This document shows positions 1-64,000 of a stretch of DNA of 64,000 bases, in pieces. The stretch comes from a phage, in the NCBI GenBank assembly GCA_024682255.1, contig GCA_024682255.1_4716.1. One strand, 5' to 3'. Below the pieces are notes generated by a model. That model had not been told where the DNA came from and searched no databases. It saw only the letters and a list, made by a program, of their open reading frames with translations. Every line of letters starts with the position of its first letter. Positions within the stretch are counted from its first letter, which is position 1. Position numbers and translations under genes: made by a program.

Positions 1-325
1 TCGCATCACCGATAAACGACAACGAAAATCGAACTTCTCATCATGGCCGTAGTCTTCATGCATGAAAACTTCATCCAGAACGAACTCAAGTTGCATGTCG
101 ACATCACGACCAGAGATATTCCGTTTGTACAAATACAGTTCAATCGTGTCGTAAAGCAACGTATGAATATCATAATTTCCGTTCGGTGAGAAATAAGGCA
201 ATCGCTCATCGAGCATCGTAAACAGATATTCGCTGTAGTTTAATAACGGGATGATGTACCGACGCCCTGTCTGTGGTGTGCGAATATGTATCGAAACCTG
301 ACTTGGGCGCGGAATAACCGACGGC

Positions 326-955
326 TTAGAATCGTCTCTCTGAAATTGCTCTAAAGATCGCAACAAAGGTGGCCGCATTGTAACTCTCCAACGCCCAATT
401 GTAAGGCCCTTCCAACATGTGTTCCCATACGTGAATAAACTCACTACCGAAGACAGGCTCCAGCGCCATGGTGAGATTCGTAAGTTCTGACGCGGCCGCA
501 TGGTAAGCATCAACATGTCTTTCCATTGACGGATCGTCTTCATTGAAAATACGTTCTGTGTCGCCAGCCCGTTCAATAAGTTCGGTAATGAGATCTGTCC
601 ATGTCTCGTGACACGTCATCATTTCCTGTTCTCGACTTAGTATGCCGATGTCTGCGTGGACGCTGGACTCGAACCGGTCTAAAAGGACCCGAAGAACGTG
701 CACCTTGTCGATGTATTTCACCGTTATCCAAGAAAGCGGTTGCCACCGACTCAGCATCCATCCGGTACTCGGGAACCCCAAACTCATATAGTACGGGTTG
801 CACCGGACCGAAGACGGAGCGGCGTTGTTTAAATCGCTCCTTAAGGGCAAGGCCTTGTTTAATATAAACGGGTTCATTGGCGAGTTGTTCCGCTTTTCGT
901 TTTGCGTGAGCCAATCGAAGTTCTTCCAATTGCCCAAGCCATTCAAATTGTTCAT
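326..955 (-). CDS. hypothetical protein; C-terminal ~100 aa look coding, N-terminal part overlaps 573-1550 in another frame so true start is uncertain
   Basis: ORF track; protein-like composition in C-terminal half; overlap with neighbouring ORF. Confidence 0.35.
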   Translation of the reverse strand: MNNLNGLGNWKNFDWLTQNEKRNNSPMNPFILNKALPLRSDLNNAAPSSVRCNPYYMSLGFPSTGWMLSRWQPLSWITVKYIDKVHVLRVLLDRFESSVHADIGILSREQEMMTCHETWTDLITELIERAGDTERIFNEDDPSMERHVDAYHAAASELTNLTMALEPVFGSEFIHVWEHMLEGPYNWALESYNAATFVAIFRAISERRF

Positions 956-1550
956 CTGTTAGCTCCTGGGGACGTTCAACAATCGCGCCAGACGGGCAGA
1001 TATTGATCGTAATGTTAATTGACGGCATCGCCATCACTCGAGGATTACTATTACGTACACGGACAACGTGTTCGGTTGCTGATTTACGATCGACGCAATA
1101 CTCTGTTTCTTGGAACTCAAATGCTTTTAACGGCGTTGGTTTTGTTTGACGTTTAGGAACGCGGCCAAGATCAACAATATAGGCATAATCGCACACACGT
1201 TCTATTCCGTAAATACGGTTATCCGACCAGTTCTTACCAAACAGCTTATTGTGATGATAAGACAGATATTCGGTTACCATACCCTGGACAACATCGAAGT
1301 CTTCTCGAAATTCAGGTTGGTACCAAATCGGGCCGAGAATATCTGCGAACGATTCATGACGATATCGAGGATCATGTCGAGTCCAGGTCATTCTCTGATT
1401 AAGATCGAAATCCACCAACAGCTCGGTTAATTGCAATTTTTCCTTCGGAGAAAGCTGGCGTTGATGATGCAAACTCAGACAATCGATAAGCGGTAATGAA
1501 ACCCACGATGCTAATGTGTACAAATCGATCCTGGCTAATCTCTTGGTCAT
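573..1550 (-). CDS. hypothetical protein (Arg-rich C-terminus may be out-of-frame read-through)
   Basis: 325-aa ORF, no recognisable motif. Confidence 0.45.
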   Translation of the reverse strand: MTKRLARIDLYTLASWVSLPLIDCLSLHHQRQLSPKEKLQLTELLVDFDLNQRMTWTRHDPRYRHESFADILGPIWYQPEFREDFDVVQGMVTEYLSYHHNKLFGKNWSDNRIYGIERVCDYAYIVDLGRVPKRQTKPTPLKAFEFQETEYCVDRKSATEHVVRVRNSNPRVMAMPSINITINICPSGAIVERPQELTDEQFEWLGQLEELRLAHAKRKAEQLANEPVYIKQGLALKERFKQRRSVFGPVQPVLYEFGVPEYRMDAESVATAFLDNGEIHRQGARSSGPFRPVRVQRPRRHRHTKSRTGNDDVSRDMDRSHYRTY

Positions 1551-1641
1551 ACTCTTTTCCTAAGTCCCCATTGTTTATACACACGATATCTGGGAATAGT
1601 TAAAATATACGGCGTAAAACGAAGCAGGAGAGTTTCTGACG

Positions 1642-1962
1642 TCATTTTCTCCCTCTTCGAATACCACCGATACCTCTTTCGTCTAAGACGTCCCAAGCAC
1701 GCTTTATTTCATCCTCCGTTGCTCTGGTATCTGGAGGGACAACCATAACACAGTCGTGGAATGGCCAATGTGCAGGTCTGGGGTTAGCGAACAAATCATC
1801 CCATTCAAATGTCCATTCTTTCTTTGAGCGATTGTAGTAGAGCGTAAGGTACGTGTTGGTATATGCTGGATAACCACGCATAACTTCAATATCCTTACGA
1901 TCTTGCCGTTCCTGATTCCAATCGTTAAACCGCTTTCTTATTTTCTCCCACCATTTTCCCAT
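1642..1962 (-). CDS. hypothetical protein
   Basis: 106-aa ORF; AGGAGA Shine-Dalgarno upstream of ATG; preceded by hairpin+TTTTATGCCG element. Confidence 0.5.
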   Translation of the reverse strand: MGKWWEKIRKRFNDWNQERQDRKDIEVMRGYPAYTNTYLTLYYNRSKKEWTFEWDDLFANPRPAHWPFHDCVMVVPPDTRATEDEIKRAWDVLDERGIGGIRRGRK

Positions 1963-1984
1963 GCTTTCTCCTACGCGGCATAAA

Positions 1985-2006
1985 AGCCTGCCCCGAAGGA
2001 CAGGCT
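1985..2006 (-). terminator. GC-rich hairpin (agcctg...caggct) followed on minus strand by TTTTATGCCG; same element as 62642-62665 in opposite orientation
   Basis: inverted repeat read directly; 28-nt identity to reverse complement of 62640-62668. Confidence 0.5.
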
Positions 2007-2015
2007 CGATAGAAC

Positions 2016-2216
2016 TTAACGACCATCCAATTTCAATGAAGGATGGTTGACGATATGTGCGTGTTTTGCTGGGTCATATAGCTGATATGGAAAATAGCCA
2101 TGCCATTGACGGCCTTGGCATTTCGTACACAAGAACTGACCAGCAGCTTGTCGATTCTCGTAAGCGAGTTCGGTACTATCAACATGACCGCAACGTTCGC
2201 AGATAAACAGCGACAT
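2016..2216 (-). CDS. small zinc-ribbon-like protein (two CxxC pairs)
   Basis: CERCGH ... CTKCQG cysteine pairs in 66-aa ORF. Confidence 0.5.
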   Translation of the reverse strand: MSLFICERCGHVDSTELAYENRQAAGQFLCTKCQGRQWHGYFPYQLYDPAKHAHIVNHPSLKLDGR

Positions 2217-2253
2217 AGCGCATCCCCATTCACTTGAACCTTTTGGTTCGGCA

Positions 2254-3234
2254 TTAGAAAAGCAAGAAACCGCTATTCTTCGCTTCCGCTACAGTTTCGT
2301 CACCAACTTTCGGTGCTTGTTGACGTGCGTTACGATGTTCGATGTAACGTTTCGCTTCGTCCGCGATCTGTTTGATAATACCCCCTAAACGATCGGTACT
2401 TAAAACAAACGACGTCGCTTCACGAATTGGGCTGCTTTCAGGCACAAAACCATCACAGCTGTAAATAGCGCTAACACCCATGACTTTGGTCGCGTCTTTC
2501 GGATAAAGCGTACAGAAAGCAATCGGGCTATCGTTCTCTTTCGTCCAATCGTATCCCATGAACGTATTCAGTTCGGTGATCGTTGGTTCCAAACCGGTAA
2601 CACGTGGATGGTTTAAGAAGTTTTCCAGGTCGGCGCTGTCAAGACGGCGGTTCTCGCCAGAAAACAGAACACAAAGCTGGCTGATAACAACCTGCACGTC
2701 CAGGTTGACATCCTGCTCCGATTTCCCATTTTCGCCATTCATGTGATAGCTAACAATCACTGGACGTTTCAACCCTTCTGCAGCAGCCATCAGTCCTTTG
2801 AAGGTGCGATCGGCGTTGATGGTTTGGCGTTCATCATCGAACGAGGCGACGATACAACACACCACACGTTCACCGCGTTCCAGCAGATTAGCAACCAACG
2901 CAGGACCGGCAACAGAACCTGAACCACCGCTCAAACTAAAGACCACGATATTAAATTTACCTGGTGTATGCTTATTGAGAATACCTGGGATTTGCGAGCA
3001 GATCAGTTCAGCGTTCTCGTCACGCTTCTTACCGGAACCGTCTAACTCACGACCAGCTGCATCTTTAAAGATGTAAATATGATCGTCGCCCAGTGTGCTA
3101 TCGCGTAGGTTAGCGCGGCTGGTATCAACATACGTCATGCTGTGTAATCCTTTCGCGACTTCGCCTTCAAATGCTGAGCCGATTTCGCCACCACAACCAC
3201 CAACAGCCCAAATATGTACTTGGTTCTCTTGCAT
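2254..3234 (-). CDS. phuZ: tubulin/FtsZ-superfamily GTPase, PhuZ-like phage tubulin
   Basis: N-terminal GGCGGEIG resembles tubulin T1 loop GQCGNQIG; SLSGGSGSVAG resembles tubulin signature GGGTGSG; ~326 aa as phage PhuZ; AGGAG SD. Confidence 0.65.
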   Translation of the reverse strand: MQENQVHIWAVGGCGGEIGSAFEGEVAKGLHSMTYVDTSRANLRDSTLGDDHIYIFKDAAGRELDGSGKKRDENAELICSQIPGILNKHTPGKFNIVVFSLSGGSGSVAGPALVANLLERGERVVCCIVASFDDERQTINADRTFKGLMAAAEGLKRPVIVSYHMNGENGKSEQDVNLDVQVVISQLCVLFSGENRRLDSADLENFLNHPRVTGLEPTITELNTFMGYDWTKENDSPIAFCTLYPKDATKVMGVSAIYSCDGFVPESSPIREATSFVLSTDRLGGIIKQIADEAKRYIEHRNARQQAPKVGDETVAEAKNSGFLLF

Positions 3235-3298
3235 GTGAACTCCTAACTTAATATGTATTTAACGCACAATGAATCTTTCTTTGCTAAAGGGGTGACCC

Positions 3299-4141
3299 AT
3301 GGGTGCTATTGACTACAGTGTAGATCGTATCTGTCGTACAATACCGGCAGATATCCTACAGTATTGCTATATCGATCGTTACGACTGGCGTAATCGCTAT
3401 CCTCGTTCCGTAGAAGACATCATTACCGATTGGGTAATCCGTAAACGGGTTATCGGCGACATCGATATCTACGGGGGACTACAAACCGTTATCCCCCTCG
3501 ATGATGCCGGTGTCACTATCGAAGAAGTCACCATTAACTGTTATGTTTTCCACATCCCGTTGGAAGCCACACAGGGACGTTATATCACGTCTGCATTATC
3601 CATTATTTCAGGGAGCGTGAACAACTACGGAATAAACTATAACGGGCAATGGGGTGCTTTCAACCAAACCCAGTTTCAACGTCAGCTTTGTGGGTGGAAC
3701 CCCGCAAGCAACACGTTACAGCAAGGGATGAACGCGTTCGGTCCCATGAACGTTCTTAGTACAGCCAACGTTGATATCATCGCCCCTAACACCATCATGG
3801 TGAACAACGTCACGCCTGTACAATTTCCCCTGAGTCTACGTTGTTTCCTTGCCCACGATCCGGAACTTACCAACCTCAGCATGGAGGTTTGGAACGACTT
3901 TTACAAACTCTGTTTATACGCCACACAAAGCGACATCTACAACAGAACCGTTATCCGTCTTGACAGAGGTGTTACAGCACAAGGACAAGAAGTCGGTGCA
4001 TTCAAGGAATACATCGATCGCTTTGCTGATGCTGAAAACACATATCAAGAATTCCTGAACGAAACGTGGGCGGGCGTTGCTGCCTGGAACGATCCACAAA
4101 CTAAACGTCGCGCTATTCGTTTGCAAACCGGTTACTTCTGA
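3299..4141 (+). CDS. hypothetical protein
   Basis: 280-aa ORF; followed by hairpin. Confidence 0.5.
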   Translation: MGAIDYSVDRICRTIPADILQYCYIDRYDWRNRYPRSVEDIITDWVIRKRVIGDIDIYGGLQTVIPLDDAGVTIEEVTINCYVFHIPLEATQGRYITSALSIISGSVNNYGINYNGQWGAFNQTQFQRQLCGWNPASNTLQQGMNAFGPMNVLSTANVDIIAPNTIMVNNVTPVQFPLSLRCFLAHDPELTNLSMEVWNDFYKLCLYATQSDIYNRTVIRLDRGVTAQGQEVGAFKEYIDRFADAENTYQEFLNETWAGVAAWNDPQTKRRAIRLQTGYF

Positions 4142-4668
4142 TTAACAACAGCTTCCTCCCTCGGTGTTTTTGAGGGAGGTATTTGCCGCTTGAACACTTT
4201 CAGCACGTTCGCAAATTCAGCAGCAATAATACAGGCCGAGGTTGATAGCTTATTGCTGAAAATGAGATCGTCCGGTAAACAATCGAACTGAATACCGTAT
4301 TGCGTCTTTGTCTCATCAACGATCAATGATGGTGTCGATCTTGTCTTCGCGATATCGGTGATATACAAACGTAAAAATAATTCACCGTCTTCGCTATCCA
4401 TAAAACGATAGGTGTTACCAGAAAACGCAACACATGGCGTAACGATAAATTGAACACGATCGTCGATCGGATGGATATTTAACCAACGTTCGATATCACT
4501 GCTACTCACATTCCGCATATTTACTACGGTAAAAGCAAATAGCGTATCGTGATGTTTGGAATAATGCAGCACATACGCCGCACCTTTCTTCCTGTGAATC
4601 CCTTCAATGTATTCTATTGTCGTATAGCCGGATTTATATAGCTTTACTTGCGGTTTCTCACTCATCAT
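4132..4668 (-). CDS. hypothetical protein (start moved to internal ATG overlapping upstream stop, TGATG)
   Basis: ORF track 4132-4749; ATGATGA start/stop overlap with upstream gene. Confidence 0.45.
   Translation of the reverse strand: MMSEKPQVKLYKSGYTTIEYIEGIHRKKGAAYVLHYSKHHDTLFAFTVVNMRNVSSSDIERWLNIHPIDDRVQFIVTPCVAFSGNTYRFMDSEDGELFLRLYITDIAKTRSTPSLIVDETKTQYGIQFDCLPDDLIFSNKLSTSACIIAAEFANVLKVFKRQIPPSKTPREEAVVNQK
4155..4179 (+). terminator. hairpin cctccctc/gagggagg followed by TATTTGCCG
   Basis: inverted repeat directly after stop of 3299-4141. Confidence 0.45.
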
Positions 4669-4964
4669 AACAACCCTTCCCGTTTCATCGCAGCACGCAT
4701 ACTTGCGTAAAGCGCATTCTTCATTGCACCTGGACGCAACGGATAACAAATCTCATATCGACGTCCTTGTTTTACAGCAATTTTCCTTCCATTCAGAAAC
4801 AACGTGCCATTATCCAGCAACAACTCACCTTGTAGTATCATGAGTCCTGCTTTAACATGACGTCCTTCTTCTTTCGTTAAGACCTTATAGCCATGTTTAT
4901 CCAATAACCACAATTCGTAGATACCACGCGCAGCCTTCGGCATTACTTTCTTCTTCGTCGTCAT
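4665..4964 (-). CDS. hypothetical protein
   Basis: 99-aa ORF in operon-like array. Confidence 0.45.
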   Translation of the reverse strand: MTTKKKVMPKAARGIYELWLLDKHGYKVLTKEEGRHVKAGLMILQGELLLDNGTLFLNGRKIAVKQGRRYEICYPLRPGAMKNALYASMRAAMKREGLL

Positions 4965-4976
4965 GGAAGATCCTCC

Positions 4977-5351
4977 TTAAACTCCTTGTCGGATCATCAC
5001 CAACCGGAGCATGTTGTATTCCAATGTAGCGCTTTCTAATTCGAATTCATATCGATACCAGAAATTCGGCTCTAATTGACCTACAACACATTTACGAACA
5101 TCTGTCTGCACCTTCCTCGACAACACCTGTAACAGTTGTGTTATCTCCGGCTTGAAGTAATACGCCAAACCTAACTGATCAGAATAAAACAGGCCACAAT
5201 CAAAGATGGCCTGTAAAATAACATATTCAACCATCAGGTGACGCGCATCGGGGTCAGGGAATGGCGAACGTAAAGCGAGGTCTAACACATCGACGATTGG
5301 GCCGACATAAATGGCGGCGCGGTACTCACGAATAACACTGATGTTATCCAT
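4977..5351 (-). CDS. hypothetical protein
   Basis: 124-aa ORF. Confidence 0.45.
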   Translation of the reverse strand: MDNISVIREYRAAIYVGPIVDVLDLALRSPFPDPDARHLMVEYVILQAIFDCGLFYSDQLGLAYYFKPEITQLLQVLSRKVQTDVRKCVVGQLEPNFWYRYEFELESATLEYNMLRLVMIRQGV

Positions 5352-5364
5352 GGTAGCCTATTCA

Positions 5365-6189
5365 TTAACTATCGCTTTCTGATGTATCGACGTAGTTGAA
5401 AATACGATCCCGTAAACACTCGTAACGAGGCAACGCGCTAAGAATGATCATCTTCAACTGCATCGCGATCGATATGCGTTCTTCATCCGATGCATCATCT
5501 CCCCATTTACCCGGCTTAACCTGAATAGGTTCATGCGGATCCTGCGGGAATATAAAACTTAACAACAGATAATCCGTGCGGAACTCCCACACTTCTCGAC
5601 CGTCGTTATCGGTTTCTTTACGCAACGTGAAGAGTTGACGTTCGGTGGTTGGATCCAGCATCAGCGGTCGACCACGAACGATCTCCAGTTTACGTGGGCT
5701 GACGAACGTCGTACGTTCAGGAAGGTATTTTTCAACATCATCCGTATCCAACAAGAACAAAATGATGTCGTCGAAATACTTCGGTGCGTACGTGTGTATC
5801 GGTTCACCGTCGCTATACGAAGAGATCTCTTGGAGTATTGGTGTCTTAGACGAAAAGTTCTGGCATGAACCACGGGTGATCGGTAAGGTGGTCCATTGAT
5901 GTTCTGTAGACAATTCAACAGGCACCAACGGATAATCATCGATGAATACCACACACGTTGTACTAATGGGTATTCTTCCATCATTGCCGGGTTCAAAAAC
6001 CAAACGTATCTTACCAGTAATCAGCGCCATCTCGTCCGGCATTAAATGGCTTGCTGACCGGGCAAGTCTGAAACCGGCCGCCTGTTTATAAGGTTCAGGT
6101 TTATAGCCACGGACAATAAGAGAGACATCCGCAAGTTCAACGCTCACGAATACATCTTTGGTGTCTTCATTGTTCGTCGTTAACGTCAT
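5365..6189 (-). CDS. hypothetical protein
   Basis: 274-aa ORF. Confidence 0.5.
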   Translation of the reverse strand: MTLTTNNEDTKDVFVSVELADVSLIVRGYKPEPYKQAAGFRLARSASHLMPDEMALITGKIRLVFEPGNDGRIPISTTCVVFIDDYPLVPVELSTEHQWTTLPITRGSCQNFSSKTPILQEISSYSDGEPIHTYAPKYFDDIILFLLDTDDVEKYLPERTTFVSPRKLEIVRGRPLMLDPTTERQLFTLRKETDNDGREVWEFRTDYLLLSFIFPQDPHEPIQVKPGKWGDDASDEERISIAMQLKMIILSALPRYECLRDRIFNYVDTSESDS

Positions 6190-7204
6190 TGTTCATTTTC
6201 TCCATTGCAACGAATCGTTCAAGCTCGCGTAATAAACGCTCTTTTAACGCAGGATCAACTTCCGGAGCATGTTTATCACGATACCACTCTGTCCCGTTGT
6301 ATTGCAGGCTAACATGCCATGTTCCTAACGGGCTTTCCTCTGCAGCAGCGATGAAATTCTTAACGCCGGTTTTGGTAGGATACTCCATGATAGGAACGGC
6401 CTGCTTCAGATCCATTACGGTAAGATCCTGGAAGTTATAATCCAGAAGCGTTAATGCGCGTTTGTCGCGTAGCAGTAGCCCGCAATCTAAGATGGTGAAA
6501 TCGATACCCCAGAAACGTAACTTGCCTCCAACTCCAACAGGAGTGTGGCCACGATAAACCGCGAGATAAATCTCACCTTTATCGGTTTCCTTGTTGTACC
6601 CAGCAATGAACGCCGCTGTAATTAATGGTTGATGTCCTTTCGCTAAGAAGACAGGGTGGTTATGATACAACCAGTCACTACGAATCAGATCGGTAACCTG
6701 ACCTAAACGTGCTGTTGGTACCATCACCGATCCCAGAGTCTCATCAACAGGAACCTCGTAATATTCAAACAGAACGCCATCGATTTCTTCGGTAGCGTAA
6801 GGCGTACGTGTAGGATCGTTAAGGAGTTTACGGAGTTTTGTGTCGATTTCGTTAACACGGCTACCCTGTTCTTTCTCACGACTACCGATAACAAAAGCAA
6901 CAAGATTGCGCACGCTAACAAAAACATCATCTTTCTCGGTGTCGCTGAGATCAGCTTCATCCGGCATTGTTGTCCAATGTAACGGACCTTCAACGACCTT
7001 AAGCCATTTATCTTCACGTTCAGGATAAACAAAAGGCTTATGCACAGGAACACTGGTATGCTGAACCCGTAATAACAGGTTACATAACGATGGCAATGTT
7101 TTCTCCAGAGGAGGGACAATACCTGATGTAACGGAAATAACGTAACGATTAAGAACAAGAGAAGCTGAATAGGTGATGTTATCTAATCCTGGTAATTGAT
7201 CCAT
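6167..7204 (-). CDS. hypothetical protein
   Basis: 345-aa ORF; AT-rich 300-bp region upstream. Confidence 0.5.
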   Translation of the reverse strand: MDQLPGLDNITYSASLVLNRYVISVTSGIVPPLEKTLPSLCNLLLRVQHTSVPVHKPFVYPEREDKWLKVVEGPLHWTTMPDEADLSDTEKDDVFVSVRNLVAFVIGSREKEQGSRVNEIDTKLRKLLNDPTRTPYATEEIDGVLFEYYEVPVDETLGSVMVPTARLGQVTDLIRSDWLYHNHPVFLAKGHQPLITAAFIAGYNKETDKGEIYLAVYRGHTPVGVGGKLRFWGIDFTILDCGLLLRDKRALTLLDYNFQDLTVMDLKQAVPIMEYPTKTGVKNFIAAAEESPLGTWHVSLQYNGTEWYRDKHAPEVDPALKERLLRELERFVAMEKMNNDVNDEQ

Positions 7205-7459
7205 GATAAGAATCCTTAGTATGTTTGATATGTTGTTTAATTAACATATTAAGTTTAAAAGAGGTTATGTTTTACGTATTGTTAATAACGTATTCTTATC
7301 TCTATTAGGTTATGTTCTATCTAAAGATAGTAAACAGATATAATGCTCCCCACCTCCCCATTCTCCCAAGTAATACTGGCCTACCGGCCCTCTCCTTTTT
7401 AAGGGAGAGAGTAAGCATTCAGTATTGCTCAAATGAATAAGCAAAACAGTATAAACTTA

Positions 7460-7483
7460 CCGTCTCGAGTTGTCTCGAGACGG
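7460..7483 (-). terminator. perfect 10-bp stem hairpin ccgtctcgag-ttgt-ctcgagacgg downstream of 7513-7866
   Basis: inverted repeat read directly. Confidence 0.4.
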
Positions 7484-7512
7484 TGTAGTAGTATCTGTTT
7501 ATCTCTTTTATG

Positions 7513-7866
7513 TTAACAGCCTATTTCTGCATGAACCTTTAACGATTCGAATACATCTTCCTTCTTTATCATCGTCTTGTATAAACGTGATTGAGCAATG
7601 ATCTTTATCCATTGTTGCGGATCGTGTAAACTCACATTTTCAAAACGGGGTGGGGTATTAGCTCCATCGAGTCGGATGTACCCTAAGAGCAATCCTTCAT
7701 GGTCTCCTCGACGGATTTCGATATGTGGTTTGAGGAAGGTATGATTGTCTGGTGGATACCAGCTTACGGTGTAGTAATGGTTTCCTGAAACAACGAATTC
7801 GTGAACGGTTTTTGTTTCATCATCAATGACCGCATTTACGCTGGGAATCATTAATTTTTGAAGCAC
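7513..7866 (-). CDS. hypothetical protein
   Basis: 117-aa ORF. Confidence 0.45.
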   Translation of the reverse strand: MLQKLMIPSVNAVIDDETKTVHEFVVSGNHYYTVSWYPPDNHTFLKPHIEIRRGDHEGLLLGYIRLDGANTPPRFENVSLHDPQQWIKIIAQSRLYKTMIKKEDVFESLKVHAEIGC

Positions 7867-8450
7867 GGGACATAAACCTCCATCAACATCGCATAAAGCG
7901 CACCAAGCCCATGCAGGACTTGGTTAGGTGCAAAGGTCGGTGCGTAACATACTTGTTCGGTTGGTGCTTGCTGACGTAAGTCTAACGGATCCCCGTTGAT
8001 AAGCATCTGTAGGAGATCAGCATCATCTTGCAATGTGTCTTCATCGATGTATGCGTCAACACAAAGCAGTCGGTGTAACTGTTCTGGTTTAATTGAAATA
8101 CCTACAACCATGCAGTTGTTGTAGGTGGCGTTGTCCAGAAAGAAGTGGATGACGCCCGCTTGAGGATCGCCACCGTAATGGAGCCAACGCGTAAAACCGG
8201 CCGACATCATCCATAGCGGGTTGTGTTGTAACGCGCTGACGACGCGGGTCTCGAAATCCAAACCAAACTTCTGGAAGATCGCACCCATCTGGAAACGATC
8301 TTCATCGAGACGGTAGCGGAATATACAAGCATCCGATCCCGTTGAGTTATCATACACCGAAAGATACCCACGATGGATTTCCACGGTAACATTGTTGTCG
8401 TCAAGCGTAGCGCTCGCAACGCCGTTAGAAAAGGTTGGAACAAAGCTCAT
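7851..8450 (-). CDS. hypothetical protein
   Basis: 199-aa ORF, start overlaps upstream gene end. Confidence 0.45.
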   Translation of the reverse strand: MSFVPTFSNGVASATLDDNNVTVEIHRGYLSVYDNSTGSDACIFRYRLDEDRFQMGAIFQKFGLDFETRVVSALQHNPLWMMSAGFTRWLHYGGDPQAGVIHFFLDNATYNNCMVVGISIKPEQLHRLLCVDAYIDEDTLQDDADLLQMLINGDPLDLRQQAPTEQVCYAPTFAPNQVLHGLGALYAMLMEVYVPCFKN

Positions 8451-8998
8451 CTTGTAATCCTTAATTTACCTGAATGAATTATCGTTGATGGGTCCACGAC
8501 GCGACCGTATTTCGCGTTACGTAATACACGATGCCCGAAGAAGTCAGCGGTTTCCAAAACAACCGTGTAACAACCCAGCTGATGTTGATGCCCCCAAAAC
8601 CGTTCAATGGGAATCCAGCAGGGCGACATGCCTTTGTGTCGCCAATCCGTAACACAACCGAATTCAGCAAACTGTTCAGTAAACCACTCGTCAATGTCGG
8701 TATCCGTAAAGAGAAATACGTGGTTTTTAACCAGATAAGCGAACCCAGGATAAAAAAGCTGAGGGTCATCCGGGTCACGTAGATAAATACGAAGTTTGTC
8801 TAGCGTACCCTCGATAACGATCGTATCGGGTAATCCTGGCGGCGTGAACCGAAGTTGGAAGTTATCCTCGTTTGCCGAGGCGTTAACCAAATACCCCAGT
8901 TGAAGGGGTCGATGCAGTTCGAAAAGGTTAAACGTTAATGCATATTCGATATACTCTAATCCTATATTCATGTCTGACCTATGTGGTATGGACGGCAT
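8447..8998 (-). CDS. hypothetical protein
   Basis: 183-aa ORF. Confidence 0.45.
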   Translation of the reverse strand: MPSIPHRSDMNIGLEYIEYALTFNLFELHRPLQLGYLVNASANEDNFQLRFTPPGLPDTIVIEGTLDKLRIYLRDPDDPQLFYPGFAYLVKNHVFLFTDTDIDEWFTEQFAEFGCVTDWRHKGMSPCWIPIERFWGHQHQLGCYTVVLETADFFGHRVLRNAKYGRVVDPSTIIHSGKLRITR

Positions 8999-9103
8999 TG
9001 CATTGCCTTCCGCGAGTGTAATCAGGAAGGTAATGTAGGTTTATTTTAATCTCCATTTCGCGATGATATGACAGTCTTTATTACGTTTACCATCTGAGGG
9101 AGC

Positions 9104-10348
9104 ATGCTCATGTCTTCTATTTTACAGGTGTTTAATGCGCATGCGGAAGGCATTGACATCGACGAGTATTTTGTTAATCAGGTTATCCGTTACGCGACAC
9201 GCTTCCGTACGCAAGACCAAGAACATATGCGTTTTTTCGGTGGGGTTCTGTTAGGTGTACAGAAAATCCGATTCACAACAAGACATAACGATATGTGGTT
9301 TTCCGACGTCTTGATGATGGATGAAGAAAGCTTACGACGCGATTTGAGTAAACTGCCCTTTTACAATACGCAGACCAACCGTGTCGCCTCAAACGCCTTT
9401 AATCTAAGTTGCTGTTGGTTGCTTTATGCGATCTTCCACAGCAAACAAATCAAAAAAGAAAAGGTTCGTGAAGCCGGGATGCTTGCAGCAATGCAAGTCC
9501 TCCATTATAAATTTATTTGTGGTCTGGTAGCACGACGTTATCCTTATAACGCCGATCCGGCTATCGCTATTAAAGCGTACGATGAGTTAACCCTCAAATC
9601 AGGCATCAAGCGTATGAATAGCTGGAATGAGTACATCGACGAACGCTGTAATGCCATCATTGCGCGTAATAGTACACATTTCAGTCGTTGGTCAACCCTA
9701 GAACCTGATAGCGTCGCCGAACGTTTTGTACGTGATGTGAATACCGGAATCCGTAAGGTTATCAACCGTATCACCGATACGTACTATGCGATGTATGAAG
9801 AGGGTAAGAAGATAGGCACGTCCTCTCAAACCGTAGAATTAGACGACGGCCTCGCTGTTCGCGATATCAAACGCAACGAAACCACTTATCGTCAATATCT
9901 GTTCGAAATCGCTTATGACCGAACAAGTTTCGTTAAACGTGAACTCATGGTCGTCATACTCGACGTGCATCATACGACCAATCTTTTATCCCTTGAGCGA
10001 GCGTTAAGCTATATCAGCGCTAACGTAGAACGACCGACAAGAGACGGAAAACAGGTCTCTCAGATGTTGCGGCTTGTAATGGAGCATGCTATCGAGTATA
10101 TCATCTTGAATAAGGTCGATATGCGCGATCTTACGTTCTTATTCTACATGCGTAACGTGTACACGTCTAACCGCACCAGCAACCCGAAACTGTTGGAACT
10201 GCGTAAACTCGGCTCTGAAGTCATTAAGAAAGCAACCAACGCGAGAAACGACGCTGAAGCCGCAGCGACACGCACTGGTGTCTTTCTGTATATCCTACTT
10301 CGTGTGTTTAGCCGTAACTACTATGTTCGACGCGCGATGTCTCGCTAA
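9104..10348 (+). CDS. hypothetical protein
   Basis: 414-aa ORF, GAGGGAG SD. Confidence 0.5.
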   Translation: MLMSSILQVFNAHAEGIDIDEYFVNQVIRYATRFRTQDQEHMRFFGGVLLGVQKIRFTTRHNDMWFSDVLMMDEESLRRDLSKLPFYNTQTNRVASNAFNLSCCWLLYAIFHSKQIKKEKVREAGMLAAMQVLHYKFICGLVARRYPYNADPAIAIKAYDELTLKSGIKRMNSWNEYIDERCNAIIARNSTHFSRWSTLEPDSVAERFVRDVNTGIRKVINRITDTYYAMYEEGKKIGTSSQTVELDDGLAVRDIKRNETTYRQYLFEIAYDRTSFVKRELMVVILDVHHTTNLLSLERALSYISANVERPTRDGKQVSQMLRLVMEHAIEYIILNKVDMRDLTFLFYMRNVYTSNRTSNPKLLELRKLGSEVIKKATNARNDAEAAATRTGVFLYILLRVFSRNYYVRRAMSR

Positions 10349-10498
10349 CAACGTAACGGTAAAACTTTACTGACGTTGGTTATTATTTGAAGCATAGGGC
10401 TTCACCCAGGAGTACCATCCCTTTAAGTCGTTTGTCCTCTCCTGGTTAACTGTCGTTCTCTCACAGTGCTCGACAGACCAAAAATGCTCAGGCCTCAT

Positions 10499-10527
10499 AG
10501 CCTCCTCTGGGAATGGAACCCAGAGGA
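10499..10527 (-). terminator. 11-bp perfect stem hairpin cctcctctggg/cccagaggagg followed on minus strand by CTATGAGG
   Basis: inverted repeat read directly; sits in ~190-bp non-coding stretch. Confidence 0.35.
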
Positions 10528-10541
10528 GGACTATGTTTGCC

Positions 10542-10850
10542 TTAAAATTCAATGCGACCTTTTGCCGTAAATAATACACCTCTTTGCCAACAGAAAAAAT
10601 CCTCCGATTGAGCGCAGACACGAATACCCACATCGAATAGATGTTTTGTTCTGGCGCTTAAACAATCTGGATCTTCTACATACAACAGAAGACGTTGGCA
10701 TTTATTTTGAATGCGTTCGACAAGGATATTCTTATCGCTTAAAATAAAGTGCGCGTTATCTGTTAAGTTATCGTCGGTTTCCAGCTGCTTGACGAGTTTG
10801 ATTAAAATACGTAATTGCTCAAGTGTGTCATGATCAAGTGAATCACCCAT
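10542..10850 (-). CDS. hypothetical small protein
   Basis: ORF track 10542-10862, internal ATG chosen. Confidence 0.4.
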   Translation of the reverse strand: MGDSLDHDTLEQLRILIKLVKQLETDDNLTDNAHFILSDKNILVERIQNKCQRLLLYVEDPDCLSARTKHLFDVGIRVCAQSEDFFCWQRGVLFTAKGRIEF

Positions 10851-10897
10851 GGCGTACCTCAACGTTATACGTCGTTTGTATTATAATACGCTATCGT

Positions 10898-10921
10898 CTC
10901 CCCGCCTGTATTAACGGGGAG
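10898..10921 (-). terminator. hairpin ctccccg/cggggag immediately downstream of terminase gene
   Basis: inverted repeat. Confidence 0.4.
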
Positions 10922-10935
10922 TCTGCAGACTACTC

Positions 10936-13167
10936 TTAGAAAAAACCGCCCGGACGGTATTGACCCATCGTCATCCACGCATTACGAGAAATATTCCGTT
11001 CATTCGAAGAGCGGCTTATTTGACGATAAGTATTCGCTCGTTCCTCCCTTGCTTTCGTGATCATCGCATCAATAGAAACAGCCGCTGAATCTTCCCCACG
11101 TATTTTTCCTTTATACGTAAGAAGCTCTGCCTCCAATCGATCCAAGATAAGGCCGTTGGTTTCGGTCTTAAGCAACTCATAGATTTCAGCAACGCGTTGA
11201 CGTAGCTTCGCCTGCTGTTGGTTAAGATACGCTTCATACGGATCGATTTCACCCGTTACAGATGCCGGTAAACGACTCATGACTTTAAGCGGATCGATAC
11301 CGTAATGAATCTGTTTCTTAGCGCGCTTGATGAACCACATCGCTAACATCCAGGCGAACGTCATGTCATCATGCATTCCGTCCTGGTGGTCGACACGTCC
11401 ATCTTTGATAACCAATCCAAGGATCTCGGAACACAGCATCTTATCGCGTAACTGCCCGCGGGTTTCTACGATACCTTCCATCAAGATGTCGGAATACAAC
11501 TCCATGCGTTTGCGTGCATCCGTCGTGAAGCCCAAATGCCGTTTACGCTGAGCGTACCAACTTTCATCACGCATGCTCAATGGCAGTTTCAGGTCTTCGA
11601 ACATCGCTGGGTTATCAGCATGTCTGTCCACAATGGTGTTGTATACACGTTTGAACACGTCGATGCCTGCTTGTCTCAGGAACTCTTCAATCGCGTCTAA
11701 CAACATGATTGCACTGCTTTTACGTTCAGGAATCAACGTAACGTTCTTAAAACGCATCATGAAGTTGGCCATCCAACGAGCAAAAGAAAGCAGGCTCAGT
11801 TTATTAAAACGTCCTGTCGCAACAACTTCTGCTGTTTCCACATCCACCATCACCAAACCGATAGCATCACGACCTATTGCATCACTGGTGTCTAAACCAG
11901 CAACCACCTTATTGTTCTGCATGTATGTCTCGATTTTACCTCGAGGTATATACCAGTTAATGCAGTAGCCTTCAGGTGAGATCTCGATATGGTCGATTTC
12001 ACGTTGTCCTGCCATGATCATCTCAACCATCTCAGCGGTTAACGGGCTTTCTGCTGAACCGTTGGTCCAAATGTTCATGTAGTCACGGTCTTTCTGAAGT
12101 TTATCACCTTCCGTTTCGTTCATGGTTTTTGCTAACCATTCGTCACTGAATCCCAATTGAGCATGGTTCCATTGTGCCCCTATCCTGACGGTCGCTTTGC
12201 TAAGTTCACACGGTACGTTGTTCAATACCGTCTGATGCAGATGCTTTTCGTTACGGCAGTCAAAGAAACTTTCAGAGAACGGCGCTGAACGCATGAAAAC
12301 TTCATAAGCCCATTTGCCTTCGCGTTTATCCAATTCACCTGCTGTTGTCGTGTAGATGATACTTGTCAGGTCGCCGTTGCTTAATGCTTCATCGCGTGCC
12401 GCACCCATCGCACCGATACCAGCAGGAACAATGATTTCGATGTATTTCGTAAACGCGGTTTCGTCGCTATGGAATAGCGGGGTTGTTAGACCACGACCGA
12501 TGTTTGTTGCTTGTTTCTTATCCGAACGCGGAATCTTTACCGATAGCTTGTTCTTGAAACGCGTGTAGGTCACGTTCTCTTTGTTCGATGAATCGCGACT
12601 ATCCAGCGTCCAGAGATACGCAGGCAACAGATCGCGTATACTACGCACGTCTTCTACCGTTTTCGTACGGGCATCACCGTCTTTTGTTAACTGAATAACC
12701 TCGGTGTTTCGACTACGAACATAGGTTAGATAACAGAACAACCCTAACATGGTCATGGATTTACCCGTCTGACGTATCTGTATCTGATACCAGTTCGTTC
12801 GGGTAAATATCCCCCAGAGCATCGGAATGTTACCGCGGTTAGCACGGAATGAAATTTTGTTATCACCCGCTTTAGCCGGAACACGCATCACTTCACGGAA
12901 GAAGTACCACGGATTAAGATAGCATTCCGCACTGATCATCTGAATCTGTTCTGACGTCAAATTCGGTGCGTGGGGATCGACACCAATCAATCTTGGGTTT
13001 AATAACGCCATGAAAAACGCAGAGTTCCGGACACCGAATTCACGACGATACAAGATCGCTAAATCACGCCAACTTGTGTTTGTTGTTTCCCAGTGTGGAA
13101 CAGCCTGAGGAAAATAATCCCAATCTTCCTCAAACAGGATGATTTTCTTCGGATCGACAATCGACAT
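10936..13167 (-). CDS. terL: terminase large subunit
   Basis: Walker-A-like RQTGKSMTM near N-terminus; C-terminal nuclease-like acidic motifs (GLDTSDAIGRDAIGLV, VDHQDGMHDDMTFAWMLAMW); 743 aa. Confidence 0.8.
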   Translation of the reverse strand: MSIVDPKKIILFEEDWDYFPQAVPHWETTNTSWRDLAILYRREFGVRNSAFFMALLNPRLIGVDPHAPNLTSEQIQMISAECYLNPWYFFREVMRVPAKAGDNKISFRANRGNIPMLWGIFTRTNWYQIQIRQTGKSMTMLGLFCYLTYVRSRNTEVIQLTKDGDARTKTVEDVRSIRDLLPAYLWTLDSRDSSNKENVTYTRFKNKLSVKIPRSDKKQATNIGRGLTTPLFHSDETAFTKYIEIIVPAGIGAMGAARDEALSNGDLTSIIYTTTAGELDKREGKWAYEVFMRSAPFSESFFDCRNEKHLHQTVLNNVPCELSKATVRIGAQWNHAQLGFSDEWLAKTMNETEGDKLQKDRDYMNIWTNGSAESPLTAEMVEMIMAGQREIDHIEISPEGYCINWYIPRGKIETYMQNNKVVAGLDTSDAIGRDAIGLVMVDVETAEVVATGRFNKLSLLSFARWMANFMMRFKNVTLIPERKSSAIMLLDAIEEFLRQAGIDVFKRVYNTIVDRHADNPAMFEDLKLPLSMRDESWYAQRKRHLGFTTDARKRMELYSDILMEGIVETRGQLRDKMLCSEILGLVIKDGRVDHQDGMHDDMTFAWMLAMWFIKRAKKQIHYGIDPLKVMSRLPASVTGEIDPYEAYLNQQQAKLRQRVAEIYELLKTETNGLILDRLEAELLTYKGKIRGEDSAAVSIDAMITKAREERANTYRQISRSSNERNISRNAWMTMGQYRPGGFF

Positions 13168-13217
13168 ATAAACTCCTCCGATGGAGGGTGCTCGGCACCC
13201 TCCATCGTTGTATTACC

Positions 13218-14957
13218 TTATGCGACTTTACTAATAACGACTGCTGTGATACCGAGATGTAGGTCGACGCCATTCTGTACTTTAATCCAGCGGATATACA
13301 GGTTAGCGTTATCCTGTCCCGTACCACCTGGGACGTTATTGTTCCTATTCCATTGCGAGATTTCGAAACGTTTCTGCACGTTAGGACCAACCATGATTTC
13401 AAAGTGGGTCGGTTCTGGTGCTTTCGATTCCGTTTTCTCAAGATAGAGCGGATGTATCGGGTAGTAAAGCTGCTTCAACCATTCACCCAGATCTGAGTGT
13501 TTGTTCGTCAAGTCAACATACGCGTTACCAGCAACATCGTAAGTAAACAATGCTTTCGTGTTACGACCGTACACATCCGTTGTCGTCGGCGTTGTTTGCG
13601 AGCTGAACGTTACTGTCCAATAATCACCAGATGTTGCCGAACCTGCTTGCAGTAACGTCATTCGAATAGTCTGCGTATGACGTACGCGTTTGTAAACGGT
13701 AGGATCGACTTCATCTAACCAGATGTTATACGCAAATTCCTGAGGTTGTCCGTATTTCTTCGGATTAAACTCAGGGCTGTTCAGTGCCAATTGTACTTTA
13801 TCGGTTACGTTGTAGTATCGTTCACGGTCAACGTTATACAACCAGAACACCAGCTCGTATCCCACTGCATCAGATACCCATTGTGGATAGCAGAACAGTT
13901 TAACACTGTAAGCCCCTTTCGCTTCTTTAGAAACGACAGTATAAGGTACGCTGATATGTTTCACTGCGCCAGGTAACGCGTAGGATGTGTCCTCATCATC
14001 GTCCAGGTAGTAGTGTAACGCCAGCGGGTGTTTGCTGTTGATAACCTGGGACGTGAAGACGTTAAGGCCGTCCAACACAACCTTGTTGCCAGTAACCGGC
14101 CAATGTTTAATGGAGCCGTCACTGTAAGTGACTTCAGCCTGAAGGTCAACGGAATCCAGGTTGACGTTGATCGGCAACTCAAGCAGTTTGGTATCGCTGC
14201 TGCTCAACCACGTTGATTTCAGTCGTACCCCGTCTTCCAGAATATATTTAATACCCTGATCTGGTGTGCGTACATAGTCGGTGATACGAACAATCATACG
14301 TTTCATGGATAGCGGCTGTGGGCCATCGCCATAACCTACTACCATCACCTGCTCAAAATCTTCGACCGGCTTGATGCAGTAACCTTCGCGGGGTGCCCAG
14401 ATAGCTTTATTCGTTCCGTCTTTGTAAGCGATAAGCTGGCACGGAATGAAATCGCTAATCTTATTCCCGCTGTTATCATACATCGCACTGATGATTTCGC
14501 CTTTGGCGCTAATATCAGAACCGCGGAACACCGCGATACGTCGAATATCCGAGCCATGCAGATGGAAACGACGATCGATATTCATCGTAGCTGGGATCGT
14601 GTTCGTATTAATCAAGACACGCCACGTATCGTACGACCATGTCGGATCAATACCTTCGAAGGTTGTCGTCCCATCGTCCTGACCATCGAACGGAGCAGAC
14701 AGCTGACCGATAAGTTTAAGGGTACTTAGTTTAGTGCGATCGTCTACGGCGATAACACGGTATACTGCGTTGGTATCCCAGTCTTCAACTTTATCGTCCA
14801 CGTTGGGAACGTAAAGTTTCCAGTCTTCTTCAACGCCATTATAGATCTCTTTATACGCATAGGTGGTATAGCGTCTGTCGAGATCCTGAATAGCGAGTTT
14901 ATCCGGATGCTGTTGTGCATAAAGCACCGGATTGGTAATCTCTCTTCCCATTATCAC
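13218..14957 (-). CDS. hypothetical protein, probably virion-associated
   Basis: 579-aa ORF adjacent to terminase and large structural-type ORFs. Confidence 0.45.
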   Translation of the reverse strand: MIMGREITNPVLYAQQHPDKLAIQDLDRRYTTYAYKEIYNGVEEDWKLYVPNVDDKVEDWDTNAVYRVIAVDDRTKLSTLKLIGQLSAPFDGQDDGTTTFEGIDPTWSYDTWRVLINTNTIPATMNIDRRFHLHGSDIRRIAVFRGSDISAKGEIISAMYDNSGNKISDFIPCQLIAYKDGTNKAIWAPREGYCIKPVEDFEQVMVVGYGDGPQPLSMKRMIVRITDYVRTPDQGIKYILEDGVRLKSTWLSSSDTKLLELPINVNLDSVDLQAEVTYSDGSIKHWPVTGNKVVLDGLNVFTSQVINSKHPLALHYYLDDDEDTSYALPGAVKHISVPYTVVSKEAKGAYSVKLFCYPQWVSDAVGYELVFWLYNVDRERYYNVTDKVQLALNSPEFNPKKYGQPQEFAYNIWLDEVDPTVYKRVRHTQTIRMTLLQAGSATSGDYWTVTFSSQTTPTTTDVYGRNTKALFTYDVAGNAYVDLTNKHSDLGEWLKQLYYPIHPLYLEKTESKAPEPTHFEIMVGPNVQKRFEISQWNRNNNVPGGTGQDNANLYIRWIKVQNGVDLHLGITAVVISKVA

Positions 14958-17548
14958 TCACCTTTGATTGTGTAAAACTTCGTGAAGTCCACGCGATCTT
15001 TCAAGAACTCACGACTGACGCGTTCTAAGAATCGCAGTTGTTTAACCGTAACTTCAAGCGGTGTCCAACTGTCGTGTGGATGAATAGAGACCATCCGCCA
15101 ATCGTAATTACGTAACGCAGGATCGTAGTCATAGAACCATTTATACGGCCCCATGAAATCCATCAGTTTAACGTCCTGCATGTCAGGATCGGGATCGATA
15201 ACACCATTGATAAGATCGTACGTTACCGCCATCAACGTCGGGCTGATAAGCTGGTATTTGTTTTCAATCGTTACCGGCGTATCGTACTTCACACGAGGGA
15301 AATACAAGGACATATAGTCTTCAACGCGCTTATCGGTTTCAAGACTTTTGTCGCGTAGATAATACGTGTCTGTGTTCACGAGACCACGGATAGGGGCAAT
15401 AACGTGATAAATCGCATAAGGTACCCCATCGTTGACTTTGATGTCGGCAGGGTATTGCGTGTCCTCTGCTGTAACCACTTCGCTACGATCGTAAATACGT
15501 CCACCAACCACAATACGAACAACATGATCGTCGCGAACATTAAACACGTCGTCGTAAGAAAGCTGGTTATGCATCGTCCAACCGGTATCGTAAACGGTTT
15601 CGCCGGTTAAGTCCGTGCGTGGAAAACCGGTGCATCTCACGGTAACCGTGTGTGTGTTCCCTTCACTGAAATACCGTTTCGCGTTGATCACGATCGTTGG
15701 CCATTTTACGATATAATCGATATCGCGTACCAAGCTGTAGCTTTTGGTTGCTCGCTCGTCACCTAACCATACTTCGATTTGACCAGGTTCGAAAGGCAGC
15801 GGATATTCAACATCAATACCCGTCGTAACATCCAACCATACGGTATGGTTACGATGTTGTATTGTGGTCTTATACGCTAAGAAGTAGGTGTCGAACAACA
15901 CTAAACCGGTTTGCTTTCTTCCATCCAACGACCATTTTATCACCCCGTTCTCTTCCGTTACCACAGAAGCATCGTCGGTAACATCCTTCCATGTGTTCGC
16001 AACAGGTTGTCCGTTACGAAGGTTTACGCTATAGCAACGGTAGCTTGCCCATTCACGGATTGGGACGTCGGCAACACCCATCACGTAATCAAGCGTTCTC
16101 CCACCAACACCCGATCGACCCTCAACATAGGACGTGGTTTCATATTGCGGATAAAAATGTCGGCCTGCTGGATGTTGCGTGATACCCAATAATAGACCGT
16201 CACTGTCGTACTCGAAAAACGTCGCATTTGCACGCAAACCCCATGGTACTTCAGCAGTAGGGGTACCCATATCGTCAGTAACGCGTTGTGGACTATCTGC
16301 AACCAGTTTTGCCATCGCGTTATACCCGTAAGCGGAGGTCACCATGTCGATGGTGATATTGCTTTCCTTATTACGCATGATGCGTGTATAATCACTGGCT
16401 TCAAGGGTACGTGCAAAGAACTCAGGTATATTAGCGTTCTGTTCTAACATTGCACCGACGATGACGTCGTCTGGAAGTTTATACAATTCGTGAATGCGAT
16501 TATGTTCAAAGGTTAACTGCGTTTTCAGCCCACTATCGCGGATAACCACTTCCAGGGTTAAATCCCGAAGCGATTCTGCACCATCAACCCGTTCGACGAA
16601 GTAACTGACATAATCAACAGGAATCCCGTAATCACGATGCGTGAGCATGCGGATACTATTTTCCTGGTTGGTATGGTAATAACGTCCTTTTCCGTTAGGT
16701 CCTTTCACGTAGATATCAACATCATCACGATACTGGATCTTAGTATCTATTTCATCTTTCGGTGGATGAATAAGGTACTTCACTTTTTTGTCCAGATCGC
16801 TGTTGTACGTTTTAAGATCTTCTACACGGAAGCTGTACCGATGAACAACCGTACCGTCATAGACGACCTGAATGCTATCGCCGATCTTAAAACTTGACGG
16901 TGGGATGTCTTCAACCGCTTCACCATTGATGCTGCAGTGCGTCCAGCCGATACCGGTTTCCTGGATCTTTTTACGCCAGGCGTATAGCTGACGTTGCCAC
17001 TGCAGAACCTGTGTCGAGCTGGTTACAATCCCCCCAAGGACATGCACTTCACGCCCCGTCGGTTTCGTGTATGATGGATAGCCTTCTGCGAAGTCAGCAT
17101 TGAGATAAGTGCGCCAGTAATAATCACCAACGCCAAGGTCAGCGATATTCGGTTGGTCGAGCACACAGACCAGCATCGTTTCGTTTTCCAGATTACCCGT
17201 CCACGTTAATGTCAACGGGAATTCTTTACCGTCCTCGGTATAGATGTTGTAATACGATCCCTTCACCTCACAGAACTTGCTGAGTTCTCGCCACCACAAC
17301 CGCCCAGCCCCGACATTAAAATCCTCTCCCATATGTCGTCCAATAACAAACACATGGAACGTATTCGTATCGTCAGGAAGATTGAATGTACGATGCCACG
17401 CCGTAAAGTTTTTTACTGCGCCGGTCTTTCCGGTAATACGACGCATCTTGATACGATGCTGGTTGTCCATTAATGGACGGCAGTTCACATTCAGCGCAGC
17501 ATGATTTATCAAGTATTGCGCTGTAGGATTAGAAGCGTTCAACACCAC
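14954..17548 (-). CDS. large hypothetical protein, probably virion structural
   Basis: 864-aa ORF, no enzymatic motif recognised. Confidence 0.45.
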   Translation of the reverse strand: MVLNASNPTAQYLINHAALNVNCRPLMDNQHRIKMRRITGKTGAVKNFTAWHRTFNLPDDTNTFHVFVIGRHMGEDFNVGAGRLWWRELSKFCEVKGSYYNIYTEDGKEFPLTLTWTGNLENETMLVCVLDQPNIADLGVGDYYWRTYLNADFAEGYPSYTKPTGREVHVLGGIVTSSTQVLQWQRQLYAWRKKIQETGIGWTHCSINGEAVEDIPPSSFKIGDSIQVVYDGTVVHRYSFRVEDLKTYNSDLDKKVKYLIHPPKDEIDTKIQYRDDVDIYVKGPNGKGRYYHTNQENSIRMLTHRDYGIPVDYVSYFVERVDGAESLRDLTLEVVIRDSGLKTQLTFEHNRIHELYKLPDDVIVGAMLEQNANIPEFFARTLEASDYTRIMRNKESNITIDMVTSAYGYNAMAKLVADSPQRVTDDMGTPTAEVPWGLRANATFFEYDSDGLLLGITQHPAGRHFYPQYETTSYVEGRSGVGGRTLDYVMGVADVPIREWASYRCYSVNLRNGQPVANTWKDVTDDASVVTEENGVIKWSLDGRKQTGLVLFDTYFLAYKTTIQHRNHTVWLDVTTGIDVEYPLPFEPGQIEVWLGDERATKSYSLVRDIDYIVKWPTIVINAKRYFSEGNTHTVTVRCTGFPRTDLTGETVYDTGWTMHNQLSYDDVFNVRDDHVVRIVVGGRIYDRSEVVTAEDTQYPADIKVNDGVPYAIYHVIAPIRGLVNTDTYYLRDKSLETDKRVEDYMSLYFPRVKYDTPVTIENKYQLISPTLMAVTYDLINGVIDPDPDMQDVKLMDFMGPYKWFYDYDPALRNYDWRMVSIHPHDSWTPLEVTVKQLRFLERVSREFLKDRVDFTKFYTIKGE

Positions 17549-18476
17549 GGCATGCCTCCAGGAGGTATTTCATGTTGGCTTGGAAATCATTGACGTCACG
17601 CGCCATACGACGCTGATCCGCCATGAGACGAGCCAACACGGTATCACGGTAACCACGATCGTGGTCAGCAGCAGAGCATAAAAGAATAAATGTTGGTGGG
17701 TGCTCTAAAGCAATCCCGGCAACTTCTTTACTATAACCCCCAACCCAACTGTAAGCGGTGATTTCAAACAACAACGCCTGGGTTAACGTGTTCAAACGGG
17801 GACTAATATTACTTTCTTTTAACGCTGTTACAAAAGCTGCCATGTTAGGGATATAACCCAGGTTTTCGGTTACGATACCGATGCTCGCAAAATCGTAACG
17901 AAGCGTTGTCTGGATGGTGCGCACCATAGTTAGTCTTTCATTATTTGTAAGGCTATCTTTAAACAAGCAAAGATAATACCATGCTGTTATGATGGCAACA
18001 TCGCGACGTTGTTGAAGGTCCAGTCCTAAACGTTGTGTGATTTGTCCGCTAATCCAATCACAAAAGACACGCATCGGGATAGGGCCAAGACGTTCAAAAG
18101 GGCGTGTGCCCAAGGATTCCCATCCTACCTGAAGATACGCACGTGATTGAAGAAAGTTATATTCACGTTCGTTAACAACGGTAGTACGCGATCCTGGGCG
18201 TGAAGTATCTGTTGGGGTGCGCGCGTAGGCGCGTTGGTCGATAACAACGCGCTGTCCGTCCATCACTGTTTTAATGACCAATGGATGACCAAAAGAAGGG
18301 ATATCGTCCAACGTATTTTTGTTGCCGATGACTTCGAGAACGGGAGTGTTTACGCCACTTTCTTCACCGGGTGCACTTAACAATCCGCCGACGTAAGCAA
18401 CTTCGATAGCGGTTCGGATACGGTCAATGCCTTTTAGTTTTGTTCCAACAGTTGTGTCGTAAGGAGAGATGAACAT
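17529..18476 (-). CDS. hypothetical protein
   Basis: 315-aa ORF; TTATATGCCG ~20 nt upstream of start. Confidence 0.5.
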   Translation of the reverse strand: MFISPYDTTVGTKLKGIDRIRTAIEVAYVGGLLSAPGEESGVNTPVLEVIGNKNTLDDIPSFGHPLVIKTVMDGQRVVIDQRAYARTPTDTSRPGSRTTVVNEREYNFLQSRAYLQVGWESLGTRPFERLGPIPMRVFCDWISGQITQRLGLDLQQRRDVAIITAWYYLCLFKDSLTNNERLTMVRTIQTTLRYDFASIGIVTENLGYIPNMAAFVTALKESNISPRLNTLTQALLFEITAYSWVGGYSKEVAGIALEHPPTFILLCSAADHDRGYRDTVLARLMADQRRMARDVNDFQANMKYLLEACRGVERF

Positions 18477-18619
18477 ATGTAATTCCTTTATTACGGCATA
18501 TAAGAAAACGGGTTAAGCACACAGATTTACGCATAATTGTAATATTTTACGTTATGCCTATGACATTGTGTCACGTGTGCAATTATGTCATACAATTTCC
18601 TTAAATTAAGGAGAGTTCC
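18477..18619. promoter_or_regulatory. divergent control region with TATGCC(G/T) motifs facing both flanking genes
   Basis: TTATATGCCG on minus strand and TTATGCCTATG on plus strand; AAGGAGAG SD before 18620. Confidence 0.35.
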
Positions 18620-20692
18620 ATGAGGCTTAAGAATAGCACGCCTCGCGCGATTTTTACGGGCTTTAAAGAGGGTCTTACCACGGATCCGGTTACAGCCCCA
18701 GAGATCACGCCCATTCACCTCCCGTATGTTTTCATTCAGGGTGGTCGTGGTAAAGAGGACACCTTGCTGTTAACAGGGGACGCCCTGTCTACAGTCTACG
18801 GTGAAGATATGCTGAACTACCGCAGTAAGTACGCTTCTCCAGCAACACTGATTGCTCGCCAGGCTGCTTCTACAGGTAGCGCGATCTTCACAAAACGTTT
18901 GGTTGCACCGGATGCAACGGCAGCACGCATCCGTATCGGTGTTGAAGTGGTCGCCGATAAACTGGTCGTTTACCAGCGTAACGCTGACGGGTCTTTCAAA
19001 AAGGACACCGGCGGCAACAAAATCCCTGACGGCGATAAAACCGTTGACGGGTTGAAAATGCGTTGGGTTGTTAACCACGACAAAGATGCCGAAACACCGA
19101 ATGCTTTCGGTAAAGATGAAGTGGTTCTCGGACAACTGACTGCAACAGGTGGTGCCCAGAGCAACTACTATCCTATTCTGGATGGATTGGTGAGCTGGCG
19201 TGGTGCTGACGGGGACAACATCGGCTTACGTCTGGAAGCACCGACCGCGCTGAGCAGTAACCCTACCCGTACCGATATTATCGAACGCATCGGTGCTTTC
19301 CTGTACCGCATTCAGTTCGTGGAACGCAAGTCTTCACGAACTGCGCCGACGGTCATTCGTACGATCGGCGGTATGGAACAAGAAACCTTCGCGTTGCAGG
19401 AAGGTGTTATCCAGCCTGATGACGAAACCGATCTGTCCTTCGGTAAAGTGGTCGTTGATGCCTACGAGTATAATGAAACGGGTAACACCCCAATCTTTGC
19501 TCCAATGGATCAGATGCATCTTTATCAGAAGAACATCGATGACGTCGTCAAGATGCTGTACGAATCTGAAAGCAAAGTTAACAACGATCTGTTAACCGAC
19601 GTCGAATTCGTCGAAGGTCAGATGAACATCTTCACCGGTGTCGATTACAACGGCATTCCGTATCAAACCATCGAAGTTCTCGATGCGGATCAGGGCGGTG
19701 CTATCTTCGACGGTACCAGCACCTTCTACGCGATCGATGGTAGCGACGGCGACGTCAGCTGGGATACCTTCGATGCGTTAGCGAAGCAGCAGTTCGAATC
19801 GTTCGGCAACATGGGCGAAGATCTGGAAGACATGGCTTTCTATCCGTTCTCTATCGTGTATGACATTGGTTACAAAGTCGACACGAAGAAAGCGATGGCA
19901 AACGTCTTGTCTCTGCGTCCGGATGTCATGATCATTGCGTCAACCCATACCTGGAAGGGTGTGGAACTGAATGTCGATGAAGAAAGCTCCATGGGCGCGA
20001 TGCTGCGTAACTACTATCGTCTGCATCCAGAAAGCGTGCTTTACAATACCCCAGCCTGTCGTGCTGCCGTATTCATGCAATACGGGGAGAGCATCGAAGC
20101 GCCAAGCCTGGGTAAAGTTCCGTTGACGCTGGAAGTTGCTAATAAACTCGCAACTTACATGGGTGCTTCGGATGGTGTTATCCGTGGTACTCGCATCGAT
20201 AACAACCCTGGTAACGTTGTCACAACGATGCGTAAAATCAACAAGACGTATCGTAACGCAACGGTCCGTGATCGTGATTGGGAAAACGGCTTGAACTATG
20301 TTCAGACCTACAACCGTAATTCCAACTTCTTCCCGGCTTGGGGCACGATCTACAATAACGACCGTTCGGTATGGCGTTCGTTGATCAACGTGATCATCGG
20401 TTGCGATCTGACTCGTGTCTGCTATCGTCTCTGGGCAGAAACCACCGGTACCACAGGAATGGATGAAGCGCTGTTCCTGAAACTGATGGGCGAACGCTTC
20501 CTGGAATACACCACGGGCCGTTACAACGACCATGTGACTGTTAAGGGGCGTTTCTACCTGGATAAAGAAGACGGCTATAACGGCTTCAGCTATCACGGCG
20601 ATATCAGCCTGATCGGCGATCCAGGCATGACCGTGGGTACGTTTACCATCACCGGGCTGCGTCGTAACACCGAAGCAGCAGAAGCGGCGTAA
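18620..20692 (+). CDS. putative tail sheath protein
   Basis: 690 aa (phiKZ-type sheath is about this size), strong SD, followed by ~300-aa gene and terminator; no motif-level proof. Confidence 0.45.
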   Translation: MRLKNSTPRAIFTGFKEGLTTDPVTAPEITPIHLPYVFIQGGRGKEDTLLLTGDALSTVYGEDMLNYRSKYASPATLIARQAASTGSAIFTKRLVAPDATAARIRIGVEVVADKLVVYQRNADGSFKKDTGGNKIPDGDKTVDGLKMRWVVNHDKDAETPNAFGKDEVVLGQLTATGGAQSNYYPILDGLVSWRGADGDNIGLRLEAPTALSSNPTRTDIIERIGAFLYRIQFVERKSSRTAPTVIRTIGGMEQETFALQEGVIQPDDETDLSFGKVVVDAYEYNETGNTPIFAPMDQMHLYQKNIDDVVKMLYESESKVNNDLLTDVEFVEGQMNIFTGVDYNGIPYQTIEVLDADQGGAIFDGTSTFYAIDGSDGDVSWDTFDALAKQQFESFGNMGEDLEDMAFYPFSIVYDIGYKVDTKKAMANVLSLRPDVMIIASTHTWKGVELNVDEESSMGAMLRNYYRLHPESVLYNTPACRAAVFMQYGESIEAPSLGKVPLTLEVANKLATYMGASDGVIRGTRIDNNPGNVVTTMRKINKTYRNATVRDRDWENGLNYVQTYNRNSNFFPAWGTIYNNDRSVWRSLINVIIGCDLTRVCYRLWAETTGTTGMDEALFLKLMGERFLEYTTGRYNDHVTVKGRFYLDKEDGYNGFSYHGDISLIGDPGMTVGTFTITGLRRNTEAAEAA

Positions 20693-20707
20693 TGAGAGGA
20701 GTCCATA

Positions 20708-21598
20708 ATGCGTCCTGATAATACCCTACTCGGTGAACAGGGTGTTGGTGCTCTTAGCAACGCGGCTATGGTCGATATTCGTGCGGGTGCCCAAAACGGG
20801 TACATCAGCAATATCGGTACGTACGTTGCTAACGCCAACTACATTCCGAACCAAATGTTCTGTCTCCTGCTGGAGGCACCACGTGGTTTCAACTATCTGC
20901 CTAACCCGGATGTACAGATTGGTTATCTGAAGGCGCTGGTAGAAGAGGTTGCGCATTCGATTACCGGTCTGCAACGCGGATTGGAAGTTGAATTCGTTAG
21001 CGTCCCGGTTTCTGGTTCCGGTGAAATCCAGGAAGAAGTCTCTGACGTTAAACGTCCTCGCTCTAACCCGACTTTCGGGATCTATGAGAAAGAAGGTCGT
21101 TCCGTTAGTTACTTCCTGGAACAATGGATCACGTATCTGTTGATGGATCCGGATGCCAAATATCCGATGTTGTCGTCTATCGTATCCACCGGTGGTCCAA
21201 CCGACCTGCTGGCGGATTATCGTAGCGCAACAATGCTGTTCGTTGAGCCAGACCGTCAACACAAGAAAGTGGTTAACGCCTGGCTGTGCACGAACATGAT
21301 GCCTCACGGTACCGGTGACTGGACATCACGTCGTAACAAGAACGATGCGCCAAACGTGGTAGAATTGAGCATTCAGTTCACCGCGTTAACACAGACCAAC
21401 TACGGCGTGCGTGCTTTTGCACAACGTCTGCTGGATAAGATGAACCTACTCAAAGTTAACCCGGATTTCCGTCCGGCTTATCTGAGCGACATCGATCCGG
21501 CTGTGGCGGCGCAGAAGGTTGGCTATACCTTCGACTTTGATAACAACGATACCTTTGAGGTACCGAATACTTATCAAAACGTAACACCTCGCGTGTAA
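20708..21598 (+). CDS. putative tail tube protein
   Basis: 296-aa ORF directly after sheath candidate; inference from order and size only. Confidence 0.35.
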   Translation: MRPDNTLLGEQGVGALSNAAMVDIRAGAQNGYISNIGTYVANANYIPNQMFCLLLEAPRGFNYLPNPDVQIGYLKALVEEVAHSITGLQRGLEVEFVSVPVSGSGEIQEEVSDVKRPRSNPTFGIYEKEGRSVSYFLEQWITYLLMDPDAKYPMLSSIVSTGGPTDLLADYRSATMLFVEPDRQHKKVVNAWLCTNMMPHGTGDWTSRRNKNDAPNVVELSIQFTALTQTNYGVRAFAQRLLDKMNLLKVNPDFRPAYLSDIDPAVAAQKVGYTFDFDNNDTFEVPNTYQNVTPRV

Positions 21599-21624
21599 CG
21601 TAAAAAAAAAAGCATATTAACCTC

Positions 21625-21661
21625 CCTTCCTTCCCTAGCCGTCAAGGCCGGGGAAGGAAGG
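21625..21661. terminator. bidirectional terminator: 11-bp stem ccttccttccc/gggaaggaagg, TTTATGG on plus side, A10 tract (U10 on minus) on the other
   Basis: inverted repeat plus flanking homopolymer at 21603-21612. Confidence 0.55.
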
Positions 21662-21673
21662 TTTATGGTTTAT

Positions 21674-22213
21674 TTACTGTGTGTTCTTAGCTTCACGAAT
21701 GAAAATAACATCAGGATATTCTTGAGATTCAATGAATTCAGGATTACGATAACGACGAATATGACGCATCGTTGTACAAGCAAGTTTGTAAAGATGTTCC
21801 TCCTCACGTTGTGTTAATAACATCAGTTGCGCGTCTGGGATCACGAATGGGAGTCTTTCATTCACATATTCCCGAAGGTCATCGAGATCATCGTGATGAA
21901 TGCCCTCTGAGAGCTTATATAACGCTTCCAGCAATTCTAATCCACCGAACTGGTAACTTCCTATTGTCGTCTTAAACAATGCGCCAGAACGCGTGGTGGA
22001 TGCTCTATCGGCGACATCGTATTGTTCTAACATATATCCGTAGACCATGCTACGTCGATCCAGGGTATCCGTAACGAGATTACGCCACCGTTCCAATCTT
22101 TCGAGCGCTTTGTCGATAGAGTAAACGATCATGCCATGTTCATCCAACTCTTCCGCAATACCCAATAGTTCATTGTTGTTAGGTTTTGCTGCACCGATAA
22201 GAAAAACACTCAT
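21674..22213 (-). CDS. hypothetical protein
   Basis: 179-aa ORF. Confidence 0.5.
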   Translation of the reverse strand: MSVFLIGAAKPNNNELLGIAEELDEHGMIVYSIDKALERLERWRNLVTDTLDRRSMVYGYMLEQYDVADRASTTRSGALFKTTIGSYQFGGLELLEALYKLSEGIHHDDLDDLREYVNERLPFVIPDAQLMLLTQREEEHLYKLACTTMRHIRRYRNPEFIESQEYPDVIFIREAKNTQ

Positions 22214-22626
22214 TACTCAAACTCCTTATTCCAAAACTCGATTAATGAATCGAGCTGTTCCTTACTGGTTATCTCACCTCCCCTAACAAAATGAAATCGT
22301 TCTTGAATGGCGATCTTTTCCAGGATATCGGTAAGCAAATGACGGTGACAGAAATTTCCTGCAGGACAATAACACCCTAACACCACAACCGGATGGGAGA
22401 ATAAAGCCAACCATTCCGGTGTATGATCAACAAAGCTTTTGCGCATAAGCGTGTAGTAGCCTGCGGTATATTCATCCTCGGTTAACGTTTTTGATTTGAT
22501 TCCTGTAACAAGTTCCCATGAAGGTGCGAAGAGCGGGTTACCTGTTTTCACCGTCGTGTCCAGTAGGAACGCTCGTGTGTCTGAAAGCCAACGATACTTG
22601 GCTAATTGAAGGGTGTATAAAAACAC
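22213..22626 (-). CDS. hypothetical protein (GTG start in track; true start uncertain)
   Basis: 137-aa ORF. Confidence 0.4.
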   Translation of the reverse strand: MFLYTLQLAKYRWLSDTRAFLLDTTVKTGNPLFAPSWELVTGIKSKTLTEDEYTAGYYTLMRKSFVDHTPEWLALFSHPVVVLGCYCPAGNFCHRHLLTDILEKIAIQERFHFVRGGEITSKEQLDSLIEFWNKEFE

Positions 22627-22729
22627 AGCGCTAACCCCAAAGGATAAAAATAAAACCTTGACATAACCACCACCGCAACCCCATACAGGGCTACGGTGGG
22701 GTCATACAGAGAGACGTGTTAAGTTACAA

Positions 22730-23209
22730 TCAGTCTTTCAGCAGCTCAGCTGCATACGCACTGATGTTGTCGCGAATATGCTTAACCTGAGTTGTTGGGA
22801 AAGATTTCTTATACGCGGTGGTCAGGCGTCCGTAAACCTGTTTCTTCTCGTTAGAGCCGAAACCAACTTCAGCGCTACGTTGAACCGTTGCAGACACAAC
22901 GTCTTTGCCCAGCGGCAGGGTTACAGAAACAACGTCAACCTGTTTGTTATCCGCCATGAACTGCGCGCCAACGCGGCCAACCGCCAGACCGTGAGCCAGA
23001 CCGATATCGGTGGTCAGTTTCTGTGCTTTTTCCAGGATTTCTTTTTCTTCCGGTGTTACCAGAGTACCCAGGAAATCACTGCCCAGCTTCTGGCTACCAG
23101 ATTCGTCCAGTTTAATACCAGCGGCGATTTTATCAGAAAGAGCCTGAACTTCCGGACGTACGTTAGAAGTGGTTTCAGTCGCTACGGTGGTTTCTACAGC
23201 TTCAGACAT
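22730..23209 (-). CDS. hypothetical protein
   Basis: 159-aa ORF, SD present. Confidence 0.5.
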   Translation of the reverse strand: MSEAVETTVATETTSNVRPEVQALSDKIAAGIKLDESGSQKLGSDFLGTLVTPEEKEILEKAQKLTTDIGLAHGLAVGRVGAQFMADNKQVDVVSVTLPLGKDVVSATVQRSAEVGFGSNEKKQVYGRLTTAYKKSFPTTQVKHIRDNISAYAAELLKD

Positions 23210-23344
23210 GTTAATACTCCAATTAGTTTTTTCGATCGATCAAAAGGATAAAATCAGAAGATTGTTTCTTCATAGGGAAAACACAAGTCGGTTAAGGTTT
23301 ACTTCTTAAACTCCTTGCGTTCTATCAGTTAGGTAATATAGACC

Positions 23345-24145
23345 TCAACTTTTTTCCAATAATGCCGCAACGTTCCGCGCGAAACGAATCACCTTGTAAT
23401 TGCGGGTCTGTTTGATATCTTCTTCCCCATCATTGTCACCTTCGGACGGATCTTCCCACATGAAGTCTTGTTCATCTGCTTTCTGTAAGTAGCGGTATAA
23501 CTGCACCATACTGCGTGCGGTCGGAGAGATAGCGCGAAGCTCATCCAATTCTTCATCCGTCAACAGAACGTGCGGTGAACGCAGTGGTTCCATTGTCGTA
23601 TTACACAACAGACGAATCAGCAGATCGACACACGGAATAACAGAACCTGGCGATGCGATTTCTGGATGTAACGTATAACCCCAATATACGGTGTTAAAAT
23701 ACGTCAAAACAGCAGGTAGTGACGGATGTTCCATCGCACGACCAATTTGTTGTCTTACGATAGATGCACGATCGTTCAACACATCGAAAGTAATCTGCTG
23801 CGGTTCCATAACCGCAAGTGAAATACCGTACGCGTCAGCCACGCCCAGGATTTCATGAAGGGTCGAACGTTCTTCTTCGGCGGATATTGTCCCGATTGCC
23901 TTACGTCCTGCAAGGTCAATCAGCATCGGTGAAACAGCTTCTTTAACCGCATTAAAAGAAGCCTGGTAAGCGTGTTTATGAATATACAGTGTCCACGCTA
24001 ATGCGCGCTCAGCCGCATGAAGCAGATCGACATAAGACAGTTCTTGATGGCATGGGCCATACACACTCACAGCAAGCTTGGTGGCTTTCTCAGAGGCTTG
24101 CATAATAACATCTGGTGATTTAGGCATATCGCGTTCTTCTTGCAT
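23345..24145 (-). CDS. hypothetical protein
   Basis: 266-aa ORF. Confidence 0.5.
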   Translation of the reverse strand: MQEERDMPKSPDVIMQASEKATKLAVSVYGPCHQELSYVDLLHAAERALAWTLYIHKHAYQASFNAVKEAVSPMLIDLAGRKAIGTISAEEERSTLHEILGVADAYGISLAVMEPQQITFDVLNDRASIVRQQIGRAMEHPSLPAVLTYFNTVYWGYTLHPEIASPGSVIPCVDLLIRLLCNTTMEPLRSPHVLLTDEELDELRAISPTARSMVQLYRYLQKADEQDFMWEDPSEGDNDGEEDIKQTRNYKVIRFARNVAALLEKS

Positions 24146-24249
24146 CTTTTTAAATTCCTACTTAACAATAAAGTTCATATACGGCGTATGTATCCGTAGA
24201 ATAATGGGTTCTGGTAAGATCTTACATCAAAATGACGGCATAAAAAGTA

Positions 24250-24275
24250 CCTCCTTACCCATGTGGGTAAGGAGG
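24250..24275 (-). terminator. 12-bp stem hairpin cctccttaccca/tgggtaaggagg followed on minus strand by TTTTTATGCCG
   Basis: inverted repeat and motif read directly. Confidence 0.5.
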
Positions 24276-24427
24276 TTCGTCCATCACGACGAAAGGACGT
24301 TATGTGACGCGGTGTCCATAACGGCCCTGGTAGCAGGCATTAAAGATAACAAAAAGGATGTAAGTTGAGCTAAACCACCTAAATACGGTAACGATTACTT
24401 CCGTACACAATATAACGCAACATCTTT

Positions 24428-25237
24428 TTACCAATGATTAAAGCTGCCCGCTTTAACGACGTCGCAACGCAGATGGTTACGTAACTGATCCAGGAAGACA
24501 ACCGGACTGTCGCCAGACAACATGGCCAGCGCGTGTTGACCACCGGAACGAACAACAAGCTCATCAACCATTGGTGCTGTGATCGGGAGATCGTACGCAT
24601 CCATGATTGCTTTGGCTTCCTGTTCTACGTCTTTCTGGAACCCTTCCATCGTCGGAGAGTCATATTTGGTTGCAAACTCGATCCCAGGTAAGTTAACGTA
24701 ATCGTAAGTCATGACACGGGTCATAACACGACGGCGTTCACGCTGCCAGATCTGAGGATCGGTTAACGCGCGAACAGAAAAACACACGTTCACCAGCGGC
24801 GTTTCAAAATCTTTACGTAATGGATCACCGTACGGTCCGCAAGGAATAACATCCCCCATCACCATCACGACAGGACGCCCACGACGATCACGTCCAGCTT
24901 CTTCTAACCAAATCTTAGAAAAACAATGGCTTACCTTCGTTTCTTCGATTCGTAATGCTCGCTGCAAAAAGCTGGTTGCATCCTGACCGATCTCTGGTTT
25001 AGGGTGACCGTATTCACCTTTCAACGAACGATTGCGTGCGTTTGTTTGCAGTAAGCTGTTTTCCAGGAACAGCGGTTTCGAACGCTCAAGTTCGTAATAC
25101 TCTTCGGTATTGTTAAAACAGTTAAATCCGCCTATAACACAGGTGTAGGCACCGTCAGCATTAGGACGGATAATACCTTTCTTATTCACACCAAGATAAC
25201 TGGTGCAAACAAGATTACTAATTGGTGGTTGCATCAT
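24428..25237 (-). CDS. hypothetical protein
   Basis: 269-aa ORF. Confidence 0.5.
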   Translation of the reverse strand: MMQPPISNLVCTSYLGVNKKGIIRPNADGAYTCVIGGFNCFNNTEEYYELERSKPLFLENSLLQTNARNRSLKGEYGHPKPEIGQDATSFLQRALRIEETKVSHCFSKIWLEEAGRDRRGRPVVMVMGDVIPCGPYGDPLRKDFETPLVNVCFSVRALTDPQIWQRERRRVMTRVMTYDYVNLPGIEFATKYDSPTMEGFQKDVEQEAKAIMDAYDLPITAPMVDELVVRSGGQHALAMLSGDSPVVFLDQLRNHLRCDVVKAGSFNHW

Positions 25238-25316
25238 AACCCCTTTATAAGCAACTGAATGAAAAAAGCGTTACATTCCCGCTTTTACGTCAAGAAGGTG
25301 ACGCGTAAGCGTTATA

Positions 25317-26048
25317 TCACCATTCATACGATCCGGCGCACTGATGCCCCAATAGTACCAACGCGTCGTCTTTGGCAGCTAGGTATTTTTCTAACGTTAT
25401 CCGTGAAACAGACACATTAGAGAAATCCATCACGCCTAAGCGATGATCGTAATGGTTAATTTGCATCCGGTAATAACCTTTCTTTACCACCAGAAACTCG
25501 CCTTGACGCAACCATAGCGGAACGTTGTCAACCTCCGCATGGATATAAAACACCGGACATTCTGTCGTAACAGAGTTTTCCTTTCCATCGCTATCTGTAA
25601 TTTTCCCTTTGGGAACAGCCGCGATAAAACATTCTCCGATACGCTCGGTTTGATACCTGTTTGGATAACGCGGATCGTGAAATAACCAGTGCTCATCGCT
25701 AATATCAACATCGGATAATAACGTACGATGCGGACGTAGGGCGATATCAAACGGAACACGATAAATAACGTACCCGCCTAACCAACGGGCTAAGTGACCA
25801 CCGGAATAGTACTGCTTGATTGCGGTACTGTAACCGTATATACAACCCATCAAACTGCTGGATACACAGATCCTTGGAAACGACCCGTCTTCCATACGCA
25901 AGGTACGTTGAGGGATACGCGGCATCATCGTTTTCAGTTCGGTGTCGGTGCTGATATGCAATAAACCGAAAGGAAGCGTTTTACTCGGTACCCACGCGCA
26001 ACGTTCCATGATCGCTCTTGGGACAATAGTCTCGATAGACGATAACAT
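25317..26048 (-). CDS. hypothetical protein
   Basis: 243-aa ORF. Confidence 0.5.
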   Translation of the reverse strand: MLSSIETIVPRAIMERCAWVPSKTLPFGLLHISTDTELKTMMPRIPQRTLRMEDGSFPRICVSSSLMGCIYGYSTAIKQYYSGGHLARWLGGYVIYRVPFDIALRPHRTLLSDVDISDEHWLFHDPRYPNRYQTERIGECFIAAVPKGKITDSDGKENSVTTECPVFYIHAEVDNVPLWLRQGEFLVVKKGYYRMQINHYDHRLGVMDFSNVSVSRITLEKYLAAKDDALVLLGHQCAGSYEW

Positions 26049-26049
26049 A

Positions 26050-26760
26050 TCACCCCCTCAGAATCGCTTCTGTTTCGCTGATCGTATCCGCAGGATAAAC
26101 CAAACTACTATCGATTGCGTTATTCACGTAACCACCCATTAAGTTGGTGATGGTGTTTGTACCGCTATCGATAATGTTTCGTAATCCGATGTCGATGGCT
26201 TTTAACGTACTGCGTTCTTCATCCGAAAGCAAACGCCACGCTCGACGACGATCGTTGGGGTCACGTGTGGTGATAGACGCCAGAACAGAATAGATGCTGC
26301 TGTCTGCGTTCAATTTAACGCCAGCCAATTTCGCTGACGTATAGAGCAGCTGATATTTTTCTTTCTCAGTGTACCACCATGGCACCTTACCGAGCGTATA
26401 GATCTCGTTATACATCAGCCATGGGAAAGAGTTTCGCATCACGACATCGGTCGACACCAACACCGTGTCGCCGGGAAGAAACACAAATTCATAAAACGGC
26501 TGACCATCCATGGTAATTTCACGGATGTCAGACGGGTCGATATGGAGCTGGGTCAATGCGTGGCTGACACCATACTGTCCATCAGGAAGAATAATCGGGC
26601 AGCACGCACAAACCCGGTTCTCACTCCCGATGATAGATAAACCCAATCCCTCGTAACGGACGGGTGTCAGAATCGAACACCCGCCACGAGTAACAACAGA
26701 TTTATCTTCTTGTATGTCCCAGTCCGCAAGCACCGCAGCACCGTTGCGGACAAGCGCCAT
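26050..26760 (-). CDS. hypothetical protein
   Basis: 236-aa ORF, tightly abutting neighbours. Confidence 0.5.
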   Translation of the reverse strand: MALVRNGAAVLADWDIQEDKSVVTRGGCSILTPVRYEGLGLSIIGSENRVCACCPIILPDGQYGVSHALTQLHIDPSDIREITMDGQPFYEFVFLPGDTVLVSTDVVMRNSFPWLMYNEIYTLGKVPWWYTEKEKYQLLYTSAKLAGVKLNADSSIYSVLASITTRDPNDRRRAWRLLSDEERSTLKAIDIGLRNIIDSGTNTITNLMGGYVNNAIDSSLVYPADTISETEAILRG

Positions 26761-28284
26761 TTACACCTCGCTAATCTGGATAACGTAAAGCTGCTGGGCC
26801 ACGTAATCGGTGGTCAGATGCATCGTTGCGATGGTCGCTGCTTCGAACACCGTGAGTTCAGGACGTTCACGCATAATCAAATCGATCTCGTCGATGAGAC
26901 GGTTAACGCCTTGAGCGTCTTCGTGATGCATCGTTTTCACGTAGAGCGTACGGAAATACTGCTGGAAATTAGCTACGTCGGTATCGGTAAGGTTAGCAAC
27001 TTCACCACGCACAATTTCCATGACCTTCTTACGGGTATCTTCATCGAGGTCTACCGTAATCAGGTCAGCAAATACACCCTGCAATGCCAACGCATATGCA
27101 CGTAAGCGGTTTGCGGCTTGCTGGCTGGCTTTCATGTTGATGTAGTTACGGTAATGCTGCATGAAGCCCGCACCGTTAGCCAGCAGTTCATCTTTACTGA
27201 TGAGTTCACGTTCTAACAGCACAGCTGCGGTCAGTGCTTCCGGCGAACCACCTTCTTGCAGATAACCCATGTAGACGTCTGCGTTAACGAAAATCGTCAT
27301 CGTTGACGCGTCTTCAGCACGTTGAATCTGAGAAGCTGACGGTGCAGAAAGAATCAGTTCACCACGCTCCATACGCAGGATACGATCGCGACCGACGCGG
27401 GCCATCCCGTTGATCGCCGCAGCGCGAGCTTGTTGCATTTTAGCACGGTAGTTTTCAAGCATCATGTCGTTGCCGTCCTGGATATCTTCCAGCAGGTTAA
27501 CGGCCCACATATAGCAGAGGAATGCAGGAGTTGCCGCAGCGCGGGAACCGTGGAATGCAACGTTATCGCTATCCGGATATGTAATCAGATAAGCGGTGTT
27601 GTTCGAAGAAGGAGCAGAACCACGGAAGAAATAGTTGTAGATGTCTTCCAATGCCTGATCGCTCATCCCTTCCGTTGCTTGCTGTACAAAACGATCCAGG
27701 TTTTCATTACCGGTATACAGCAACGTACGCAGCTTATCACCGGTGATAAACGCAAGCTTTCCGGTTGGGGTGAAATCGTTATTAATCGAAATCAAGCCGT
27801 TGAGATCGTAATCGCTAACTAATGCCTGGTACTCTTCGGAGTTATAAAACTCAGGATAGTAACTCAGACTTACTGTCGGGATCAGTTTCGGTGCCAGGAT
27901 GATCGAATCAATGCGTTTTTCCAGTTCCGGGTACAGCGCACGGCATTTCGGCAGGATGGTATTACGCGCCAACTCTTTGGCATACACCACTTTTTCCACC
28001 ACGTCTTGAACTGCGGTCTGTAAAACTTCATCGTGGATATAAACCTCGCGTTCGCTGGCAGGTGCTACAACGCCATCTTCGGTTTCATCAAGTGTTTCAG
28101 CAACAACCATACGTTCAGCACTAAGCTGCACCAACGCATCCGCATCTTCCGGCGGCTGGTTCCAATGCATGGTTTCACAAACCGCGGCTAACGGCGTGCC
28201 CGGAATGGCTGCGACGATTTGGTTACGTTTGATAAACCCTTCGACAATGGGCTCAACGGCATAAACGGTTTTATTGGTGATCAT
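26761..28284 (-). CDS. hypothetical protein
   Basis: 507-aa ORF immediately downstream of RNAP cluster. Confidence 0.5.
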   Translation of the reverse strand: MITNKTVYAVEPIVEGFIKRNQIVAAIPGTPLAAVCETMHWNQPPEDADALVQLSAERMVVAETLDETEDGVVAPASEREVYIHDEVLQTAVQDVVEKVVYAKELARNTILPKCRALYPELEKRIDSIILAPKLIPTVSLSYYPEFYNSEEYQALVSDYDLNGLISINNDFTPTGKLAFITGDKLRTLLYTGNENLDRFVQQATEGMSDQALEDIYNYFFRGSAPSSNNTAYLITYPDSDNVAFHGSRAAATPAFLCYMWAVNLLEDIQDGNDMMLENYRAKMQQARAAAINGMARVGRDRILRMERGELILSAPSASQIQRAEDASTMTIFVNADVYMGYLQEGGSPEALTAAVLLERELISKDELLANGAGFMQHYRNYINMKASQQAANRLRAYALALQGVFADLITVDLDEDTRKKVMEIVRGEVANLTDTDVANFQQYFRTLYVKTMHHEDAQGVNRLIDEIDLIMRERPELTVFEAATIATMHLTTDYVAQQLYVIQISEV

Positions 28285-28517
28285 TACTGCGCTCCCTCCA
28301 ACGCATTACTACCTACGGGTTCTTTGGTTTCCAGACGGCTGTTTAAGCGCGCAGCAACCGCATCTTCCAATCCCAACGGCATAACCTTTTTGTTCACGTC
28401 AGGATCGGCGGCATCATTACCAACGGTTTGACGTACGACCTCAGCAACCAACGTTACCGCGTTCGTCAGCGCAACAAAGCTCGCTGCCCGAGCCGTGTTA
28501 AGTTGTTCTTGGTTCAT
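28284..28517 (-). CDS. hypothetical small protein
   Basis: 77-aa ORF with AAAAGGAAAAG SD region. Confidence 0.4.
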   Translation of the reverse strand: MNQEQLNTARAASFVALTNAVTLVAEVVRQTVGNDAADPDVNKKVMPLGLEDAVAARLNSRLETKEPVGSNALEGAQ

Positions 28518-28548
28518 TCACTTTTCCTTTTAATGTCAGAGCATCGCA

Positions 28549-28568
28549 TTCTTGACGTACGTCAAGAA
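28549..28568. promoter_or_regulatory. 20-bp perfect palindrome ttcttgacgtacgtcaagaa
   Basis: read directly; between RNAP beta-like gene terminator and next gene. Confidence 0.35.
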
Positions 28569-28592
28569 GGTACTGCGTTCAGCGAAATAAAC

Positions 28593-28618
28593 GAGCAGGG
28601 GCATGACGCCCCCTGCTC
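28593..28618 (-). terminator. hairpin gagcagggg/cccctgctc abutting stop codon of beta-like gene, followed by GTTTATTTCGC
   Basis: inverted repeat. Confidence 0.5.
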
Positions 28619-29728
28619 TTATTTAGCGTCGTTAAAGTAAATATCAACAGCTCGTTCCGTTGCGTAGAGGAGACCAAGATTCACAGTCCCAACCACTTCC
28701 GGTGAACCGATGATACGGTTAGCGATACTGGTGCCACTGAAGATAGCATCAAGGGTGTGCCCGTCTTCGGTTTTGTTCACACCATGACCCACGGAAGAGA
28801 CAACGGATTTCGCTTGAGCTGCGAAGGTACCTTTATCACCCATCCCCGCACCAAGGTCGTAACGCATGAAAATACGGATGGCGATCTGGTTCTCGCCTAA
28901 CGGATTACCGTCTATTCTCACGTTACTGTTATTGATACGCCCCGTTGTTGCTTCGTTGAGTTTCAGTTCCTTAACGCGTTTAGCTCGTGCTTTATCCGCT
29001 TCACCGACGAGCGCTGCCATGGTTTCACTCATATCCTCAATCTGAGCGCGGTACAGTACATCGATCTGTACAACTTCACCATGAACGTCAGCACGTGGGT
29101 TATACTGACTCATACGACGTAATGCTTCAACGGCTTCCTGACTCTCATCACTCAGATCGGTTGCAATCGGTTCTTCCAGTGTTGCAAGGATCGTTCGAGG
29201 TTCAACGTGATCGCCGATTTTCACGAGACCGCGAATGTTGAGATGGGCGTCAACGATAAGCGTACGGCTCTTAATCGATGGTGTTACGAGACGATCGGCA
29301 AGATTGTCGAAGATATACGAACTGTCCTCGTGGGTCTCTGGAATATCCAGAATACCGACAAGAGACAGCACGCCTGCGCGCCAAACAACCTGACCTGGGT
29401 TCCACCAGTCGCGTTTAAAATAAAGACGATGGAAAACCACCACATCCTGATCCTTAACGCGATCCCCGACTTTATAATCGGTAATGAGATCGTGAGGATA
29501 ATACTTACCTGGTCCTTTCCCGATTATCGTACCGAGCTGGAAAACCTCTTCCCCTAACTCTGGATCGTCGTACTGTATCGTCAGCGCAGTTTTGGTGACC
29601 TTCTTGACAACACCATCGCCTTGGGCGGCAGCTGCGAAGAGTTTACCAACACGATGCGCGATAACAGTCTCACCGCCGGTGCGCCACGGTTGTACATCGT
29701 AACCTTCAGCAGCAATCATGCGGTTGTG
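28619..29728 (-). CDS. RNA polymerase beta-like subunit, exon 2 (track ORF 28619-29749 begins at an in-intron TTG that is not a real start)
   Basis: HNRMIAAEG matches beta ANRALMGAN; GDKGTFAAQAKSVVS matches beta GDKMAGRHGNKGVIS; frame open upstream into intron. Confidence 0.75.
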   Translation of the reverse strand, partial: HNRMIAAEGYDVQPWRTGGETVIAHRVGKLFAAAAQGDGVVKKVTKTALTIQYDDPELGEEVFQLGTIIGKGPGKYYPHDLITDYKVGDRVKDQDVVVFHRLYFKRDWWNPGQVVWRAGVLSLVGILDIPETHEDSSYIFDNLADRLVTPSIKSRTLIVDAHLNIRGLVKIGDHVEPRTILATLEEPIATDLSDESQEAVEALRRMSQYNPRADVHGEVVQIDVLYRAQIEDMSETMAALVGEADKARAKRVKELKLNEATTGRINNSNVRIDGNPLGENQIAIRIFMRYDLGAGMGDKGTFAAQAKSVVSSVGHGVNKTEDGHTLDAIFSGTSIANRIIGSPEVVGTVNLGLLYATERAVDIYFNDAK

Positions 29729-30264
29729 CTGTATACCTATAAATACCAATCTCTTGGGCGAATTTAGTTCTTATTCAACATAATCGTACTATTACCAGAA
29801 TAAGACTGAGATTAGATTGTTCAGATAAGGTCGTTGCTTGAAACGATCGTTTCAGCGCTCATCTTATCCCGGAGGCGACGATAGGCACATCACCTCCCGC
29901 TTGCGCTCTCACGCAAGAGCAGACTATATCACATCTCGTTTCAAACGGTGCTTCTTCAGCACCTCAACGAGAGTTCACTTCTTCCCAGCGCATCCAGCGC
30001 CATTCTCTTATCCAAGGAGAATGCCTCACTCGAGGGGTACAGGGGGATGAATCCCTTAGTCGTTGAACCTTTACCTTAGAACGCTTCACAGCGATCCTTA
30101 GGTACTTGGCTGCGGATTGTCCTTAAGCTATTATCTGTTTTTATACCATACCGTCTTTCTTTTCAGAATCCGTTTTGGTCGATAACAGCGATGGATGTCT
30201 TCGCAATTCAGTGAATCTCATCTACATGTCGCCACATAGACGGACCCTGCTATTAAAAGCGTTA
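29729..30264 (-). ncRNA. group I self-splicing intron (no ORF) in RNAP beta-like gene
   Basis: minus-strand P (AAUUGCGAAGA, 30198-30208), Q (AAUCCGCAGC, 30109-30118), R (GGUUCAACGACUAAGGGAUU, 30050-30069), S (GAUAUAGUC, 29922-29930) in canonical order; exon ends in U, intron ends in G. Confidence 0.8.
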
Positions 30265-33200
30265 ATCATCTCTATCAGCAGCAGGTACTGCAAGTGCTGA
30301 TGTACTCATTATTGACGAGCTACCATCCGTTTTCTCGTCGTAGGGTTTCGTTTCACCGTATACAGACACAATGTTTGCGTTAGGTGCAAGGTAAGCAGAG
30401 ATACCTACGTCCCCACTATCCTTCGTACCTTCGGATACAACACCAATGTCCGACTTGTCGTATTCACGATCGCGTGCGCGTCGAAGCGATGTCTTTGAAC
30501 GACCCCCAATACCGGTCATCGTCGCTTCTTCACCCTGCTTGATATCCAGCATCGGGTTGGTTTCATCGATCACGATGGAAGCACTGTCGTCGAGAATTTG
30601 GTTCCAGACACTTACCGGACTGATTGAGATTTTCTGGCGATTTCCTTGACTGCTGTTCTCATTCTGACGAATAGCGCCAACCAGATCCTTATACACCAAT
30701 TCAGCGAACTTATCGTACGTTTTAAAACGTTGGTAGTTCACATCGTTCGTGTTAGGAGCCCAATCATCCAGAAGCAATTCAACAGCACGCAGTAACAACA
30801 TGGCGAAATCGGTAGGTTCTCCCATGTTCTGCAGCAACATACGGCTTACCGGATCAACGAAAAGACGCTCCATGAGTTCAAGTTCGCGTAAATGACGAAC
30901 CTTAAGTCCGGCACCATCGACAACGTTAAAATAGATATCTCGATTGTCAAAAGCGCCGCGAGCGTAACCAATGTAGTTACGGTATTCGTTAAACCCACCC
31001 AGCAACAACGTCGTCATGCGGTCGTCTTTACTGAAGATCAAACTTTCGTCGTCAAAGCTCACCGCGAATTCATCGGGTGCTAGACCCATACGAGAACCGC
31101 GAGGTACCGTACGATAGTTTGCTTTAAGATGTTCTAATAACGGGGTGAGTCCGCCCAGATAACTTAGAACAACACCGACCGGAATACGTACACCCATGAA
31201 TTCAAGATCGGCAGCTTCGATCGGCATCTTGGCCGCATTGATGCCGAAGAAATCAGGGAACGTCCCTACAGGTGTTGGTGTTTGTCCTGACTGACAGATA
31301 TAGAGCTGATTGCGTTTATCGATTGCTAAGAATTCACCCAGCGTGTTACGCGCAAACGTCAGGAGCCCTTCGGCTAACTGTTCGTTGAACCGATCTTCCC
31401 CAATGAACTCCGGTAGCGTTTTTATATCGAGACGTATATCCCAATCAGCAAATTGGATTTGGGTATAATTGCGCGCAAGCACAGCGAAGTAGTACGGAAC
31501 TTTGACAGCTGGATCAAAGACGTTACCACGTTTTAACGTGGTTAAGGGTGAGGACTTATCGTAATACATCGCTGTAAGTTGACGTGTTAGCCAACGACCC
31601 GCATTATTAACGACGCGCTCTGAACGTTTAACAAACACCTTACCGTAGGCGGTACTCAATGCAACTTCGGATGACGATACCTTTCTAATAGGTTTATCAA
31701 CACGTTGTTTACGCATCCGGTATTTGATGCCGTTAACGACATAAATGCCGTCCTTACGAACCTTCGGCAACATCACCGGGAACGTGGTCGGGACACCGCC
31801 TACAGGAGCCAGTTTAATCGTGATGACTTGATAATCCCCCATCACGTCAACGACATCTTCAACTTTATATCCCGTGACAGGGTAACCTGCCTGCTGTACC
31901 GCAACAACGGCAGCTGCGATGTCCTTTTGCATTACGTGTTCGACGTAATGTTTATCCCACACCGCGAGCGTCGATTTACATAAGCTCTTGTCGACGATAA
32001 CATCCGCTTCCGGCATAACCTTTGCAGGCGCTAATTTCGCGGCTTTTGGTTTAACTTCAACATACTCGGCAAGTGTTAATCCAGAACCGTCGGGTGCTTC
32101 GATTTCGTGAATGGCATCGGCGTTACGCATCGCTGCTTTATATTGGACACCGCTTAACTGACCCGCATCGGCCAGATCGCTCGCGCGTACCAACACCGCA
32201 TCCGATAACGACTGAATATATTCACCATGTGTTTTTGGTAACGTTGTCGCATCAAAGACATCAACCTTTTCTTCTTCGGTATCGTCGGTAACGACTTCGA
32301 AGAGATCGTCGGTAATGTCCTGATCTTCATCGGGTTGGAAATCCGGCTGTACTTCTACCCCGGGTACTTCACGGACATCTTCGAACGAGCGTTCTACAAT
32401 GGCGTTCCACGCATCAGCGTCATCGTCTTCATCCGAACCACCGACCAACTCCGCTTCTAACTCATCGGGATCAAGAACGGTAGCCAGATCCTCACCGTTA
32501 GGAAGCACGACGTCGCGATCATCGTACTCCGCATCCGGGCTGTCTGCAAGAATATCCCGCTCTTGACGAAGAACCTGTTCCTCTTCTTGTTTCTGTTCTT
32601 CTTCATTCGCGCTCTGCGACCACAGACGTGTTACCGCCATCATCCAACGACGCTGGAAGGTTTCGAGTGTCGTTTTATCGAGTTCTTCCCCTTCCTTTAC
32701 AAGTCCGGTACGCCATTCTTCCAGCAAGCCGAGATTCAGCGTAAAGAAGTACACACCGTCTGTAAATACAACGTTAAGCTTATCCAGCGTGGCCCTGTCT
32801 AACGAAGCCATCGTGCTGTTCTCACGATCGGTTCCCAGCCAGCGGAAGAAGTCAAAGAACGACAGCTCCTCCGGTGTGGCGAAATTCATGAGGTTGTTAC
32901 GGGTCGGTGCCTGTTGCGTGGTACGCATCAACGAAATCTTCGGCAATGTTGACGGTATACGGAACAACAAAAAGTGTTGACGATCGCTTTGCTGTGCGAT
33001 TTCGTTGGCTTTCGACCAAATTGTTTTACGTACGTTGAACCATTCATCATACCAACGGGTGAGCGTTGGACGATAAATGTACATGTGGTTAAGATGCGCG
33101 TAGTTAGCAACGATCTGAGCGTTGATGTTTTTCTCTACCGTGCTTAGATCGGTAACCAAACGAAAACGACGATGTGATGCACGATAATCCAATTTCGCTC

Positions 33201-33471
33201 GTGGGAGTTGGAATCGTTGATCGCGTCGAGGTGCGCCCTGTTTGGTTGCGAGATCATCAGCAAACGAAATCCATAGTTGAGCACTTTCTTTACTCAGCAT
33301 GTATTCGTTTTCTGGAGGACCTATCAACGATGGATCCGTTGCGGTGTAATGATAGACAGCATAACGCGGCAGCTGCAATAGCTGCACTAAACGTAATCTC
33401 GGTGATAGTAGCTCTTGGTAGCGTCTGACACCGAACTGTCGGTAGTAATCAAGGTATTTAAGTTTTGCCAT
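30265..33471 (-). CDS. RNA polymerase beta-like subunit, exon 1 (includes ~450-500 aa non-RNAP N-terminal extension)
   Basis: MTGIGGRSK...SGDVGISAYLAPNAN matches beta ALGPGGLTRERAG...PEGPNIGLINSLSVYAQTN; C-terminal VPAADRDD matches beta IPFLEHDD. Confidence 0.8.
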
Positions 33472-33474
33472 GGG

Positions 33475-33654
33475 TTAGGCTCCACGAGGTCCCGTTAAGT
33501 TGCGTAATAGGAACGCAACTGTATCGTAACCAATATCAATGTTGAATTTATTTTTACCGCTTACCCAAAAAGCACGCTTCTTGTGCGAGTTGGTAATTTC
33601 GTCAATGGCTTCCATGGAATAAAGAACGTTAACCGAGACCGTATCACCGTCGAA
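33475..33654 (-). CDS. RNA polymerase beta-prime-like N-terminal subunit, exon 2 (59 codons, not in ORF track)
   Basis: translation FDGDTVSVNVLYSMEAIDE...NIDIGYDTVAFLLRNLT matches beta-prime [21 protein letters not shown]...VLGLYYMT; preceded by G (omega-G), stop 4 nt before beta-like start. Confidence 0.7.
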   Translation of the reverse strand, partial: FDGDTVSVNVLYSMEAIDEITNSHKKRAFWVSGKNKFNIDIGYDTVAFLLRNLTGPRGA

Positions 33655-35731
33655 CCTTTTCTTCGCCTCAGGTCGCTACGCTGAGACCGCCTGCGTGGAT
33701 ACGTACATCACAGGCTGCTTGCACTTTCATGCAAGAGGAGACTATATCAAACCGTCAGCTTCACCTTCTCGATCGTATCGAGAATGCGGTGCTGAAGTAT
33801 TCTTCAGCAGCACCTGCTACGGTAACCTACACTTCGAAGACGCTTGTCCTCTACAGGGTGGTAAATCCCTTAGTCGTTGAACCTGCGTTGTTTCACATTC
33901 TTGTTTGCAAGAATGCCGTATTGCTACGCAACAACCAGGCTGCTGATTGCCCATTATCACGCACCTTAGCACCGCTTACGCGGCTTTTCTTTCAGCCTAA
34001 GCCTCCGTGGGAGGTAATGTCTGATTAAATCAGACATCGCCAGGAGGTAGTGCATCTCAACTGTTGTTTCCGCCTTTCGGCACCTCATGGGTTGTTGAGC
34101 TTTAGGGGTTCCCAGCAATTCGTAGGTTTTTCAAGCACTCCCTTTCGGGAATACCGGACCATTACCCTTTAGCTAATTTATTTAAGTATCTGAAATCCCA
34201 CTTATCTTTGCGTCTATTTTCGCACTTAATAGCTTGGTTCTTTATTCTCCAAGCCACCTTTGTTTTAGGTAATTGGCTGTAATTGGCCGCTGACGCAGTA
34301 CCTAAAACAACGGTTACGGTACCATCGGGTTTAGTAATCTCTACAGCGCGATAATGCTTACGTAACACATTACGCCAATATTCACGGCGTTCTGGCTCAG
34401 CATACTCAAGCATATAACCGTTGGTATCGACCAGACCGTAACACTCGTTTAAACGAGAGGTAGCGGCCGGTCTACTAATACCGATTGCTTTAGCCGCGTC
34501 AACCACGGTTTTATACGGGGTTTCATTACCGTCTCTATCTACAACCACAATAAAATCTGGACGCGAATCGAGCAGCTGCTGTCTTCGTTCAAGGGCTTGT
34601 TGATGAAGCACCTTGTTAACATGTTCGAACCCGTAACCTTCTGGACCGCGCCACCCTGGATTGTTATTCGCTCGATAAAGTACCGTCGCTGATTTCACTC
34701 CAGTCTGACGTGACGCCTCGTTTGCACTATGAACAACCGTGGTAGAGCCGTCAGGGTGATATATCCGTATCTGGTTCATTATACCGGAACCAACAAAATT
34801 ACCATCAGCTGATTTAATATCCGGCCATGGTTGAGGATTATCCTTGAATTTAACCACCCAACGACTGTTAAACAATTTGACTTTCCGGGCATGTTTACCC
34901 ATTGTCGTATCCGTAACACCAGCTACAACAGAGGCTTGCGTGATACTCAGGTACTCAGTAACGGTATCGTCCCATGTATCCCAGAGCAGAACCGGTTTAT
35001 TGTCGTCGCGTAAACCGTGTTCGATAGCATGCAGGACATTACGACTTCTGGTTGCCCATTCAAGGTTGTCAAGAGAATAGTTCCACTTATCGGCATCAAG
35101 ATGGTTAACGTCCATCCTATCGACATCGGCTGGATACTCTCTCCACGCCAGCATTAGACAACGGTGTAATACCTTGCTACCGGCCTTCTGGCGACAATCA
35201 TGTTTCAAGCAGACAGTAACGTAACGGTTCGTTACGAAACACGGGCGACAAATGCTCCCGTCTTTTCTGTCCCTGATATCACCTACTTCGTTTATTACAT
35301 ATCTCGTCAGTCCTGGAATAACGCGATAGCCAGGATACTTAGCGATTTCATAAGCGGGCTCGAACCGATAGGATAAATTATCAACATCCCAGTTAGATTC
35401 GTCACCATCAACAAACATCGCTTTGACGTATTTCTGTGTTTCAATATCAACCAGGATGTTTTTGTGTGCGATACAAATCAATGCTGGGATATTGAATTCG
35501 CGACCGGCTAAGATAACCGTGTCGCCATCTCTCGGTACCTCGACGTGGGTATCGCGATACCGCAAGTTTCCATAGCCGTCTATTTCAATCCAGCTTAGAA
35601 ACGGAATAGATATAAATTCTTTTTCAGATACTCGCCATTTAAACATATAAACCCCTGTATAACCTTACTGTCACACTAAGAGGTTTATCTGTAAATTCTT
35701 ACAGAATGGCGTAATTTTACTAAAAGGGCCG
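33655..35731 (-). mobile_element. group I intron carrying an HNH homing endonuclease gene, inserted in beta-prime-like gene
   Basis: minus-strand P (AAUUGCUGGGAA, 34109-34120), Q (AAUCAGCAGCC, 33939-33948), R (33864-33883), S (33740-33748); HNH ORF upstream of core; 5-prime boundary by homology. Confidence 0.7.
34162..35646 (-). CDS. HNH homing endonuclease (HNH_3-type with NUMOD/IENR-like HTH modules), intron-encoded
   Basis: motif NHLDADKWNYSLDNLEWATRSRNVLHA; C-terminal AAKAIGISRPAATSRLN HTH-like repeats. Confidence 0.85.
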   Translation of the reverse strand: MFKWRVSEKEFISIPFLSWIEIDGYGNLRYRDTHVEVPRDGDTVILAGREFNIPALICIAHKNILVDIETQKYVKAMFVDGDESNWDVDNLSYRFEPAYEIAKYPGYRVIPGLTRYVINEVGDIRDRKDGSICRPCFVTNRYVTVCLKHDCRQKAGSKVLHRCLMLAWREYPADVDRMDVNHLDADKWNYSLDNLEWATRSRNVLHAIEHGLRDDNKPVLLWDTWDDTVTEYLSITQASVVAGVTDTTMGKHARKVKLFNSRWVVKFKDNPQPWPDIKSADGNFVGSGIMNQIRIYHPDGSTTVVHSANEASRQTGVKSATVLYRANNNPGWRGPEGYGFEHVNKVLHQQALERRQQLLDSRPDFIVVVDRDGNETPYKTVVDAAKAIGISRPAATSRLNECYGLVDTNGYMLEYAEPERREYWRNVLRKHYRAVEITKPDGTVTVVLGTASAANYSQLPKTKVAWRIKNQAIKCENRRKDKWDFRYLNKLAKG

Positions 35732-37240
35732 ATCACCGCCTAAACCGGCGAGGTATGGCGCAGGAACAATAGTCGTTTCTACGAACGAAGCATTAGGTAA
35801 CCAGTCGGGGTATTCCCATGCGATAAATCGTTCATCCGTTATTGGTTCCCAGTTACTATCCAGTTCGGTTTTCGGTTTTGCAGCGACGGTTGTACGCGCG
35901 TAACAGGTTAACGGGATAACGGATTGCATACCCGATACCGGATAACGTGTTACCATCGCAGCCAGGTTATTCCAGTACTTATATCCGGCGATATAGATAA
36001 GCTCGGTGTAAGTAATGGGGTGAACATCCGCACCAGGTTTATTCAACATCTCTGGGGGTAATTCACTCATACCACGGAATAACCGAAACGAATCGTTGTT
36101 CACATAGACGAGGCAAAGATAACGTCCATTGACCATGATAGGTTCATTACGCACACCAGGATCGCTTAAGGTGTTCAGTAAACGTTCGATACCGTCCCAG
36201 GTTGTAAAGTCATCGATGGTGTCTGGATCAAGCGTGACACGTTCACGTTCCATCGTTTCGGTATCGATAAGTTCAACTTCTGTAACATCACGGACAAATA
36301 TTTCCTGCAAAATCCCCGTACGTAACGCATGTTGCGTTACAGGGAGAGCAGCTTTACTCATCTGGTATAACCCTAACTGAACCGCGGTACAGGAAGGCTG
36401 GTTAGGCGACCCTAGTACCTCCGTTGTGGGGTTAATTGCCGAAATAACGTTACGGGTTGAGTTCCAAACGCGACGTGAACCGAACTTGCCTTGGAAGATC
36501 CCTTTCTTACCTTGGAACATATCCAACAACAAAGCGTAGATATCGTTAAATGTTCTCTGTAAGCTCCAGCGCTGGCCGTCGTAAACGGGATCAGAATAAT
36601 CTTTTAATCCATCAGGGACGGTGTTAGAAATTGCAAGGAAACGACGATACAACTCTGTGATTTCTTGCTCGCTTTCATACCCGCCTTCTTTTACTTCTAT
36701 TTCACGTAAGCCCGCAGGTAAAACCAGTAAGTGACGAGTCATCGCTTTGAACATGTTCTCTTCGACAACTTTAATTCGTAGCTCTCGTTGAGCTGAACCT
36801 GTTGAAACGAACTTGATATCCGCGACGTGTTGTGCAAAGAACCCATATCCTGTTTGTCCTGTTAACGCATCAGACGCAACGAAGTCGCGTTGTTCAGGAT
36901 CCCACCGAGCGTACGCCTTCCCCGACATGATATCGCCATAGAGGTGTTTTAGTCGAATGAGGCGATCGTAAATGACGGGATGCAGGATTTCAACCTTACA
37001 TTCAATCACCGCAAATCGACGGTCTCGATCTTCGCTACCCGCACTACCAAAGATGGTGTAAGAATAGAAACCATCATCGTGGAAATTACCGGTGCTTGGG
37101 TCACGGATGCTCATGCTCGTGATCTTGGGGAGAAAACGTAACTGCTGTTTATCGAGGTGTAAAATACTAATGTTAAACGGCTCTCTGACTTTAGCCATGG
37201 AGACACTCCTCTTTACCACCACCGGCTGCGGCGGTATCAT
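35732..37240 (-). CDS. RNA polymerase beta-prime-like N-terminal subunit, exon 1 (likely true start ATG at 37198; track frame continues to stop at 35720 inside intron)
   Basis: DGFYSYTIFGS ~ beta-prime DGLFCARIFGP; LLVLPAGLREIEVKEGG ~ [30 protein letters not shown] ~ NRAPTLHRLG; exon ends LAGLGGD before FDGD of exon 2. Confidence 0.75.
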
Positions 37241-37350
37241 CTGAACACACGAGAGACGTAATGGGTGATGGCGTCACCCATCGCTTCCTTGCTTGAGGCG
37301 AGGAAGTTATTAGGTTACGTACCTGCCTGATTTTATCAGGTGGGCGATGT

Positions 37351-40300
37351 GTGAAGTTACGCTTCAACATTATCAATGCCGAAGGTAAACTTCGTGCATC
37401 ACGTTCCAACGTAACATGGGAACGTATCGAACTGGAGGTATACATGGTAGATAAAACCCGTGTTGAGGGTGATGATAATTGGGATAACTGGGATGAAGAC
37501 TTCTCCCTGGATCTCGATTTCAACGAACCCAAAGACGATCGTAAACCGATAACACGCTTTGCGGTAGGCGCGGTTAAAGGTGCCGCTGAGGATCTTACTT
37601 CCTACGAAAGAATGAAGGAGATCGCCAGAAACGCGTTGCCTAAGGGCTACAGCGACGGTATGGATCTTATCGATTCCGCCGTCGGATCCACGAAGGAACT
37701 ATACAATGAAGCCGTTCGTGACGTTCTTCCTAAGGTCCAAAGCTCAAAACGGTTAGCCGCACAACTAACCAAGAAATACCGTGCGAGCATGCCCGATTTC
37801 TCAAAGAAAATTCTCGAGCAATGGGAGCGAGAAGCCAAGGAAGAAGACGAACGTAAACAAGCTGAAGAAACCCTTCGTCAACGCATGGCGAGCGCTGGGG
37901 ACGATGAGATCGCCCGCAAGGTTGCCGAGGCATTAGGTGAATCAGCAAACCAAAGCGCGGATCAGTTCGCTGAACAGCAAGCAAAAGAAAGTATCCGTGA
38001 CGATATCGCTGACAAACGGTACGCTGTAACCAACAAACAAATGAGTGCGATGCAAGAAGGCGTCGCCAAGATGGTTGGTTTCAACAATGAATTCGCTGCA
38101 CGCTACATGCGTAAAAGCCTGGAACTGAAATATCGTTCCTTAGCGATTCAACGTGCGAGTTTTGATCAGCATAAAAAGTTAGCCGAAGTCTATATCGGTT
38201 TATTACAAAACATCCAGAAGAATACGGCTTTACCTGATGCGGCTAAAGCGAAAATGTCGGAAGAATTCCGTCGTAGCGCATACCAACGCTTCTTTGGTAA
38301 TGCGTTAGATGCGATGGGTTCTTTCGAGAACCGTTTCTTTGCCGATGTTAAGAAGAACCTTGCCACCAACGCATTAGGTGCTTTAAAAGGCGTCGTATCT
38401 GGCGCAAACGATGCGTTATACGGTTTAAACGAAGCGCGTGACTCGATGTCCATGATGGACGGGATGGGGTCAGAAGGCGATATTAAGGAAATGCAAGGAA
38501 AGATGTTGGGTCAGTTCATTGGCTCAACTGTCGCCCCATGGATGGCTAATAAAGGCAGGATGGCGTTACGCGATTTAGCAAAACGTCACCCCAATGCTAA
38601 ATTCGCTAGCGCGTTAAAAGCCGTGGATCAAGGTGGTGAGGCTGCCGCTTACACGACGCGTAATCTCGGTAAACTGCTCCAGGAAGATATTCGTAAAAAC
38701 GAATTCAATCTTAGCGATCCGTTTTACAAGCAATTAATACGTGGCGCAGGGCGTTGGGCGTTCAACATGGACAGCGGACGTAACTTCCGTGTGATGAACG
38801 ACACCGCTGAAACACTGGCGGAGCAAACGTCTTTCGACGGTTTAACTTACCGCAGCATCAACGAGGTTATTCCTGGCTTTCTTGCACGCATTCTGAAAAG
38901 CAGTGAAGGTATCCGCACCGGAAACAGCGATCCTGACTACGAGGTCTATGACGGCATCAGCGGGCAATTCGTGTCTCAGCGCACGCGTGAACAAAGCGTC
39001 AACGACACGCTGTTTAACAAACGTTCGTTTGGTTATTACGCAAGCCGTTTCAATGAGGTCATCTCGGTCATCGATCCTGATAAGCAATTATCGGAAAAAG
39101 CCAGAAAGGCGCTGGCTAAGCAGTTGGCACGAGATAGCGACGCAAATATCGCATTCGACCCGGCCCGTTTTACGGATGAAAGCAACTTCGATCGTAGTAT
39201 TGACCGCGACGCTATTAAGGAACTTTCCACGTACTTTCGTGACCGTTACGGTATTCGTGATGATGTCAACGATAAGGGCGAACGTCATCAGGTCATTGGA
39301 AACCGCGGGCAATATTACACGGAACGTAACCGAGCTGATCTTCGCTACGGAAATCTGAAATCGTTACAGCCGGATATCCAGCGTAACCTTAACCTACTGA
39401 AACGTACTGGCGACGTCCAATATCTGGAACGTATCGGTATTGTAACGAGAAATAGCGACGGAAGTTACTCGGTTAATCACGATCGGTATTTCTCTGAAAT
39501 CGATCGGTACATCGACCGACCGGAGTACGCTGAACGTAGTGATGTTAATACGCGATTAACCGCTCAGGAAACAAGAGCGCTGGCGCTAGGTTATCGTGAT
39601 GCAAAACCATCAGCTGGTGACGTCCAAAATGCGGGTCTGCCGAACATCGATCGTAAGGCTGTTGGCGCAGTAACCGTTGATGAAAACATCGGCTACGATA
39701 AATGGTGGAACGATACAGGTGTTATCACCACATCGCTTGAAGAACAGAATCGAGCATGGCAAGAGCTTTATCTCGAAGCGTTGTCTGAAGCATCCGAACA
39801 ACGTGTTGAAATGCTTACGTTACTGAAAGCCATTTCTGAGAAAGACTGGTCTAATAACGTTTCGCTGGATGGTGTAGATGTACCTGAAGGTGCGGCACCC
39901 ATTTCATTTATCGATCGTGCCAAACAAAAACTCGGTACACGCAACCTCTTTAAAGGTGGTCGTAATCTTCTCTGGAAAGGAATTAAAAATACCGCACGTT
40001 TGGGTGTTAAAGGCGCGCGCTGGGGTGCAGAACGCACGTTGGGTAGTTTGGTAAATTCTGGCCGACGCATTATCGATTTCAACCGCTTCGTGTTCGGCGC
40101 ATTATCCAAGGTTGATCAGGTTCCGTTTGACATTTACGTTAAAGGGGAATCCCAACCACGCATATTGGCGGCCAAACTTCGTCAGGGGTTATACTTCGAC
40201 GAAGCGACAGGAAAAGCCGTAAAACGGATGAAGGATATCAAAGGCCCACTCGTTGATGTGGATGGAAATATCGTAATCAGCAACGAGGATATCGAGAAAG

Positions 40301-43300
40301 GGTTGGTCACTCGCGCTGGTCGAGCCTTTGAGAATTCAGGACTTAAGGCGTGGGCACGTGAAGGTCTTAATGGAATCACGACGGTATTAAGTCTCCCACG
40401 GATGTTAAAACGCGGTGCGGTCGAGATCTACAAACAGCTCGACAAGACGCCCGACGTTTACGTCAAGGGAGAATCAACGCCTCGTCTGTTGTCCATGGTG
40501 TTAGCAGCGGGTGGGTATTTCCGTCGGTCGGATGGACAAGTCATCAAAAATCTTGAAGATATCGATGGTGATGTTGTTGATGCACAAGGTAACGTCGTAC
40601 TTACGCTTGCCGACATGCAGAAAGGACTTGTCGATAAATACGGTAAAGCGATTCGTCGCTTAAAAGAAAAGCTCATCAACTTCGGTGTAAAAGCTTTTAC
40701 GTTACCGTTAACGCTGCTACGTAAGACAAAGGACATCCTTAAAGCCCTTCCAGGTAAAACCGTTAACGGTCTACGACGGATGGGATTAAACTTCCAATCA
40801 CCTGACGCATTACTGGTGGGAACAACGTCGAGCATGGTAGATCGCCTCGATGCTATTTACCAGCTTCTTGACCAGCGTATGCCGGGAGGTGATAAGGATT
40901 ACCGCGATTGGAATGGTGATGGTGTTCGAGAAGGATCGTTGGAAGACCTGAAACGTAAGCGTGAAGCCAAGGAAAACGGTAAGGATGAATCAGGCAAAGA
41001 TTCCAATAAAGGAGAAGAAAAGGAGAAGAAACGAGGGTTACTCGGAAGCCTTTTCGATATGCTCGGCGATACCGCATTAGGCAAACGACTCATGGCGAGT
41101 CCGCTTGGAAAAATTCTGGGTGGTCTTGGGGCGGTGTTAAGCGGCGGAGCATCGTTAACCGGATTGTTAGGCAAGGGTCTCATTAGTGGAACCGGCGCGC
41201 TGGTCAAGGGAGGACTAAGTGCGGCAGGATGGTTAGGACGTGGTGCGTTAATGGCGGGCGGAGCCGCATTGAACGCTGTTGGTGGTTTATCGGGATTAGG
41301 CGCATTCCTTATATCACCTGTTGGGCTTGCTATTGCAGGTGGTGCATTGGCTGCTTATGCAGGATGGAAGATCTATCAGCATTTCGCCGAGAAGCCTGAC
41401 CCGATGCAGAAGCTCCGTCTTATTGCATACGGTGCAAAAGGGGACGATAAAGACTTCAATAAGAAGCTGCTTGCGACAGAAACATACCTCACCGATCACG
41501 TGGTTATGACCGGGGATACCATCGGATTCGATCCGAAAGCGGATTCTGAAAAGATTCTCGAAATCTGGGAATTGTCCCTGGAAGACTCCGACCGAATGAA
41601 CGAATGGAAACGCTGGTATCTGCATCGTTTTATTCCTGTTTTCGCTCGTGCGTACAAACTCTGGAAAGAGCATATGCCGGACGAGAAGAAATACATGGAA
41701 ATGGATAAATATCCGAACGGTGAGAACAAAGTGAAATGGTCGGAAGCGTTTATCTGGCCTTCCGATAGTCCTGACGGTCCGTATTACGTCGAAGCTAACC
41801 CGTTGGGTTCTTCTGGTGCGACGCGTTATATTGCTGGTCAAGACGTCAAAACCTTGATGCTGAAACAACTCGAAGCCATCAAGAAAGAGTACCAGAATCA
41901 GATCAAACAATACACTCATGATGAGGCTATTGCTGATTGGTCACGGATGTCTGACACACAACGTAAATCCGTTGCGCCTAACGCATTACGTGGTCAGAAA
42001 GCGTCGTTACGTTTTAACGATAAACGTTACAACAGCGCTGGCGCTAAAGGACGACAGAAGCTTGACGCGACCGCGGTTATTGAAAGCGTAGACCGTCGTG
42101 GTAGAAAATGGGTTGCCGGTGGATACATCGATGAACTCACCAGTCTCCGTGTTCGTGCGTACGGTATTAAGGTTCCGTTGTTAAGTCAGATAAAAGTGCT
42201 GATGGAACTCGAAGACGCTGTAGAACCCGGCGTTGTCGCTGAAGGTAAAGGTGTTAAATACGGTGGCGATCTTGTTGCGCTCTACAAGAAATTCGCGACG
42301 AAATTCGGAAGAGACGTTAACAGCAAGCGGGATCAGGATATCTGGTTCGCTTGGATGAATAACCGTTTCCTACCCGTCTTTTTAACCTATTACCAACAAG
42401 TTAGCGAAATGGGCGGTCAAGGGCTTCTGTCCGACGTGGTACAGAACCTGAAAGACAGCCAACGTTGGGAAATCGGTGAAGCACTTGTCGCAACGCAATA
42501 CCGTGATGAGAAAGGTACACTGCAGCCTGTATGGTCCTGGAATAGTTGTGGTTTCTCCGGTACTGAAGCTAACACCACCAGCAGTTCAACAAAGAGCCAG
42601 CTCGATCTGTTAAAAGAATATGCGGATAAAGAGAAGGTTCGTGAGAAGAACGCGGAAGCATCGCAAGAGGATGCCGATAAATTATCGAAGATCCAAGAGC
42701 TGATGATGAAGCAGGCTGGGTACGAGAAGAAAGACGGTGTCTGGCAGAAGAAATCTCGCATTACCGGTGGGATGAGTAACTCCGAAGCGAATTACAACCC
42801 CAATAGGAATAAGGTCGGTGAAAGCAGCTTTACGGCTTCGGCTACGTCCAATGCGGGATTGGGATCAACCGGCGATCTTACTGGATTGCCTAACATGGGC
42901 TTACAGAAACCTGCAATGGGACCAGGTCCTGAAGCTGGACGTCGTGCGCTTGTTAAATCCGCTGTAAAACGCGGCATTACCGATCCGATGGAAATGGCCA
43001 TGTTCCTTGCGAACATCGAACATGAATCGGGGAACTACACTCACGTACGTGAGGGGAACTATAAGACACCGGAGCGTCTTAAACAGGTCTTCCCTTACAA
43101 ATTCCGTGATGTGCAGGATGCCGCACAGACGATCAGCATGGGGCCGGAGGCGGTATTCGAACGTGTGTACGGTAATCGTAAAGATCTCGGAAACACACAG
43201 AAAGGAGACGGGGCGAAGTATTTAGGACGTGGCTTCATTCAGGTTACCGGTAAAGCTAACTACGCTCGTCTGTCTAAGACCTTGAATAAGGATCTTGTCA

Positions 43301-44109
43301 GCGATCCGACCTACCTGGAAACGCCGGAAGGTGCGGCGGAAGGTAGTGTCGCGTGGTGGCTCAACCGAGGTAATGTATTACGCGATCCCGCAAAACGGGG
43401 TGATGTGCGCCAAGTTCGTTATCTGGTTAACGGTGGTTTTAACGGATTACGTGATGTTGAACAGCGTTCAGCTTATTGGATTCAGGCGGCTAAGAATGGC
43501 ACCCTGAAGAAAATGATGGACGAGTTATCGGGGTCAACATCGGACGATCAAGTTGAAGGACCGACCACTGCCGAACAGGTGAAGAACGAAGCAGCCCAAG
43601 AGGCAAACGGAACACCTGCTGTAAGCAACGATCCGCAAGCCCCAGTATCTTCTACTACCCCTGAAGCTAAACCGTCTGCGGCTGCCGGTACTGCTCCAGC
43701 ACCTGGAGAAGCATCACCAACGCCTGGAAGTTTCGAAACAGCAAAAGCCGCGGCAGGACAACCGACATCAACACCAGCACCTAGCGATTTGCCGTCAAAC
43801 CCGGGTGCAAATCGAGGGATATCGGTTCCGAATACGCCTGCACAGGTTGCGCAGTCTGCGACACAAACATCGGTTGCGAGCGAGAACTTCTACGGCAGCG
43901 CAGGTGAAATTCTCCGACAGCAGCTGACCACACAGCAGAACATCGAGAAGAACACCGGTAGAACGAATGAACTTATTTCGGAATTAATCCAAGCCGTTAA
44001 GGGTTCTTCTATCGGTAAGGGTTCTGCAGGTCCTTCTCAACAACAGACGATGTCGCTACCTAATCGTCCGCAAGGAATCTCTCCAACACGGACAAGGTAC
44101 GCACAGTAG
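37351..44109 (+). CDS. giant virion-associated protein with C-terminal GH19-lysozyme-like domain (tape-measure/ejection-type; likely true start ATG at 37444)
   Basis: 2252-aa ORF; C-terminal FLANIEHESGNY...GRGFIQVTGKANY...YLVNGGFNGL; Gly-rich hydrophobic segment; internal ~110-aa tandem repeat; GGAGGT SD before 37444. Confidence 0.75.
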   Translation: MKLRFNIINAEGKLRASRSNVTWERIELEVYMVDKTRVEGDDNWDNWDEDFSLDLDFNEPKDDRKPITRFAVGAVKGAAEDLTSYERMKEIARNALPKGYSDGMDLIDSAVGSTKELYNEAVRDVLPKVQSSKRLAAQLTKKYRASMPDFSKKILEQWEREAKEEDERKQAEETLRQRMASAGDDEIARKVAEALGESANQSADQFAEQQAKESIRDDIADKRYAVTNKQMSAMQEGVAKMVGFNNEFAARYMRKSLELKYRSLAIQRASFDQHKKLAEVYIGLLQNIQKNTALPDAAKAKMSEEFRRSAYQRFFGNALDAMGSFENRFFADVKKNLATNALGALKGVVSGANDALYGLNEARDSMSMMDGMGSEGDIKEMQGKMLGQFIGSTVAPWMANKGRMALRDLAKRHPNAKFASALKAVDQGGEAAAYTTRNLGKLLQEDIRKNEFNLSDPFYKQLIRGAGRWAFNMDSGRNFRVMNDTAETLAEQTSFDGLTYRSINEVIPGFLARILKSSEGIRTGNSDPDYEVYDGISGQFVSQRTREQSVNDTLFNKRSFGYYASRFNEVISVIDPDKQLSEKARKALAKQLARDSDANIAFDPARFTDESNFDRSIDRDAIKELSTYFRDRYGIRDDVNDKGERHQVIGNRGQYYTERNRADLRYGNLKSLQPDIQRNLNLLKRTGDVQYLERIGIVTRNSDGSYSVNHDRYFSEIDRYIDRPEYAERSDVNTRLTAQETRALALGYRDAKPSAGDVQNAGLPNIDRKAVGAVTVDENIGYDKWWNDTGVITTSLEEQNRAWQELYLEALSEASEQRVEMLTLLKAISEKDWSNNVSLDGVDVPEGAAPISFIDRAKQKLGTRNLFKGGRNLLWKGIKNTARLGVKGARWGAERTLGSLVNSGRRIIDFNRFVFGALSKVDQVPFDIYVKGESQPRILAAKLRQGLYFDEATGKAVKRMKDIKGPLVDVDGNIVISNEDIEKGLVTRAGRAFENSGLKAWAREGLNGITTVLSLPRMLKRGAVEIYKQLDKTPDVYVKGESTPRLLSMVLAAGGYFRRSDGQVIKNLEDIDGDVVDAQGNVVLTLADMQKGLVDKYGKAIRRLKEKLINFGVKAFTLPLTLLRKTKDILKALPGKTVNGLRRMGLNFQSPDALLVGTTSSMVDRLDAIYQLLDQRMPGGDKDYRDWNGDGVREGSLEDLKRKREAKENGKDESGKDSNKGEEKEKKRGLLGSLFDMLGDTALGKRLMASPLGKILGGLGAVLSGGASLTGLLGKGLISGTGALVKGGLSAAGWLGRGALMAGGAALNAVGGLSGLGAFLISPVGLAIAGGALAAYAGWKIYQHFAEKPDPMQKLRLIAYGAKGDDKDFNKKLLATETYLTDHVVMTGDTIGFDPKADSEKILEIWELSLEDSDRMNEWKRWYLHRFIPVFARAYKLWKEHMPDEKKYMEMDKYPNGENKVKWSEAFIWPSDSPDGPYYVEANPLGSSGATRYIAGQDVKTLMLKQLEAIKKEYQNQIKQYTHDEAIADWSRMSDTQRKSVAPNALRGQKASLRFNDKRYNSAGAKGRQKLDATAVIESVDRRGRKWVAGGYIDELTSLRVRAYGIKVPLLSQIKVLMELEDAVEPGVVAEGKGVKYGGDLVALYKKFATKFGRDVNSKRDQDIWFAWMNNRFLPVFLTYYQQVSEMGGQGLLSDVVQNLKDSQRWEIGEALVATQYRDEKGTLQPVWSWNSCGFSGTEANTTSSSTKSQLDLLKEYADKEKVREKNAEASQEDADKLSKIQELMMKQAGYEKKDGVWQKKSRITGGMSNSEANYNPNRNKVGESSFTASATSNAGLGSTGDLTGLPNMGLQKPAMGPGPEAGRRALVKSAVKRGITDPMEMAMFLANIEHESGNYTHVREGNYKTPERLKQVFPYKFRDVQDAAQTISMGPEAVFERVYGNRKDLGNTQKGDGAKYLGRGFIQVTGKANYARLSKTLNKDLVSDPTYLETPEGAAEGSVAWWLNRGNVLRDPAKRGDVRQVRYLVNGGFNGLRDVEQRSAYWIQAAKNGTLKKMMDELSGSTSDDQVEGPTTAEQVKNEAAQEANGTPAVSNDPQAPVSSTTPEAKPSAAAGTAPAPGEASPTPGSFETAKAAAGQPTSTPAPSDLPSNPGANRGISVPNTPAQVAQSATQTSVASENFYGSAGEILRQQLTTQQNIEKNTGRTNELISELIQAVKGSSIGKGSAGPSQQQTMSLPNRPQGISPTRTRYAQ

Positions 44110-44120
44110 TCATTAGTTAA

Positions 44121-44139
44121 GGGCGGGAGATTCCCGCCC
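44121..44139 (+). terminator. short hairpin gggcggga/tcccgccc between giant gene and next gene (possibly attenuating)
   Basis: inverted repeat. Confidence 0.35.
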
Positions 44140-44158
44140 TCTTCTTGAGGAATGTTAC

Positions 44159-46300
44159 ATGGGTATTCTTGTTCAAAACGCCCTAATAACCAAACAAGCG
44201 TTTTTATTACCTGGCGATAGCAGCACGCTTAGTGCTGACATGATTAAAGCGAGACATACACCGTATTCCTACGATAACGTCGATGATACCACCTTAGGTG
44301 GGAACTGGGTGCTTAACCCGCCACCGCAATATACTAAATTTGCCGACATCAAAGAACGCCGACGTGCGGTTATGCCGGGATCAACGGGCATGGGCCGAGG
44401 CTATAGTGAAAGCATTAACAGCTTTAAAGAAGTCGTTACGTTACGATTCGGTAAACCTCGCTTTACAGGCGCAAGTATCTTCTTTACCGATTTCTACGAC
44501 GCCGATGTTGCCGTAACGGTTAAAACCGGTCGCGATCCCGGTATTCTTTATTACGCAGCCAAAGCGTATACCACCGTTCTTTCTTACCTCACACCTCTAC
44601 CTTACCTGTATATGGTTGGACGTATTGGTCGATATTTCCTGGGTAAGCCTACCAGTCAATATTACTATCAAGTACCAACCATGCACGTGTATTGGGCGTC
44701 TTTCCAGACGCTGGTAAACCAAACAGCGATAAACATGGGTCTTATCGCCGGTGCCGGTAAAGATAAAGGCTATGTGGAAGAAGGGGGTACCGTACTCCAC
44801 CAATATTCAATCGGTGGTCAGAACGTTGAAGAATTCATCAACTACGCCTCTAAGACGCTACCGGGGATTTATAAGAAAGGTGGTGGGATCGATATCTATC
44901 AGATCGCAACACGCCGTCAGCGTATACAGAACGCATGGGTACGTCGTATTCAATCCATGATGGAAAACGATTACTCGTCTTACGAGGAGTTCTGGAACGA
45001 TCTTGATAAACGACTTGATAGCGGAGCATTTCCATCGGATGTAACCGGCCGTACGCTAACGCAGTATCTCGCCGATACGCAGAAGTCTGCTGTTTACAGT
45101 GCGACAGCCGGTGATAATAAACAAACGATGGACGACCTTTTATTTGGAAGAGCCTCGTACACCAATAAAGATGCCGATGCCAACTTCAATGTCTCGGCGG
45201 CTACCTCCGACGGCGGTACGTCAACACAGAGTCAGGGTACAACAGCCAATGTCGGTAATTCGACATCAGGGACAACGCAGGCTTCAACAGCAGCATCCAC
45301 GGCTGGAGGCGCGAACGTACAGAGCAAAGGAATCGGGCAAACGAACGCAGCCGAAGAAGCTACGTTTCTTGATCTGATGGATGCTGAACTGGCTGACGGT
45401 GCTCAGTTCATCAGTTTTCGAGTCGATTCTGTCACCAGTGTAACCGAAACGTTTTCAAACAGCGCTTCAGAAAGTTCAATCGCACAGACGATGAACAGCC
45501 GTGCACAAGCGAACATCGAACGTCGTTTCACCCTCTCCGGTGGTAATACAGGTTGGGCTGTACTAGACGAAGCCATCAAAGCCGGTTCCGATCTCGTCAA
45601 TGGTGCTATTTCCGGGATGGGTCTGGATGGTATTTTTGGTGCCTTCATGGGTTCCGGCTTCGCAGACATTCCGAAATTCTATTCTGGGTCGTCAGTAAGT
45701 CTACCGCGTGCCGATCTGACGATGGAATTGCGTTCCTGGAGTGGGGATCGCTGGTCGATCTTTACGAACCTCATGGTACCTCTTTTAGCCATTCTTGCGG
45801 GTGGTTTACCTCAGGCTACCGGTAAATCGTCCTACGGGATGCCGTTCATGTGTGAGTGTTATATTCCCGGTAAAGTCCAGATTAAAATGGGTCTTATCGA
45901 TAACATCACTGTGACGCGTCATGTTGGAAACGTGCCATCAACACGCGAGCGGTTACCGTTGGGTATCGATGTCAGCTTCAGTGTTTATGACCTGTCGTCC
46001 ATCGTCGCCATGCCGATCACAACGACAGCCGCATCGATCGCAAAACTGGATCCTCGTGGCTTCTTAAGTGATCTTCTTGCTGATGATACCCCACTCAACA
46101 ACTATCTTGCTGTATTATCGGCATTGACACTTACGGAACAAGTTTACATGATTCCGGATTTAAGTCGTCGCATGCATAAAACCATGGCCGATATCGATAG
46201 TTTCTGGAGCAAAGGTAATTTTGCTAGCTGGTTGTCTGACACCATGCCAGGCAGGATAGCATCAGGGCTGTTATGGAAACGCACAGAACGACCGTTCTGA
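44159..46300 (+). CDS. hypothetical protein, probable virion protein
   Basis: 713-aa ORF with Ser/Thr/Gly-rich central region; co-oriented with giant virion gene. Confidence 0.5.
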   Translation: MGILVQNALITKQAFLLPGDSSTLSADMIKARHTPYSYDNVDDTTLGGNWVLNPPPQYTKFADIKERRRAVMPGSTGMGRGYSESINSFKEVVTLRFGKPRFTGASIFFTDFYDADVAVTVKTGRDPGILYYAAKAYTTVLSYLTPLPYLYMVGRIGRYFLGKPTSQYYYQVPTMHVYWASFQTLVNQTAINMGLIAGAGKDKGYVEEGGTVLHQYSIGGQNVEEFINYASKTLPGIYKKGGGIDIYQIATRRQRIQNAWVRRIQSMMENDYSSYEEFWNDLDKRLDSGAFPSDVTGRTLTQYLADTQKSAVYSATAGDNKQTMDDLLFGRASYTNKDADANFNVSAATSDGGTSTQSQGTTANVGNSTSGTTQASTAASTAGGANVQSKGIGQTNAAEEATFLDLMDAELADGAQFISFRVDSVTSVTETFSNSASESSIAQTMNSRAQANIERRFTLSGGNTGWAVLDEAIKAGSDLVNGAISGMGLDGIFGAFMGSGFADIPKFYSGSSVSLPRADLTMELRSWSGDRWSIFTNLMVPLLAILAGGLPQATGKSSYGMPFMCECYIPGKVQIKMGLIDNITVTRHVGNVPSTRERLPLGIDVSFSVYDLSSIVAMPITTTAASIAKLDPRGFLSDLLADDTPLNNYLAVLSALTLTEQVYMIPDLSRRMHKTMADIDSFWSKGNFASWLSDTMPGRIASGLLWKRTERPF

Positions 46301-46319
46301 TATTCACCGCATAAACCCC

Positions 46320-46351
46320 CCTCTCCCTTCCCTGATGGGTCGGGAGAGGGA
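46320..46351 (+). terminator. hairpin ccctctccc/gggagaggg followed by ATTATG
   Basis: inverted repeat after stop of 44159-46300. Confidence 0.5.
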
Positions 46352-46356
46352 TTATG

Positions 46357-47424
46357 TTAACCTAACGTCACTGTCGGTAAATCAGGATAAAGTTTCTTCA
46401 AGCCTGCCATCGTGGTGGTAGTCGTATAATTCTTACCCATCACAGCAAGAGATGCGTATTTCCTACTGCGGGAGAAAAGGGAATAAAACCCACTGGATGT
46501 TTCCATCCACATCGTGAGGAGTTCTGCATCCTTACCGTGATAGTTCGTTTTACCCCATCCGGGTTTAAACGCATCGGCAAAATCAATTAAACGCGAGGCT
46601 TCAGCGTCGTATTCTTTAAGGGTAAGGTACGATGGGATACGGTAGTTACGAAACAGCAACGTAATGAGTTCCGGAACAACGCTACGGGCACGTTCAGCTG
46701 TAATGAGTTCGGTGATCACAGCAGCTGTACGGAAATCGCCGTTAAGACCAACGCTGCTTAACGATTCCGCTAAAGTGGTTGCCATCGCCACTTTATCCTC
46801 CGCTGACCCGGAGTCATACAGACTACGTACATCGATATAGTTGCCTGCTAATGCGGCTTGACGAATCAACGACGTGACAACCGTTCGGTTCGTCTTATAG
46901 TCGTTGTAGTTGAATTCGGTTCGCGTTTTCCCTTGGTCGTCGAGATACCGATCAACGATTGTTGATAGTTTATAATACTCATCGCCCGACATCAGACTAT
47001 CGAGAAGCTTAACGTTTCCATCTTTATCGATAAGCTTCCCTAACGCACCATTGGATTGCTGGTTAATGGTGCTGTAAATCTGATCTTTTACTTGCGATAG
47101 AATGTTATCGGTTGACGATATATTCAGGCCGGTAACATCTTTGATCTTATTCATCAATGCGTTTTCATTCAGGGAGATTTTGCCTCCGCTGATATCGATG
47201 AACGAATTAAGATCGCTTATGGAAATCAGGTTTCCTGTTAACGCCGATAATGTACTATTGATACTGTTCGTGATACTGCTACGAAAACTGGTTAACGCAT
47301 CCGCCGCCGAAACAGCGGTACCGCTAACCGCTTTAAGGAGCGTATCACGCCCTGTCGAAAAATCGCTGGTGATGGTTTTGATCTTGGACGTATCTATACT
47401 CGGCAGTTTGTCGTAAAGACTCAT
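46357..47424 (-). CDS. hypothetical protein (start at ATG with AGGAGG SD)
   Basis: ORF track 46357-47475; CAGGAGGACGTG-ATG context. Confidence 0.5.
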   Translation of the reverse strand: MSLYDKLPSIDTSKIKTITSDFSTGRDTLLKAVSGTAVSAADALTSFRSSITNSINSTLSALTGNLISISDLNSFIDISGGKISLNENALMNKIKDVTGLNISSTDNILSQVKDQIYSTINQQSNGALGKLIDKDGNVKLLDSLMSGDEYYKLSTIVDRYLDDQGKTRTEFNYNDYKTNRTVVTSLIRQAALAGNYIDVRSLYDSGSAEDKVAMATTLAESLSSVGLNGDFRTAAVITELITAERARSVVPELITLLFRNYRIPSYLTLKEYDAEASRLIDFADAFKPGWGKTNYHGKDAELLTMWMETSSGFYSLFSRSRKYASLAVMGKNYTTTTTMAGLKKLYPDLPTVTLG

Positions 47425-47462
47425 CACGTCCTCCTGAAAAAGAAAAAAGAAATACGGCATAA

Positions 47463-47490
47463 AGCCTACCCACACAATGGTGGGTAGGCT
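47463..47490 (-). terminator. hairpin agcctacccac/gtgggtaggct followed on minus strand by TTTATGCCG then T-rich run
   Basis: inverted repeat and motif. Confidence 0.55.
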
Positions 47491-47506
47491 AAGATTAACA
47501 TCGATG

Positions 47507-48064
47507 TTAAACTTCTTCGTTTTCTGAACCTAATGATTCAGCATCTGGATCGTCAACAGGAATTGTTGCGTCAAAATACCGTTTCGTATGCGTGGTTGTA
47601 TATCCTACGCTATCTGTGATAGAAATCGTAAACGTGACTTCCCTTGCACGGATTAAGCGTAGTTTATTCATGAAGTTACGGAACGGCATCGATCCCCGAT
47701 TCAACTCCTTAATGACGTTTCCCCGAATACTGGAAATGTCTTTATTCGTTTTATCAGGATGTCGTTTCTTCACATCACGCATGTGTCGGGTAATATACGA
47801 ATTGAGCTGATTTGCGCCGATCCCTCTCTCCGTATAAATCTGCAACAGGAACTCCGTAAGGAAATCCTGTCTACCCGTAGGCGTCCAGAAATTGTTACCG
47901 TGATTGTAGTTAGTCGCTCGTCCTCGATTGCTTTGAGGATTTTCATCATCGCTCTCGTCACGACGCTTAAGCGGATTAATGCGCGCGCGAAAAGAGACTT
48001 CATTATATTTATTTGTCATAATACACCAGTGTACTGACTGAGTGCGAAGGTTAGGAGTTCGCAA
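47507..48064 (-). CDS. hypothetical protein
   Basis: 185-aa ORF. Confidence 0.45.
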   Translation of the reverse strand: MRTPNLRTQSVHWCIMTNKYNEVSFRARINPLKRRDESDDENPQSNRGRATNYNHGNNFWTPTGRQDFLTEFLLQIYTERGIGANQLNSYITRHMRDVKKRHPDKTNKDISSIRGNVIKELNRGSMPFRNFMNKLRLIRAREVTFTISITDSVGYTTTHTKRYFDATIPVDDPDAESLGSENEEV

Positions 48065-48531
48065 CAGTCTCTCGCTAGTTTCCTTGTTTTGCGTAATCCA
48101 TAAGCCGCATCCAAATCGTCACGTTCCGCCAGCGCGTCTAACCACGTCGCAAGTATGCGTCCATACTCGATAACGTCACGCATGAGAACGTCGAACTGGA
48201 TAACACGACCATCGGCATCAGCAAGCCAACGATTGAATGTGATTTGTGGTGCTAGTATTGCATATGTTCTCTCCTCTAATGCTATTATGTTTATGTTGCC
48301 TTCGTTATCGAACGCTTGATGCCAACGGCGAAGGTCAAGCATCAACGACTCAGCGTCCATATACCACAACGGTAAATACGTTTTACGTGCAACGCGTATA
48401 TCGTAGATGTTGTGAACCCAGGACGTTGTTTTATAAAGCAACAAGAGTTCGTTTAACCGTTGCCTATCATCTTGAAACGTCTTCCTTTTATAACGTTGGA
48501 ACGCACGCCTCAAGAAAAAGCGATGTAACAT
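48016..48531 (-). CDS. hypothetical protein
   Basis: 171-aa ORF. Confidence 0.45.
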   Translation of the reverse strand: MLHRFFLRRAFQRYKRKTFQDDRQRLNELLLLYKTTSWVHNIYDIRVARKTYLPLWYMDAESLMLDLRRWHQAFDNEGNINIIALEERTYAILAPQITFNRWLADADGRVIQFDVLMRDVIEYGRILATWLDALAERDDLDAAYGLRKTRKLARDCCELLTFALSQYTGVL

Positions 48532-48663
48532 GGCATCACCTATGTATCATTCTTGCAGGCATCAATGAAGCCATCACAAGAAGGTAACGTTTACGTCACC
48601 TCCATGACAGTCATCATGAAGGTAATATAGTCCTGTTATTTTTTTCAATACGGAGAATGTAAA

Positions 48664-49293
48664 ATGAGCGAATATGGTGTTGCCCCCGTAGATGATGAAC
48701 CGCAAGAAGCACCTGATAAATTCGAGGTCCGTCTTGACGAAACCCGTAATATCCGTCAACGATTTATTCAACGTCTTGAAATGCTGTTAGATAGCGAATT
48801 CAAAGATTTCGAGCTTAATCCTGGCGCTGATAACAAAGCCATCGTCGACGTCGAAAACGTCGACCGAATAGGTAAGCTGTTGTTGAAATCGTTGGGTGAT
48901 AACGACAAAGTCGACTTAACATTGAAACGTATCAGTGCTGACCAGGCTATGAACGACAGCGCATTGAAAACAGCACAGGCCCTAACCGAAACCATGCTGC
49001 GCCGCTTAGGTCAGATGGATCAACATCCTCTCGCAGCAGGGGCTGTTTATGAAGGCGAAGTCGTGAAGCCAGTCACACCTGAAGAACGTGATCGTCGACT
49101 TGGTTTTGCGTCATTGGAAGAGTTCGATAGCAAGGAGTTTTCACCAGGCGTTCTCATCCAGGGACGTGTCGAAGAAACCAGTGATGCTTTCTACGCTAGA
49201 ATGGCTCAACTGACGGCGTCGGTTCGTGAGGAGGTATCTCAGAAGATGGCTGCAGATCATCAGTCTTCGGAGGCGTCACACGAGGAGGAATAA
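48664..49293 (+). CDS. hypothetical acidic protein
   Basis: 209-aa ORF, ACGGAGA SD. Confidence 0.45.
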   Translation: MSEYGVAPVDDEPQEAPDKFEVRLDETRNIRQRFIQRLEMLLDSEFKDFELNPGADNKAIVDVENVDRIGKLLLKSLGDNDKVDLTLKRISADQAMNDSALKTAQALTETMLRRLGQMDQHPLAAGAVYEGEVVKPVTPEERDRRLGFASLEEFDSKEFSPGVLIQGRVEETSDAFYARMAQLTASVREEVSQKMAADHQSSEASHEEE

Positions 49294-49984
49294 AATAACT
49301 GAACCATTTTATTCCAAAGAACCGCATGAACATCACAGGTGCGTTAGAAAGTTCGATTGCTTCGTAAAGTTTGTCATAAGCCAGATCGGAATCAGGGATG
49401 GTTTCGCTGATTCGTCTGGCTACAACCAGTACGTTACAAATCGGATTGTCTTCTAACAGCATCTGATTGGGGAGGTGCCAGCGTTTGAAATCGTAAAAGA
49501 ACATCGCATTATACGTCTTACGGATTTCTGACGGATGCAGTGTGGCCGGATGACGGTAAATAATTTCAACGCTATCTTGCGCACCGAGGTATTGCTGGAT
49601 GCCTTCTTTTAACGCCGTCGCTGCATCTCCCACAAATTCAAACGGGTACGTATTCACATGAACCGAAAAATCCGGTGCGGCAATCCCTGTCAAGCGGTCT
49701 TTCATGTAATCCGCGACCACGTAACATAATCGCCACATCAACTCCGTCGGAATGCATTTATCGAGAATGGTTTCATCGATATTTGCCAACGCACCCTTAA
49801 ACTCTTCGTAAGTGTAAGTAACACCCGCCTGCTTCTCCGGCTCCAGGTTATAGGGTCGGTAATGCCATTTCTTCCCCCACTTTCTGATAGCCTCCGGATC
49901 CAACGTTGTTGCTACCGCCATTTCGATATCAAGCAGCGCCTCGAGTTCTACGTACACCGTCACTAACGCCGCATTTCCAGTCAT
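49196..49984 (-). CDS. hypothetical protein (3-prime end overlaps convergent 48664-49293; one of the two ends is probably shorter)
   Basis: 262-aa ORF. Confidence 0.45.
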   Translation of the reverse strand: MTGNAALVTVYVELEALLDIEMAVATTLDPEAIRKWGKKWHYRPYNLEPEKQAGVTYTYEEFKGALANIDETILDKCIPTELMWRLCYVVADYMKDRLTGIAAPDFSVHVNTYPFEFVGDAATALKEGIQQYLGAQDSVEIIYRHPATLHPSEIRKTYNAMFFYDFKRWHLPNQMLLEDNPICNVLVVARRISETIPDSDLAYDKLYEAIELSNAPVMFMRFFGIKWFSYFIPPRVTPPKTDDLQPSSEIPPHEPTPSVEPF

Positions 49985-50688
49985 CGTTGCTCTCCAGCTT
50001 CACCGGTTAACATCTGCATATCGGGAGACGTTTTAATTTTCTTCTCGTACTCTTTTGTTTGTTTGAATACCAACTCACCGATTTCTTCCAATTCTTCAAC
50101 GGTGACGGTATGCAAATAAAGCAACGGAATAATCCAGGTATTCGCACGAAGCATATCCCGAATATCATCAACGGTGGGTAATTCCGTAAAGAACTGTTCA
50201 TCTACCGCGAATAAATCCCGGGCGATACCGTCCACCAGTTTATGATTGCTTTCATGGATCCATGCAAAACTTCCAGCAAGATGATCGATAAGCATATCGA
50301 TGTCCTCGTCCGTTGAGAACACTGTACGGCGAACATGCGTTGTGAGGTCCATCGTAAAACCCATTAACGAAGGGGTTTCCTCAGAACGAAGTTCACGCCA
50401 AAGACGGAGCATGTTTTCAGGGATAAACAAATCATGGATGAACGTCACACTGAATTTCGTAACCCAGTCACGAATTGTTGCACCTTTGGAATATTGTTGC
50501 GGTGGGGAATACAAATACACCCAACGTTTTGTGTACGCGATAACTTCCTTTCGCATCACCGCATCTAAAACAAGCACGTAACGATCGGAAGCAAGCTCTT
50601 CTAATAAAAGCTCGAACGCATCATCACTCTCTGGGGAGAACGATCGTTTTATTTCTGCGATACGTCGTGATAACCGACCACGTAACAT
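49981..50688 (-). CDS. hypothetical protein
   Basis: 235-aa ORF. Confidence 0.5.
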   Translation of the reverse strand: MLRGRLSRRIAEIKRSFSPESDDAFELLLEELASDRYVLVLDAVMRKEVIAYTKRWVYLYSPPQQYSKGATIRDWVTKFSVTFIHDLFIPENMLRLWRELRSEETPSLMGFTMDLTTHVRRTVFSTDEDIDMLIDHLAGSFAWIHESNHKLVDGIARDLFAVDEQFFTELPTVDDIRDMLRANTWIIPLLYLHTVTVEELEEIGELVFKQTKEYEKKIKTSPDMQMLTGEAGEQR

Positions 50689-50690
50689 AA

Positions 50691-51365
50691 TTAGCCCTCA
50701 TCAAGGTTATTCTGGAGATGCATCGCGGTGAGGATAACACCAACCGCCGAAACCGATTTTGCCTTGCTGTCTTCAGGGAGCTGCTCCAAGCTTACGGTAC
50801 CTGTTTCTAACAGCATACGGTTCATCGCGTTGAACTTCTTATCGTCGCCACCACGAGCCTGCATCAACTCTCGGTTCACGTTCGGCATCGACCGTCCTAA
50901 CGTCGCCTGCATTTCCGGCTGGCTCCAAGTGGAACCTTTACTATCACCCGTCGGCTGATTGGTGAGCTGGTCCTTGGTGTTGTTGTTTTTCGGAATCGAT
51001 ATTTTAGCACTCAACGTTTCGGCTTGTCGGCGGTTTGGAATCAGGTACAATCGGGTTGGGCGGTCACGAAGCACCAACTGTCCTGTTTTCTGATCGGTAA
51101 GATAAATGCGCTGGAAGAAAGGGAAACCGTATTTCTTACCGACTTCCAACGCCCGTTTTATCGTCACCTCGTTTTTGTTCATGTTGGGTACCCAGATGGG
51201 TAGAATCTCTTTCTTATCCCGGCATAAACGCATATAGGCATCAAACGTCTCATCATCGATTTCGGCAAAACGTTTTTTGTAAATAGCGTAAGTTGGGCTC
51301 GATTCACCCACCAGGTCTTTGATATACCCAAGAATGAATTTTTCTGCTGCAGCGCGGTTGGACAT
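50691..51365 (-). CDS. hypothetical protein
   Basis: 224-aa ORF. Confidence 0.5.
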   Translation of the reverse strand: MSNRAAAEKFILGYIKDLVGESSPTYAIYKKRFAEIDDETFDAYMRLCRDKKEILPIWVPNMNKNEVTIKRALEVGKKYGFPFFQRIYLTDQKTGQLVLRDRPTRLYLIPNRRQAETLSAKISIPKNNNTKDQLTNQPTGDSKGSTWSQPEMQATLGRSMPNVNRELMQARGGDDKKFNAMNRMLLETGTVSLEQLPEDSKAKSVSAVGVILTAMHLQNNLDEG

Positions 51366-51374
51366 AAACGTCTC

Positions 51375-51716
51375 CTATTGTCGTGTCTGTTGCGGAAATA
51401 CCCGAAACACCTGGACAATGATGTTCTTGTCCTCGCGGTTGGCGATGTCGATCATGTGTTTTGTTCCAGGACTTTTGAAATCCCAGAACGCAATTAGATG
51501 CGTAATGACATCACCCATCCACTCATTGCGTCTGAATCCAGCACCTTTACGATAAGGGCCATCCCAATCGGCAGGAAACGTGGTGTATTTAAACCCGTAA
51601 TCCTTCGCGTAGCGGCGCACATGCAAATCAGCGCCTGAATGCGCACCGCCAGCAATGAGATGAACTTTGTCGTGAGGAAGGTTGTGTAACATCTGGTTCA
51701 TACGCTTTTCGAACAA
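51375..51716 (-). CDS. SLOG/DUF2493-like small Rossmann-type protein
   Basis: pattern IAGGAHSGADLHVRRYA...FPADWD...GAGFRRNEWM...AFWD...GTKHMIDIA, recalled family signature. Confidence 0.45.
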   Translation of the reverse strand: MFEKRMNQMLHNLPHDKVHLIAGGAHSGADLHVRRYAKDYGFKYTTFPADWDGPYRKGAGFRRNEWMGDVITHLIAFWDFKSPGTKHMIDIANREDKNIIVQVFRVFPQQTRQ

Positions 51717-51769
51717 GGGATAATCATCCCAGTAGCGTGATCCTGATACCCCTACACGATAGGGTTCGC

Positions 51770-52090
51770 TTATCTTCCACCGCGCAATGACTTTACGTTG
51801 CGTGCAATAAAGGGCGCAACGTAATCACGGAAATTATGGATCCATCCTTTAATGGGTTGGTTGTCGAGTAAGCACTCACGTACCGAAAACGTACTTACTT
51901 CTAATACGCCGAACTGTAGTCGCCAATAGCGATTGATTTCAGCTTGGGTATGTTCTAATGTCATGTACTCAGGAACACGAGCCAATAGGTCGTGTTTAAA
52001 TTGCTCAGCAATTGCTGGTTGATGTGACGCAATTGTCTGCGTGATAACATCAATCAGTTCATGTGCATGCTTGATAGCAGGTGCGGTCAT
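51770..52090 (-). CDS. hypothetical protein
   Basis: 106-aa ORF. Confidence 0.45.
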   Translation of the reverse strand: MTAPAIKHAHELIDVITQTIASHQPAIAEQFKHDLLARVPEYMTLEHTQAEINRYWRLQFGVLEVSTFSVRECLLDNQPIKGWIHNFRDYVAPFIARNVKSLRGGR

Positions 52091-52102
52091 TTATTTAGCC
52101 TT

Positions 52103-53593
52103 TTATTTTTTACTCGGACGATTTAATGCGGGTACCGGGTTCTTTGGTTGTTTTGTCTTTTCATCCATCCAGTACGGGAAGTACTCACCGGTACGCATAC
52201 GCAATAAGTCCATTGTAGACAAGAACGGCAGTGGGTTAGGATCGTCCAAATACGTCCAGTAACCACGCGTGTTTAACAATACATCCCAATCGAAACCTTT
52301 TGCTTTAAGATCGTCGTACAGTTCCTGTGGGGTGCAATACAGTTGTGGGTTTTCGTAAACCTCTTGACGCCAGAGATTATGCATCTGACACAGCTCCGAC
52401 GTGATTTCCAGAGCACGCTGTAAATACTCATCCTCTTCGCAGAGAGAACGAATGGTCGTACGCTGCAACGCAACATCCGGATAAATATCCAAGTATACCG
52501 TTGAAGCACCATCCGCTGATTTACCACCTGACGCATGCATACCCCAACCACGCATCCAATCTTTATCACGCAGGTAGTGGTATTCCGTTAATGATGGTTT
52601 AACCCCTTCGCTCTGACTAACCACAATCGGGAACGGTAAGCCGGTGGGTCCGTTTTTAGCGCGCATGTTAAAGACTTGGATCAACTGCAGATCGGTATCC
52701 CCGATAAGGTTGTCACCAGGCCCACGCGGATAAAGGACGCGTTTATCGGCGTTCTGAAGAATCGTCAGTTTATCGATTTTCCAGAGGTTATTCGTATAAA
52801 ACGTGAAGCGTTCCGGGACGTTCTTAAACTTCTCATCGCCCTTAAACCCTTTCAGTTTTCGTACCGGCTGCTGTCCCGGCATACCACCAACGTTTACACC
52901 ATCACCAAGGTGGGCGGTCATGGTAATGTAGATACCCGCCGACGCTGTGAGTACTGGCATCTGTGATAGAATCTGGCTTTTCGCTGCTGCTGAACGCATC
53001 GCTTCGGCATTCAGTTTTGCACCACCCGCGGTTTCTTTATCGAATAGTGCATCAACGGCATCGATTGGTAATCCAGAGAAACTGTCGATGAGCACAACGG
53101 TCGGCAACCACCAGGTATAGTTCTCACCATGTTTATTAATAAACGGAACGGCTTTGCGTTGAGATTTATCTTTGACCTTGTCGTCACGGAATTTCTTAAT
53201 CGCATCAAACCAAATGTTACCGCTCATCTGAACAGCATCGGTGATAAACACACGTTCTTCTTCGAAAAGATCGACACCTGCGATATTAGACATGTTCATC
53301 GCAAGCGTTAAGATACGTGTTGTCGTTAACGACATTTCTGTGTCGTAAACGCTACTATTGCTGTTTGCGTAACGATCGATAACGCGTAACAAGCGAAACA
53401 TTATGAACGTGGTTTTGTTCATGTTGCCGCGAGCGCCTGCGCCCTCAACAAGCATCATGCCGCCGTTACAAATGCTTTCACCGTGTTTACCGACATAGTA
53501 CCGACCACCAGATGTGGGAATATCCATTAAGCAACCAATGTTGAGATTAAAACGCATCTCTTCACCAGGAGAAAGGTACTTATTAAGATTCAT
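52103..53593 (-). CDS. hypothetical protein
   Basis: 496-aa ORF; no convincing Walker or catalytic motif. Confidence 0.5.
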   Translation of the reverse strand: MNLNKYLSPGEEMRFNLNIGCLMDIPTSGGRYYVGKHGESICNGGMMLVEGAGARGNMNKTTFIMFRLLRVIDRYANSNSSVYDTEMSLTTTRILTLAMNMSNIAGVDLFEEERVFITDAVQMSGNIWFDAIKKFRDDKVKDKSQRKAVPFINKHGENYTWWLPTVVLIDSFSGLPIDAVDALFDKETAGGAKLNAEAMRSAAAKSQILSQMPVLTASAGIYITMTAHLGDGVNVGGMPGQQPVRKLKGFKGDEKFKNVPERFTFYTNNLWKIDKLTILQNADKRVLYPRGPGDNLIGDTDLQLIQVFNMRAKNGPTGLPFPIVVSQSEGVKPSLTEYHYLRDKDWMRGWGMHASGGKSADGASTVYLDIYPDVALQRTTIRSLCEEDEYLQRALEITSELCQMHNLWRQEVYENPQLYCTPQELYDDLKAKGFDWDVLLNTRGYWTYLDDPNPLPFLSTMDLLRMRTGEYFPYWMDEKTKQPKNPVPALNRPSKK

Positions 53594-53691
53594 TGGGTAA
53601 AGACTCCTTCGATTCTTCGACTAATTCTTAGTGTTCAGAGAATAACTATTTTTAGTTAAGACTGACAACCGCTATTTCCACGAGGACAATC

Positions 53692-54534
53692 ATGCATAAA
53701 TTTACCATTCCTGAAGACCCGATTACACTGCAGACCCTTTGGGATTCACATCGTGCTTTATCAATGGAAGGCTTTGCGCAAGACTTCGCTTCACTTACCG
53801 CAGTAACGAATCTTCGCAGTATGTTTACCAATGGTAAGAAGTTTGTTACCGATTGGCTTAAGAAACGTGATGAGACGGTTTATCCTAAAGTTTTCGATGA
53901 CCTCGATACGATTTTTAGCAACAACGCTTACAGCGATCTCATTGGGTATCGTGCTTTTATTCCGAATGGTTTAAATGCGCCGATGTCAGATTATGTTGTT
54001 GCTTTAATCCAGAGTCTGGATAGCGTAATTGGCACCATCCTACCTGATTTGGATAAGTTGACCGTAACGTGCGCTAAAGCCGTCAACGACGTTAACTTCC
54101 GTCGCAGTAGTGGTATGGCTCAAACGCTACCTAAAAACGATCCAGAGAACGTTCTAGAGACGTTACGTGCGATGTTCAAACAAGGGACGGTAACACAGAC
54201 CACTGTAGGCCGTGCATATAAGAACGAAGATGATATTCGTCAGATCGGAAAAGATCTGGATGCTTCCCGTATCCGTGCGCTTGACGTTAATCCTAAAGAC
54301 GTGAAGAAGGCAATCGAACGTTTCATGGAAGTGGCTGACCGTTTAACCGAAATCCTGGTTCAAGACTACAATGAAGGTGCGGTGAGCAACGCGATGATTC
54401 GCGATATTAGCGACGCTATCTACCAAACAGCCAAGCAGGCTGAACTGTATGCGTTTCTCGTGAACGCTTTGGCTGAGGCGATCATCGCATATAACGACAC
54501 TTGGGACGCCGTTAAGAAGAACGCGAAAAAATAA
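53692..54534 (+). CDS. hypothetical protein
   Basis: 280-aa ORF, CGAGGAC SD, followed by terminator. Confidence 0.5.
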   Translation: MHKFTIPEDPITLQTLWDSHRALSMEGFAQDFASLTAVTNLRSMFTNGKKFVTDWLKKRDETVYPKVFDDLDTIFSNNAYSDLIGYRAFIPNGLNAPMSDYVVALIQSLDSVIGTILPDLDKLTVTCAKAVNDVNFRRSSGMAQTLPKNDPENVLETLRAMFKQGTVTQTTVGRAYKNEDDIRQIGKDLDASRIRALDVNPKDVKKAIERFMEVADRLTEILVQDYNEGAVSNAMIRDISDAIYQTAKQAELYAFLVNALAEAIIAYNDTWDAVKKNAKK

Positions 54535-54542
54535 CATAATAA

Positions 54543-54578
54543 CCCACCCTACTACCCCGTTAAGGGCGGTAGGGTGGG
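54543..54578 (+). terminator. 10-bp stem hairpin cccaccctac/gtagggtggg followed by TTTATTTGCCG
   Basis: inverted repeat. Confidence 0.5.
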
Positions 54579-54585
54579 ATAAGGT

Positions 54586-55017
54586 TTATTTGCCGTATAG
54601 ATGTACCACTCGTTGTGTCGTAGGAACGCAGACTCTTACCAGAAGTTTCTTAATCTCCTGACGAATCGTTGCTTTATCGTCATAATAAAGCCACGGTGGA
54701 ACGCGCTGCATTATGCACTGCACGGCTTCATCGTAGTTCGCCGTCTCATTAAGTAACGTCTCACTATCCAGATCTTTCCATGCAGTAATACCAAGTCGCG
54801 CAGCAAACATCAACGCTGAAACCGACTCAGCTATCTCCAATCGCTCATTCATATCCGCAAGACCTTTTAGCATGATGTAATTATCATCATACTGATGTAA
54901 AGTGCCATACAAACTTCCGAAGAGAAGTATACGTTTAGCTTTTGCGGTTAAGAGGAACGACAGGAGAGCGTGTTTCAACGGTTGTTTCTCACGTTCTACC
55001 TGTTCGACCATCACCAT
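54586..55017 (-). CDS. hypothetical protein
   Basis: 143-aa ORF. Confidence 0.45.
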   Translation of the reverse strand: MVMVEQVEREKQPLKHALLSFLLTAKAKRILLFGSLYGTLHQYDDNYIMLKGLADMNERLEIAESVSALMFAARLGITAWKDLDSETLLNETANYDEAVQCIMQRVPPWLYYDDKATIRQEIKKLLVRVCVPTTQRVVHLYGK

Positions 55018-55020
55018 TGA

Positions 55021-56559
55021 TTACTCCAACACATAACGTGGGTTACTGTATATGTTAGCCCATATACCAACGTCGTCCCCCGACTCAATAATCACAGCGA
55101 AACGAAACGCAACATCAGACTCGCGATATGTTACCGCGTACGCTTTCGTTTCCGGTGATGCTAAATAGCTCAAGTTCAGGCGTTGAGGCAGGTCTAACCC
55201 CAAGGACATGGTACAAGACGTAACGCCCTGCTTATCAGGGTTCAGTCTGTAATTCACGTCCACCTTCAAGCTTTTCGTAACCTGCGTAATCGCACTATGC
55301 ACTTTGGTAACCGTTTTGCCTTTCTTATCCTTTTCTGTTTCGAAAAGAACGTCGGTAATTTCGGTTACGACCAGACGCGGTGTGGATTCGCGGTTAGCGT
55401 CAAGCCATTCATCCAGTAACGTCTTTAAGAAGTTCAAGGAATCAATCGCACGCCAAGCAAGGTTAGGCGGATTACATGCTTCCATTAAAATGGCTGTGTT
55501 CGATCCACCTAGCGGAAGATGCACGCTCTTACCGAGGCCTGTCGGACGCATCGTAAGATCGCACTCACCCTCAAGAATATCGCGATGATATTGACGATGA
55601 TGAAGGTTATCCGTGTATGCGATATACACTGACTCCGTTGTCCCATGCTCTAATACCCGAGATGCATGCGTACGCATAATCTCAACAGCATCATCCGGCT
55701 TGCTTAGATAGATAACACTGTACGCACTATCGCTAATCCTTTTCCCTAACTCAAGACGTCCCTTGTTGTCTTTATCGGTGTTACCACCGAAATAGATGTA
55801 GCGGCCATCTTTCGCACGCTCTTGCTGCTGGTTGGTGGTAAAGTAGCAGCGTGAGAACGTAAAGAACGGGCTTATTTCCGGTTCGGGGCTCCAATACCCC
55901 TTAGCCGGAAGTTCGCGGCGTATTTGGGTTCTTACAGCCCAGTCCTGGTTTTGTGACAGATATGTTCCACGCGTTGCCAGCATATCCGCACGTTCGTTAC
56001 CAACATTGCCCTCATGTCCAGGAACGTAGCGCAGCGAAATATCGATAGCGTCGCGCTTCGCATCCCTTATCGCGCTATCGAGTTTCCGCCACCGTTCCGC
56101 ATTCATTAACGGTTTATTGTCGGATTTAACCCAGTTGTTCTCTCGCCAGTTAGCAAGATGGTTGGTGGCACCTACAACAACATATTGGCTGTCCGACAAC
56201 AGCTGGATCCGTTTTGCCCCCTTTGCTTTTCCAAGTTCAATCGCACGTATTGCGGCATCCAACTCAGCCTGATTGTTCGTTACATTGAAACCCAAAGCCT
56301 CTAACTCATCCACGTATTCCTTGGGTTCGACCAGCACAGCGTCTTTAGGAAAGTCGAGTTTAGGGTCAACATAACCGTATTGCGTTGGTTTGGGCTTCCC
56401 ACTTTTTGAGGGTTCCAAGGTGCCTTTTATTTCTTTCACCATATCGTAGGTGTAGCCGTGCACGCCGTAACCACCATACCCACTCGATGTTGGACGGGAT
56501 CCTCCATCGCAGTAGAAAACGGCACCCAGCTCAGTATTTCCTGCCATTGTAAACCTCAT
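55021..56559 (-). CDS. rnhA: ribonuclease H with internal insertion and ~320-aa C-terminal extension
   Basis: CDGGSRP...; TNNQAELDAAIRAIE; LLSDSQYVV; PGHEGNVGNERADMLA match RNase HI catalytic motifs. Confidence 0.85.
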   Translation of the reverse strand: MRFTMAGNTELGAVFYCDGGSRPTSSGYGGYGVHGYTYDMVKEIKGTLEPSKSGKPKPTQYGYVDPKLDFPKDAVLVEPKEYVDELEALGFNVTNNQAELDAAIRAIELGKAKGAKRIQLLSDSQYVVVGATNHLANWRENNWVKSDNKPLMNAERWRKLDSAIRDAKRDAIDISLRYVPGHEGNVGNERADMLATRGTYLSQNQDWAVRTQIRRELPAKGYWSPEPEISPFFTFSRCYFTTNQQQERAKDGRYIYFGGNTDKDNKGRLELGKRISDSAYSVIYLSKPDDAVEIMRTHASRVLEHGTTESVYIAYTDNLHHRQYHRDILEGECDLTMRPTGLGKSVHLPLGGSNTAILMEACNPPNLAWRAIDSLNFLKTLLDEWLDANRESTPRLVVTEITDVLFETEKDKKGKTVTKVHSAITQVTKSLKVDVNYRLNPDKQGVTSCTMSLGLDLPQRLNLSYLASPETKAYAVTYRESDVAFRFAVIIESGDDVGIWANIYSNPRYVLE

Positions 56560-56597
56560 TAATCATTGTCCGTATGATAGCCCAAAGTTGTACGGTA

Positions 56598-57149
56598 TTA
56601 CCGATTACCGTCGGTTGACGTCGGTTGATCGCGATTGACTTTCATTGACTGCAGTTTTCCACCGTTAATTACGCATTGATTGCGTTGTTTGGCGGAGGTC
56701 AGACTATTACAGACGTAATAGGTATCGATAAAACGTTCAACGCGTTCTTGAAACTCCCTCTCGTCAACTTTCTCTTTTTCAAAAGTTCGTAACGCTCGAT
56801 CAACCTCACCCTGGAGAATCCGGTTCTGTTCAACCATACTGTCGATTAAACGGCCTCGTACTTCGTTCGATGTGTAGAGTTGACGAATCAGTTCTCGGTT
56901 GGTGTCTCGCGCATAACGCAATGTTGCATTTTCCTGACGTAAACTCGTCACGTCAGCCATCAAGGTAATGATTTTTTCGCCAGCGAATAACGTCACGATA
57001 CCCAATACGATGAAAAAGCCCGTAATCAAGAATATCGAGGACTGTCGGGCTCCATCTCGACGATAGCGTGTGGGCGGTCGCTTACTTCGCCGAAACAACT
57101 CGCGAAGAAAAGGGAAAAGCCAGGGCAACGCCTTGAGTGTAGTAAACAT
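56598..57149 (-). CDS. membrane protein with one TM helix and coiled-coil region (start at internal ATG with AAGGA SD)
   Basis: IFLITGFFIVLGIVTLFAG hydrophobic segment; ORF track 56598-57293. Confidence 0.45.
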   Translation of the reverse strand: MFTTLKALPWLFPFLRELFRRSKRPPTRYRRDGARQSSIFLITGFFIVLGIVTLFAGEKIITLMADVTSLRQENATLRYARDTNRELIRQLYTSNEVRGRLIDSMVEQNRILQGEVDRALRTFEKEKVDEREFQERVERFIDTYYVCNSLTSAKQRNQCVINGGKLQSMKVNRDQPTSTDGNR

Positions 57150-57203
57150 GCGTGTGTCCTTGATAGTATGAAATTTCCAATACAACTTAACCGAGGACGT
57201 CGA

Positions 57204-58544
57204 ATGATTAGTATTTTTGGTTTTTATACGTACAAAGGGTACGCTAATAACCACCCAAAAACCACGGCGAAATTCGGTGAGTTCAGTCAGCACAGTGCTA
57301 CGTTCAGTCGCGAAATCGGCATCTATACCAACACGGCGTACGCACGTACGACCTTATTAGTGTTGAATGCCGAAAACGAAGCTGGTGAAGCACAAACGCT
57401 GAATGACGACACCGCAGGCCGCATTCTTCAGGTTGGTCAATGGTTGCTGGAAAAAGCCGCATCGGGCGAAATCCAGGAAGACCGAGACCAAGTTATCAGT
57501 TACCTAAAAGACGACTTCACAACGTATCTGGATTCTATCGACATCCCAACACCCACCACCGATGGTACAGTCTATCTACCGGCGTGGATCAGTTTCAAGA
57601 TAACCGCCACCGGCGATGTTGTCAAGATTTGGTTGTCTGATAGCGTATTCCAAAGTCAATATCCAAAATACGAATATGAAGTCGTTCCCCCTGTTCCTAA
57701 GGATCAGTTAGACACCTTCTTCGAAGATCTGGCAACATTGAAGAAACTGGTTGACAGTCGAAGCAGCGAGAAACTGACCGAAGAAATCAACGAGGTGCGC
57801 GACCAATTCCCAGACACACAATTGTGGACGAAAACCTATAAAGCGTACGATTACACCGACGATTCGAAATACATTAATACCGATTGGACGGTGATTATCT
57901 ACGGTGCAGCAGGTAACAACATTGATAATATCAAGGAGTTCCTGCAAAACTGGATTCTTAGCAATAGCACACACGGACGTCCAGACTGGGAAATCGTTCT
58001 GCCGGATCTTTTTATTCCGACAGAACACATCTTCATCCCGATCTGGAACCGCCACAGTGCGCCAGAGATGACCAATCAGGCACGTATCTATAGTCCTATC
58101 TTCGATGATTCGTTGATGGATACCTACCTGAAAAACTTTGCTGACGGTTACGGTGAAACCGCCGAAGTCCGTAAATCGCTTCAAGCGGTGCCGACGTTGT
58201 GGCGTTCGATCGGTTTCTTAAGTGTTGGTAACTCACGTAACCGTGACGGTAAACTTAAGTTCTACGATCGTTGGCCGCAATACGCGCTCATCAGCACAAC
58301 CAGCATTGATATTAACCGTATCGACGACGCGACACGTGAATTCATCACGTTCACTTACGAAATGCTGAAACTGGCAGAATCGCTCACCGAAGACGACCCG
58401 GTACCGTTGGGTTATAGTCGTGTTACGCGTGGTAGCAATAGCTTCTTAGCGAAAAGCCACAACGATGTTCAGTATCTCTTCTTGACAAAAGAAGCGTTCC
58501 TGAAGAAAATGCCGGATGAAGCCGACACGCCTGTTGGAGGTTGA
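57204..58544 (+). CDS. hypothetical protein (start at ATG preceded by GAGGA)
   Basis: ORF track 57168-58544. Confidence 0.5.
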   Translation: MISIFGFYTYKGYANNHPKTTAKFGEFSQHSATFSREIGIYTNTAYARTTLLVLNAENEAGEAQTLNDDTAGRILQVGQWLLEKAASGEIQEDRDQVISYLKDDFTTYLDSIDIPTPTTDGTVYLPAWISFKITATGDVVKIWLSDSVFQSQYPKYEYEVVPPVPKDQLDTFFEDLATLKKLVDSRSSEKLTEEINEVRDQFPDTQLWTKTYKAYDYTDDSKYINTDWTVIIYGAAGNNIDNIKEFLQNWILSNSTHGRPDWEIVLPDLFIPTEHIFIPIWNRHSAPEMTNQARIYSPIFDDSLMDTYLKNFADGYGETAEVRKSLQAVPTLWRSIGFLSVGNSRNRDGKLKFYDRWPQYALISTTSIDINRIDDATREFITFTYEMLKLAESLTEDDPVPLGYSRVTRGSNSFLAKSHNDVQYLFLTKEAFLKKMPDEADTPVGG

Positions 58545-59173
58545 TTATGGCTGTAACACGCATGACGCCAAGTCCCGGTGCGGTCGGGGTATTCACAGTA
58601 TCAGCGCCGTTTACCGTTGGTGCGTCGACGCTATATACCGTTACAGCGTTGCGAAGATTTAGCGAAGTCATCGGTAGTGGAATCGACCTATTTACGGAAC
58701 TGTACGAACCGTTATCGATAGACAAATCCACTTTCGAAGCGCATCTCGAAGCGAATGCTTATCTCGTCACGTTGCAACCGGATTATGGTGCGCCCGTACT
58801 GGTACCCGACACGTATATCACGTCGTACCCAAAGAACGATTCCTTGCGGTATCGTCGCATTATTCTGGGTATCGATTTCGGGCCTCTTCCTCCCGGTCTT
58901 GACCTTTCGTATTTAACAACAATATTGAAAGGTAAGGCCAGTGATATTCTTGGTGTCGAACCTGAAGTTAAAACGATGGAAATCACTCTCGATGATACCG
59001 TTACTCAGGGACAACATCAGATAAACGAAGCCCGTCGTCAGGCTGCGATAAAAGAGCGGGATACCATTTACGCACGCTGTGAAACGCAAGAGAAGCAGAT
59101 AACGGCTTTACTTGCAACCCAAAAGCAACTTATCAAATTGCTTCAAGACGCCGGTATCAATCCGACACCTTAA
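58541..59173 (+). CDS. hypothetical protein
   Basis: 210-aa ORF, GGAGGT SD, ATGA overlap with upstream gene. Confidence 0.5.
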   Translation: MIMAVTRMTPSPGAVGVFTVSAPFTVGASTLYTVTALRRFSEVIGSGIDLFTELYEPLSIDKSTFEAHLEANAYLVTLQPDYGAPVLVPDTYITSYPKNDSLRYRRIILGIDFGPLPPGLDLSYLTTILKGKASDILGVEPEVKTMEITLDDTVTQGQHQINEARRQAAIKERDTIYARCETQEKQITALLATQKQLIKLLQDAGINPTP

Positions 59174-59179
59174 CATATT

Positions 59180-59211
59180 CCCTCCTCCTTCCCTGTTGGG
59201 TTGGAGGAGGG
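59180..59211 (+). terminator. hairpin ccctcctcc/ggaggaggg followed by TTATGCCG
   Basis: inverted repeat after stop of 58541-59173. Confidence 0.5.
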
Positions 59212-59220
59212 TTATGCCGT

Positions 59221-59270
59221 CAAGCAAAAAAAAAAAATGATAGTCACAGGCTCTCCAATGAAGGAGAGCC
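59221..59270 (-). terminator. canonical intrinsic terminator for minus strand: hairpin ggctctcc/ggagagcc followed by U12 tract
   Basis: inverted repeat 59249-59270 and A12 run at 59226-59237 on plus strand. Confidence 0.6.
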
Positions 59271-59282
59271 GTGACCGTCAGT

Positions 59283-59984
59283 TTAGGATGCGGATAATCT
59301 CGCGTACTTCTGACGAACATGGTTCTTACGGCGAACTTCGTCGTCCTCGTCACGCCATTCGAGGTAAGCAACGAATCGACGTAACTGCGCCGCCGTCATC
59401 GTTGACGAGCGGTCTTCTACGTCCAGAACAACGTAACGAACATCACCAACATCATCGCAATCAACGTAACTGAATACCAAAAGACCATCACCATATTCAA
59501 CGATGGTAACTTCGAATCGTTTATCGAACAAATAAAACAGTTCCGATTCAATGATCATTGGAATGACGCATAAATCGGCACGATTGAGGATTTCCATCAT
59601 CACCCGTAACGCGCGAGGAGTATGACGAGCGAACTGGTCGTTAAAACGTTGTTTCATCGCTTGTTCCACGCCATCTGTTTTTGTTCCAAACCACGGACGT
59701 ACTACAGATTTCGGTGGTGTAAGACGAAAGCGATATGCTTGTATAAACAACAGAATATCAGCGACGTTGGGAAATTCTTCCTGGTCTTCGTATATCTTGC
59801 GGATAATATCCGGAATCGTAACCATCAAGTATTTCTTATCGCCTCCCACTTTCTCGAGATTAGCAATATGTCCTTCTACCACCGGCTGGTAAACGAAATT
59901 ATACCAATGACGGTATCTTTCGGTACGTTGGTAGTTTGGGATAAAATTAAGAATAATACTCACTGCGCGTTTTAACGGGTTCAT
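59283..59984 (-). CDS. hypothetical protein
   Basis: 233-aa ORF. Confidence 0.5.
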   Translation of the reverse strand: MNPLKRAVSIILNFIPNYQRTERYRHWYNFVYQPVVEGHIANLEKVGGDKKYLMVTIPDIIRKIYEDQEEFPNVADILLFIQAYRFRLTPPKSVVRPWFGTKTDGVEQAMKQRFNDQFARHTPRALRVMMEILNRADLCVIPMIIESELFYLFDKRFEVTIVEYGDGLLVFSYVDCDDVGDVRYVVLDVEDRSSTMTAAQLRRFVAYLEWRDEDDEVRRKNHVRQKYARLSAS

Positions 59985-59998
59985 CGAAAGGATCCTTC

Positions 59999-60433
59999 TT
60001 ATGTTTTAATATGCACATCGTCAATCCCCTCGGTAATCCAGCCGATGGGAAGGACAATCGTTGTTATCGTGTTATGGGTGTAATGATTGAGAAAATGGAA
60101 ATAGTAATTTTTGTTAGACTGTTCAATCCGCAGGTCGAGGTGCGCGTCTTCAGGTAACCGTAACCATGCACCGTACAGTTCATTAAACTTACGCTGAATT
60201 TTACCGGGGTTCATTGGAACCCCACGACCACGACGATGTAGCTGACGTAATGATTCAATCAAACACTCAGAGATACCCGTTGTCGTTCCGTTATCGCTTG
60301 TATCAATAACGATGAACTCTCGTGACCCACGACCGAGATAAAAGCCAGCGACAAAAGCTGCAGCAACAAAAATTATCGTACCGATACCAATATACCAATA
60401 GTAAGTATCCATAACGACCTCACTTATACCCAA
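59999..60433 (-). CDS. small membrane protein (N-terminal TM helix)
   Basis: YYWYIGIGTIIFVAAAFVAGFYLG hydrophobic segment. Confidence 0.45.
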   Translation of the reverse strand: MGISEVVMDTYYWYIGIGTIIFVAAAFVAGFYLGRGSREFIVIDTSDNGTTTGISECLIESLRQLHRRGRGVPMNPGKIQRKFNELYGAWLRLPEDAHLDLRIEQSNKNYYFHFLNHYTHNTITTIVLPIGWITEGIDDVHIKT

Positions 60434-60957
60434 TAATCGGCAAGCGGTTTTACCTTATTAATGGGCAACTGTACTTTACCGATGTTCTCTACACCCGCAT
60501 CCGCGTAGAGAACAATTTTATCGTCGTCTCTTTCCCAACGAATAATGAATCGACCAGGAAGAAGATTACTCTGTTCAAGAGACGCAGTAACCTGTTGTGT
60601 TAATACAGACAACCAAGCAGGCATCAGTGTTGCAATGTCTAAGTCATTTGACCATTCAGCACGTTGCTCCACTGGGCGTAACATACGTTCGACGGTGCGT
60701 TGAACCGTTGCGGTGATATAGCCTTTATCTTCGTCACTGATTGGATCAGGGCGAGACACGAAACGTTCAGCAGGTTTACGGGAAATATGCTCATGTAAAT
60801 CGATGAGTGGTGTTGTCATAGTACTCGCTCCATCAGAATGTAATTGGGTAACCCGTAGGGTTGTCTGCATGCTATTCAGAAGCGCAAAAGCGCCATAAAC
60901 AACAACGATACCAAGTATAGCCAAAACAGAAATCATTAACGTGTATTGCATTGTCAT
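60424..60957 (-). CDS. membrane protein, N-terminal TM anchor (start at ATG with GGGGAG SD)
   Basis: MQYTLMISVLAILGIVVVYGAFALL segment; ORF track 60424-60999. Confidence 0.45.
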   Translation of the reverse strand: MTMQYTLMISVLAILGIVVVYGAFALLNSMQTTLRVTQLHSDGASTMTTPLIDLHEHISRKPAERFVSRPDPISDEDKGYITATVQRTVERMLRPVEQRAEWSNDLDIATLMPAWLSVLTQQVTASLEQSNLLPGRFIIRWERDDDKIVLYADAGVENIGKVQLPINKVKPLADYWV

Positions 60958-61052
60958 CTCCCCTACATACGCATCTTGAAGATCGGTTAAAAACAACAAA
61001 AGAAAAAACGATATAAAGCAAGGTCCTCTGATATCAGAGGACCTTGGATCAA

Positions 61053-61709
61053 TCAGCTTGCAGCTTCTTCATTTGTATCAGGTTTGCTTCCCCCTAACAA
61101 ACCGTCAAATAGACCCGTATGTTTCAGGTAGAAGAGAGCGATAGCGCCCATTGCTGCTGCGCTCGTCGCCGTTAACGCAACCCCAGCACGATACTGCCAT
61201 TTACGGTCAGGCTTTTGATCAAGCGCCATACGTCGCATGTATTCAGCCTCTGCTTCATTCCGATGAATTTCGGATTCAGCCAAGCGGGCTAAGGTATCGC
61301 GGTCAAGGTTATCATAACGTACGTTCATGGTGGTTTCCTCTTGTTTGGAAGTTGATTGCTTAGTGGATTCTTGGTCAACAGTCGTTTCAGTTGGTTCAAA
61401 CGGCTGGTTGTTCATTTTCTGATCTTTATTGGTCATGATAGACTCCTTCGATTTTTGAGACGAAATTGATTTAAACCATCGTGGATGGCGGTATTCAGTT
61501 TTACATGTACAGTTAAGTTTCTCGTGCAGAAAAGCGTAAAAACGTTTTGCGCCTACACGTAAGGCTTTCAGCATTACCCATCCACGAGCACTCAAACGGT
61601 GTAGCTGTTGCGGTATGTCTAGTTTCCTAGCCAAGCGAAAGTATCTTTCAATCACTTCGATAGGAAACCATTGTTGTTCCACATCGGTGAGACTGAAAGT
61701 CTTATCCAT
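61053..61709 (-). CDS. hypothetical protein with C-terminal TM helix; internal AAGGAG-ATG at ~61438 suggests it may be two products or have an internal start
   Basis: GVALTATSAAAMGAIALFYL near C-terminus; in-frame internal RBS. Confidence 0.4.
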   Translation of the reverse strand: MDKTFSLTDVEQQWFPIEVIERYFRLARKLDIPQQLHRLSARGWVMLKALRVGAKRFYAFLHEKLNCTCKTEYRHPRWFKSISSQKSKESIMTNKDQKMNNQPFEPTETTVDQESTKQSTSKQEETTMNVRYDNLDRDTLARLAESEIHRNEAEAEYMRRMALDQKPDRKWQYRAGVALTATSAAAMGAIALFYLKHTGLFDGLLGGSKPDTNEEAAS

Positions 61710-61859
61710 GAATGAAATCTCGCTGGCTTACTTCACTTAAGTAATATAGCCGTGAAAAATGATGGAATAAGTTAAATACCGCAACCGCCGCTAATTTTAT
61801 AGGCTTTTAGCCTAAACCAATCATCTTCGGAATCATCATCTTTGAAACAGGAACCTATC

Positions 61860-62636
61860 ATGGAAAAAGTATTTGTTTGTAAGTTGTTTACCAACGGCAA
61901 TAGCCAACCAATGTATCTGACCGATCCTGTTCTAGGTAATCGGAACAGTACCGTATTCAAAGAAGCTTTCGAATACGCTAAAAATAAAGCCGTGAGAACA
62001 CTGACGTCCGATGACTGTATCAATGGTATCACGTGGGCAGAGTTATTAGGTGATGCTGTTAGACACTTCGTTCGGGATGCAAGAAAACAGGAAATCGGTC
62101 TCACGACTATCGTTGTGCATGAAAACGCAGAAATTTTATCAAACGTTTTGGTTGATTTTAATGACGTTTGCGTGTTTAATCCAGAGAACACGTTTGAACA
62201 ATACCTTACTGCCCTGAACAACCAACTCGGTAAAGATATTCATCCCGAATTCGCCAAGTTAACGTATCAGGTACTTTTTGATAACGTCGATCCAAATACG
62301 AAGATCAATACCAGCACGTCACACCTGGTAAAGAAATACGGATCGGTTTTGGATAATCCATTAAAAGAACAAGAGCCTACTGGGGTTAGGGCGGTACATC
62401 ACAACCTCGTCGTTAAATCTGATGGATGCGATGAACATTACGCTATGATAAACGATGAAAACAATTACCGTTTAAGTCAAGCGATTGGTGTTCTACGCTA
62501 TACCGAACCCACTGTTGTAGACGATTATACATCGACAACAACACACACCACGTGTTTCATTTTCATCTATCCCAATGAAAGTGTATACATTACTGACTGC
62601 TATGGCAATACCGTAGATAGCTTACGTCGTTATTAA
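61860..62636 (+). CDS. hypothetical protein
   Basis: ORF track 61842-62636; second ATG has better spacing to SD. Confidence 0.5.
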   Translation: MEKVFVCKLFTNGNSQPMYLTDPVLGNRNSTVFKEAFEYAKNKAVRTLTSDDCINGITWAELLGDAVRHFVRDARKQEIGLTTIVVHENAEILSNVLVDFNDVCVFNPENTFEQYLTALNNQLGKDIHPEFAKLTYQVLFDNVDPNTKINTSTSHLVKKYGSVLDNPLKEQEPTGVRAVHHNLVVKSDGCDEHYAMINDENNYRLSQAIGVLRYTEPTVVDDYTSTTTHTTCFIFIYPNESVYITDCYGNTVDSLRRY

Positions 62637-62641
62637 TCATC

Positions 62642-62665
62642 AAGCCTGTCCTTCGGGGCAGGCTT
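62642..62665 (+). terminator. hairpin with UUCG tetraloop (gcctgtcc-ttcg-gggcaggc) followed by TTTTATGCTG
   Basis: inverted repeat; reverse-complement copy of element at 1985-2006. Confidence 0.55.
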
Positions 62666-62744
62666 TTATGCTGTTAAATATCAGGAATAAGAATTAACAA
62701 AATAGGAAAATGGTGTGAATATAACACAAAGGAGGGAGATGATT

Positions 62745-62861
62745 ATGTTACTCATTCTAATGGAGAGAGCGTTGCTGGCGGGTATCTGCGCATTCTCTGT
62801 TAAACACGCTGTTGCTATCATGGCTGAAGAAAGGCGTAATACGCATAATGTATTACGCTGA
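62745..62861 (+). CDS. candidate 38-aa hydrophobic small protein
   Basis: AAGGAGGGAG SD 8 nt upstream of ATG; below ORF-track length cutoff; translation MLLILMERALLAGICAFSVKHAVAIMAEERRNTHNVLR. Confidence 0.4.
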   Translation: MLLILMERALLAGICAFSVKHAVAIMAEERRNTHNVLR

Positions 62862-62929
62862 AAACACTGTGTGCATTAGTGTATGACGAGAAATCGTCGA
62901 GGCCCCCGTCTTCACGAGGGCCAACACCT

Positions 62930-63280
62930 ATGCATGATTATTCATCGTCTGTTAAACAAAAGGTTATAAACATGAGCAATTTGAACGTTGAATTTACTTC
63001 AACAACGCCTGTCATGAATGGTGTTGGCACTGAAACCAAAATCGTATTAGAACCCATTCCAGGGTTACGTGATCTCGGTGATTTTTATCCACTGATGCCG
63101 CGTATACGGAAGGCCTTAAACAGTATCGATCTTGATTCTAATAAAGATTTCCAACACGATACAGAAAATACCGATCATGTGTTGCTACCGTCAGGGATCG
63201 CAAAATTCACCTACACGCAAACATTGAAAGCCTCCGATGGTGAAATCCGTCGTTTTATCGTTGAAGTAGAAAGCGCATAA
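62930..63280 (+). CDS. hypothetical protein (track starts at GTG 62879; ATG 62930 or 62972 more likely)
   Basis: ORF track; GAGGG before 62930. Confidence 0.4.
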   Translation: MHDYSSSVKQKVINMSNLNVEFTSTTPVMNGVGTETKIVLEPIPGLRDLGDFYPLMPRIRKALNSIDLDSNKDFQHDTENTDHVLLPSGIAKFTYTQTLKASDGEIRRFIVEVESA

Positions 63281-63285
63281 AAACC

Positions 63286-63315
63286 ATCCTCCCAACCCGT
63301 AAGGGAAGGGAGGAT
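63286..63315 (+). terminator. hairpin atcctccc/gggaggat followed by AAATATGCCG
   Basis: inverted repeat. Confidence 0.5.
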
Positions 63316-63333
63316 GAAATATGCCGTTAAACG

Positions 63334-63963
63334 TTATTCAACAAACCCCGCATTCAACAGATTGTCGTAAACACGATTAGCGACATCAACAGGAGAATGT
63401 GTGTTACTGGTATCTATACACAACGTTTTCGCGTCGCCGAGATAGTCCATAAAATCCATGTAACGATAACGTCGTTTATTGAATGTCGCTTCATCGATGT
63501 TATCAAACATCTGATGTTTAGCATGACGAACACGGAACCGTCTTAAATACGTAGGATAGTCAATATCCAGATAAACATAGTAAGACGGCATGATAATAGA
63601 CGGTAAGTTCGGCAACAACGCATCAAACAACTTAACGTTAGCATCATTAACCTGATAAACGTACGTCGAAGCAATCGAACGATCGCTAAGCACAGTCTTC
63701 CCTTCGTTAAGGGCTGGATGAATCACCTTGTTGAAGAGATGATTGCGTTGCGACATCATCGCCAATAGTTCGGTTTCTGGATCGAATCTGTTCGTTGGCG
63801 TCTGATCTTCCAGGATAAGTTTACGAATCGCTTCTCCGTAGAGTGTACCACCGGGTTCACGTACGACGCAGACGTTGTTTAAACGACTGTGTAAAGACGA
63901 GATAACCGAACTCTTTCCTGAATAATCCAGGCCTTCAATAACGATATATTTATTACGAGACAT
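63334..63963 (-). CDS. tmk: thymidylate kinase
   Basis: P-loop IVIEGLDYSGKSS and REPGGT motif as in dTMP kinases; GGAGCGGGG SD before ATG 63963 (track start 63975 is TTG). Confidence 0.85.
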   Translation of the reverse strand: MSRNKYIVIEGLDYSGKSSVISSLHSRLNNVCVVREPGGTLYGEAIRKLILEDQTPTNRFDPETELLAMMSQRNHLFNKVIHPALNEGKTVLSDRSIASTYVYQVNDANVKLFDALLPNLPSIIMPSYYVYLDIDYPTYLRRFRVRHAKHQMFDNIDEATFNKRRYRYMDFMDYLGDAKTLCIDTSNTHSPVDVANRVYDNLLNAGFVE

Positions 63964-64000
63964 TCCCCGCTCCAATTAACTATTTCGTTTTTGCCGTCAG

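Follow-up and report, generated by a model that had tools for sequence, protein, structure and literature searches.

The canonical intrinsic terminator of bacteria consists of a GC-rich hairpin followed by a U-tract of 7–9 nt. In phage phiKZ, transcript 3' ends determined by ONT-cappable-seq yielded the terminator motif BCCYCCCCHWWDGGGRRGGBYTTATKYYGT from 61 terminators, and 6 bidirectional terminator regions were also reported (Putzeys et al. 2024, PMC10914365). The "motif A" of phage 201phi2-1 resembles this motif, and eight 201phi2-1 terminators, picked because they terminated strongly in the sequencing data and covered different motifs, were examined with an in vivo terminator trap in uninfected Pseudomonas chlororaphis (PMC11512511). 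The late promoter of phiKZ has the core T(−3)ATG(+1), in agreement with the TATG consensus cited in a previous sequence-only reading of the DNA studied here; this core is necessary but not sufficient (Yakunina et al. 2015, PMC4666361; structure in PMC12809450).

The window, a stretch of 64,000 nt of phage DNA, is ~97% identical to Goslar, a nucleus-forming jumbo phage (chimallivirus) of E. coli, and includes RNA polymerase beta-subunit genes. The sequence-only reading had pointed to a recurring module of a GC-rich hairpin followed by TTATGCCG. This module is real: all ten hairpins cited are in place and carry the tails described. Rather than "about a dozen" single modules, the window census found 13 hairpin loci with 20 strand-specific modules, as the hairpins at convergent junctions bear the motif on both strands. 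The loci, with predicted roles, are as follows, together with two contrasting hairpins:

1976..2007, minus strand: putative terminator module; hairpin 1984-2007, GAGCCTGTCC-UUCG-GGGCAGGCUU, −17.4 kcal/mol, then TTATGCCGC, TATG at 1982-1979; the stem lies 11 nt past the stop codon of the upstream gene (2019-2216), and the G is 17 nt from the start of the next gene
4155..4188, plus strand: putative terminator module with variant tail; hairpin 4155-4179, then TATTTGCCGC; 13 nt past the stop of 3299-4141 (plus) and within the 3' end of the convergent 4132-4668 (minus)
10496..10535, both strands: putative bidirectional terminator at a convergent junction; hairpin 10501-10529, CTATG on both sides (plus 10532-10535, minus 10499-10496); identical in Goslar
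13165..13207, minus strand: doubtful member of the class; hairpin 13179-13207, −24.7 kcal/mol, then GAGGAGTTTATATG, whose ATG doubles as the terminase large subunit start codon
21613..21667, both strands: putative bidirectional terminator between tail genes; hairpin 21625-21661, −28 kcal/mol, plus tail TTTATGG, minus tail GAGGTTAATATGC
22662..22701, minus strand: putative terminator module; hairpin 22668-22701, then GTTATGTC
24236..24276, minus strand: putative terminator module; hairpin 24249-24276, 6-nt spacer, then ACTTTTTATGCCGTC
28583..28620, minus strand: putative terminator module, K = T variant; hairpin 28591-28620, then TTATTTCGC; directly 3' of an RNA polymerase beta-subunit gene
46310..46356, both strands: putative bidirectional terminator at a convergent junction; hairpin 46319-46350, its inner part approximately inverted with respect to Goslar; plus tail ATTATGTT, minus tail GGGTTTATGCGG
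47455..47490, minus strand: putative terminator module; hairpin 47463-47490, then TTATGCCGT; next gene 34 nt after the G
54538..54595, both strands: putative bidirectional terminator at a convergent junction; hairpin 54543-54578, minus tail TTATTATGTT, plus tail ATAAGGTTTATTTGCCGT
59174..59219, both strands: putative bidirectional terminator; hairpin 59180-59211, CCCTCCTCC-UU-CCC-UGUU-GGG-UU-GGAGGAGGG, a member of the 32-nt hairpin family; plus tail TTATGCCGT, minus tail AATATGTT
62642..62674, plus strand: putative terminator module; hairpin 62642-62665, its stem nearly identical to that at 1984-2007, then TTATGCTGT
63276..63327, both strands: putative bidirectional terminator at a convergent junction; hairpin 63285-63316, loop GUAA / UUAC, plus tail AAATATGCCGTT, minus tail GTTTTTATGCGC
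59226..59280, minus strand: putative conventional terminator, for contrast; hairpin 59238-59280, then a 12-T run
61005..61046, minus strand: putative intermediate form; hairpin 61019-61046, then CTTTATATCGTTTTTTC (TTTAT, then a T-run)

Five of these hairpins (the 1976, 28583, 54538, 61005 and 62642 loci) are annotated as putative terminators in the Goslar record. The curated set does not include a further hairpin, near 35647-35688 and with TTTATATG after it, which shows poor conservation in Goslar.

The module consists of a GC-rich RNA hairpin, a spacer and TATG, mostly extended as TATG-C-Y-G-T. The hairpin typically has a C/U-rich 5' arm and a G/A-rich 3' arm, often with a stable tetraloop, and longer, bipartite stems are common (9 bp, a 2x2 internal loop, 3 bp and a tetraloop). 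The spacer is T-rich and 0–3 nt long in most modules; contrary to the gap of 0–4 nt claimed previously, it measures 6–10 nt at 24249, 54543 (plus), 21625 (minus) and 13179. TATG, mostly with a T before it, forms the conserved core; the strict GCCG that had been proposed as the usual continuation does not hold, as the positions after the core are 50–78% conserved (C 53–63%, Y 73–78%, G 54–69%, T 50–57%). The variant TATTTGCCG is not significant as a lone word (2 matches versus 0.66 expected), but it fits the K = T form of the phiKZ consensus.

The exact word TTATGCCG occurs 9 times in the window, compared to 2.38 expected. A strong hairpin precedes four of these copies (1976, 24236, 47455 and 59212), where the preceding 45 nt fold with −21 to −26 kcal/mol; the remaining five are intragenic, lie on the sense strand and lack a hairpin, their folds being −3.8 to −7.4 kcal/mol. 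The count against shuffled controls suggested in the sequence-only reading was carried out: hairpins of −20 kcal/mol or stronger with TATG number 13, versus 0.25 ± 0.43 (maximum 1) in 60 shuffles. With the looser limit of −15 kcal/mol and the hairpin ending no more than 5 nt before TATG, 19 composites were found versus 5.65 ± 2.3 in 40 dinucleotide shuffles. In a genome-wide count in Goslar, TATG ranks first in enrichment among 4-mers 0–5 nt past strong intergenic hairpins (16 versus 2.7 expected, p = 1e-8), followed by TTAT in second and ATGC in third place, and ~43 of the 88 Goslar genes with a post-stop hairpin have the TATG tail, with a T-rich tail in 8. The same pipeline applied to phiKZ as a positive control yields the same architecture, and phage Ea35-70 shows TATGCYG tails.

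The orientation of the module decides its function. A gene reads into each of the 20 window modules from upstream, with 4–28 nt between stop codon and stem in most, and 13 of the 20 have no co-directional gene downstream. In Goslar, a gene reads into 50 of 55 modules (49% expected), a co-directional gene is missing downstream of 24 of 55, and none of the 55 occupies a promoter-only position, versus 14.6% (~8) expected. Bidirectional pairs account for 26 of 57 modules; the occurrence at convergent junctions noted previously was confirmed, each strand there carrying its own motif. At 19 of 25 unidirectional loci, picked without regard to strand, it is the motif strand that folds more stably (sign test, p = 0.007), and in the hairpin at 22668-22701 two 3'-arm substitutions relative to Goslar create G.U pairs only on the strand with the motif. 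Members of the 32-nt hairpin family have 100% of cells paired, with double changes at 5 of 12 pairs. When stems are clustered, 33 of 36 clusters are singletons and the tail is still TATG-C(63%)-Y(78%)-G(69%)-T(57%), so the signal is not an artefact of repeats.

Taken together with the mapped phiKZ and 201phi2-1 signals, the modules probably act as factor-independent (intrinsic) terminators of a type common to the Chimalliviridae, the nucleus-forming jumbo phages akin to phiKZ. A GC-rich hairpin would form in the nascent RNA, and the short interrupted U-stretch (U)UUAU, with G-C-Y-G-U next, would stand in for a long U-tract. Modules would thus close transcription units 4–28 nt past stop codons, and at convergent pairs a single palindromic hairpin with the motif on both flanks would stop transcription both ways. 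Presumably the multisubunit RNA polymerases of the phage itself recognise the conserved tail, which would then not act merely through weak rU:dA pairing. A phage-specific terminator replacing the U-tract was one of two roles offered in the sequence-only reading, and it agrees with the post-stop position, the use of both strands, the folding of the motif-strand RNA and the match to the phiKZ terminator consensus. No transcript-end mapping was found in the searched literature for this phage or Goslar, so termination here is proposed by analogy; that transcripts end at the modules we infer from 3'-end mapping in phiKZ and 201phi2-1 and from the 201phi2-1 terminator traps. The atypical modules, with 6–10 nt spacers or with the terminase start codon at 13179, count against a terminator role, and a pure terminator model leaves the exact late-promoter core TATG in the tail unexplained.

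This core underlies the other proposed role, a fused module: the upstream transcript would end at the hairpin, and the non-virion RNA polymerase would start the next, late transcript at the neighbouring TATG, with its G as +1. TATG is the required phiKZ late-promoter core with G as the start site (PMC4666361), and in 9 of 26 co-directional Goslar modules the G precedes the next start codon by 33–51 nt, a spacing similar to that of hairpin-less sites in the window (~24–66 nt) and of phiKZ P119L (~45 nt). TATG is also strongly avoided within Goslar genes (observed/expected 0.69 sense, 0.74 antisense), which fits a start signal in this phage. As an account of the class, however, the fused module is rather unlikely, given the modules without a co-directional gene downstream and the empty promoter-only position. 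Promoter orientation is not enriched (56% versus 51% expected), and TATG lies anywhere between 13 and 800 nt ahead of the next start codon. The 108 hairpin-less, non-start intergenic TATGs lack the C-Y-G-T extension, and P119L, the best-characterised phiKZ late promoter, has neither hairpin nor extension. The terminator consensus moreover permits T for G (K), whereas initiation needs every position of TATG. Some modules at co-directional junctions may possibly have promoter activity, and the hairpin-less TATG sites ahead of structural genes are plausible late promoters. The TATGCC sequences previously noted ahead of two genes, with starts at 18476 and 18620, were confirmed and have no hairpin:

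18494..18503, minus strand: candidate late promoter core, hairpin-less TTATATGCCGT, ~21–24 nt upstream of a virion-protein gene start (18476)
18552..18566, plus strand: candidate late promoter cores, hairpin-less GTTATGCCTATGAC, ~55–66 nt upstream of the tail-sheath start (18620)

An additional TATG lies ~36 nt upstream of the tail-sheath start (18620), and in Ea35-70 and SPFM2 the corresponding divergent intergenic region likewise has three TATGs on the sheath strand. An RNA 3'-end processing or stability element, by which read-through transcripts would be cut by a nuclease in the single-stranded UUAUG and shielded by the hairpin from 3' exonucleases, is equally compatible with the post-stop position and RNA-strand bias, and the phiKZ 3'-end mapping alone cannot tell termination from trimming back to a protective hairpin. 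We consider it improbable: eight 201phi2-1 terminators were put through the terminator trap in uninfected P. chlororaphis (PMC11512511), and the tail is common to Pseudomonas, Erwinia and Escherichia phages with tail-sheath proteins only 28–32% identical, which favours a conserved phage factor over host nucleases. The one family of ~20 near-identical 32-nt hairpins in Goslar, and two window loci whose hairpin tips are inverted relative to Goslar, would suit a dispersed palindromic (REP-/MITE-like) repeat or a DNA-level recombination, replication or packaging signal whose tail is kept by common descent only. This is very improbable and largely refuted by the singleton stems with the same tail, the orientation set by the upstream gene and the G.U pairs favouring the transcribed motif strand. 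Slimmer still is the chance that the 3'-arm GGAGG serves as a Shine-Dalgarno sequence and the ATG of TATG starts small-peptide translation: GGAGG lies 2–8 nt ahead of ATG in many modules and the module ATG is an annotated start codon in five Goslar modules, but the median ORF from it is 17 codons, the same as for control intergenic TATGs (14), and GGAGG is locked away by base-pairing in the stem (−17 to −28 kcal/mol).

The terminator role also places the module among known signals. Like the canonical intrinsic terminator, it has a GC-rich hairpin right after the stop codon and first few nucleotides that are U-rich; it differs in that the U-stretch is only (U)UUAU, followed by conserved G-C-Y-G-U. 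A few conventional terminators coexist with it in the window (59238-59280, with T12, and 61019-61046). The terminators of the Seoulvirus (SPN3US-like) chimallivirus SPFM2, a Salmonella phage, likewise have TAT immediately after the hairpin, but their tail continues as a T-run (TATTTTTT), not GCYGT, and only one strong SPFM2 module has TATG. The phiKZ late promoter shares the identical 4-nt core, but hairpin-linked TATGs are oriented by the upstream, not the downstream, gene, half of them have no gene ahead, and they bear C-Y-G-T, which the promoters lack. The phiKZ consensus and 201phi2-1 motif A have the same C-rich/G-rich stem-loop followed by TTAT, G or T, YY and GT, the same post-gene position and bidirectional use at convergent pairs, and come from the same virus family, likewise with two multisubunit phage RNA polymerases. 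The commonest window tail, TTATGCCGT, is a literal instance of the phiKZ terminator consensus, and phiKZ has TATTTCGT, of the same form as the K = T module at 28583..28620. In contrast to phiKZ, the host is E. coli and the lineage distant (tail sheath ~28% identical), stems are often longer and bipartite, and the tail is more sharply TATGCYGT. Judged by these features, the module is the conserved terminator signal previously mapped in phiKZ and 201phi2-1, and thus extends a known signal rather than representing a new kind of element.

The recurrent hairpin-TATG modules of the window are most probably intrinsic terminators of the phiKZ type. An 8-kb sample of the window matches at 97.8% identity Escherichia phage vB_EcoM_Goslar, whose genome of 237,307 bp is that of a nucleus-forming jumbo phage, and whole-window BLAST places the window on Goslar 178603-237307, running on into 1-4859, at ~95-97% identity; the Goslar reference genome was itself assembled from six pieces. 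The next closest phage in our collection is Erwinia phage Ea35-70, with only 32% identity in the tail-sheath protein, indicating that the window belongs to a second phage of the Goslar lineage. Transfer of the 247 annotated Goslar CDS by tblastn mapped 61 genes and left 34 intergenic regions of at least 20 nt.

Curation of the window yielded 13 hairpin loci carrying 20 strand-specific modules, with stem energies of -16 to -28 kcal/mol. All hairpins quoted in the sequence-only reading are present in the window, each with the quoted tail behind it. In most modules the stem-loop is GC-rich, its 5' arm C/Y-rich and its 3' arm G/R-rich (CCYCCCC...GGGRRGG), for example CCCTCCTCC..GGAGGAGGG, CCTCCCTC..GAGGGAGG and CCCACCCTAC..GGTAGGGTGGG, while a minority are built on other GC-rich stems (AGCCTACCCAC, GAGCCTGTCC); within a few nucleotides of the stem the tail follows the consensus TTAT, K-Y-Y-G-T. 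Many stems belong to a 32-nt bipartite family that runs CCCTCYYCC, an AA/AA or UU/UU internal loop (2x2), CCC, one of the tetraloops GUAA, GUGA and UUAC, GGG and GGRRGAGGG, and other stems are unrelated and GC-rich, some of them with UUCG loops. In 46 of 57 Goslar modules, 0-3 nt separate the last base pair from TATG. Six convergent junctions in the window carry a module, each as a single hairpin with the motif on either side, one copy per strand. The canonical U-tract of ~7-9 nt directly after the stem is absent from the modules, whose tails read (T)TTATGCYGT, and six or more T residues within 10 nt were found after just 8 of the 88 post-stop hairpins of Goslar. The convergent junction at 59174-59282 has both styles side by side, as two putative tandem terminators:

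59180-59211, both strands: phage-type bidirectional hairpin
59238-59280, minus strand: conventional hairpin with 12 consecutive T behind it

It is on this bidirectional hairpin that the Goslar record arbitrarily begins; positions 59187-59237 of the window match the closing and the opening 50 nt of the record alike, from which it follows that the ends of the record overlap.

Many stems hold G.U pairs, and hairpins were therefore sought by RNA folding; for the same reason a search restricted to Watson-Crick pairs missed most modules. The folding search was limited to compact single hairpins, unfiltered local folding giving too many spurious structures. The composite of hairpin and TATG that the sequence-only reading had singled out occurs well above shuffled controls: hairpins of -20 kcal/mol or lower within 5 nt before TATG number 13 in the window, compared to 0.25 +/- 0.43 in 60 dinucleotide-preserving shuffles, and at -15 kcal/mol the figures are 19 and 5.65 +/- 2.3. 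An unbiased test over the whole of Goslar identified TATG as the most enriched of the 256 4-mers in the six positions following strong intergenic hairpins (16 observed, 2.7 expected, p = 1e-8), with TTAT and ATGC ranking next. A hairpin precedes 66 of the 215 intergenic TATGs of Goslar, and these 66 share the extended consensus T-TATG-C-Y-G-T (T at -1, 59%; C, 53%; Y, 73%; G, 54%; T, 50%); around the 108 hairpin-less, non-start intergenic TATGs of Goslar, no extension or promoter-like consensus was found. The longer string TTATGCCG is present in nine copies in the window where 2.38 are expected on both strands together, and a strong hairpin precedes just four of these. The five others lack a hairpin and fall within genes on the sense strand, where they may serve as internal late promoters or have arisen by chance; they lie at 28257, 28377, 32011 and 51220 on the minus strand and at 44370 on the plus strand, the copy at 28377-28384 being followed 93 nt downstream by the start of a gp209-like gene.

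The position of the modules relative to genes is strongly skewed. In all 20 window modules a gene reads into the hairpin, its stop codon in most cases 4-28 nt upstream of the stem, and in Goslar the same holds for 50 of 55 modules, which thus stand downstream of a gene and in its sense. The 55 classifiable Goslar modules divide into 31 with genes reading both in and out, 19 with a gene reading in only, five with neither and none with a gene reading out only, against 36%, 13%, 36% and 15%, respectively, expected from all intergenic sequence, showing that the upstream gene sets the orientation of the module and the downstream gene does not. Bidirectional pairs account for 26 of the 57 Goslar modules. 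In Goslar, the next start codon comes anywhere between 13 and 800 nt after the G of TATG.

Several observations suggest, if indirectly, that the hairpin acts at the RNA level. At 25 unidirectional loci, with TATG on one side only and picked strand-neutrally (an earlier selection on motif-strand energy was biased and gave the same outcome), the motif strand is predicted to fold more stably in 19 (sign test p = 0.007, Wilcoxon p = 0.009). G.U pairs become A-C mismatches on the opposite strand. At 22668-22701, two substitutions in the 3' arm relative to Goslar replace a G-C and a U-A pair by G.U and U.G, an effect confined to the motif strand. All 192 of 192 cells pair in an alignment of the 32-nt family, with double (compensatory) changes in 5 of 12 pairs, but this alignment mixes both strands of some loci and so cannot by itself separate RNA from DNA. 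The hairpin tips at 22668-22701 and 46319-46350 seem to flip relative to Goslar over an unchanged outer stem: the loop of the former is TGTATG where Goslar has CATACA, and the inner hairpin of the latter is TTCCC-TGAT-GGGTC where Goslar has AACCC-GTGA-GGGAA. These changes are exact or approximate reverse complements of the Goslar version, possibly produced by template switching inside the palindrome.

Other origins of the shared signal were weighed. Clustering at 75% identity divides the 57 Goslar hairpins into 36 groups, namely one of 20, two pairs and 33 singletons. The group of 20 notwithstanding, descent from a dispersed REP/MITE-like repeat was rejected as very unlikely, as the 36 clusters have just the tail in common and show a strong orientation bias, and 33 of them are singletons that nevertheless carry the same tail; the singleton stems alone give TATG-C(63%)-Y(78%)-G(69%)-T(57%). 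That the ATG of the module opens a mini-ORF is extremely unlikely, the reading frames having a median of 17 codons, no longer than the 14 at control TATGs, and this candidate was rejected. A role in RNA processing only is unlikely as well.

An Rfam search returned no family for the hairpins and matched just two group I introns. One of these (RF00028, 56.3 bits; Rfam match 29900-30266, minus strand) occupies an extra 547-nt stretch relative to Goslar at 29749-30295, within the gene for the large RNA polymerase beta subunit, which it splits into ORFs at 28619-29749 and 30262-33471; the stretch is missing from Goslar, where gp207 is continuous, so that the two phages, ~97% identical, differ in the presence of this intron. 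The second (RF00028, 57.9 bits; 33718-34180, minus strand) is in the same place as the Intron_gpI of Goslar and adjoins a gp206-like ORF (34177-35646) weakly similar to phiKZ ORF179; the part of the window most diverged from Goslar, 34005-35310 at 88-92% identity, flanks it. Two intergenic regions are unusually long and have no annotated Goslar gene, 7205-7512 (308 nt) and 24146-24427 (282 nt), and these might encode small RNAs. The former contains a perfect 11-bp palindrome at 7459-7484, ACCGTCTCGAG-TTGT-CTCGAGACGGT, with two XhoI-like sites and no TATG tail, and the latter contains the terminator at 24249-24276 and a second hairpin at 24294-24328.

The late promoters of phiKZ read T(-3)ATG(+1), in agreement with the short TATG consensus given in the sequence-only reading, and each position is needed by the purified non-virion RNA polymerase, though the motif is not sufficient (PMC4666361). 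Cryo-EM has shown that the beta-like subunit GP123 of this polymerase holds the non-template 5'-TATG-3' in a specific pocket, with the G at +1 (PMC12809450). The modules contain this promoter core by construction, but as a class they are not placed co-directionally upstream of (late) genes: none of the 55 Goslar modules is in a promoter-only position, and 13 of 20 in the window and 24 of 55 in Goslar have no co-directional gene downstream. The proposal of fused terminator and late-promoter modules thus fails as a general description. Individual modules, such as those at 47461 and 22665, do lie upstream of a co-directional gene, and for some of these a dual role is conceivable but improbable. 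The phiKZ late promoter P119L differs from the modules in consisting of a lone TATG ~45 nt before gene 119, with neither a hairpin nor the C-Y-G-T extension. Hairpin-less TATGs are also found in the window, ~24-66 nt upstream of the first genes of several divergent units (gp233-, gp224-, gp188- and gp219-like genes and the tail sheath gene), and those noted earlier before the genes at 18476 and 18620 are among them. The divergent intergenic region preceding the sheath gene has three sheath-strand TATGs in the window, in Ea35-70 and in Salmonella phage SPFM2 alike. By analogy, the hairpin-less sites, with those for 18476 and 18620 among them, make reasonable candidates for late promoters, bearing in mind that a 4-nt motif is beyond validation by sequence.

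TATG is also avoided within genes. The sense strand of Goslar genes has 730 copies where synonymous-codon shuffles predict 1065 (ratio 0.69, z = -15), making TATG the third most depleted of the 256 4-mers; the antisense form, CATA, has a ratio of 0.74, and no depletion of TATC, TATT, CATG or GATG was detected in these genes. The same method gave sense ratios of 0.58 for SPFM2, 0.84 for Ea35-70 and 0.88 for phiKZ, and 0.98 and 0.91 for 50-kb controls from E. coli K-12 and T4. The avoidance is thus marked in Goslar and SPFM2, is no stronger in phiKZ and Ea35-70 than in T4, and, on these figures, is not a host codon-pair effect. It fits a role of TATG as a phage-polymerase signal in the Goslar lineage and is silent on whether that signal marks starts or stops.

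We found no discussion in the literature of why the tail of a terminator should hold the start-site motif of the polymerase itself. One speculative and rather doubtful answer is that the pocket for non-template TATG is reused in elongation. A GP123-type pocket would grab TATG as it moves through the transcription bubble, the polymerase would pause there, its RNA ending in ...UUAU 3-7 nt past the hairpin, and the pause would make transcript release possible at a hairpin that nearly lacks a U-tract; at co-directional junctions, capture of TATG could permit immediate re-initiation and hence recycling of the polymerase. If true, this would cover the conservation of the tail across very distant chimalliviruses, the place of TATG among the most avoided 4-mers in Goslar genes and the presence of the same four bases at transcript starts and ends. 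The overlap of tail and promoter core raises the question of how a multisubunit polymerase that works without sigma puts a single DNA pocket to use at both transcript ends.

Read as terminators, the modules provide an annotation rule (GC-rich hairpin, 0-3 nt, TATGCYGT) for the ends of ~45 transcription units in genomes of the Goslar type. Terminator finders based on the U-tract catch such ends only partly, and the Goslar RefSeq record has "putative transcriptional terminator" on hairpins of five of the 13 window loci. Goslar is the E. coli model of phage-nucleus biology, and compact, bidirectional and probably polymerase-specific terminators could supply parts for its engineering. We found no published account of the common tail in Goslar and no published transcriptome of Goslar or of the phage studied here, and the ChmC RNA-binding study of Goslar and PhiPA3 reports no motif.

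In phiKZ, 133 termination regions have been mapped by ONT-cappable-seq, including six overlapping bidirectional terminator regions between convergent genes (PMC10914365); the same study lists 149 start sites, of which 66 are late. The commonest tail in the window, TTATGCCGT, is a literal case of the phiKZ TTATKYYGT, and the form with T in place of G at K is represented by the window variant TTATTTCGC (28589) and by TATTTCGT of phiKZ itself. Motif A of phage 201phi2-1 (n = 59) "strongly resembles" the phiKZ motif, and eight strong 201phi2-1 terminators, picked to span the motifs, were tested in a Pseudomonas chlororaphis terminator trap (PMC11512511). Terminator function in the phage studied here is suggested by the orientation, position and RNA-strand bias of the modules, taken together with the mapped 3' ends and reporter assays in these two related phages, and the short (U)UUAU plus G-C-Y-G-U tail would stand in for the U-tract. 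The alternative offered in the sequence-only reading, a phage-specific terminator lacking the usual U-tract, is supported by orientation according to the upstream gene, use at convergent junctions and the match to the phiKZ consensus. Applied to 50 kb of phiKZ, our pipeline recovered the same architecture, including the CATAA...TTATG flanks of bidirectional hairpins, and in 42 kb of Ea35-70 it found TATGCYG after hairpins. In 33 kb of SPFM2, an SPN3US-like chimallivirus, it is TATTTTTT, in place of TATGCYGT, that comes after strong hairpins, from which the family-wide tail seems to have two forms with the initial TAT in common. A signal shared by Pseudomonas, Erwinia and Escherichia phages whose structural proteins are ~30% identical argues that it is read by their conserved phage RNA polymerases.

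Follow-up and report, generated by a model that had tools for sequence, protein, structure and literature searches.

A PhuZ-family tubulin gene in a close relative of the nucleus-forming jumbo phage Goslar

An ATG-initiated open reading frame (ORF) of 326 amino acids exactly fills positions 2254 to 3234, on the minus strand, of the 64,000-nucleotide stretch of phage DNA analysed here (hereafter, the window). The ORF encodes a tubulin of the PhuZ family, orthologous to gp234 of Escherichia phage vB_EcoM_Goslar, and is preceded at a short distance by a Shine-Dalgarno sequence (Table 1). Directly downstream lies a small zinc-ribbon-like ORF, followed by a strong hairpin that resembles an intrinsic terminator. 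This hairpin was not in the list returned by a simple terminator scan and is the counterpart of a terminator annotated at positions 180588-180607 of the Goslar record. The presence of the zinc-ribbon-like ORF and of the strong hairpin terminator after PhuZ points to a short transcription unit, in which both genes are probably co-transcribed. On the other side, PhuZ is flanked by a divergent DUF7484 gene, which adjoins PhuZ in every Goslarvirus genome that we examined (Goslar and the contigs L007-L012). A scan for sigma-70 promoters around PhuZ returned 5 matches versus 4.7 expected from shuffled sequence, and such a background level was to be expected since the phage is transcribed by its own RNA polymerases (RNAPs).

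Table 1. Positions of the PhuZ gene, its sequence motifs and other annotated features within the 64-kb window
Feature	Position	Strand	Basis or remark
PhuZ (phage tubulin) coding sequence, 326 aa	2254..3234	-	Orthologue of Goslar gp234 (RefSeq numbering); phrog_4733 and PDB identity
Shine-Dalgarno AGGAG	3240..3244	-	5 nt ahead of the PhuZ ATG; read from sequence
T1 (phosphate-binding) loop AVGGCGGEIG, aa 10-19	3178..3207	-	Within the Pfam Tubulin match, at the start of PF00091
T4 tubulin-signature-like loop SLSGGSGSVAG, aa 100-110	2905..2937	-	Read from sequence and alignment
T7 loop RRLDSADLENF, aa 196-206, with D199 and D202	2617..2649	-	Read from sequence and alignment
Codon 229, GAT (Asp); GAA (Glu) in Goslar	2548..2550	-	Sole amino-acid difference from Goslar PhuZ
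66-aa CxxC...CxxC zinc-ribbon-like ORF (Goslar gp235 homologue)	2016..2216	-	Directly downstream of PhuZ; Pfam Zn_Ribbon matches weak, sub-threshold
Intrinsic-terminator-like hairpin AGCCTGTCC-TTCG-GGGCAGGCT, then T-rich tail	1981..2006	-	Read from sequence; closes the PhuZ unit
DUF7484 gene, 280 aa, divergent from PhuZ	3299..4141	+	PF24302 E 1.4e-87; phrog_3179
Goslar gp210 homologue (listed virion RNAP subunit)	26050..26760	-	Coordinate mapping and collinearity only
Virion RNAP fragment gene, Goslar gp207 homologue, two exons	28619..33471	-	phrog_3148 on ORFs 30262..33471 and 28619..29749
Extra group I intron, 506 nt	about 29759-30264	-	Rfam Intron_gpI 56.3 bits; insertion mapped against Goslar
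Virion RNAP fragment gene, Goslar gp205 homologue	35720..37240	-	phrog_2986 E 3.4e-161
Virion RNAP fragment gene, Goslar gp196 homologue	50691..51365	-	phrog_3233 E 1.1e-65

The three loops through which tubulin/FtsZ proteins handle the nucleotide (T1, T4 and T7) are intact in the window PhuZ. When the protein was aligned with the PhuZ proteins of Goslar, phiKZ and 201phi2-1, the T1 glycines G12, G13 and G15 and the T4 residues S100, G103, S105, G106, S107 and G110 were invariant. The T4 segment SGGSGSV (aa 102-108) is a relaxed form of the GGGTGSG-like signature, and the same columns hold GGGSGS in the 201phi2-1 protein (PhuZ201) and GGASGS in that of phiKZ. The original prediction, made from the sequence alone, had singled out the T1 loop and the signature-like T4 motif; both are present, lie in invariant columns and are not coincidental. 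The T7 loop, which was absent from that prediction, is a third diagnostic element. Its residues D199 and D202 align with D187/D190 of PhuZ201 and D201/D204 of phiKZ PhuZ and are likewise invariant.

Profile and structure searches placed the protein in the same family. Residues 1-323 matched positions 1-321 of the 323 in the PHROG profile phrog_4733, 'tubulin PhuZ', with an E-value of 2.9e-68. The Pfam Tubulin profile (PF00091) matched aa 9-151 with an E-value of 8.3e-07 but a score of 29.9 bits, below its gathering score of 33 bits, and no NCBIfam model matched. Among PDB chains, 9pm9_C (also 9pmk), deposited as 'Tubulin/FtsZ GTPase domain-containing protein', was 99.7% identical (E 4.3e-220) and differed at residue 229 alone. 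It was followed by the PhuZ proteins of phiKZ (3zbp/3zbq, E 7.8e-29) and 201phi2-1 (3r4v/3rb8/3j5v, E about 6.5e-15), and no TubZ, FtsZ or tubulin chain appeared among the sequence matches up to an E-value of 1. Similarly, tblastn detected a homologue in 173 of 50,697 phage records. Goslar was the top match (99.7%) and all others were below 60% identity; the matches listed were all jumbo-phage records, many of them annotated as tubulin or PhuZ. The full-length profile match and the 99.7% identity to both Goslar PhuZ and a solved structure bear out the proposal that the gene encodes a PhuZ-type tubulin. A single-sequence AlphaFold2 model was too poor for fold comparison (mean pLDDT 38.8, pTM 0.40), and the tubulin/FtsZ fold is predicted from the identity to the solved chains. 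As regards the literature on 9pm9 and 9pmk, we found only a benchmarking preprint in which 9pm9 serves as a cryo-EM test case; the Avs5 paper (PMC12931631) has no relation to the structure.

The DNA of the whole window is 95-97% identical to positions 178603-237303 of the Goslar record, running on into 1-4859, so that the window comes from a close Goslar relative whose sequence was opened elsewhere. Goslar has been shown experimentally to be a nucleus-forming jumbo phage (PMC9891218), and its genus, Goslarvirus, has lately grown from 1 to 237 genomes, which make up 38 species and were retrieved from assemblies of bacterial isolates (PMC12768965). In addition, six contigs of ~237 kb with an identical PhuZ protein showed 96.0-97.4% DNA identity to the window over 13 kb. 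Neither complete E. coli genomes nor PLSDB plasmids yielded a match when searched for closer relatives.

The virion RNAP of Goslar has five subunits, gp78, gp196, gp205, gp207 and gp210, while PhuZ is gp234 and chimallin gp246 (2026 Goslar virion study, RefSeq numbering). Four of the five subunit genes map into the window (gp196, gp205, gp207 and gp210), three of them with matches to RNAP profiles (phrog_2986, phrog_3148 and phrog_3233) and that of gp210 by its mapped position. Chimallin is not in the 64-kb window, where tblastn gave nothing better than E 2.3. In the Goslar record, the gene for this 631-aa protein occupies positions 171003-172898, ~5.7 kb past the left edge of the window and ~8 kb downstream of PhuZ, and is followed by an RNAP beta' fragment gene (gp247), a group I intron and an HNH gene. 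In all six long contigs with the identical PhuZ protein, a gene for a 631-aa chimallin (Chimallin_Phikzvirus, PF25677) lay ~8 kb downstream of PhuZ, beyond a divergent DNA polymerase gene, and 616-624 of the 631 chimallin residues were identical to those of Goslar. The order PhuZ, DNA polymerase, chimallin, RNAP beta' fragment and HNH is common to Goslar and phiKZ (gp039, gp050, gp054, gp055 and gp056), and 201phi2-1 keeps it as far as the RNAP fragment (gp59, gp83, gp105 and gp107).

From PhuZ and split RNAP genes, the original prediction had deduced a chimallivirus-type genome with a nuclear shell protein and further RNAP fragments elsewhere in the genome. The split RNAP genes are there, and the genome type agrees with the DNA identity to nucleus-forming Goslar. 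The expectation of a shell protein is borne out by the chimallin gene of Goslar and of the six contigs, and further RNAP fragments are provided in Goslar by gp247, beside chimallin, and by gp78, at another genome location. The deduction was sound in this case, with neither marker strictly diagnostic alone.

The RNAP region also differs from Goslar by an intron. On the minus strand of the window, Rfam detected two group I introns, one at 33718-34180, which is annotated in Goslar as well, and one at 29900-30266, which is not. The latter falls within 506 nt of inserted sequence that interrupt the gp207 homologue after its codon 1070, while Goslar gp207 is uninterrupted. The phrog_3148 profile divides accordingly between the two ORFs (positions 2-1050 and 1055-1420), and removal of the 506 nt yields a frame of 1448 amino acids, 1431 of which are identical to Goslar gp207. 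With its boundaries set at 30264..29759, the intron is preceded by a U and ends in a G, as is canonical, and no ORF of note was found inside it. A Logan contig from SRR13870916 matched 9.2 kb of the RNAP region, intron included, at 100% identity. Of three IMG/VR contigs carrying a Goslarvirus PhuZ 38-mer, two also carried an intron 24-mer at the same gene site, and one of these IMG/VR introns holds a 403-aa ORF with a NUMOD1 domain and sub-threshold matches to the I-TevI DNA-binding and HNH_3 domains. Birkholz et al. reportedly linked, in 2024, intron endonucleases in chimallivirus RNAP genes to competition among co-infecting phages. In our view, this intron polymorphism deserves more attention than PhuZ itself.

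The function of PhuZ has been studied in Goslar itself. Fluorescence microscopy showed GFP-PhuZ filaments that enclose the chimallin shell and extend, in a vortex-like array, as far as the membrane (PMC9891218). The dominant-negative, hydrolysis-deficient mutant PhuZ(D202A) polymerised at a much lower expression level; with it, there was no vortex and rotating nuclei went down to 29%, while nucleus position and growth were unaffected (PMC9891218). The Goslar nucleus was not enriched at midcell (PMC9891218), and later papers restate that Goslar PhuZ turns the nucleus without centring it (PMC10299810, PMC12908238). The protein has also been detected in Goslar preparations (2026 Goslar virion study). 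By analogy, the 99.7%-identical window allele would be expected to form filaments, build a vortex and rotate the nucleus. It may also have a part in capsid trafficking, a role shown for Pseudomonas phages only (PMC9891218). In the mechanism that we propose, the N-terminal domain would bind GTP via the T1 and T4 loops and the subunits would stack head to tail, with D199 and D202 in the T7 loop of one subunit completing the GTPase site of the next. GTP hydrolysis would then give rise to dynamic filaments. Arranged like a vortex around the chimallin-enclosed nucleus, these would press on the cell envelope, and the resulting torque would rotate the nucleus. This rotation would probably help to distribute capsids across the shell surface for DNA packaging.

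Another way to read the gene is on the model of phiKZ, PhiPA3 and 201phi2-1, in which PhuZ forms a bipolar spindle and brings the nucleus to midcell. Centring by PhuZ is an established function in Pseudomonas phages (PMC9891218, PMC10299810), and the window protein belongs to the same family and shares the T1, T4 and T7 residues. However, Goslar PhuZ, one residue apart, acts without midcell enrichment and its D202A mutant altered rotation only (PMC9891218, PMC10299810, PMC12908238). Furthermore, the window protein is only 28% and 22% identical to the PhuZ proteins of phiKZ and 201phi2-1, and three of the four residues that make up two assembly salt bridges of PhuZ201 are not kept. A centring spindle is therefore very unlikely here. 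The earlier statement that tubulins of this kind position the phage nucleus in phiKZ-like phages holds for the phiKZ-like Pseudomonas phages, but not for Goslar PhuZ, which rotates the nucleus without centring it. Hence, the textbook function of the family should not be carried over to the Goslarvirus lineage, in which rotation without centring has been shown.

We also considered a DNA-segregation tubulin of the TubZ type, which would partition an extrachromosomal phage or plasmid genome through the adaptor TubR and the centromere tubC, as known from Bacillus plasmids and the Clostridium phage c-st. In favour of it, the window protein is a phage tubulin of similar size, its gene has a small zinc-ribbon ORF directly downstream, and the origin of Goslarvirus genomes from bacterial isolate assemblies (PMC12768965) hints at persistence. 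In contrast, all significant PDB matches were PhuZ, with no TubZ chain up to an E-value of 1. Positions 1500-4300 contained no tandem iterons or centromere-like repeats, and the neighbouring ORFs matched no DNA-binding adaptor family among the PHROG and Pfam profiles. The genome, moreover, is of a chimallin-encoding type whose nucleus-forming phage is lytic in experiments (PMC9891218). A TubZ-type partition system was thus rejected on the absent TubZ similarity, iterons and adaptor gene, and we consider it highly improbable.

The nucleotide variation of the gene agrees with a functional PhuZ. The window gene showed 97.9% DNA identity to the Goslar gene; of the 21 nucleotides that differ, 20 are silent and one causes a conservative replacement (D229 here, E229 in Goslar). 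Across eight alleles (window, Goslar and the six contigs) we counted 55 variable sites, 53 at the third codon position and 54 silent; about 22% of the possible single-base changes in the gene are silent, and a crude binomial calculation, with sites taken as independent, gave a chance P of about 4e-34. Residue 229 was the sole variable residue, Asp in seven of the eight alleles and Glu in Goslar alone. The window PhuZ is under strong purifying selection, and the protein is nearly invariant across diverged Goslarviruses. Its exact sequence occurs in 849 indexed blocks of a public assembly collection, the ~237-238 kb contigs that bear it coming from metagenomes and NCBI bacterial assemblies. A decaying or non-functional tubulin remnant, for which one could invoke that PhuZ is accessory (66.2% of chimallin-encoding phages have it, and it is deletable from phiKZ; PMC10299810), was refuted by this substitution pattern and, given also the intact ORF with its strong ribosome-binding site, the intact catalytic motifs, the many exact copies and the protein found in Goslar preparations, has practically no probability left.

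Altogether, we put at about 0.95 the probability that the ORF encodes PhuZ, a tubulin/FtsZ-superfamily GTPase of a nucleus-forming Goslarvirus (Chimalliviridae) jumbo phage, and presumably acts by the mechanism proposed above. The gene is already known, being that of the characterised and structurally solved Goslar PhuZ in a close relative. It carries little weight as a discovery, as in vivo work on Goslar PhuZ dates back to 2021-22 and cryo-EM entries of it have been deposited. The value of the case lies in calibration: a reader of the raw sequence recognised the tubulin from two loop motifs and was right on the genome type and on a shell-protein gene that it had not seen. The window is now anchored to a well-annotated reference genome.

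Among the known systems, the closest is Goslar PhuZ (gp234, YP_009820885.1; PDB 9pm9/9pmk), which shares 325 of 326 residues with the window protein, is of equal length, has the same neighbours in the same orientation and contains D202. The differences are E229 in place of D229, the 20 silent codon changes and, at the genome level, a DNA identity of 95-97% and the extra RNAP-gene intron, which Goslar lacks. The PhuZ protein of phiKZ (gp039; 3zbp/3zbq) is of the same family (the match covers aa 5-292) and shares the T1, T4 and T7 residues and the gene order, but at 28% identity; its bipolar spindle centres the nucleus, whereas the Goslar type forms a vortex with no centring (PMC9891218, PMC10299810). 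PhuZ201 (gp59; 3r4v, 3rb8, 3j5v), at 22% identity, has the same catalytic aspartates, D187 and D190, and ends, like the window protein, in a short hydrophobic C-terminus (GMVV and GFLLF, respectively). However, PhuZ201 has 7 acidic residues among its last 30 and the window PhuZ only 4, and its tail residues D303, D305 and D311 align with T314, A316 and G322.

PhuZ201 forms three-stranded filaments, and its pairs R217:D305 and E225:R290, reported as essential for self-assembly, are kept in phiKZ (PMC10299810), where they correspond to R230:D316 and D238:R301. In the window protein these positions are Y228:A316 and S236:R301, so that one of the four residues, the last Arg, is kept; both this and the tail comparison call for caution, since the alignment comprises four sequences at 22-28% identity. 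The absence of three of the four salt-bridge residues of PhuZ201 and phiKZ, together with the far less acidic C-terminal tail, leads us to propose, tentatively and as the less probable outcome, that the filament lattice of Goslarvirus PhuZ might differ from the canonical three-stranded one. The polymorphic residue 229 adjoins Y228, the replacement of a salt-bridge arginine, and for this reason may lie at a filament interface. The PhuZ protein of Erwinia phage RAY, another enterobacterial chimallivirus, offers a parallel: by its description, it also lacks the PhuZ201-type salt-bridge residues (PMC10299810). Its filaments have been tentatively interpreted as five-stranded tubes, and the RAY nucleus rarely rotates (PMC10299810).

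We found that the gene at 28619-33471, which encodes the homologue of the virion RNA polymerase subunit gp207 of Escherichia phage vB_EcoM_Goslar (hereafter Goslar), was interrupted after codon 1070 by an intron of 506 nt. When these 506 nt were taken out, an ORF of 1448 aa was regained, with 1431 of its 1448 residues identical to Goslar gp207. No endonuclease ORF was present within the intron of the window. A Logan contig from SRR13870916 was 100% identical to the window across 9.2 kb, intron included. In addition, two out of three IMG/VR Goslarvirus contigs carried an intron at the same site of the gene. In one of them (L014), the same-site intron contained an ORF of 403 aa with a NUMOD1 domain, together with sub-threshold matches to the I-TevI DNA-binding and HNH_3 domains.

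Features of the window, with the support or context of each
Feature	Position	Strand	Remarks
Zinc-ribbon-like ORF, 66 aa, two CxxC pairs	2016-2216	minus	between PhuZ and the terminator
DUF7484 gene	3299-4141	plus	PF24302, E 1.4e-87; phrog_3179 (unknown function)
Group I intron, 506 nt	29759-30264	minus	Rfam Intron_gpI, 56.3 bits
Exon sequence flanking the 506-nt intron	29765-29800 and 30265-30296		
Second group I intron	33718-34180	minus	57.9 bits; annotated in Goslar too
HNH endonuclease ORF, 494 aa	34162-35646	minus	
2252-aa ORF, counterpart of Goslar gp204	37351-44109	plus	

The exon sequences beside the insertion were themselves divergent. BLAST left 41 nt of exon around the insertion point (208354-208394 of the Goslar record) without alignment, and in a MAFFT alignment of the window against Goslar the substitutions appeared dense in the flanks next to the insertion. 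At the protein level, 9 out of 12 residues were kept in a 12-residue segment around the intron junction. This flank divergence might result from co-conversion or, alternatively, from alleles with and without the intron differing in their homing site.

Regarding the surroundings of the phage tubulin gene phuZ, the DUF7484 gene was divergent from it and directly adjoined it both in Goslar and in each of the six Goslarvirus contigs. According to the Goslar annotation, the adjacent Ea357_206 and Ea357_207 of Erwinia phage Ea35-70 are homologues of the PhuZ and DUF7484 genes. On the other side, the 66-aa ORF gave weak, sub-threshold matches to Pfam Zn_Ribbon_TF and Elf1, and matched no PHROG family; two of the six contigs had no gene call for it. 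In the public assembly collection, 849 indexed blocks contained exactly the PhuZ protein of the window, and 155 of these blocks had contigs of 0.2-1 Mb. The carriers included the NCBI bacterial isolate assemblies GCA_024608925.1 and GCA_010391865.1. This spread, isolate assemblies included, agrees with a published account of lytic Goslarviruses as common in assemblies of bacterial genomes (PMC12768965).

The window also covered the point at which the Goslar record was opened. Because its 51 nt at 59187-59237 matched that record twice, at the last 51 nt (237253-237303) and again at the first 51 nt, and the sequence ran through the record-end junction without a break, the Goslar ends look like an arbitrary opening point plus a short redundancy, a pattern compatible with circular permutation or terminal redundancy of the genome. 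The only part of the window in which the GC and AT skews were clearly positive, at about 38-44 kb, coincided with the 2252-aa ORF. In the Goslar annotation, the counterpart of this ORF is a tail fiber protein that contains a lysozyme-type domain.

The second group I intron was located between the homologues of the virion RNA polymerase subunits gp205 and gp207, directly after the 494-aa HNH ORF. Its full Rfam core lay downstream of this ORF, and the start codon of gp207 followed approximately 246 nt farther downstream. No part of the window had diverged more from Goslar than the HNH ORF region, with 88.6% identity at 34333-35148 and no alignment at 35149-35309. The two phages also differed in the gp207 gene itself, which is continuous and intron-free in Goslar, whereas its homologue in the window is split by a group I intron.

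Follow-up and report, generated by a model that had tools for sequence, protein, structure and literature searches.

The 143-bp spacer that separates the tail sheath gene from a divergently oriented capsid-vertex gene in this phage (positions 18477–18619 of the window, that is, of the whole 64,000-nt stretch analysed) is probably a late promoter region for the non-virion RNA polymerase (nvRNAP) joined to a conserved leader of the sheath transcript, and neither a sigma-70 promoter nor an early promoter of the virion polymerase. The region is genuine and makes regulatory sense; as an element it is of an ordinary kind, not a new type of system, and it offers an unusually clean handle on how late genes are marked in Goslar-like giant phages. 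The question it addresses is what, beyond the four-base TATG, directs nvRNAP to its start sites in nucleus-forming jumbo phages: comparison of promoters within a genome gave only TATG, whereas comparison of the same promoter across diverged genomes leaves a sharp footprint.

We propose that a phage multisubunit RNA polymerase reads the spacer, most likely the nvRNAP, which transcribes middle and late genes inside the phage nucleus, and that the constrained core of the spacer serves the sheath–tube operon. This core would comprise the AT-rich GTAATATTTTAC (18539–18550) followed by two TATG initiators 6 nt apart, so placed that the sheath transcript would start at the G at 18556 and/or the G at 18562, the latter being the invariant one. 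The resulting leader of 58–64 nt, conserved almost base for base, could fold into a 5′-terminal or nearly terminal stem (GACAU/AUGUC, part of the TATGACAT inverted repeat) and also a hairpin that pairs the ribosome-binding site. On the other side, the gp219–gp220–gp221 unit would be served by less conserved signals, namely a hairpin-less TATATGCCGT at 21 nt and TTATGCG at 56 nt before the ATG in Goslar and its nearest lineage, and, in all lineages, an invariant minus-strand TATGACAT that faces the putative sheath start site.

A spacer between divergent virion genes

The window shares 98% identity with Escherichia phage Goslar, a jumbo phage of the Chimalliviridae that forms a nucleus and has E. 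coli as host; the spacer is 100% identical to that of Goslar, while the flanking genes differ by about 2%. At 33% G+C, against 47% for the window, the spacer lies between a minus-strand gene that starts at 18476 (its ATG is read as CAT at 18474–18476) and a plus-strand gene that starts at 18620, as the sequence-only reading had placed it, and both neighbours are of the virion type which that reading assigned to them. The minus-strand gene (17529–18476, from the list of open reading frames; 315 aa; Pfam PhiKZ_VTX, PF25614) encodes a product with 99.7% identity to Goslar gp219 and 31% to PHIKZ028. Goslar gp219 is the predicted homolog of phiKZ gp28 according to the Goslar cryoEM preprint; phiKZ gp28 is a capsid-vertex protein, and its homolog here is a virion gene. 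It opens a leftward block in which the homologs of gp220 (14954–17548) and gp221 (13218–14957) come next. The rightward unit served by the spacer (18620–21598, plus strand) consists of the tail sheath gene (18620–20692; 690 aa; Goslar gp218; Pfam phiKZ_gp29PR) and then the tail tube gene (20708–21598; 296 aa; Goslar gp217; Pfam Phage_TTP_14), and is closed by a two-way terminator at 21599–21673, a GC hairpin with the tails TTTATGG (plus strand) and TTAATATGC (minus strand). Because the flanking genes diverge, each needs its own start signal, and because both point away from the spacer, it is not downstream of any same-strand gene, as a terminator would be.

TATGCC is present in the spacer on both strands, each copy pointing at its gene, as had been described. 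The minus-strand copy (18493–18502; cTTATATGCCGtaat, listed on the minus strand as TATATGCCGT) has its TATG running from 18500 to 18497, with the G at 18497, 21 nt before the gp219 ATG, and is followed by a ribosome-binding site, AAAGGAA, at 18483–18489. On the plus strand, TTATGCCTATG (18552–18562) contains two TATGs whose Gs, at 18556 and 18562, lie 64 and 58 nt before the sheath ATG. The first belongs to TATGCC (18553–18558) and begins 2 nt after TATTTTAC, the plus-strand reading of the AT-rich 12-mer; the second begins the plus-strand TATGACAT (18559–18566), which is the left arm of an 8-bp inverted repeat. The right arm is a minus-strand TATGACAT (18585–18592; G at 18589, 113 nt before the gp219 ATG). 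A further minus-strand TATG, in TTATGCG (18530–18536; G at 18532, 56 nt before the gp219 ATG), stands back-to-back with the plus-strand TTATGCC across the 12-mer (GCATAA-N16-TTATGC). The strong Shine–Dalgarno sequence claimed for the sheath gene is likewise there (AAGGAGAG, 18608–18615, 4 nt before the ATG).

TATGCC is not over-represented across the window (19 observed against 23.4 ± 4.2 in shuffles), and two copies in 143 bp, one per strand, have a Poisson probability of 0.0009 at the Goslar genome-wide rate and of 0.009 at the intergenic rate. TATG is dense in the spacer as well, with three on each strand and six in all where the intergenic average predicts 1.5 (P = 0.004). The longer word TATGCCGT is strongly intergenic in Goslar: of its 21 genomic copies, 11 fall in the non-coding 7.4% of the genome.

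The conserved sheath-side block

We footprinted the spacer by comparing Goslar with three diverged lineages (L013, L016 and L022). Only near-identical Goslar-like contigs emerged when IMG/VR was scanned with a pattern and when gp219 was used in a protein scan; a protein-cluster search and a metagenome scan supplied the informative relatives. The most striking feature of the spacer, which the sequence-only reading overlooked, is an ultra-conserved block of about 80 nt (18539–18617, plus strand) that spans the candidate sheath promoter core and the entire sheath leader. Over 83 alignment columns (18537–18617), 76 positions are identical to L013, 74 to L016 and 78 to L022, or 89–94%, against 39%, 46% and 58%, respectively, at four-fold degenerate sites (P from 1e-13 to 1e-23). 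These sheath-side bases are more conserved than the surrounding genes and form the highest identity peak of a 13-kb alignment. No second copy of the block was found in the Goslar genome; only the 12-mer at its left edge, which is assigned to neither strand, recurs there, once, in the divergent spacer between the virion genes gp29 and gp30.

Within the block, TATTTTAC is present in all lineages, and cTATGACAT, with the second plus-strand TATG (18559–18562), is invariant in eight sequences from four lineages; this TATG is the best candidate for a conserved sheath start site. The minus-strand TATG at 18589–18592 is equally invariant in these eight sequences. The pair of TATGCC motifs, by comparison, is conserved in part: the plus-strand TTATGCC is intact in the other lineages, whereas in L022 and L023 it has become TAATGCC while its surroundings are kept, and the minus-strand TATATGCCG occurs only in the nearer lineage. 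There, in L022 and L023, the minus motif is kept as cTATGCCGTAAT with a 1-nt insertion upstream, and it is absent from L013 and L016; we regard it as a candidate lineage-specific start site for gp219. The TTATGCG behaves in the same way, being kept as TTATGCT in L022 and L023 and lost in L013 (CCGTGCC) and L016 (CGATGTC). The gp219-proximal half of the spacer is 93% identical to L022 (63/68, against 58% at four-fold sites), and its identity to L013 (41%) is at the neutral level, as is that to L016.

Translation does not account for the conservation. A 16-codon upstream open reading frame (ATG at 18554, MPMTLCHVCNYVIQFP, stop at 18602–18604) was rejected as its cause, since all three L013 differences are nonsynonymous even though nearby four-fold sites are saturated, and since the frame has no ribosome-binding site. 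A 32-aa frame called in L013 and L014 is likewise unsupported.

The same layout is found upstream of the sheath gene in five phiKZ-like genera. Between phiKZ and PhiPA3, identity peaks at 90–95% from −68 to −12 before the sheath ATG, against 60–80% for coding DNA, and an invariant TATGATTGAC lies 64–67 nt before the sheath ATG in these two phages and at the aligned position in D6, Phabio and Viktualia. The phiKZ-like genera share the element GTAAAAwwTAAC, and words resembling the 12-mer (GTAAwwwwTwAC) occupy the same position in phiKZ-like phages, DT01 and Xoo-sp14. Their distance from TATG varies: the 12-mer lies at −17 to −6 or −23 to −12 in Goslar, depending on which TATG is counted, and at −41 to −30 from the invariant TATG in phiKZ.

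The strength of phiKZ late promoters is set mainly downstream of the start, so the leader may be a part of the promoter and a functional RNA at once. A predicted plus-strand hairpin, UUUCCUUA-AAU-UAAGGAGA (18596–18614; −6.3 kcal/mol), pairs the ribosome-binding site with an upstream anti-site, and its sole substitution among the lineages falls in the loop. We hold it as a tentative possibility that the block is mainly RNA, a structured leader of the sheath mRNA with a stabilising 5′-proximal stem and a ribosome-site hairpin that gates translation; such a leader might also bind protein or have a role in export from the phage nucleus, with the promoter confined to the bases around TATG. All five substitutions in the block are consistent with this: three lie in loops or linkers, and the other two preserve base pairs, though only on the sheath strand (U-A to U·G and U·G to U-A). 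Moreover, phiKZ-like phages also have a hairpin over the ribosome-binding site, unrelated in sequence to this one: CUCC-loop-GGAG, in which the stem is invariant and only the loop varies, in sequence and in length. DT01 has such a hairpin too. A conserved small RNA derived from a 5′UTR is known upstream of the tail gene gp182 in phiKZ, 201phi2-1, EL and PhiPA3, and is similarly a conserved, structured leader before a tail gene in the same phage family, but it precedes another gene and is defined by premature termination, whereas there is no terminator here. Against a role in RNA alone, the substitutions in the leader stems are one-sided or in loops and include no double compensatory change, and near-total invariance favours sequence-specific recognition over shape. 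The consensus fold of the phiKZ-clade leader has two invariant 4-bp stems without covariation, and the upstream stem is not maintained in that clade. The folding energy of the leader is also unexceptional (z = −1.7), and a search of positions 18300–18800 against Rfam 15 returned no family, with one chance miRNA match at E = 9.9. A long-range pairing of GCCUAUG with the start-codon region, suggested by a single-sequence fold, was dropped as it is not kept in relatives. A functional leader RNA is in any case compatible with the promoter reading and does not exclude it.

TATG as promoter core and as terminator tail

The sheath-side block resembles phiKZ late promoters. TATG is the experimentally defined core of those promoters, which are read by the nvRNAP with the G as +1; all four bases are required and are bound in a pocket of phiKZ GP123, and the downstream sequence is decisive for strength. 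In the phiKZ literature TATG is held to be too frequent to suffice, and the decisive downstream sequence is unidentified. The spacer resembles these promoters in having a coding-strand TATG a few tens of nucleotides before virion genes, in its AT-rich upstream sequence (in phiKZ P119L, cTATATTGC abuts TATG and GTAATTTTAG lies at −34 to −25), and in its conserved leader, which fits the dependence on downstream sequence. Goslar also has homologs of subunits of this five-subunit enzyme: gp165 matches PHIKZ074, gp171 matches PHIKZ071, and gp39 is the homolog of GP123 (24% identity, E = 5e-57). Goslar gp78, which carries an RNA polymerase beta subunit annotation, was considered and set aside for this last assignment; it has no solved relative. 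Late timing, the choice of TATG that fires, nvRNAP as the acting polymerase and any role of the RNA are inferred. There are differences as well. The phiKZ late promoters have only TATG in common, whereas here an orthologous promoter would be conserved over some 80 nt across lineages; the TATGs here are in tandem and accompanied by an inverted second copy, and their start sites are predicted from sequence (we found no map of transcription starts for Goslar in the literature). Goslar also keeps only half of the TATG-pocket residues identical (of 14 residues in gp39, 7 are identical, 2 conservative and 5 different, the last including Tyr399, which encloses T−1).

The phiKZ middle promoters carry 5′-AAanTTACc-3′ centred at about −24, in some cases together with a TATG at the start site, and similarly an A/T-rich TTAC element (GTAATATTTTAC) stands upstream of TATG here, but the Goslar element is centred at about −10 or −16 and not at −24. 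Upstream of its own sheath gene, phiKZ has a TATG with AAAAATAAC about 21 nt before it; this TATG, at middle-promoter distance, is not conserved in D6 or Viktualia. The early promoters of the virion polymerase (AT-rich near −10) share the core A(T/A)TTAC with the spacer, but the 34-nt Goslar consensus, TTTCACGgCTAyATTACyTnnGTGA, is absent from it: the best spacer score against a 34-nt weight matrix built from 13 genomic sites is −8.8 bits, against 24–43 for the sites themselves, and we therefore reject the ATATTAC core as an early promoter.

By itself TATG is poorly informative. With terminators set aside, it shows no sense-strand enrichment in the tandem gaps of Goslar (30 sense against 33 antisense). 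As for TATGCC, which the sequence-only reading took as the promoter motif, it does contain the phiKZ late-promoter core, but it is not promoter-specific. In Goslar, 13 of about 17 intergenic copies stand directly after a GC-rich terminator hairpin, and genome-wide TATGCC is the tail of a family terminator motif, a GC hairpin followed by TTATGCCGT, that dominates the intergenic motifs of both Goslar and the window. The intrinsic terminator described for phiKZ and 201phi2-1, BCCYCCCCHWWDGGGRRGGBYTTATKYYGT (Putzeys et al., 2024), has exactly TATGCC(GT) as its 3′ tail. TATG follows terminator hairpins equally often in convergent gaps (12/22) and tandem gaps (20/41), and because TATG(CCGT) tails also occur in convergent gaps, which need no promoter, TATG(CCGT) alone is no evidence of initiation. 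We therefore do not accept TATGCC as a recurring promoter motif. Terminators account for the most frequent TATG-containing word in intergenic DNA, so promoters of these phages should be called from motifs with caution.

The spacer copies differ from these tails in lacking a hairpin and in lying between diverging genes, where there is nothing to terminate; a scan for GC-rich hairpins found none between Goslar positions 191809 and 200229 and hence none in the spacer. To the TTATKYYGT tail, the minus-strand copy TATATGCCGT matches at 8 of 9 positions and the plus-strand copy TTATGCCTA at 7 of 9. The minus motif is in effect similar to the terminator tail TTATGCCGT without its hairpin. It is conceivable, though rather unlikely, that the two TATGCCs are nonfunctional as such, either chance copies or hairpin-less relics of terminator tails, and that the real signals lie elsewhere in the block. 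The predominance of terminator tails among intergenic copies, the indifference of TATG after hairpins to any need for a promoter, the broken TATG of the plus copy in L022 and L023 and the missing minus copy in L013 and L016 all point this way. On the other hand, the minus copy and its surroundings are constrained between Goslar and L022, there is no variation in the GCC that follows the plus copy, each copy points at its gene from a distance that would make a plausible leader, and two copies in so short a spacer are unlikely by chance. What survives of the proposed bidirectional late promoter, then, is the divergence of virion genes, the density of TATG (the phiKZ late-promoter core) and the absence of the early motif; TATGCC as its signature does not survive, being unspecific to promoters and variably conserved in its two copies.

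Putative facing initiators and a possible wider module

The two invariant TATGACA copies of the block face each other, and transcripts from the plus-strand 18562 (sheath) and the minus-strand 18589 (gp219) would overlap by 28 nt at their 5′ ends. Both may be initiators, in which case the two units could interfere or be coupled through polymerase collision or complementary 5′ ends, a reading that we consider unlikely. In its favour, the minus-strand TATGACAT is the sole gp219-strand TATG in the L013 and L016 spacers, and in phiKZ the only gp28-strand TATG sits in a 19-mer invariant among the phiKZ-like genera (ACACTCATAACATCGAGTT), where it faces the invariant plus-strand TATG with a 22-nt overlap. 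Of 7 independent lineages, 4 have a facing TATG pair 20–36 nt apart; each of these arises in 3–14% of shuffles, for a combined P of about 2e-4, with the overlap window picked after the data had been seen. The arrangement is, however, absent in three lineages (DT01, Eowyn and Xoo-sp14), the same inverted repeat would be expected of an RNA stem or of a site for a dimeric protein, and Goslar has two gp219-strand TATGs nearer to gp219. A known case of facing starts is the pR/pL pair of coliphage 186, the face-to-face sigma-70 promoters of its lysis/lysogeny switch. It is alike in that the starts lie a few tens of bp apart and the divergent transcripts overlap, but here both units encode virion genes and the arrangement is read from motifs.

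Alternatively, the inverted repeat may be an operator at which a phage DNA-binding regulator, bound to TATGACAT-N18-ATGTCATA and/or to CACGTG, times or balances sheath expression. The 8-bp inverted arms flank a perfect 6-bp palindrome, the invariance is base for base, and the element is unique in the genome, as a gene-specific site should be. We nevertheless judge an operator improbable: no candidate regulator was identified, the phiKZ-clade block differs in sequence and has arms of only 5 bp (TATGA/TCATA) around a different central palindrome (GTTAAC), and conservation runs well past the repeat, up to the ribosome-binding site. A host sigma-70 promoter driving the sheath gene (GTGTCA-17 nt-TACAAT, 18568–18596) is scarcely credible, as this one 9/12 consensus match inside the conserved block is among only three such matches, at hexamer spacings of 16–18 nt, in the region, fewer than the 5.5 ± 2.5 expected by chance, its −10 hexamer becomes TAGCAT in L013 and L016, and phiKZ development is independent of host RNA polymerase, with the phage DNA inside a protein shell.

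Returning to the late promoter, a bolder and quite doubtful extension is that chimallivirus sheath genes carry a family-wide, undescribed module consisting of GTAAwwwwTwAC, an invariant TATGA start, a facing TATGA 22–34 nt downstream and a hairpin that hides the ribosome-binding site, in which both TATGAs fire and give overlapping divergent units with complementary 5′ ends. If so, the sheath–tube and gp28 operons would be coupled, with the output of head vertex and tail balanced by polymerase interference or RNA pairing, and the nvRNAP would choose its promoters by the invariant bases that follow TATG, the long-sought ‘downstream determinant’. The positions that are invariant in two independent clades, Goslar-like and phiKZ-like, are direct targets for mutation in existing in vitro transcription systems.

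Divergent virion genes and the motifs between them

The 3.2 kb surrounding the 143-bp spacer (18477-18619) share 98% identity with Escherichia phage vB_EcoM_Goslar, a nucleus-forming jumbo phage of 237 kb (Chimalliviridae). On the minus strand, the homolog of Goslar gp219 (17529-18476; Pfam PhiKZ_VTX), predicted to be homologous to phiKZ gp28 (a capsid-vertex protein), heads a leftward block that continues with gp220 (baseplate spoke protein) and gp221. On the plus strand, the genes for the tail sheath gp218 (18620-20692) and tail tube gp217 (20708-21598) are closed by a two-way terminator serving both strands (21599-21673). This divergent gp28/sheath layout is family-wide, being common to phiKZ, PhiPA3, RAY, Xoo-sp14, DT01, Eowyn and SNUABM_54. 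In PhiPA3, the annotated N terminus of the gp28 homolog gp010 (214-1285 of sequence L024) looks truncated: a phiKZ-like start (..AAACAT/TACCG..) lies ~260 nt upstream of the annotated one, such that the true PhiPA3 spacer would be ~127 nt rather than 385 nt.

The sequence-only reading had proposed a bidirectional late promoter marked by TATGCC on both strands, and every motif that it described is present: cTTATATGCCGt on the minus strand (TATG with its G at 18497, 21 nt before the gp219 ATG), TTATGCCTATG on the plus strand (two TATGs, whose G's precede the sheath ATG by 64 nt, at 18556, and by 58 nt, at 18562), and AAGGAGAG 4 nt upstream of the sheath ATG. Over the whole window TATGCC shows no enrichment (19 observed versus 23.4 expected); two copies within 143 bp have P = 0.0009-0.009, and TATG itself occurs six times in the spacer versus 1.5 expected (P = 0.004). 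As developed below, the kind of element (a control region of phage-polymerase type) and the TATG core held up, while TATGCC as the signal did not, most of its intergenic copies being terminator tails.

Constraint on a candidate sheath promoter core and leader

Searches of protein clusters and metagenomes yielded three diverged Goslar-like lineages with the same gene order (L022/L023; L013-L015, a 259-kb genome; and L016), in which the first 154 sheath residues are 86%, 76% and 74% identical, respectively, and 58%, 39% and 46% of the sheath gene's four-fold degenerate sites are identical. The sheath-proximal block at ~18539-18617, by comparison, is 94%, 92% and 89% identical (P from 1e-13 to 1e-23), and is the top identity peak of the 13-kb alignment, exceeding every coding stretch. 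We regard this phylogenetic footprint as the decisive evidence for the spacer, which on sequence comparison is a genuine control region of phage-polymerase type under selective constraint. The gp219-proximal half is 93% identical to L022 (constrained) versus 41% to L013/L016 (neutral level). What the sequence-only reading overlooked, judging from this pattern, is that constraint falls on the candidate sheath promoter core and the entire leader, and that the gp219 side evolves faster.

Within the block, cTATGACAT (plus, G at 18562) is invariant in all lineages compared, whereas the adjoining TTATGCC, one of the two proposed signals, reads TAATGCC in L022/L023. The other, minus-strand TATATGCCGT, is, like the minus-strand TTATGCG (G at 18532), kept in L022/L023 and absent from L013/L016. 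The block's left edge is an AT-rich 12-mer, GTAATATTTTAC, whose plus-strand reading TATTTTAC is kept throughout. This 12-mer is the only part of the block not single-copy in the Goslar genome (L005). Its one further copy, at 26414-26425 of that genome and outside the window, lies between the divergently oriented virion genes gp29 and gp30, and the 12-mer might be common to divergent control regions of the late or middle class. An 8-bp inverted repeat (TATGACAT...ATGTCATA) is also kept across lineages; a minus-strand TATG (G at 18589) forms its right arm and is the sole TATG on the gp219 strand in L013/L016 spacers.

In the consensus fold, the leader forms two hairpins: one consists of the inverted repeat, extended inwards, and the other, UUUCCUUA/UAAGGAGA, has the ribosome-binding site in its stem. 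The block carries five substitutions, each of which either falls in a loop or linker or leaves pairing intact on the sheath strand alone; no double compensatory change was found among them. The single-sequence fold is unexceptional (z = -1.7), and an Rfam search of the spacer region gave no match. Coding was rejected as the cause of the conservation, a 16-codon frame in the block having solely amino-acid-changing differences and no ribosome-binding site.

An independent replication comes from the phiKZ clade, where phiKZ and PhiPA3 show the same conservation profile: identity is 90-95% at -68 to -12 from the sheath ATG, whereas the sheath gene itself is at 60-80% and gp28 at 45-60%. Across phiKZ, PhiPA3, D6, Phabio and Viktualia, whose sheath proteins are 61-67% identical, four elements are (nearly) invariant: GTAAAAwwTAAC; TATGATTGAC, which in phiKZ and PhiPA3 precedes the ATG by 64-67 nt; the 19-mer ACACTCATAACATCGAGTT, with a facing minus-strand TATG inside; and GCTCCA-loop-TGGGAGAA, with a loop of variable length and sequence. 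The remaining phiKZ spacer TATGs are not conserved among these five phages. Four of seven independent lineages have TATGs that face each other at a distance of 20-36 nt (combined chance ~2e-4, with the distance window picked post hoc). The facing minus-strand TATG may be a second start site, or it may belong to an RNA stem or to a protein-binding site.

In phiKZ, experiments have defined TATG as the core of the late promoters used by the non-virion RNA polymerase (nvRNAP), with all four bases essential; it is bound by a pocket of GP123, and the strength of phiKZ late promoters is set mainly by sequence downstream of the start. In Goslar, gp165 and gp171 match PHIKZ074 and PHIKZ071, chains of the solved phiKZ nvRNAP, and gp39 is the GP123 homolog (E = 5e-57), adjoining the capsid gene as in phiKZ. 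Seven of the 14 reported TATG-holding residues are identical in gp39 (Ser144, Phe151, Lys158, Lys190, His331, Ser334, Gln466), two are conservatively changed (His185Tyr, Tyr406Phe) and five differ, Tyr399 among them; the identical share exceeds that expected from the 24% background (P = 0.03), which is not proof of TATG reading. In the most likely mechanism, nvRNAP would initiate at the tandem TATGs (18556/18562) downstream of the AT-rich element, and the conserved leader would double as a downstream promoter determinant and a structured, translation-gating 5'UTR. We infer all start sites and their timing.

TATGCC in terminators, and other promoter classes

A census over the complete Goslar genome placed TATGCCG(T) among its most intergenic words, with 11 of 21 copies of TATGCCGT in the non-coding 7.4%. 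Thirteen of approximately 17 intergenic TATGCC lie directly 3' of a GC-rich CCCTCCC...GGGAGGG hairpin and short T run, an arrangement that is the reported phiKZ terminator motif (BCCYCCCCHWWDGGGRRGGBYTTATKYYGT). TATG follows terminator hairpins equally often in convergent (12/22) and tandem (20/41) gaps, and is therefore part of the terminator unit itself. The spacer's two copies are among the four hairpin-less intergenic ones, each directed at a gene; a hairpin scan finds none in the spacer, which is therefore not a terminator.

Units of this type, a hairpin followed by TTATG(CCGT), are seen throughout the window (1963-2032, 21599-21673, 24146-24427, 46301-46356, 54535-54585, 59174-59282, 62637-62700 and 63281-63333), several of them two-way with a TTATG tail on each strand. 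The late-promoter core is thus built into most terminators, convergent gaps included, from which comes the idea that the polymerase's TATG pocket might take part in pausing or termination.

A 34-nt Goslar motif, TTTCACGgCTAyATTACyTnnGTGA, has 13 sites, which score 24-43 bits, share one strand and include one ahead of the nuclear-shell gene. Presumably it serves the virion polymerase as early promoter; we found no literature description of it for Goslar. Members in the window lie at 61748, 48629, 23340 and 9037, all minus. The best score in the spacer is -8.8 bits, and an early promoter was rejected there. The single sigma-70-like match in the spacer is neither above chance nor conserved.

Introns, genome ends and relatives

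The gene for the large RNA polymerase beta subunit, a homolog of Goslar gp207, is split into ORFs 28619-29749 and 30262-33471 by a 506-nt group I intron (29756-30261, minus; Rfam RF00028, 56.3 bits), which has no obvious homing-endonuclease gene within it. In the Goslar reference the gene at this site is continuous over 4347 nt, and thus lacks the intron. A second group I intron (33718-34180, minus, 57.9 bits) corresponds to the annotated Goslar intron at 211817-212245, and adjoins an HNH/NUMOD-type endonuclease gene as well as a further polymerase subunit gene.

The window (~58700-64000, matching Goslar 1-5400) continues without a break where the Goslar GenBank record ends and begins. Both ends of that record repeat the same terminator and long A run (poly(A) near 59225-59240 in the window), so that the published termini seem to reflect either an arbitrary cut or a terminal repeat. 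Near-identical Goslar-type sheath proteins (P0008, P0010, P0027, P0028, P0041, P0042, P0044, P0058 and P0073) lie on 235-247-kb contigs in assemblies labelled as Salmonella enterica, Escherichia coli and Shigella flexneri isolates, which suggests that Goslar-like phages often accompany bacterial isolate cultures, as carrier state or contamination, and that their host range extends past E. coli.

Follow-up and report, generated by a model that had tools for sequence, protein, structure and literature searches.

Group I introns that lack an open reading frame (ORF) occur in T-even, Twort-like and SPO1-like phages. A related case is the T4 nrdB intron, whose endonuclease I-TevIII is defunct and which is mobilised in trans by mobE (PMC2790892). 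In chimalliviruses, predictions of group I introns in RNA polymerase (RNAP) genes go back to the 2002 phiKZ genome paper (cited in PMC10914365). A published example is the gp211/gp210/gp209 group I intron of Pseudomonas phage PhiPA3, which carries a homing endonuclease of the HNH type (Birkholz et al., Science 2024; PMC11620839). The endonuclease gp210 nicks the intron-minus site as well as phiKZ gp178, and was shown to mediate competition between phages (PMC11620839). For the predicted phiKZ introns, a full-length transcriptome study recorded no spliced reads under its conditions (PMC10914365), and efficient splicing of chimallivirus introns can therefore not be taken for granted. The β and β′ subunits of jumbo-phage RNAPs are also naturally split over several polypeptides, and the virion RNAP (vRNAP) is a multi-polypeptide enzyme (PMC7598289).

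Here, we analyze a 64,000-nucleotide stretch of phage DNA (contig GCA_024682255.1_4716.1, henceforth termed the window) that very probably carries an ORF-less relative of the PhiPA3 intron in a vRNAP β-like gene. The source is a relative of Escherichia phage vB_EcoM_Goslar, with 94% identity over 89% of the query for window positions 28000-36000 (megablast). Goslar is a nucleus-forming jumbo phage (Goslarvirus) and a tractable E. coli model chimallivirus. For Goslar-like phages, our literature search found no paper that mentions an intron at this position.

An interrupted polymerase gene in a Goslar-like phage

The corresponding region of Goslar is annotated with gp205 ('RNA polymerase beta subunit'), gp206 (hypothetical, similar to phiKZ ORF179), Intron_gpI and gp207, the latter an uninterrupted 4347-nt gene also designated 'RNA polymerase beta subunit'. 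The minus strand of the window follows the same layout, but its gp207 homolog is distributed over two ORFs of 1069 aa (33471..30262) and 376 aa (29749..28619). Our analysis resolves this arrangement into the following parts:

30265..33471, minus strand: exon 1 of the vRNAP β-like gene (homolog of Goslar gp207 and phiKZ gp178), 1069 codons, ending ...AADRDD; U30265 is the predicted 5′ splice site
29759..30264, minus strand: putative group I intron, 506 nt, ORF-less, starting UAACG and ending AUUCG; terminal G at 29759
28619..29758, minus strand: exon 2, 379 codons plus stop, beginning CCC AAG AGA TTG (PKRL...)

Rfam RF00028 yields a second match in the window, at 34180..33718. The neighbouring intron (35731..33655) resides in the adjacent β′-like gene, interrupts the β′ motif D/FDGD (the slash marking the insertion point here and below) and encodes an HNH protein.

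Intron boundaries and the spliced product

The uninterrupted Goslar gene allowed the insert to be delimited by blastn. Window positions 38000-30279 and 29748-28000 are colinear with Goslar, and between these blocks the window contains 530 nt where Goslar contains 24 nt, corresponding to a net insert of 506 nt. Across the site, the Goslar protein reads ...AVPAVDRDD-GKRLVFVGIQHNRMIAAEGY without interruption, DD being followed by GKRLVFVGIQHNR, and the gp207 DNA at the empty site is GACCGTGACGAT/GGAAAACGT. In the window, the exon 1 frame reads ...AVPAADRDD and then meets a TAA stop codon at 30264-30262, in agreement with the end of the upstream ORF (...VPAADRDD) reported in the original prediction, while the downstream frame reads PKRLVFIGIQHNRM.... 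Removal of the intron joins ...AADRDD to PKRLVFIGIQHNR... and would create the junction-spanning protein stretch AVPAADRDDPKR.

Three in-frame registers of equal length are conceivable, of which only the combination U30265 and G29759 provides both a U at position -1 and a terminal G. As this is the sole register that satisfies the group I U/G rules, we place the 5′ splice site after U30265 and the 3′ splice site after G29759. The predicted RNA junction is ...GAU GAU/CCC AAG..., with the intron in phase 0, preceded by the second Asp codon of DD-PKR and followed by its Pro codon; the TAA at the intron start is in frame with exon 1. All related introns at the site likewise end ...G/CCN AAR or equivalent, immediately 5′ of the xKR codons. 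In the original prediction, made from the sequence alone, the intron extended over 536 nt from 30264 to 29729; its 5′ end, after an exon ending in U30265, is borne out by the Goslar comparison, whereas the actual 3′ end at G29759 lies 30 bases away from the one proposed.

The product of splicing at 30265/29758 comprises 1448 aa and aligns from residue 1 to 1448 with Goslar gp207 at 98.8% identity and without gaps. Searches against PHROG 3148 ('RNA polymerase beta subunit') assigned profile positions 2-1050 to exon 1 (E=2.8e-290) and 1051-1420 to exon 2 (E=2.7e-120); this division at 1050/1051 indicates that the family is continuous exactly at the 30265/29758 junction, and it upholds the earlier view that the 376-aa ORF is no independent gene. 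The only start codon available to exon 2 is a TTG at 29749, located 9 nt inside conserved coding sequence, and the first ATG appears at 'MIAAEG'. The original prediction placed this TTG within the intron, but it encodes Leu in exon 2 (PKR-L-VF). The gene would thus encode one 1448-aa vRNAP β-like subunit with exons joined at 30265/29758.

Position of the insertion within the RNA polymerase β fold

To relate the insertion site to cellular RNAPs, we used a family profile built from six members (the window protein, phiKZ gp178, P0002, spliced 2050HW, C-ZP2022 and EL). Against the PDB, this profile matched T. thermophilus RpoB (1iw7_C, E=1.6e-20), E. coli β (E=2.8e-8) and the AR9 non-virion RNAP (nvRNAP; 7s00_C, E=1.1e-7). 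The profile segment 'ehDDpkR', part of the longer aligned stretch 'StsalllpaaehDDpkRlnfisiQ', aligned to 'EHDDANR' of RpoB, and 'vgDKlvlgnQlKsvv' aligned to 'VGDKLANRHGNKGVV', 'gDK...nQlK' corresponding to 'GDK...HGNK'. From this alignment, the intron lies between HDD and xxR of the RpoB motif, the xKR of this gene being PKR (29758-29750). The placement of the interruption in the HDDxxR motif of a β-like gene had been anticipated and is sustained by the profile match. Similarity to RpoB runs out around residue 883 of the 1119 in the Thermus protein, which requires that the β C-terminus be encoded elsewhere, again as predicted and in keeping with the split jumbo-phage subunits (PMC7598289). RpoB was reached only by the family profile: a PDB search with the spliced protein as a single sequence returned no match, and neither did Pfam scans of the two exon products. 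By homology to phiKZ gp178, the gene product is presumably packaged in virions and would transcribe early genes (PMC11620839).

Ribozyme fold

A covariance scan with RF00028 matched 30266..29900 (minus strand) over the full model (positions 1-253) with 56.3 bits, above the gathering score of 50 (E=1.3e-11), which corroborates the predicted group I intron. The match is shorter than the intron because the Rfam model stops at P9 (29900). All four conserved elements P, Q, R and S were located on the minus strand in the order originally given. The intron anatomy is as follows, with MFE denoting features found in minimum free energy structures and compensatory pairs taken from the alignment described below:

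30243..30268, minus: P1, exon GAU and intron U1 paired with GGUC (30246-30243), with a U.G wobble at the splice site
30260-30258 and 30251-30249, minus: P1 extension, GCU paired with AGC (local MFE)
30221..30240, minus: P2, 8 bp with a GCGA (GNRA) tetraloop, 100% paired in the alignment
30215-30211, minus: P3 5′ strand (Rfam alignment; compensatory pairs)
30208-30198, minus: element P, AAUUGCGAAGA
30118-30109, minus: element Q, AAUCCGCAGC
30208-30198 and 30118-30109, minus: P4, 5′ strand with element P and 3′ strand with element Q (compensatory pairs)
30189-30127, minus: P5 and extended P5a (compensatory pairs in P5)
30109-30068, minus: P6/P6a/P6b with GUGA loop (compensatory pairs in P6b)
30069-30050, minus: element R, GGUUCAACGACUAAGGGAUU
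30061-30057 and 29930-29922, minus: P7, 5′ strand with element R and 3′ strand with element S (invariant)
30055-29988, minus: four extra hairpins of P7.1/P7.2 type, from P7 to P3′
29978-29974, minus: P3 3′ strand, forming the P3/P7 pseudoknot typical of group I introns
29972-29934, minus: P8 (three compensatory pairs each in P8 and P8a)
29930-29922, minus: element S, GAUAUAGUC
29917-29900, minus: P9, opening the peripheral 3′ domain that extends to 29759 (MFE)
29897-29871, minus: P9.1 (MFE; two compensatory pairs)
29868-29824, minus: P9.2 with inner palindromic hairpin (MFE)
29805-29769, minus: terminal hairpin, UCUUAUUC with GAAUAAGA (MFE)
ending at 29759, minus: 3′ tail ACUAAAUUCG with terminal G

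Covariation was assessed in an alignment of four copies of the intron: the window, two IMG/VR contigs termed L010 and L011, and a Logan assembly locus termed L013. A hand-built model covering P2, P3, P4, P5, P5a, P6/6a/6b, the P7 pseudoknot, the four hairpins between P7 and P3′, P8/8a, P9 and P9.1 comprised 98 pairs, with 92.3% of cells paired and 23 pairs changed on both sides. Shuffled controls gave 8.3±2.1 such compensatory pairs, none of 500 reaching 23, and slid controls gave 1-5. The whole-intron MFE structure (-164.1 kcal/mol, z=-4.55) recovers most model helices together with P9.2 and the terminal hairpin. In P2, the tetraloop is GUGA in L011 and GAGA in L013, and stem changes are compensatory. 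The extra hairpins between P7 and P3′ place the intron in subgroup IA (phage type), an assignment made by anatomy.

The P1 hairpin is exactly what unconstrained local folding yields; it is weak at -3.3 kcal/mol with three exon base pairs. The wobble partner of U30265 is G20, within the conserved GGUC, and every intron examined at the site (L010, L011, L013, HPP-Temi, PhiPA3 and EL) has GGUC or AGUC directly 5′ of a GNRA-capped P2. GAU/GUC pairing with a splice-site U.G wobble is likewise observed or predicted for the window, HPP-Temi, EL, PhiPA3, L011 and L013. P10 amounts to at most 2 bp. Two other P1 arrangements were considered and discarded. Rfam's own alignment (CGCUU[U]UA, with the splice-site U inside the intron) contains five mismatched pairs, and the junction defined by Goslar was preferred; a longer P1, in which exon AGAUGAU pairs with GU(C)CGUCU around a bulged C and extends into P2, cannot be formed by L013, and the outer pairs of P2 covary.

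The longest sense-strand ORF in the intron is 41 aa, so that no endonuclease gene is present, consistent with the ORF-less state already proposed. A sigma-70 promoter scan inside the intron gave nothing meaningful, such a scan being uninformative for a phage with its own polymerases.

Introns at the same site in other phages

A tblastn search of 50,697 phage records, with the junction region as query, recovered a homolog (phiKZ gp178 family) in 298. In PhiPA3, Serratia phage 2050HW and Vibrio phage C-ZP2022, the gene is split exactly at DD/xKR and the intervening sequence holds an endonuclease ORF; Pseudomonas phages EL and HPP-Temi have the split at the same position without an ORF, and L013 shows the same split. 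Aeromonas phage PS2 gave a two-piece match with P and R elements and without a sizeable ORF between the pieces; its exon 1 reads ...RDD in frame, which locates the junction approximately. RF00028 scored above threshold for four loci at the site, while EL, PS2 and C-ZP2022 fell below it yet carry P and R elements. The inserts measure 415 nt in EL (gp186/gp187) and 348 nt in HPP-Temi, the latter scoring 70.5 bits on RF00028. In the public records of EL, HPP-Temi and PS2, the gene is annotated as two separate CDSs, and no paper describing these inserts as introns was found in our literature search.

By these comparisons, the intron of the window is related to the gp210 intron of PhiPA3 but has no ORF, and it occupies the active-site position already published for PhiPA3. 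Both interrupt the same vRNAP β-like gene directly after the conserved DD, and both pair GAU with (A/G)GUC in P1. The PhiPA3 intron, however, is ~1355 nt long and endonuclease-bearing and comes from a Pseudomonas phage, whereas that of the window has 506 nt, lacks an endonuclease and belongs to a Goslar-like phage of E. coli. The window's peripheral domains are also larger (P5a, four hairpins after P7, P9.1-P9.3), and blastn finds no match between the two introns, their nucleotide likeness being confined to core motifs. EL, HPP-Temi and PS2 share with the window a split β-like gene, the absence of an endonuclease ORF and the P and R elements; they differ in that the phage proteins are only 31-41% identical and their introns are shorter, without the window's long 3′ domain. 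The T4 nrdB intron is similar in combining a phage IA-type ribozyme, a conserved site in an essential gene of nucleic-acid metabolism, the loss of its own working endonuclease and a reliance on help in trans for movement (presumed for the window), but it occupies another gene in another phage group, and no free-standing helper endonuclease was identified beside the window's intron.

Three allelic states in Goslar-like genomes

A core 20-mer retrieved three IMG/VR contigs: Goslar, L010 and L011. A related-locus search in IMG/VR gave only the three Goslar-like contigs, and a homologous-protein search gave two matches. Genome identity between these Goslar-like alleles and the window is ~94-96%. 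In Goslar (NC_048170), the site is empty. L010 (IMGVR_UViG_3300045988_173921) is 96% identical to the window and contains both introns, its intron at the site being 461 nt and ORF-less. L011 (IMGVR_UViG_3300011560_000001, 237.5 kb) has a 1583-nt intron at the site with a 403-aa HNH ORF. At sequence level, all three states of a homing cycle, i.e., empty, endonuclease-carrying and ORF-less, are represented among Goslar-like genomes.

Over nearly its full length, the L011 ORF is homologous to PhiPA3 gp210 (36% identity, E=3e-56), and it groups with the endonucleases found at the DD site in PhiPA3 (gp210), 2050HW, C-ZP2022 and L013 (E=1e-39 to 1e-61). Its similarity to the HNH protein encoded in the β′-gene intron is weak (E=2.5e-10) and covers 153 residues at the L011 N-terminal end. 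A P1 extension, GCUU with GAGC, flanks the L011 HNH gene, which places this gene in loop L1. Between the L011 and window introns, P6-P9.1 are 94% and P7-P8 (elements R to S, window 29922..30069) 100% identical. The P2-P5 region, which overlaps the 3′ end of the L011 ORF, is ~72% identical, and the 3′ tail differs; the window form is therefore no simple deletion derivative of the L011 allele. The window's 3′ tail is also distinct from that of both L010 and L011, with a 25-nt hairpin added in the P9.2 loop and another terminal hairpin, and the first 12 bases of exon 2 also differ from those of L010 and L011 (CCCAAGAGATTG against CCAAAGCGTCTC). Together, these two window-specific features suggest further exchange.

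A possible footprint of acquisition in the flanking exons

Exon divergence between the window and Goslar was counted in intervals relative to the junction:

far upstream (background): 86/1900 mismatches, 4.5%
-100..-31: 19/70 mismatches, 27%
-30..-1: 11/30 mismatches, 37%
+1..+30: 13/30 mismatches, 43%
+31..+100: 7/70 mismatches, 10%
+101..+300: 8/200 mismatches, 4%

Of the codons that changed in the divergent tract, 28 still specify the same amino acid and 7 do not. The 5′ flanks of the three intron-bearing alleles show 0-2 differences in 30 nt, and the L013 5′ flank resembles that of Goslar, not that of the window. These divergent flanks, with mostly synonymous changes, are compatible with homing from a more distant donor whose exon sequence was co-converted. 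Alternatively, the empty site of Goslar may itself have diverged under selection for escape from cleavage. A blastn search of the intron against phage genomes did not find a donor lineage for the co-converted flanks and returned short core matches only, to Vibrio phage β′ gene introns and Goslar's other intron.

Proposed mechanism and alternative explanations

Based on the comparative data, we consider it highly likely that 30264..29759 (minus strand) is a 506-nt ORF-less group I intron of phage IA type in the vRNAP β-like gene. In the pre-mRNA, exon GAU and intron U1 would pair with GGUC to form P1. By established group I chemistry, free guanosine bound at P7 would attack after U30265, and the freed 3′-OH of exon 1 would then attack after the terminal G29759, ligating the exons and restoring the 1448-aa frame. 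In unspliced RNA, the in-frame TAA that forms the first intron codon would stop ribosomes. The intron may have reached a Goslar-like genome when an endonuclease drove its homing from a more divergent donor, and exon sequence would have been carried along with it, ~100 nt on the upstream side and ~30 nt on the downstream side. The HNH gene, still kept in loop L1 of the sibling genome L011, would later have been lost; loss of the ORF is the order that we propose, gain being the other direction. In its present form, the intron presumably cannot mobilise itself, although a co-infecting, endonuclease-carrying sibling could mobilise it in trans, and it would split the endonuclease's expected recognition sequence.

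Other readings of the locus concern the 3′ boundary and the activity of the ribozyme. With an intron spanning 30264..29729, as originally predicted, DD would be joined straight to HNR in a product of ~1438 aa. The CAC AAC CGC (HNR) codons after G29729 superficially resemble the xNR of HDDANR, and the join is in frame. It would, however, delete PKRLVFIGIQ, a segment conserved as GKRLVFVGIQ in Goslar, as PKRINFISIQ in phiKZ gp178 and in all other homologs, and with an aligned counterpart in RpoB in the profile alignment. Since related introns at the site also end directly before xKR codons, we regard the HNR junction as scarcely credible; the motif's real xKR is the PKR noted above, and the expected length is 1448 aa. 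A different view would be that the ribozyme is a dead relic in a truly split gene, whose two products, of 1069 aa and ~376 aa, would be translated independently and associate without a covalent link. Naturally split jumbo-phage β and β′ subunits (PMC7598289), the two-CDS annotations of EL, HPP-Temi and PS2, and the predicted phiKZ introns without spliced reads in one study (PMC10914365) would fit such a scenario. We nonetheless judge it improbable: all core helices are intact and preserved by compensatory changes among the copies, P7-P8 matches the L011 copy at 100% identity, and the break falls between neighbouring residues of an invariant catalytic-centre motif. Exon 2 would moreover have to start from a TTG 9 nt into conserved coding sequence, with no ATG until 'MIAAEG', and the closest relative, Goslar, encodes one polypeptide.

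A further alternative concerns the origin of the intron, which might have arisen by ectopic transposition of the β′-gene intron (35731..33655) through reverse splicing or illegitimate recombination instead of homing. The two introns do share short near-identical core stretches, e.g., GGTTCAACGACTAAGGGATT, but core identity is 0.90 to the same-site intron of L011 versus 0.67 to the neighbour. The grouping of the L011 endonuclease with the DD-site endonucleases, not with the neighbour's HNH protein, and a flanking-exon divergence tract that fits homing also speak against ectopic origin, making it very improbable.

Implications for phage competition and annotation

The locus opens no new class of element or mechanism, but Goslar relatives offer natural intron-minus, intron-plus-endonuclease and ORF-less alleles at the PhiPA3 competition site, and these constitute a ready system for testing ORF-less intron immunity and mobilisation in trans. 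A speculative extension, which we rate as possible but doubtful, is that the ORF-less intron is more than a harmless parasite and is kept as an immunity allele and, further, that its splicing acts as a checkpoint on virion-polymerase production. If so, the split DD/PKR target would shield the essential vRNAP β gene from a gp210-like nicking endonuclease of co-circulating Goslar-like phages, and four near-identical genomes, with their empty, armed and disarmed alleles, would capture intron-mediated interference competition under way in an E. coli chimallivirus. Splicing could serve as a checkpoint because both vRNAP catalytic motifs, β′ D/FDGD and β DD/PKR, are interrupted by ribozymes that would fold in the ribosome-free phage nucleus.

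For annotation, the predicted splicing would replace the 1069-aa and 376-aa ORFs by one 1448-aa gene, and the same would apply to the splits in EL, HPP-Temi and PS2.

A second intron, in the beta' gene

The gene adjoining the beta-like RNA polymerase gene, a homolog of phiKZ gp180 and Goslar gp205, hosts a second group I intron, which is inserted within the beta' catalytic triad. Exon 1 of beta' ends in ...GLGGD (GAU, U35732), while exon 2 begins with FDGDTVS... and runs to a stop codon at 33477-33475; the ATG of the beta-like gene follows after 3 nt.

Features of the beta' locus
35731..33655, minus strand: the second group I intron (2077 nt), flanked by the terminal exon bases 35732 and 33654
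35646..34162, minus strand: 494-aa HNH ORF inside the second intron

The intron-less PhiPA3 gp212 aligns contiguously across the beta' junction (residues 1-489|490-544), and on this alignment the 506-aa ORF of the window, the annotated Goslar gp205 and phiKZ gp180 all lack the last 59 codons, FDGD included. Joining the exons gives a predicted full beta' product of ~562 aa. The HNH protein encoded at 34162-35646 (minus strand) shares only 84.5% identity with Goslar gp206, as against 98.8% identity between the adjacent beta-like protein and its Goslar counterpart. These identities point to much faster evolution or exchange of the endonuclease gene than of the genes that host it.

Likely introns in other phage records

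The best nucleotide matches to the P4'-P6-P7 stretch of the main intron, the ORF-less one in the beta-like gene, show 77-79% identity over 85 nt and come from two Vibrio jumbo phages.

Matches to the P4'-P6-P7 stretch
MT811961.1 (Vibrio phage vB_pir03), 82841-82927
OM319461.1 (C-ZP2022), 189942-190028

Both are located in or beside genes annotated as 'RNA polymerase beta prime subunit', which suggests further unannotated group I introns at these loci. The beta-like genes of EL (199958-200373), PS2 and C-ZP2022 contain inserts with the core elements AATTGC and GTTCAACGACTA, all scoring under the gathering score of Rfam RF00028. The EL and C-ZP2022 inserts map to DD|xKR, and the PS2 insert is placed with less than base precision. 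Since all three records annotate the beta-like gene as two separate CDSs, the inserts are probably introns missed in public records.

Variation among alleles of the main intron

The main intron has two otherwise very similar alleles at the same site, the ORF-less IMGVR_UViG_3300045988_173921 and the endonuclease-carrying IMGVR_UViG_3300011560_000001, from which it differs at window positions 29868-29747, a stretch that covers the 3' tail of the intron and the initial 12 bases of exon 2. In the tail, the P9.2 loop contains a 25-nt palindromic hairpin and the terminal hairpin is a different one; the exon bases read CCCAAGAGATTG in the window versus CCAAAGCGTCTC in both other alleles. This pattern hints at a separate recombination event at the 3' junction.

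The endonuclease-carrying allele contains an extra, degenerate P2/P3-5' module, located between the 5' splice site, which it directly follows, and the HNH ORF (copies at 2976-3060 and 4040-4110). The degenerate copy, which is 77% identical to nt 1-56 of the window's main intron and lacks the GGUC guide, may be a scar left by insertion of the endonuclease gene.

Other features around the beta-like gene

28618-28593, minus strand: strong terminator-like hairpin with a stem of 9 bp (7 of them G-C) and a T-run after it, directly 3' of the beta-like gene stop
29838-30050, plus strand: 70-aa TTG ORF, antisense to the ribozyme core of the main intron

The antisense ORF is without support and most likely spurious. 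The hairpin is the counterpart of the terminator that the Goslar annotation places after gp207.
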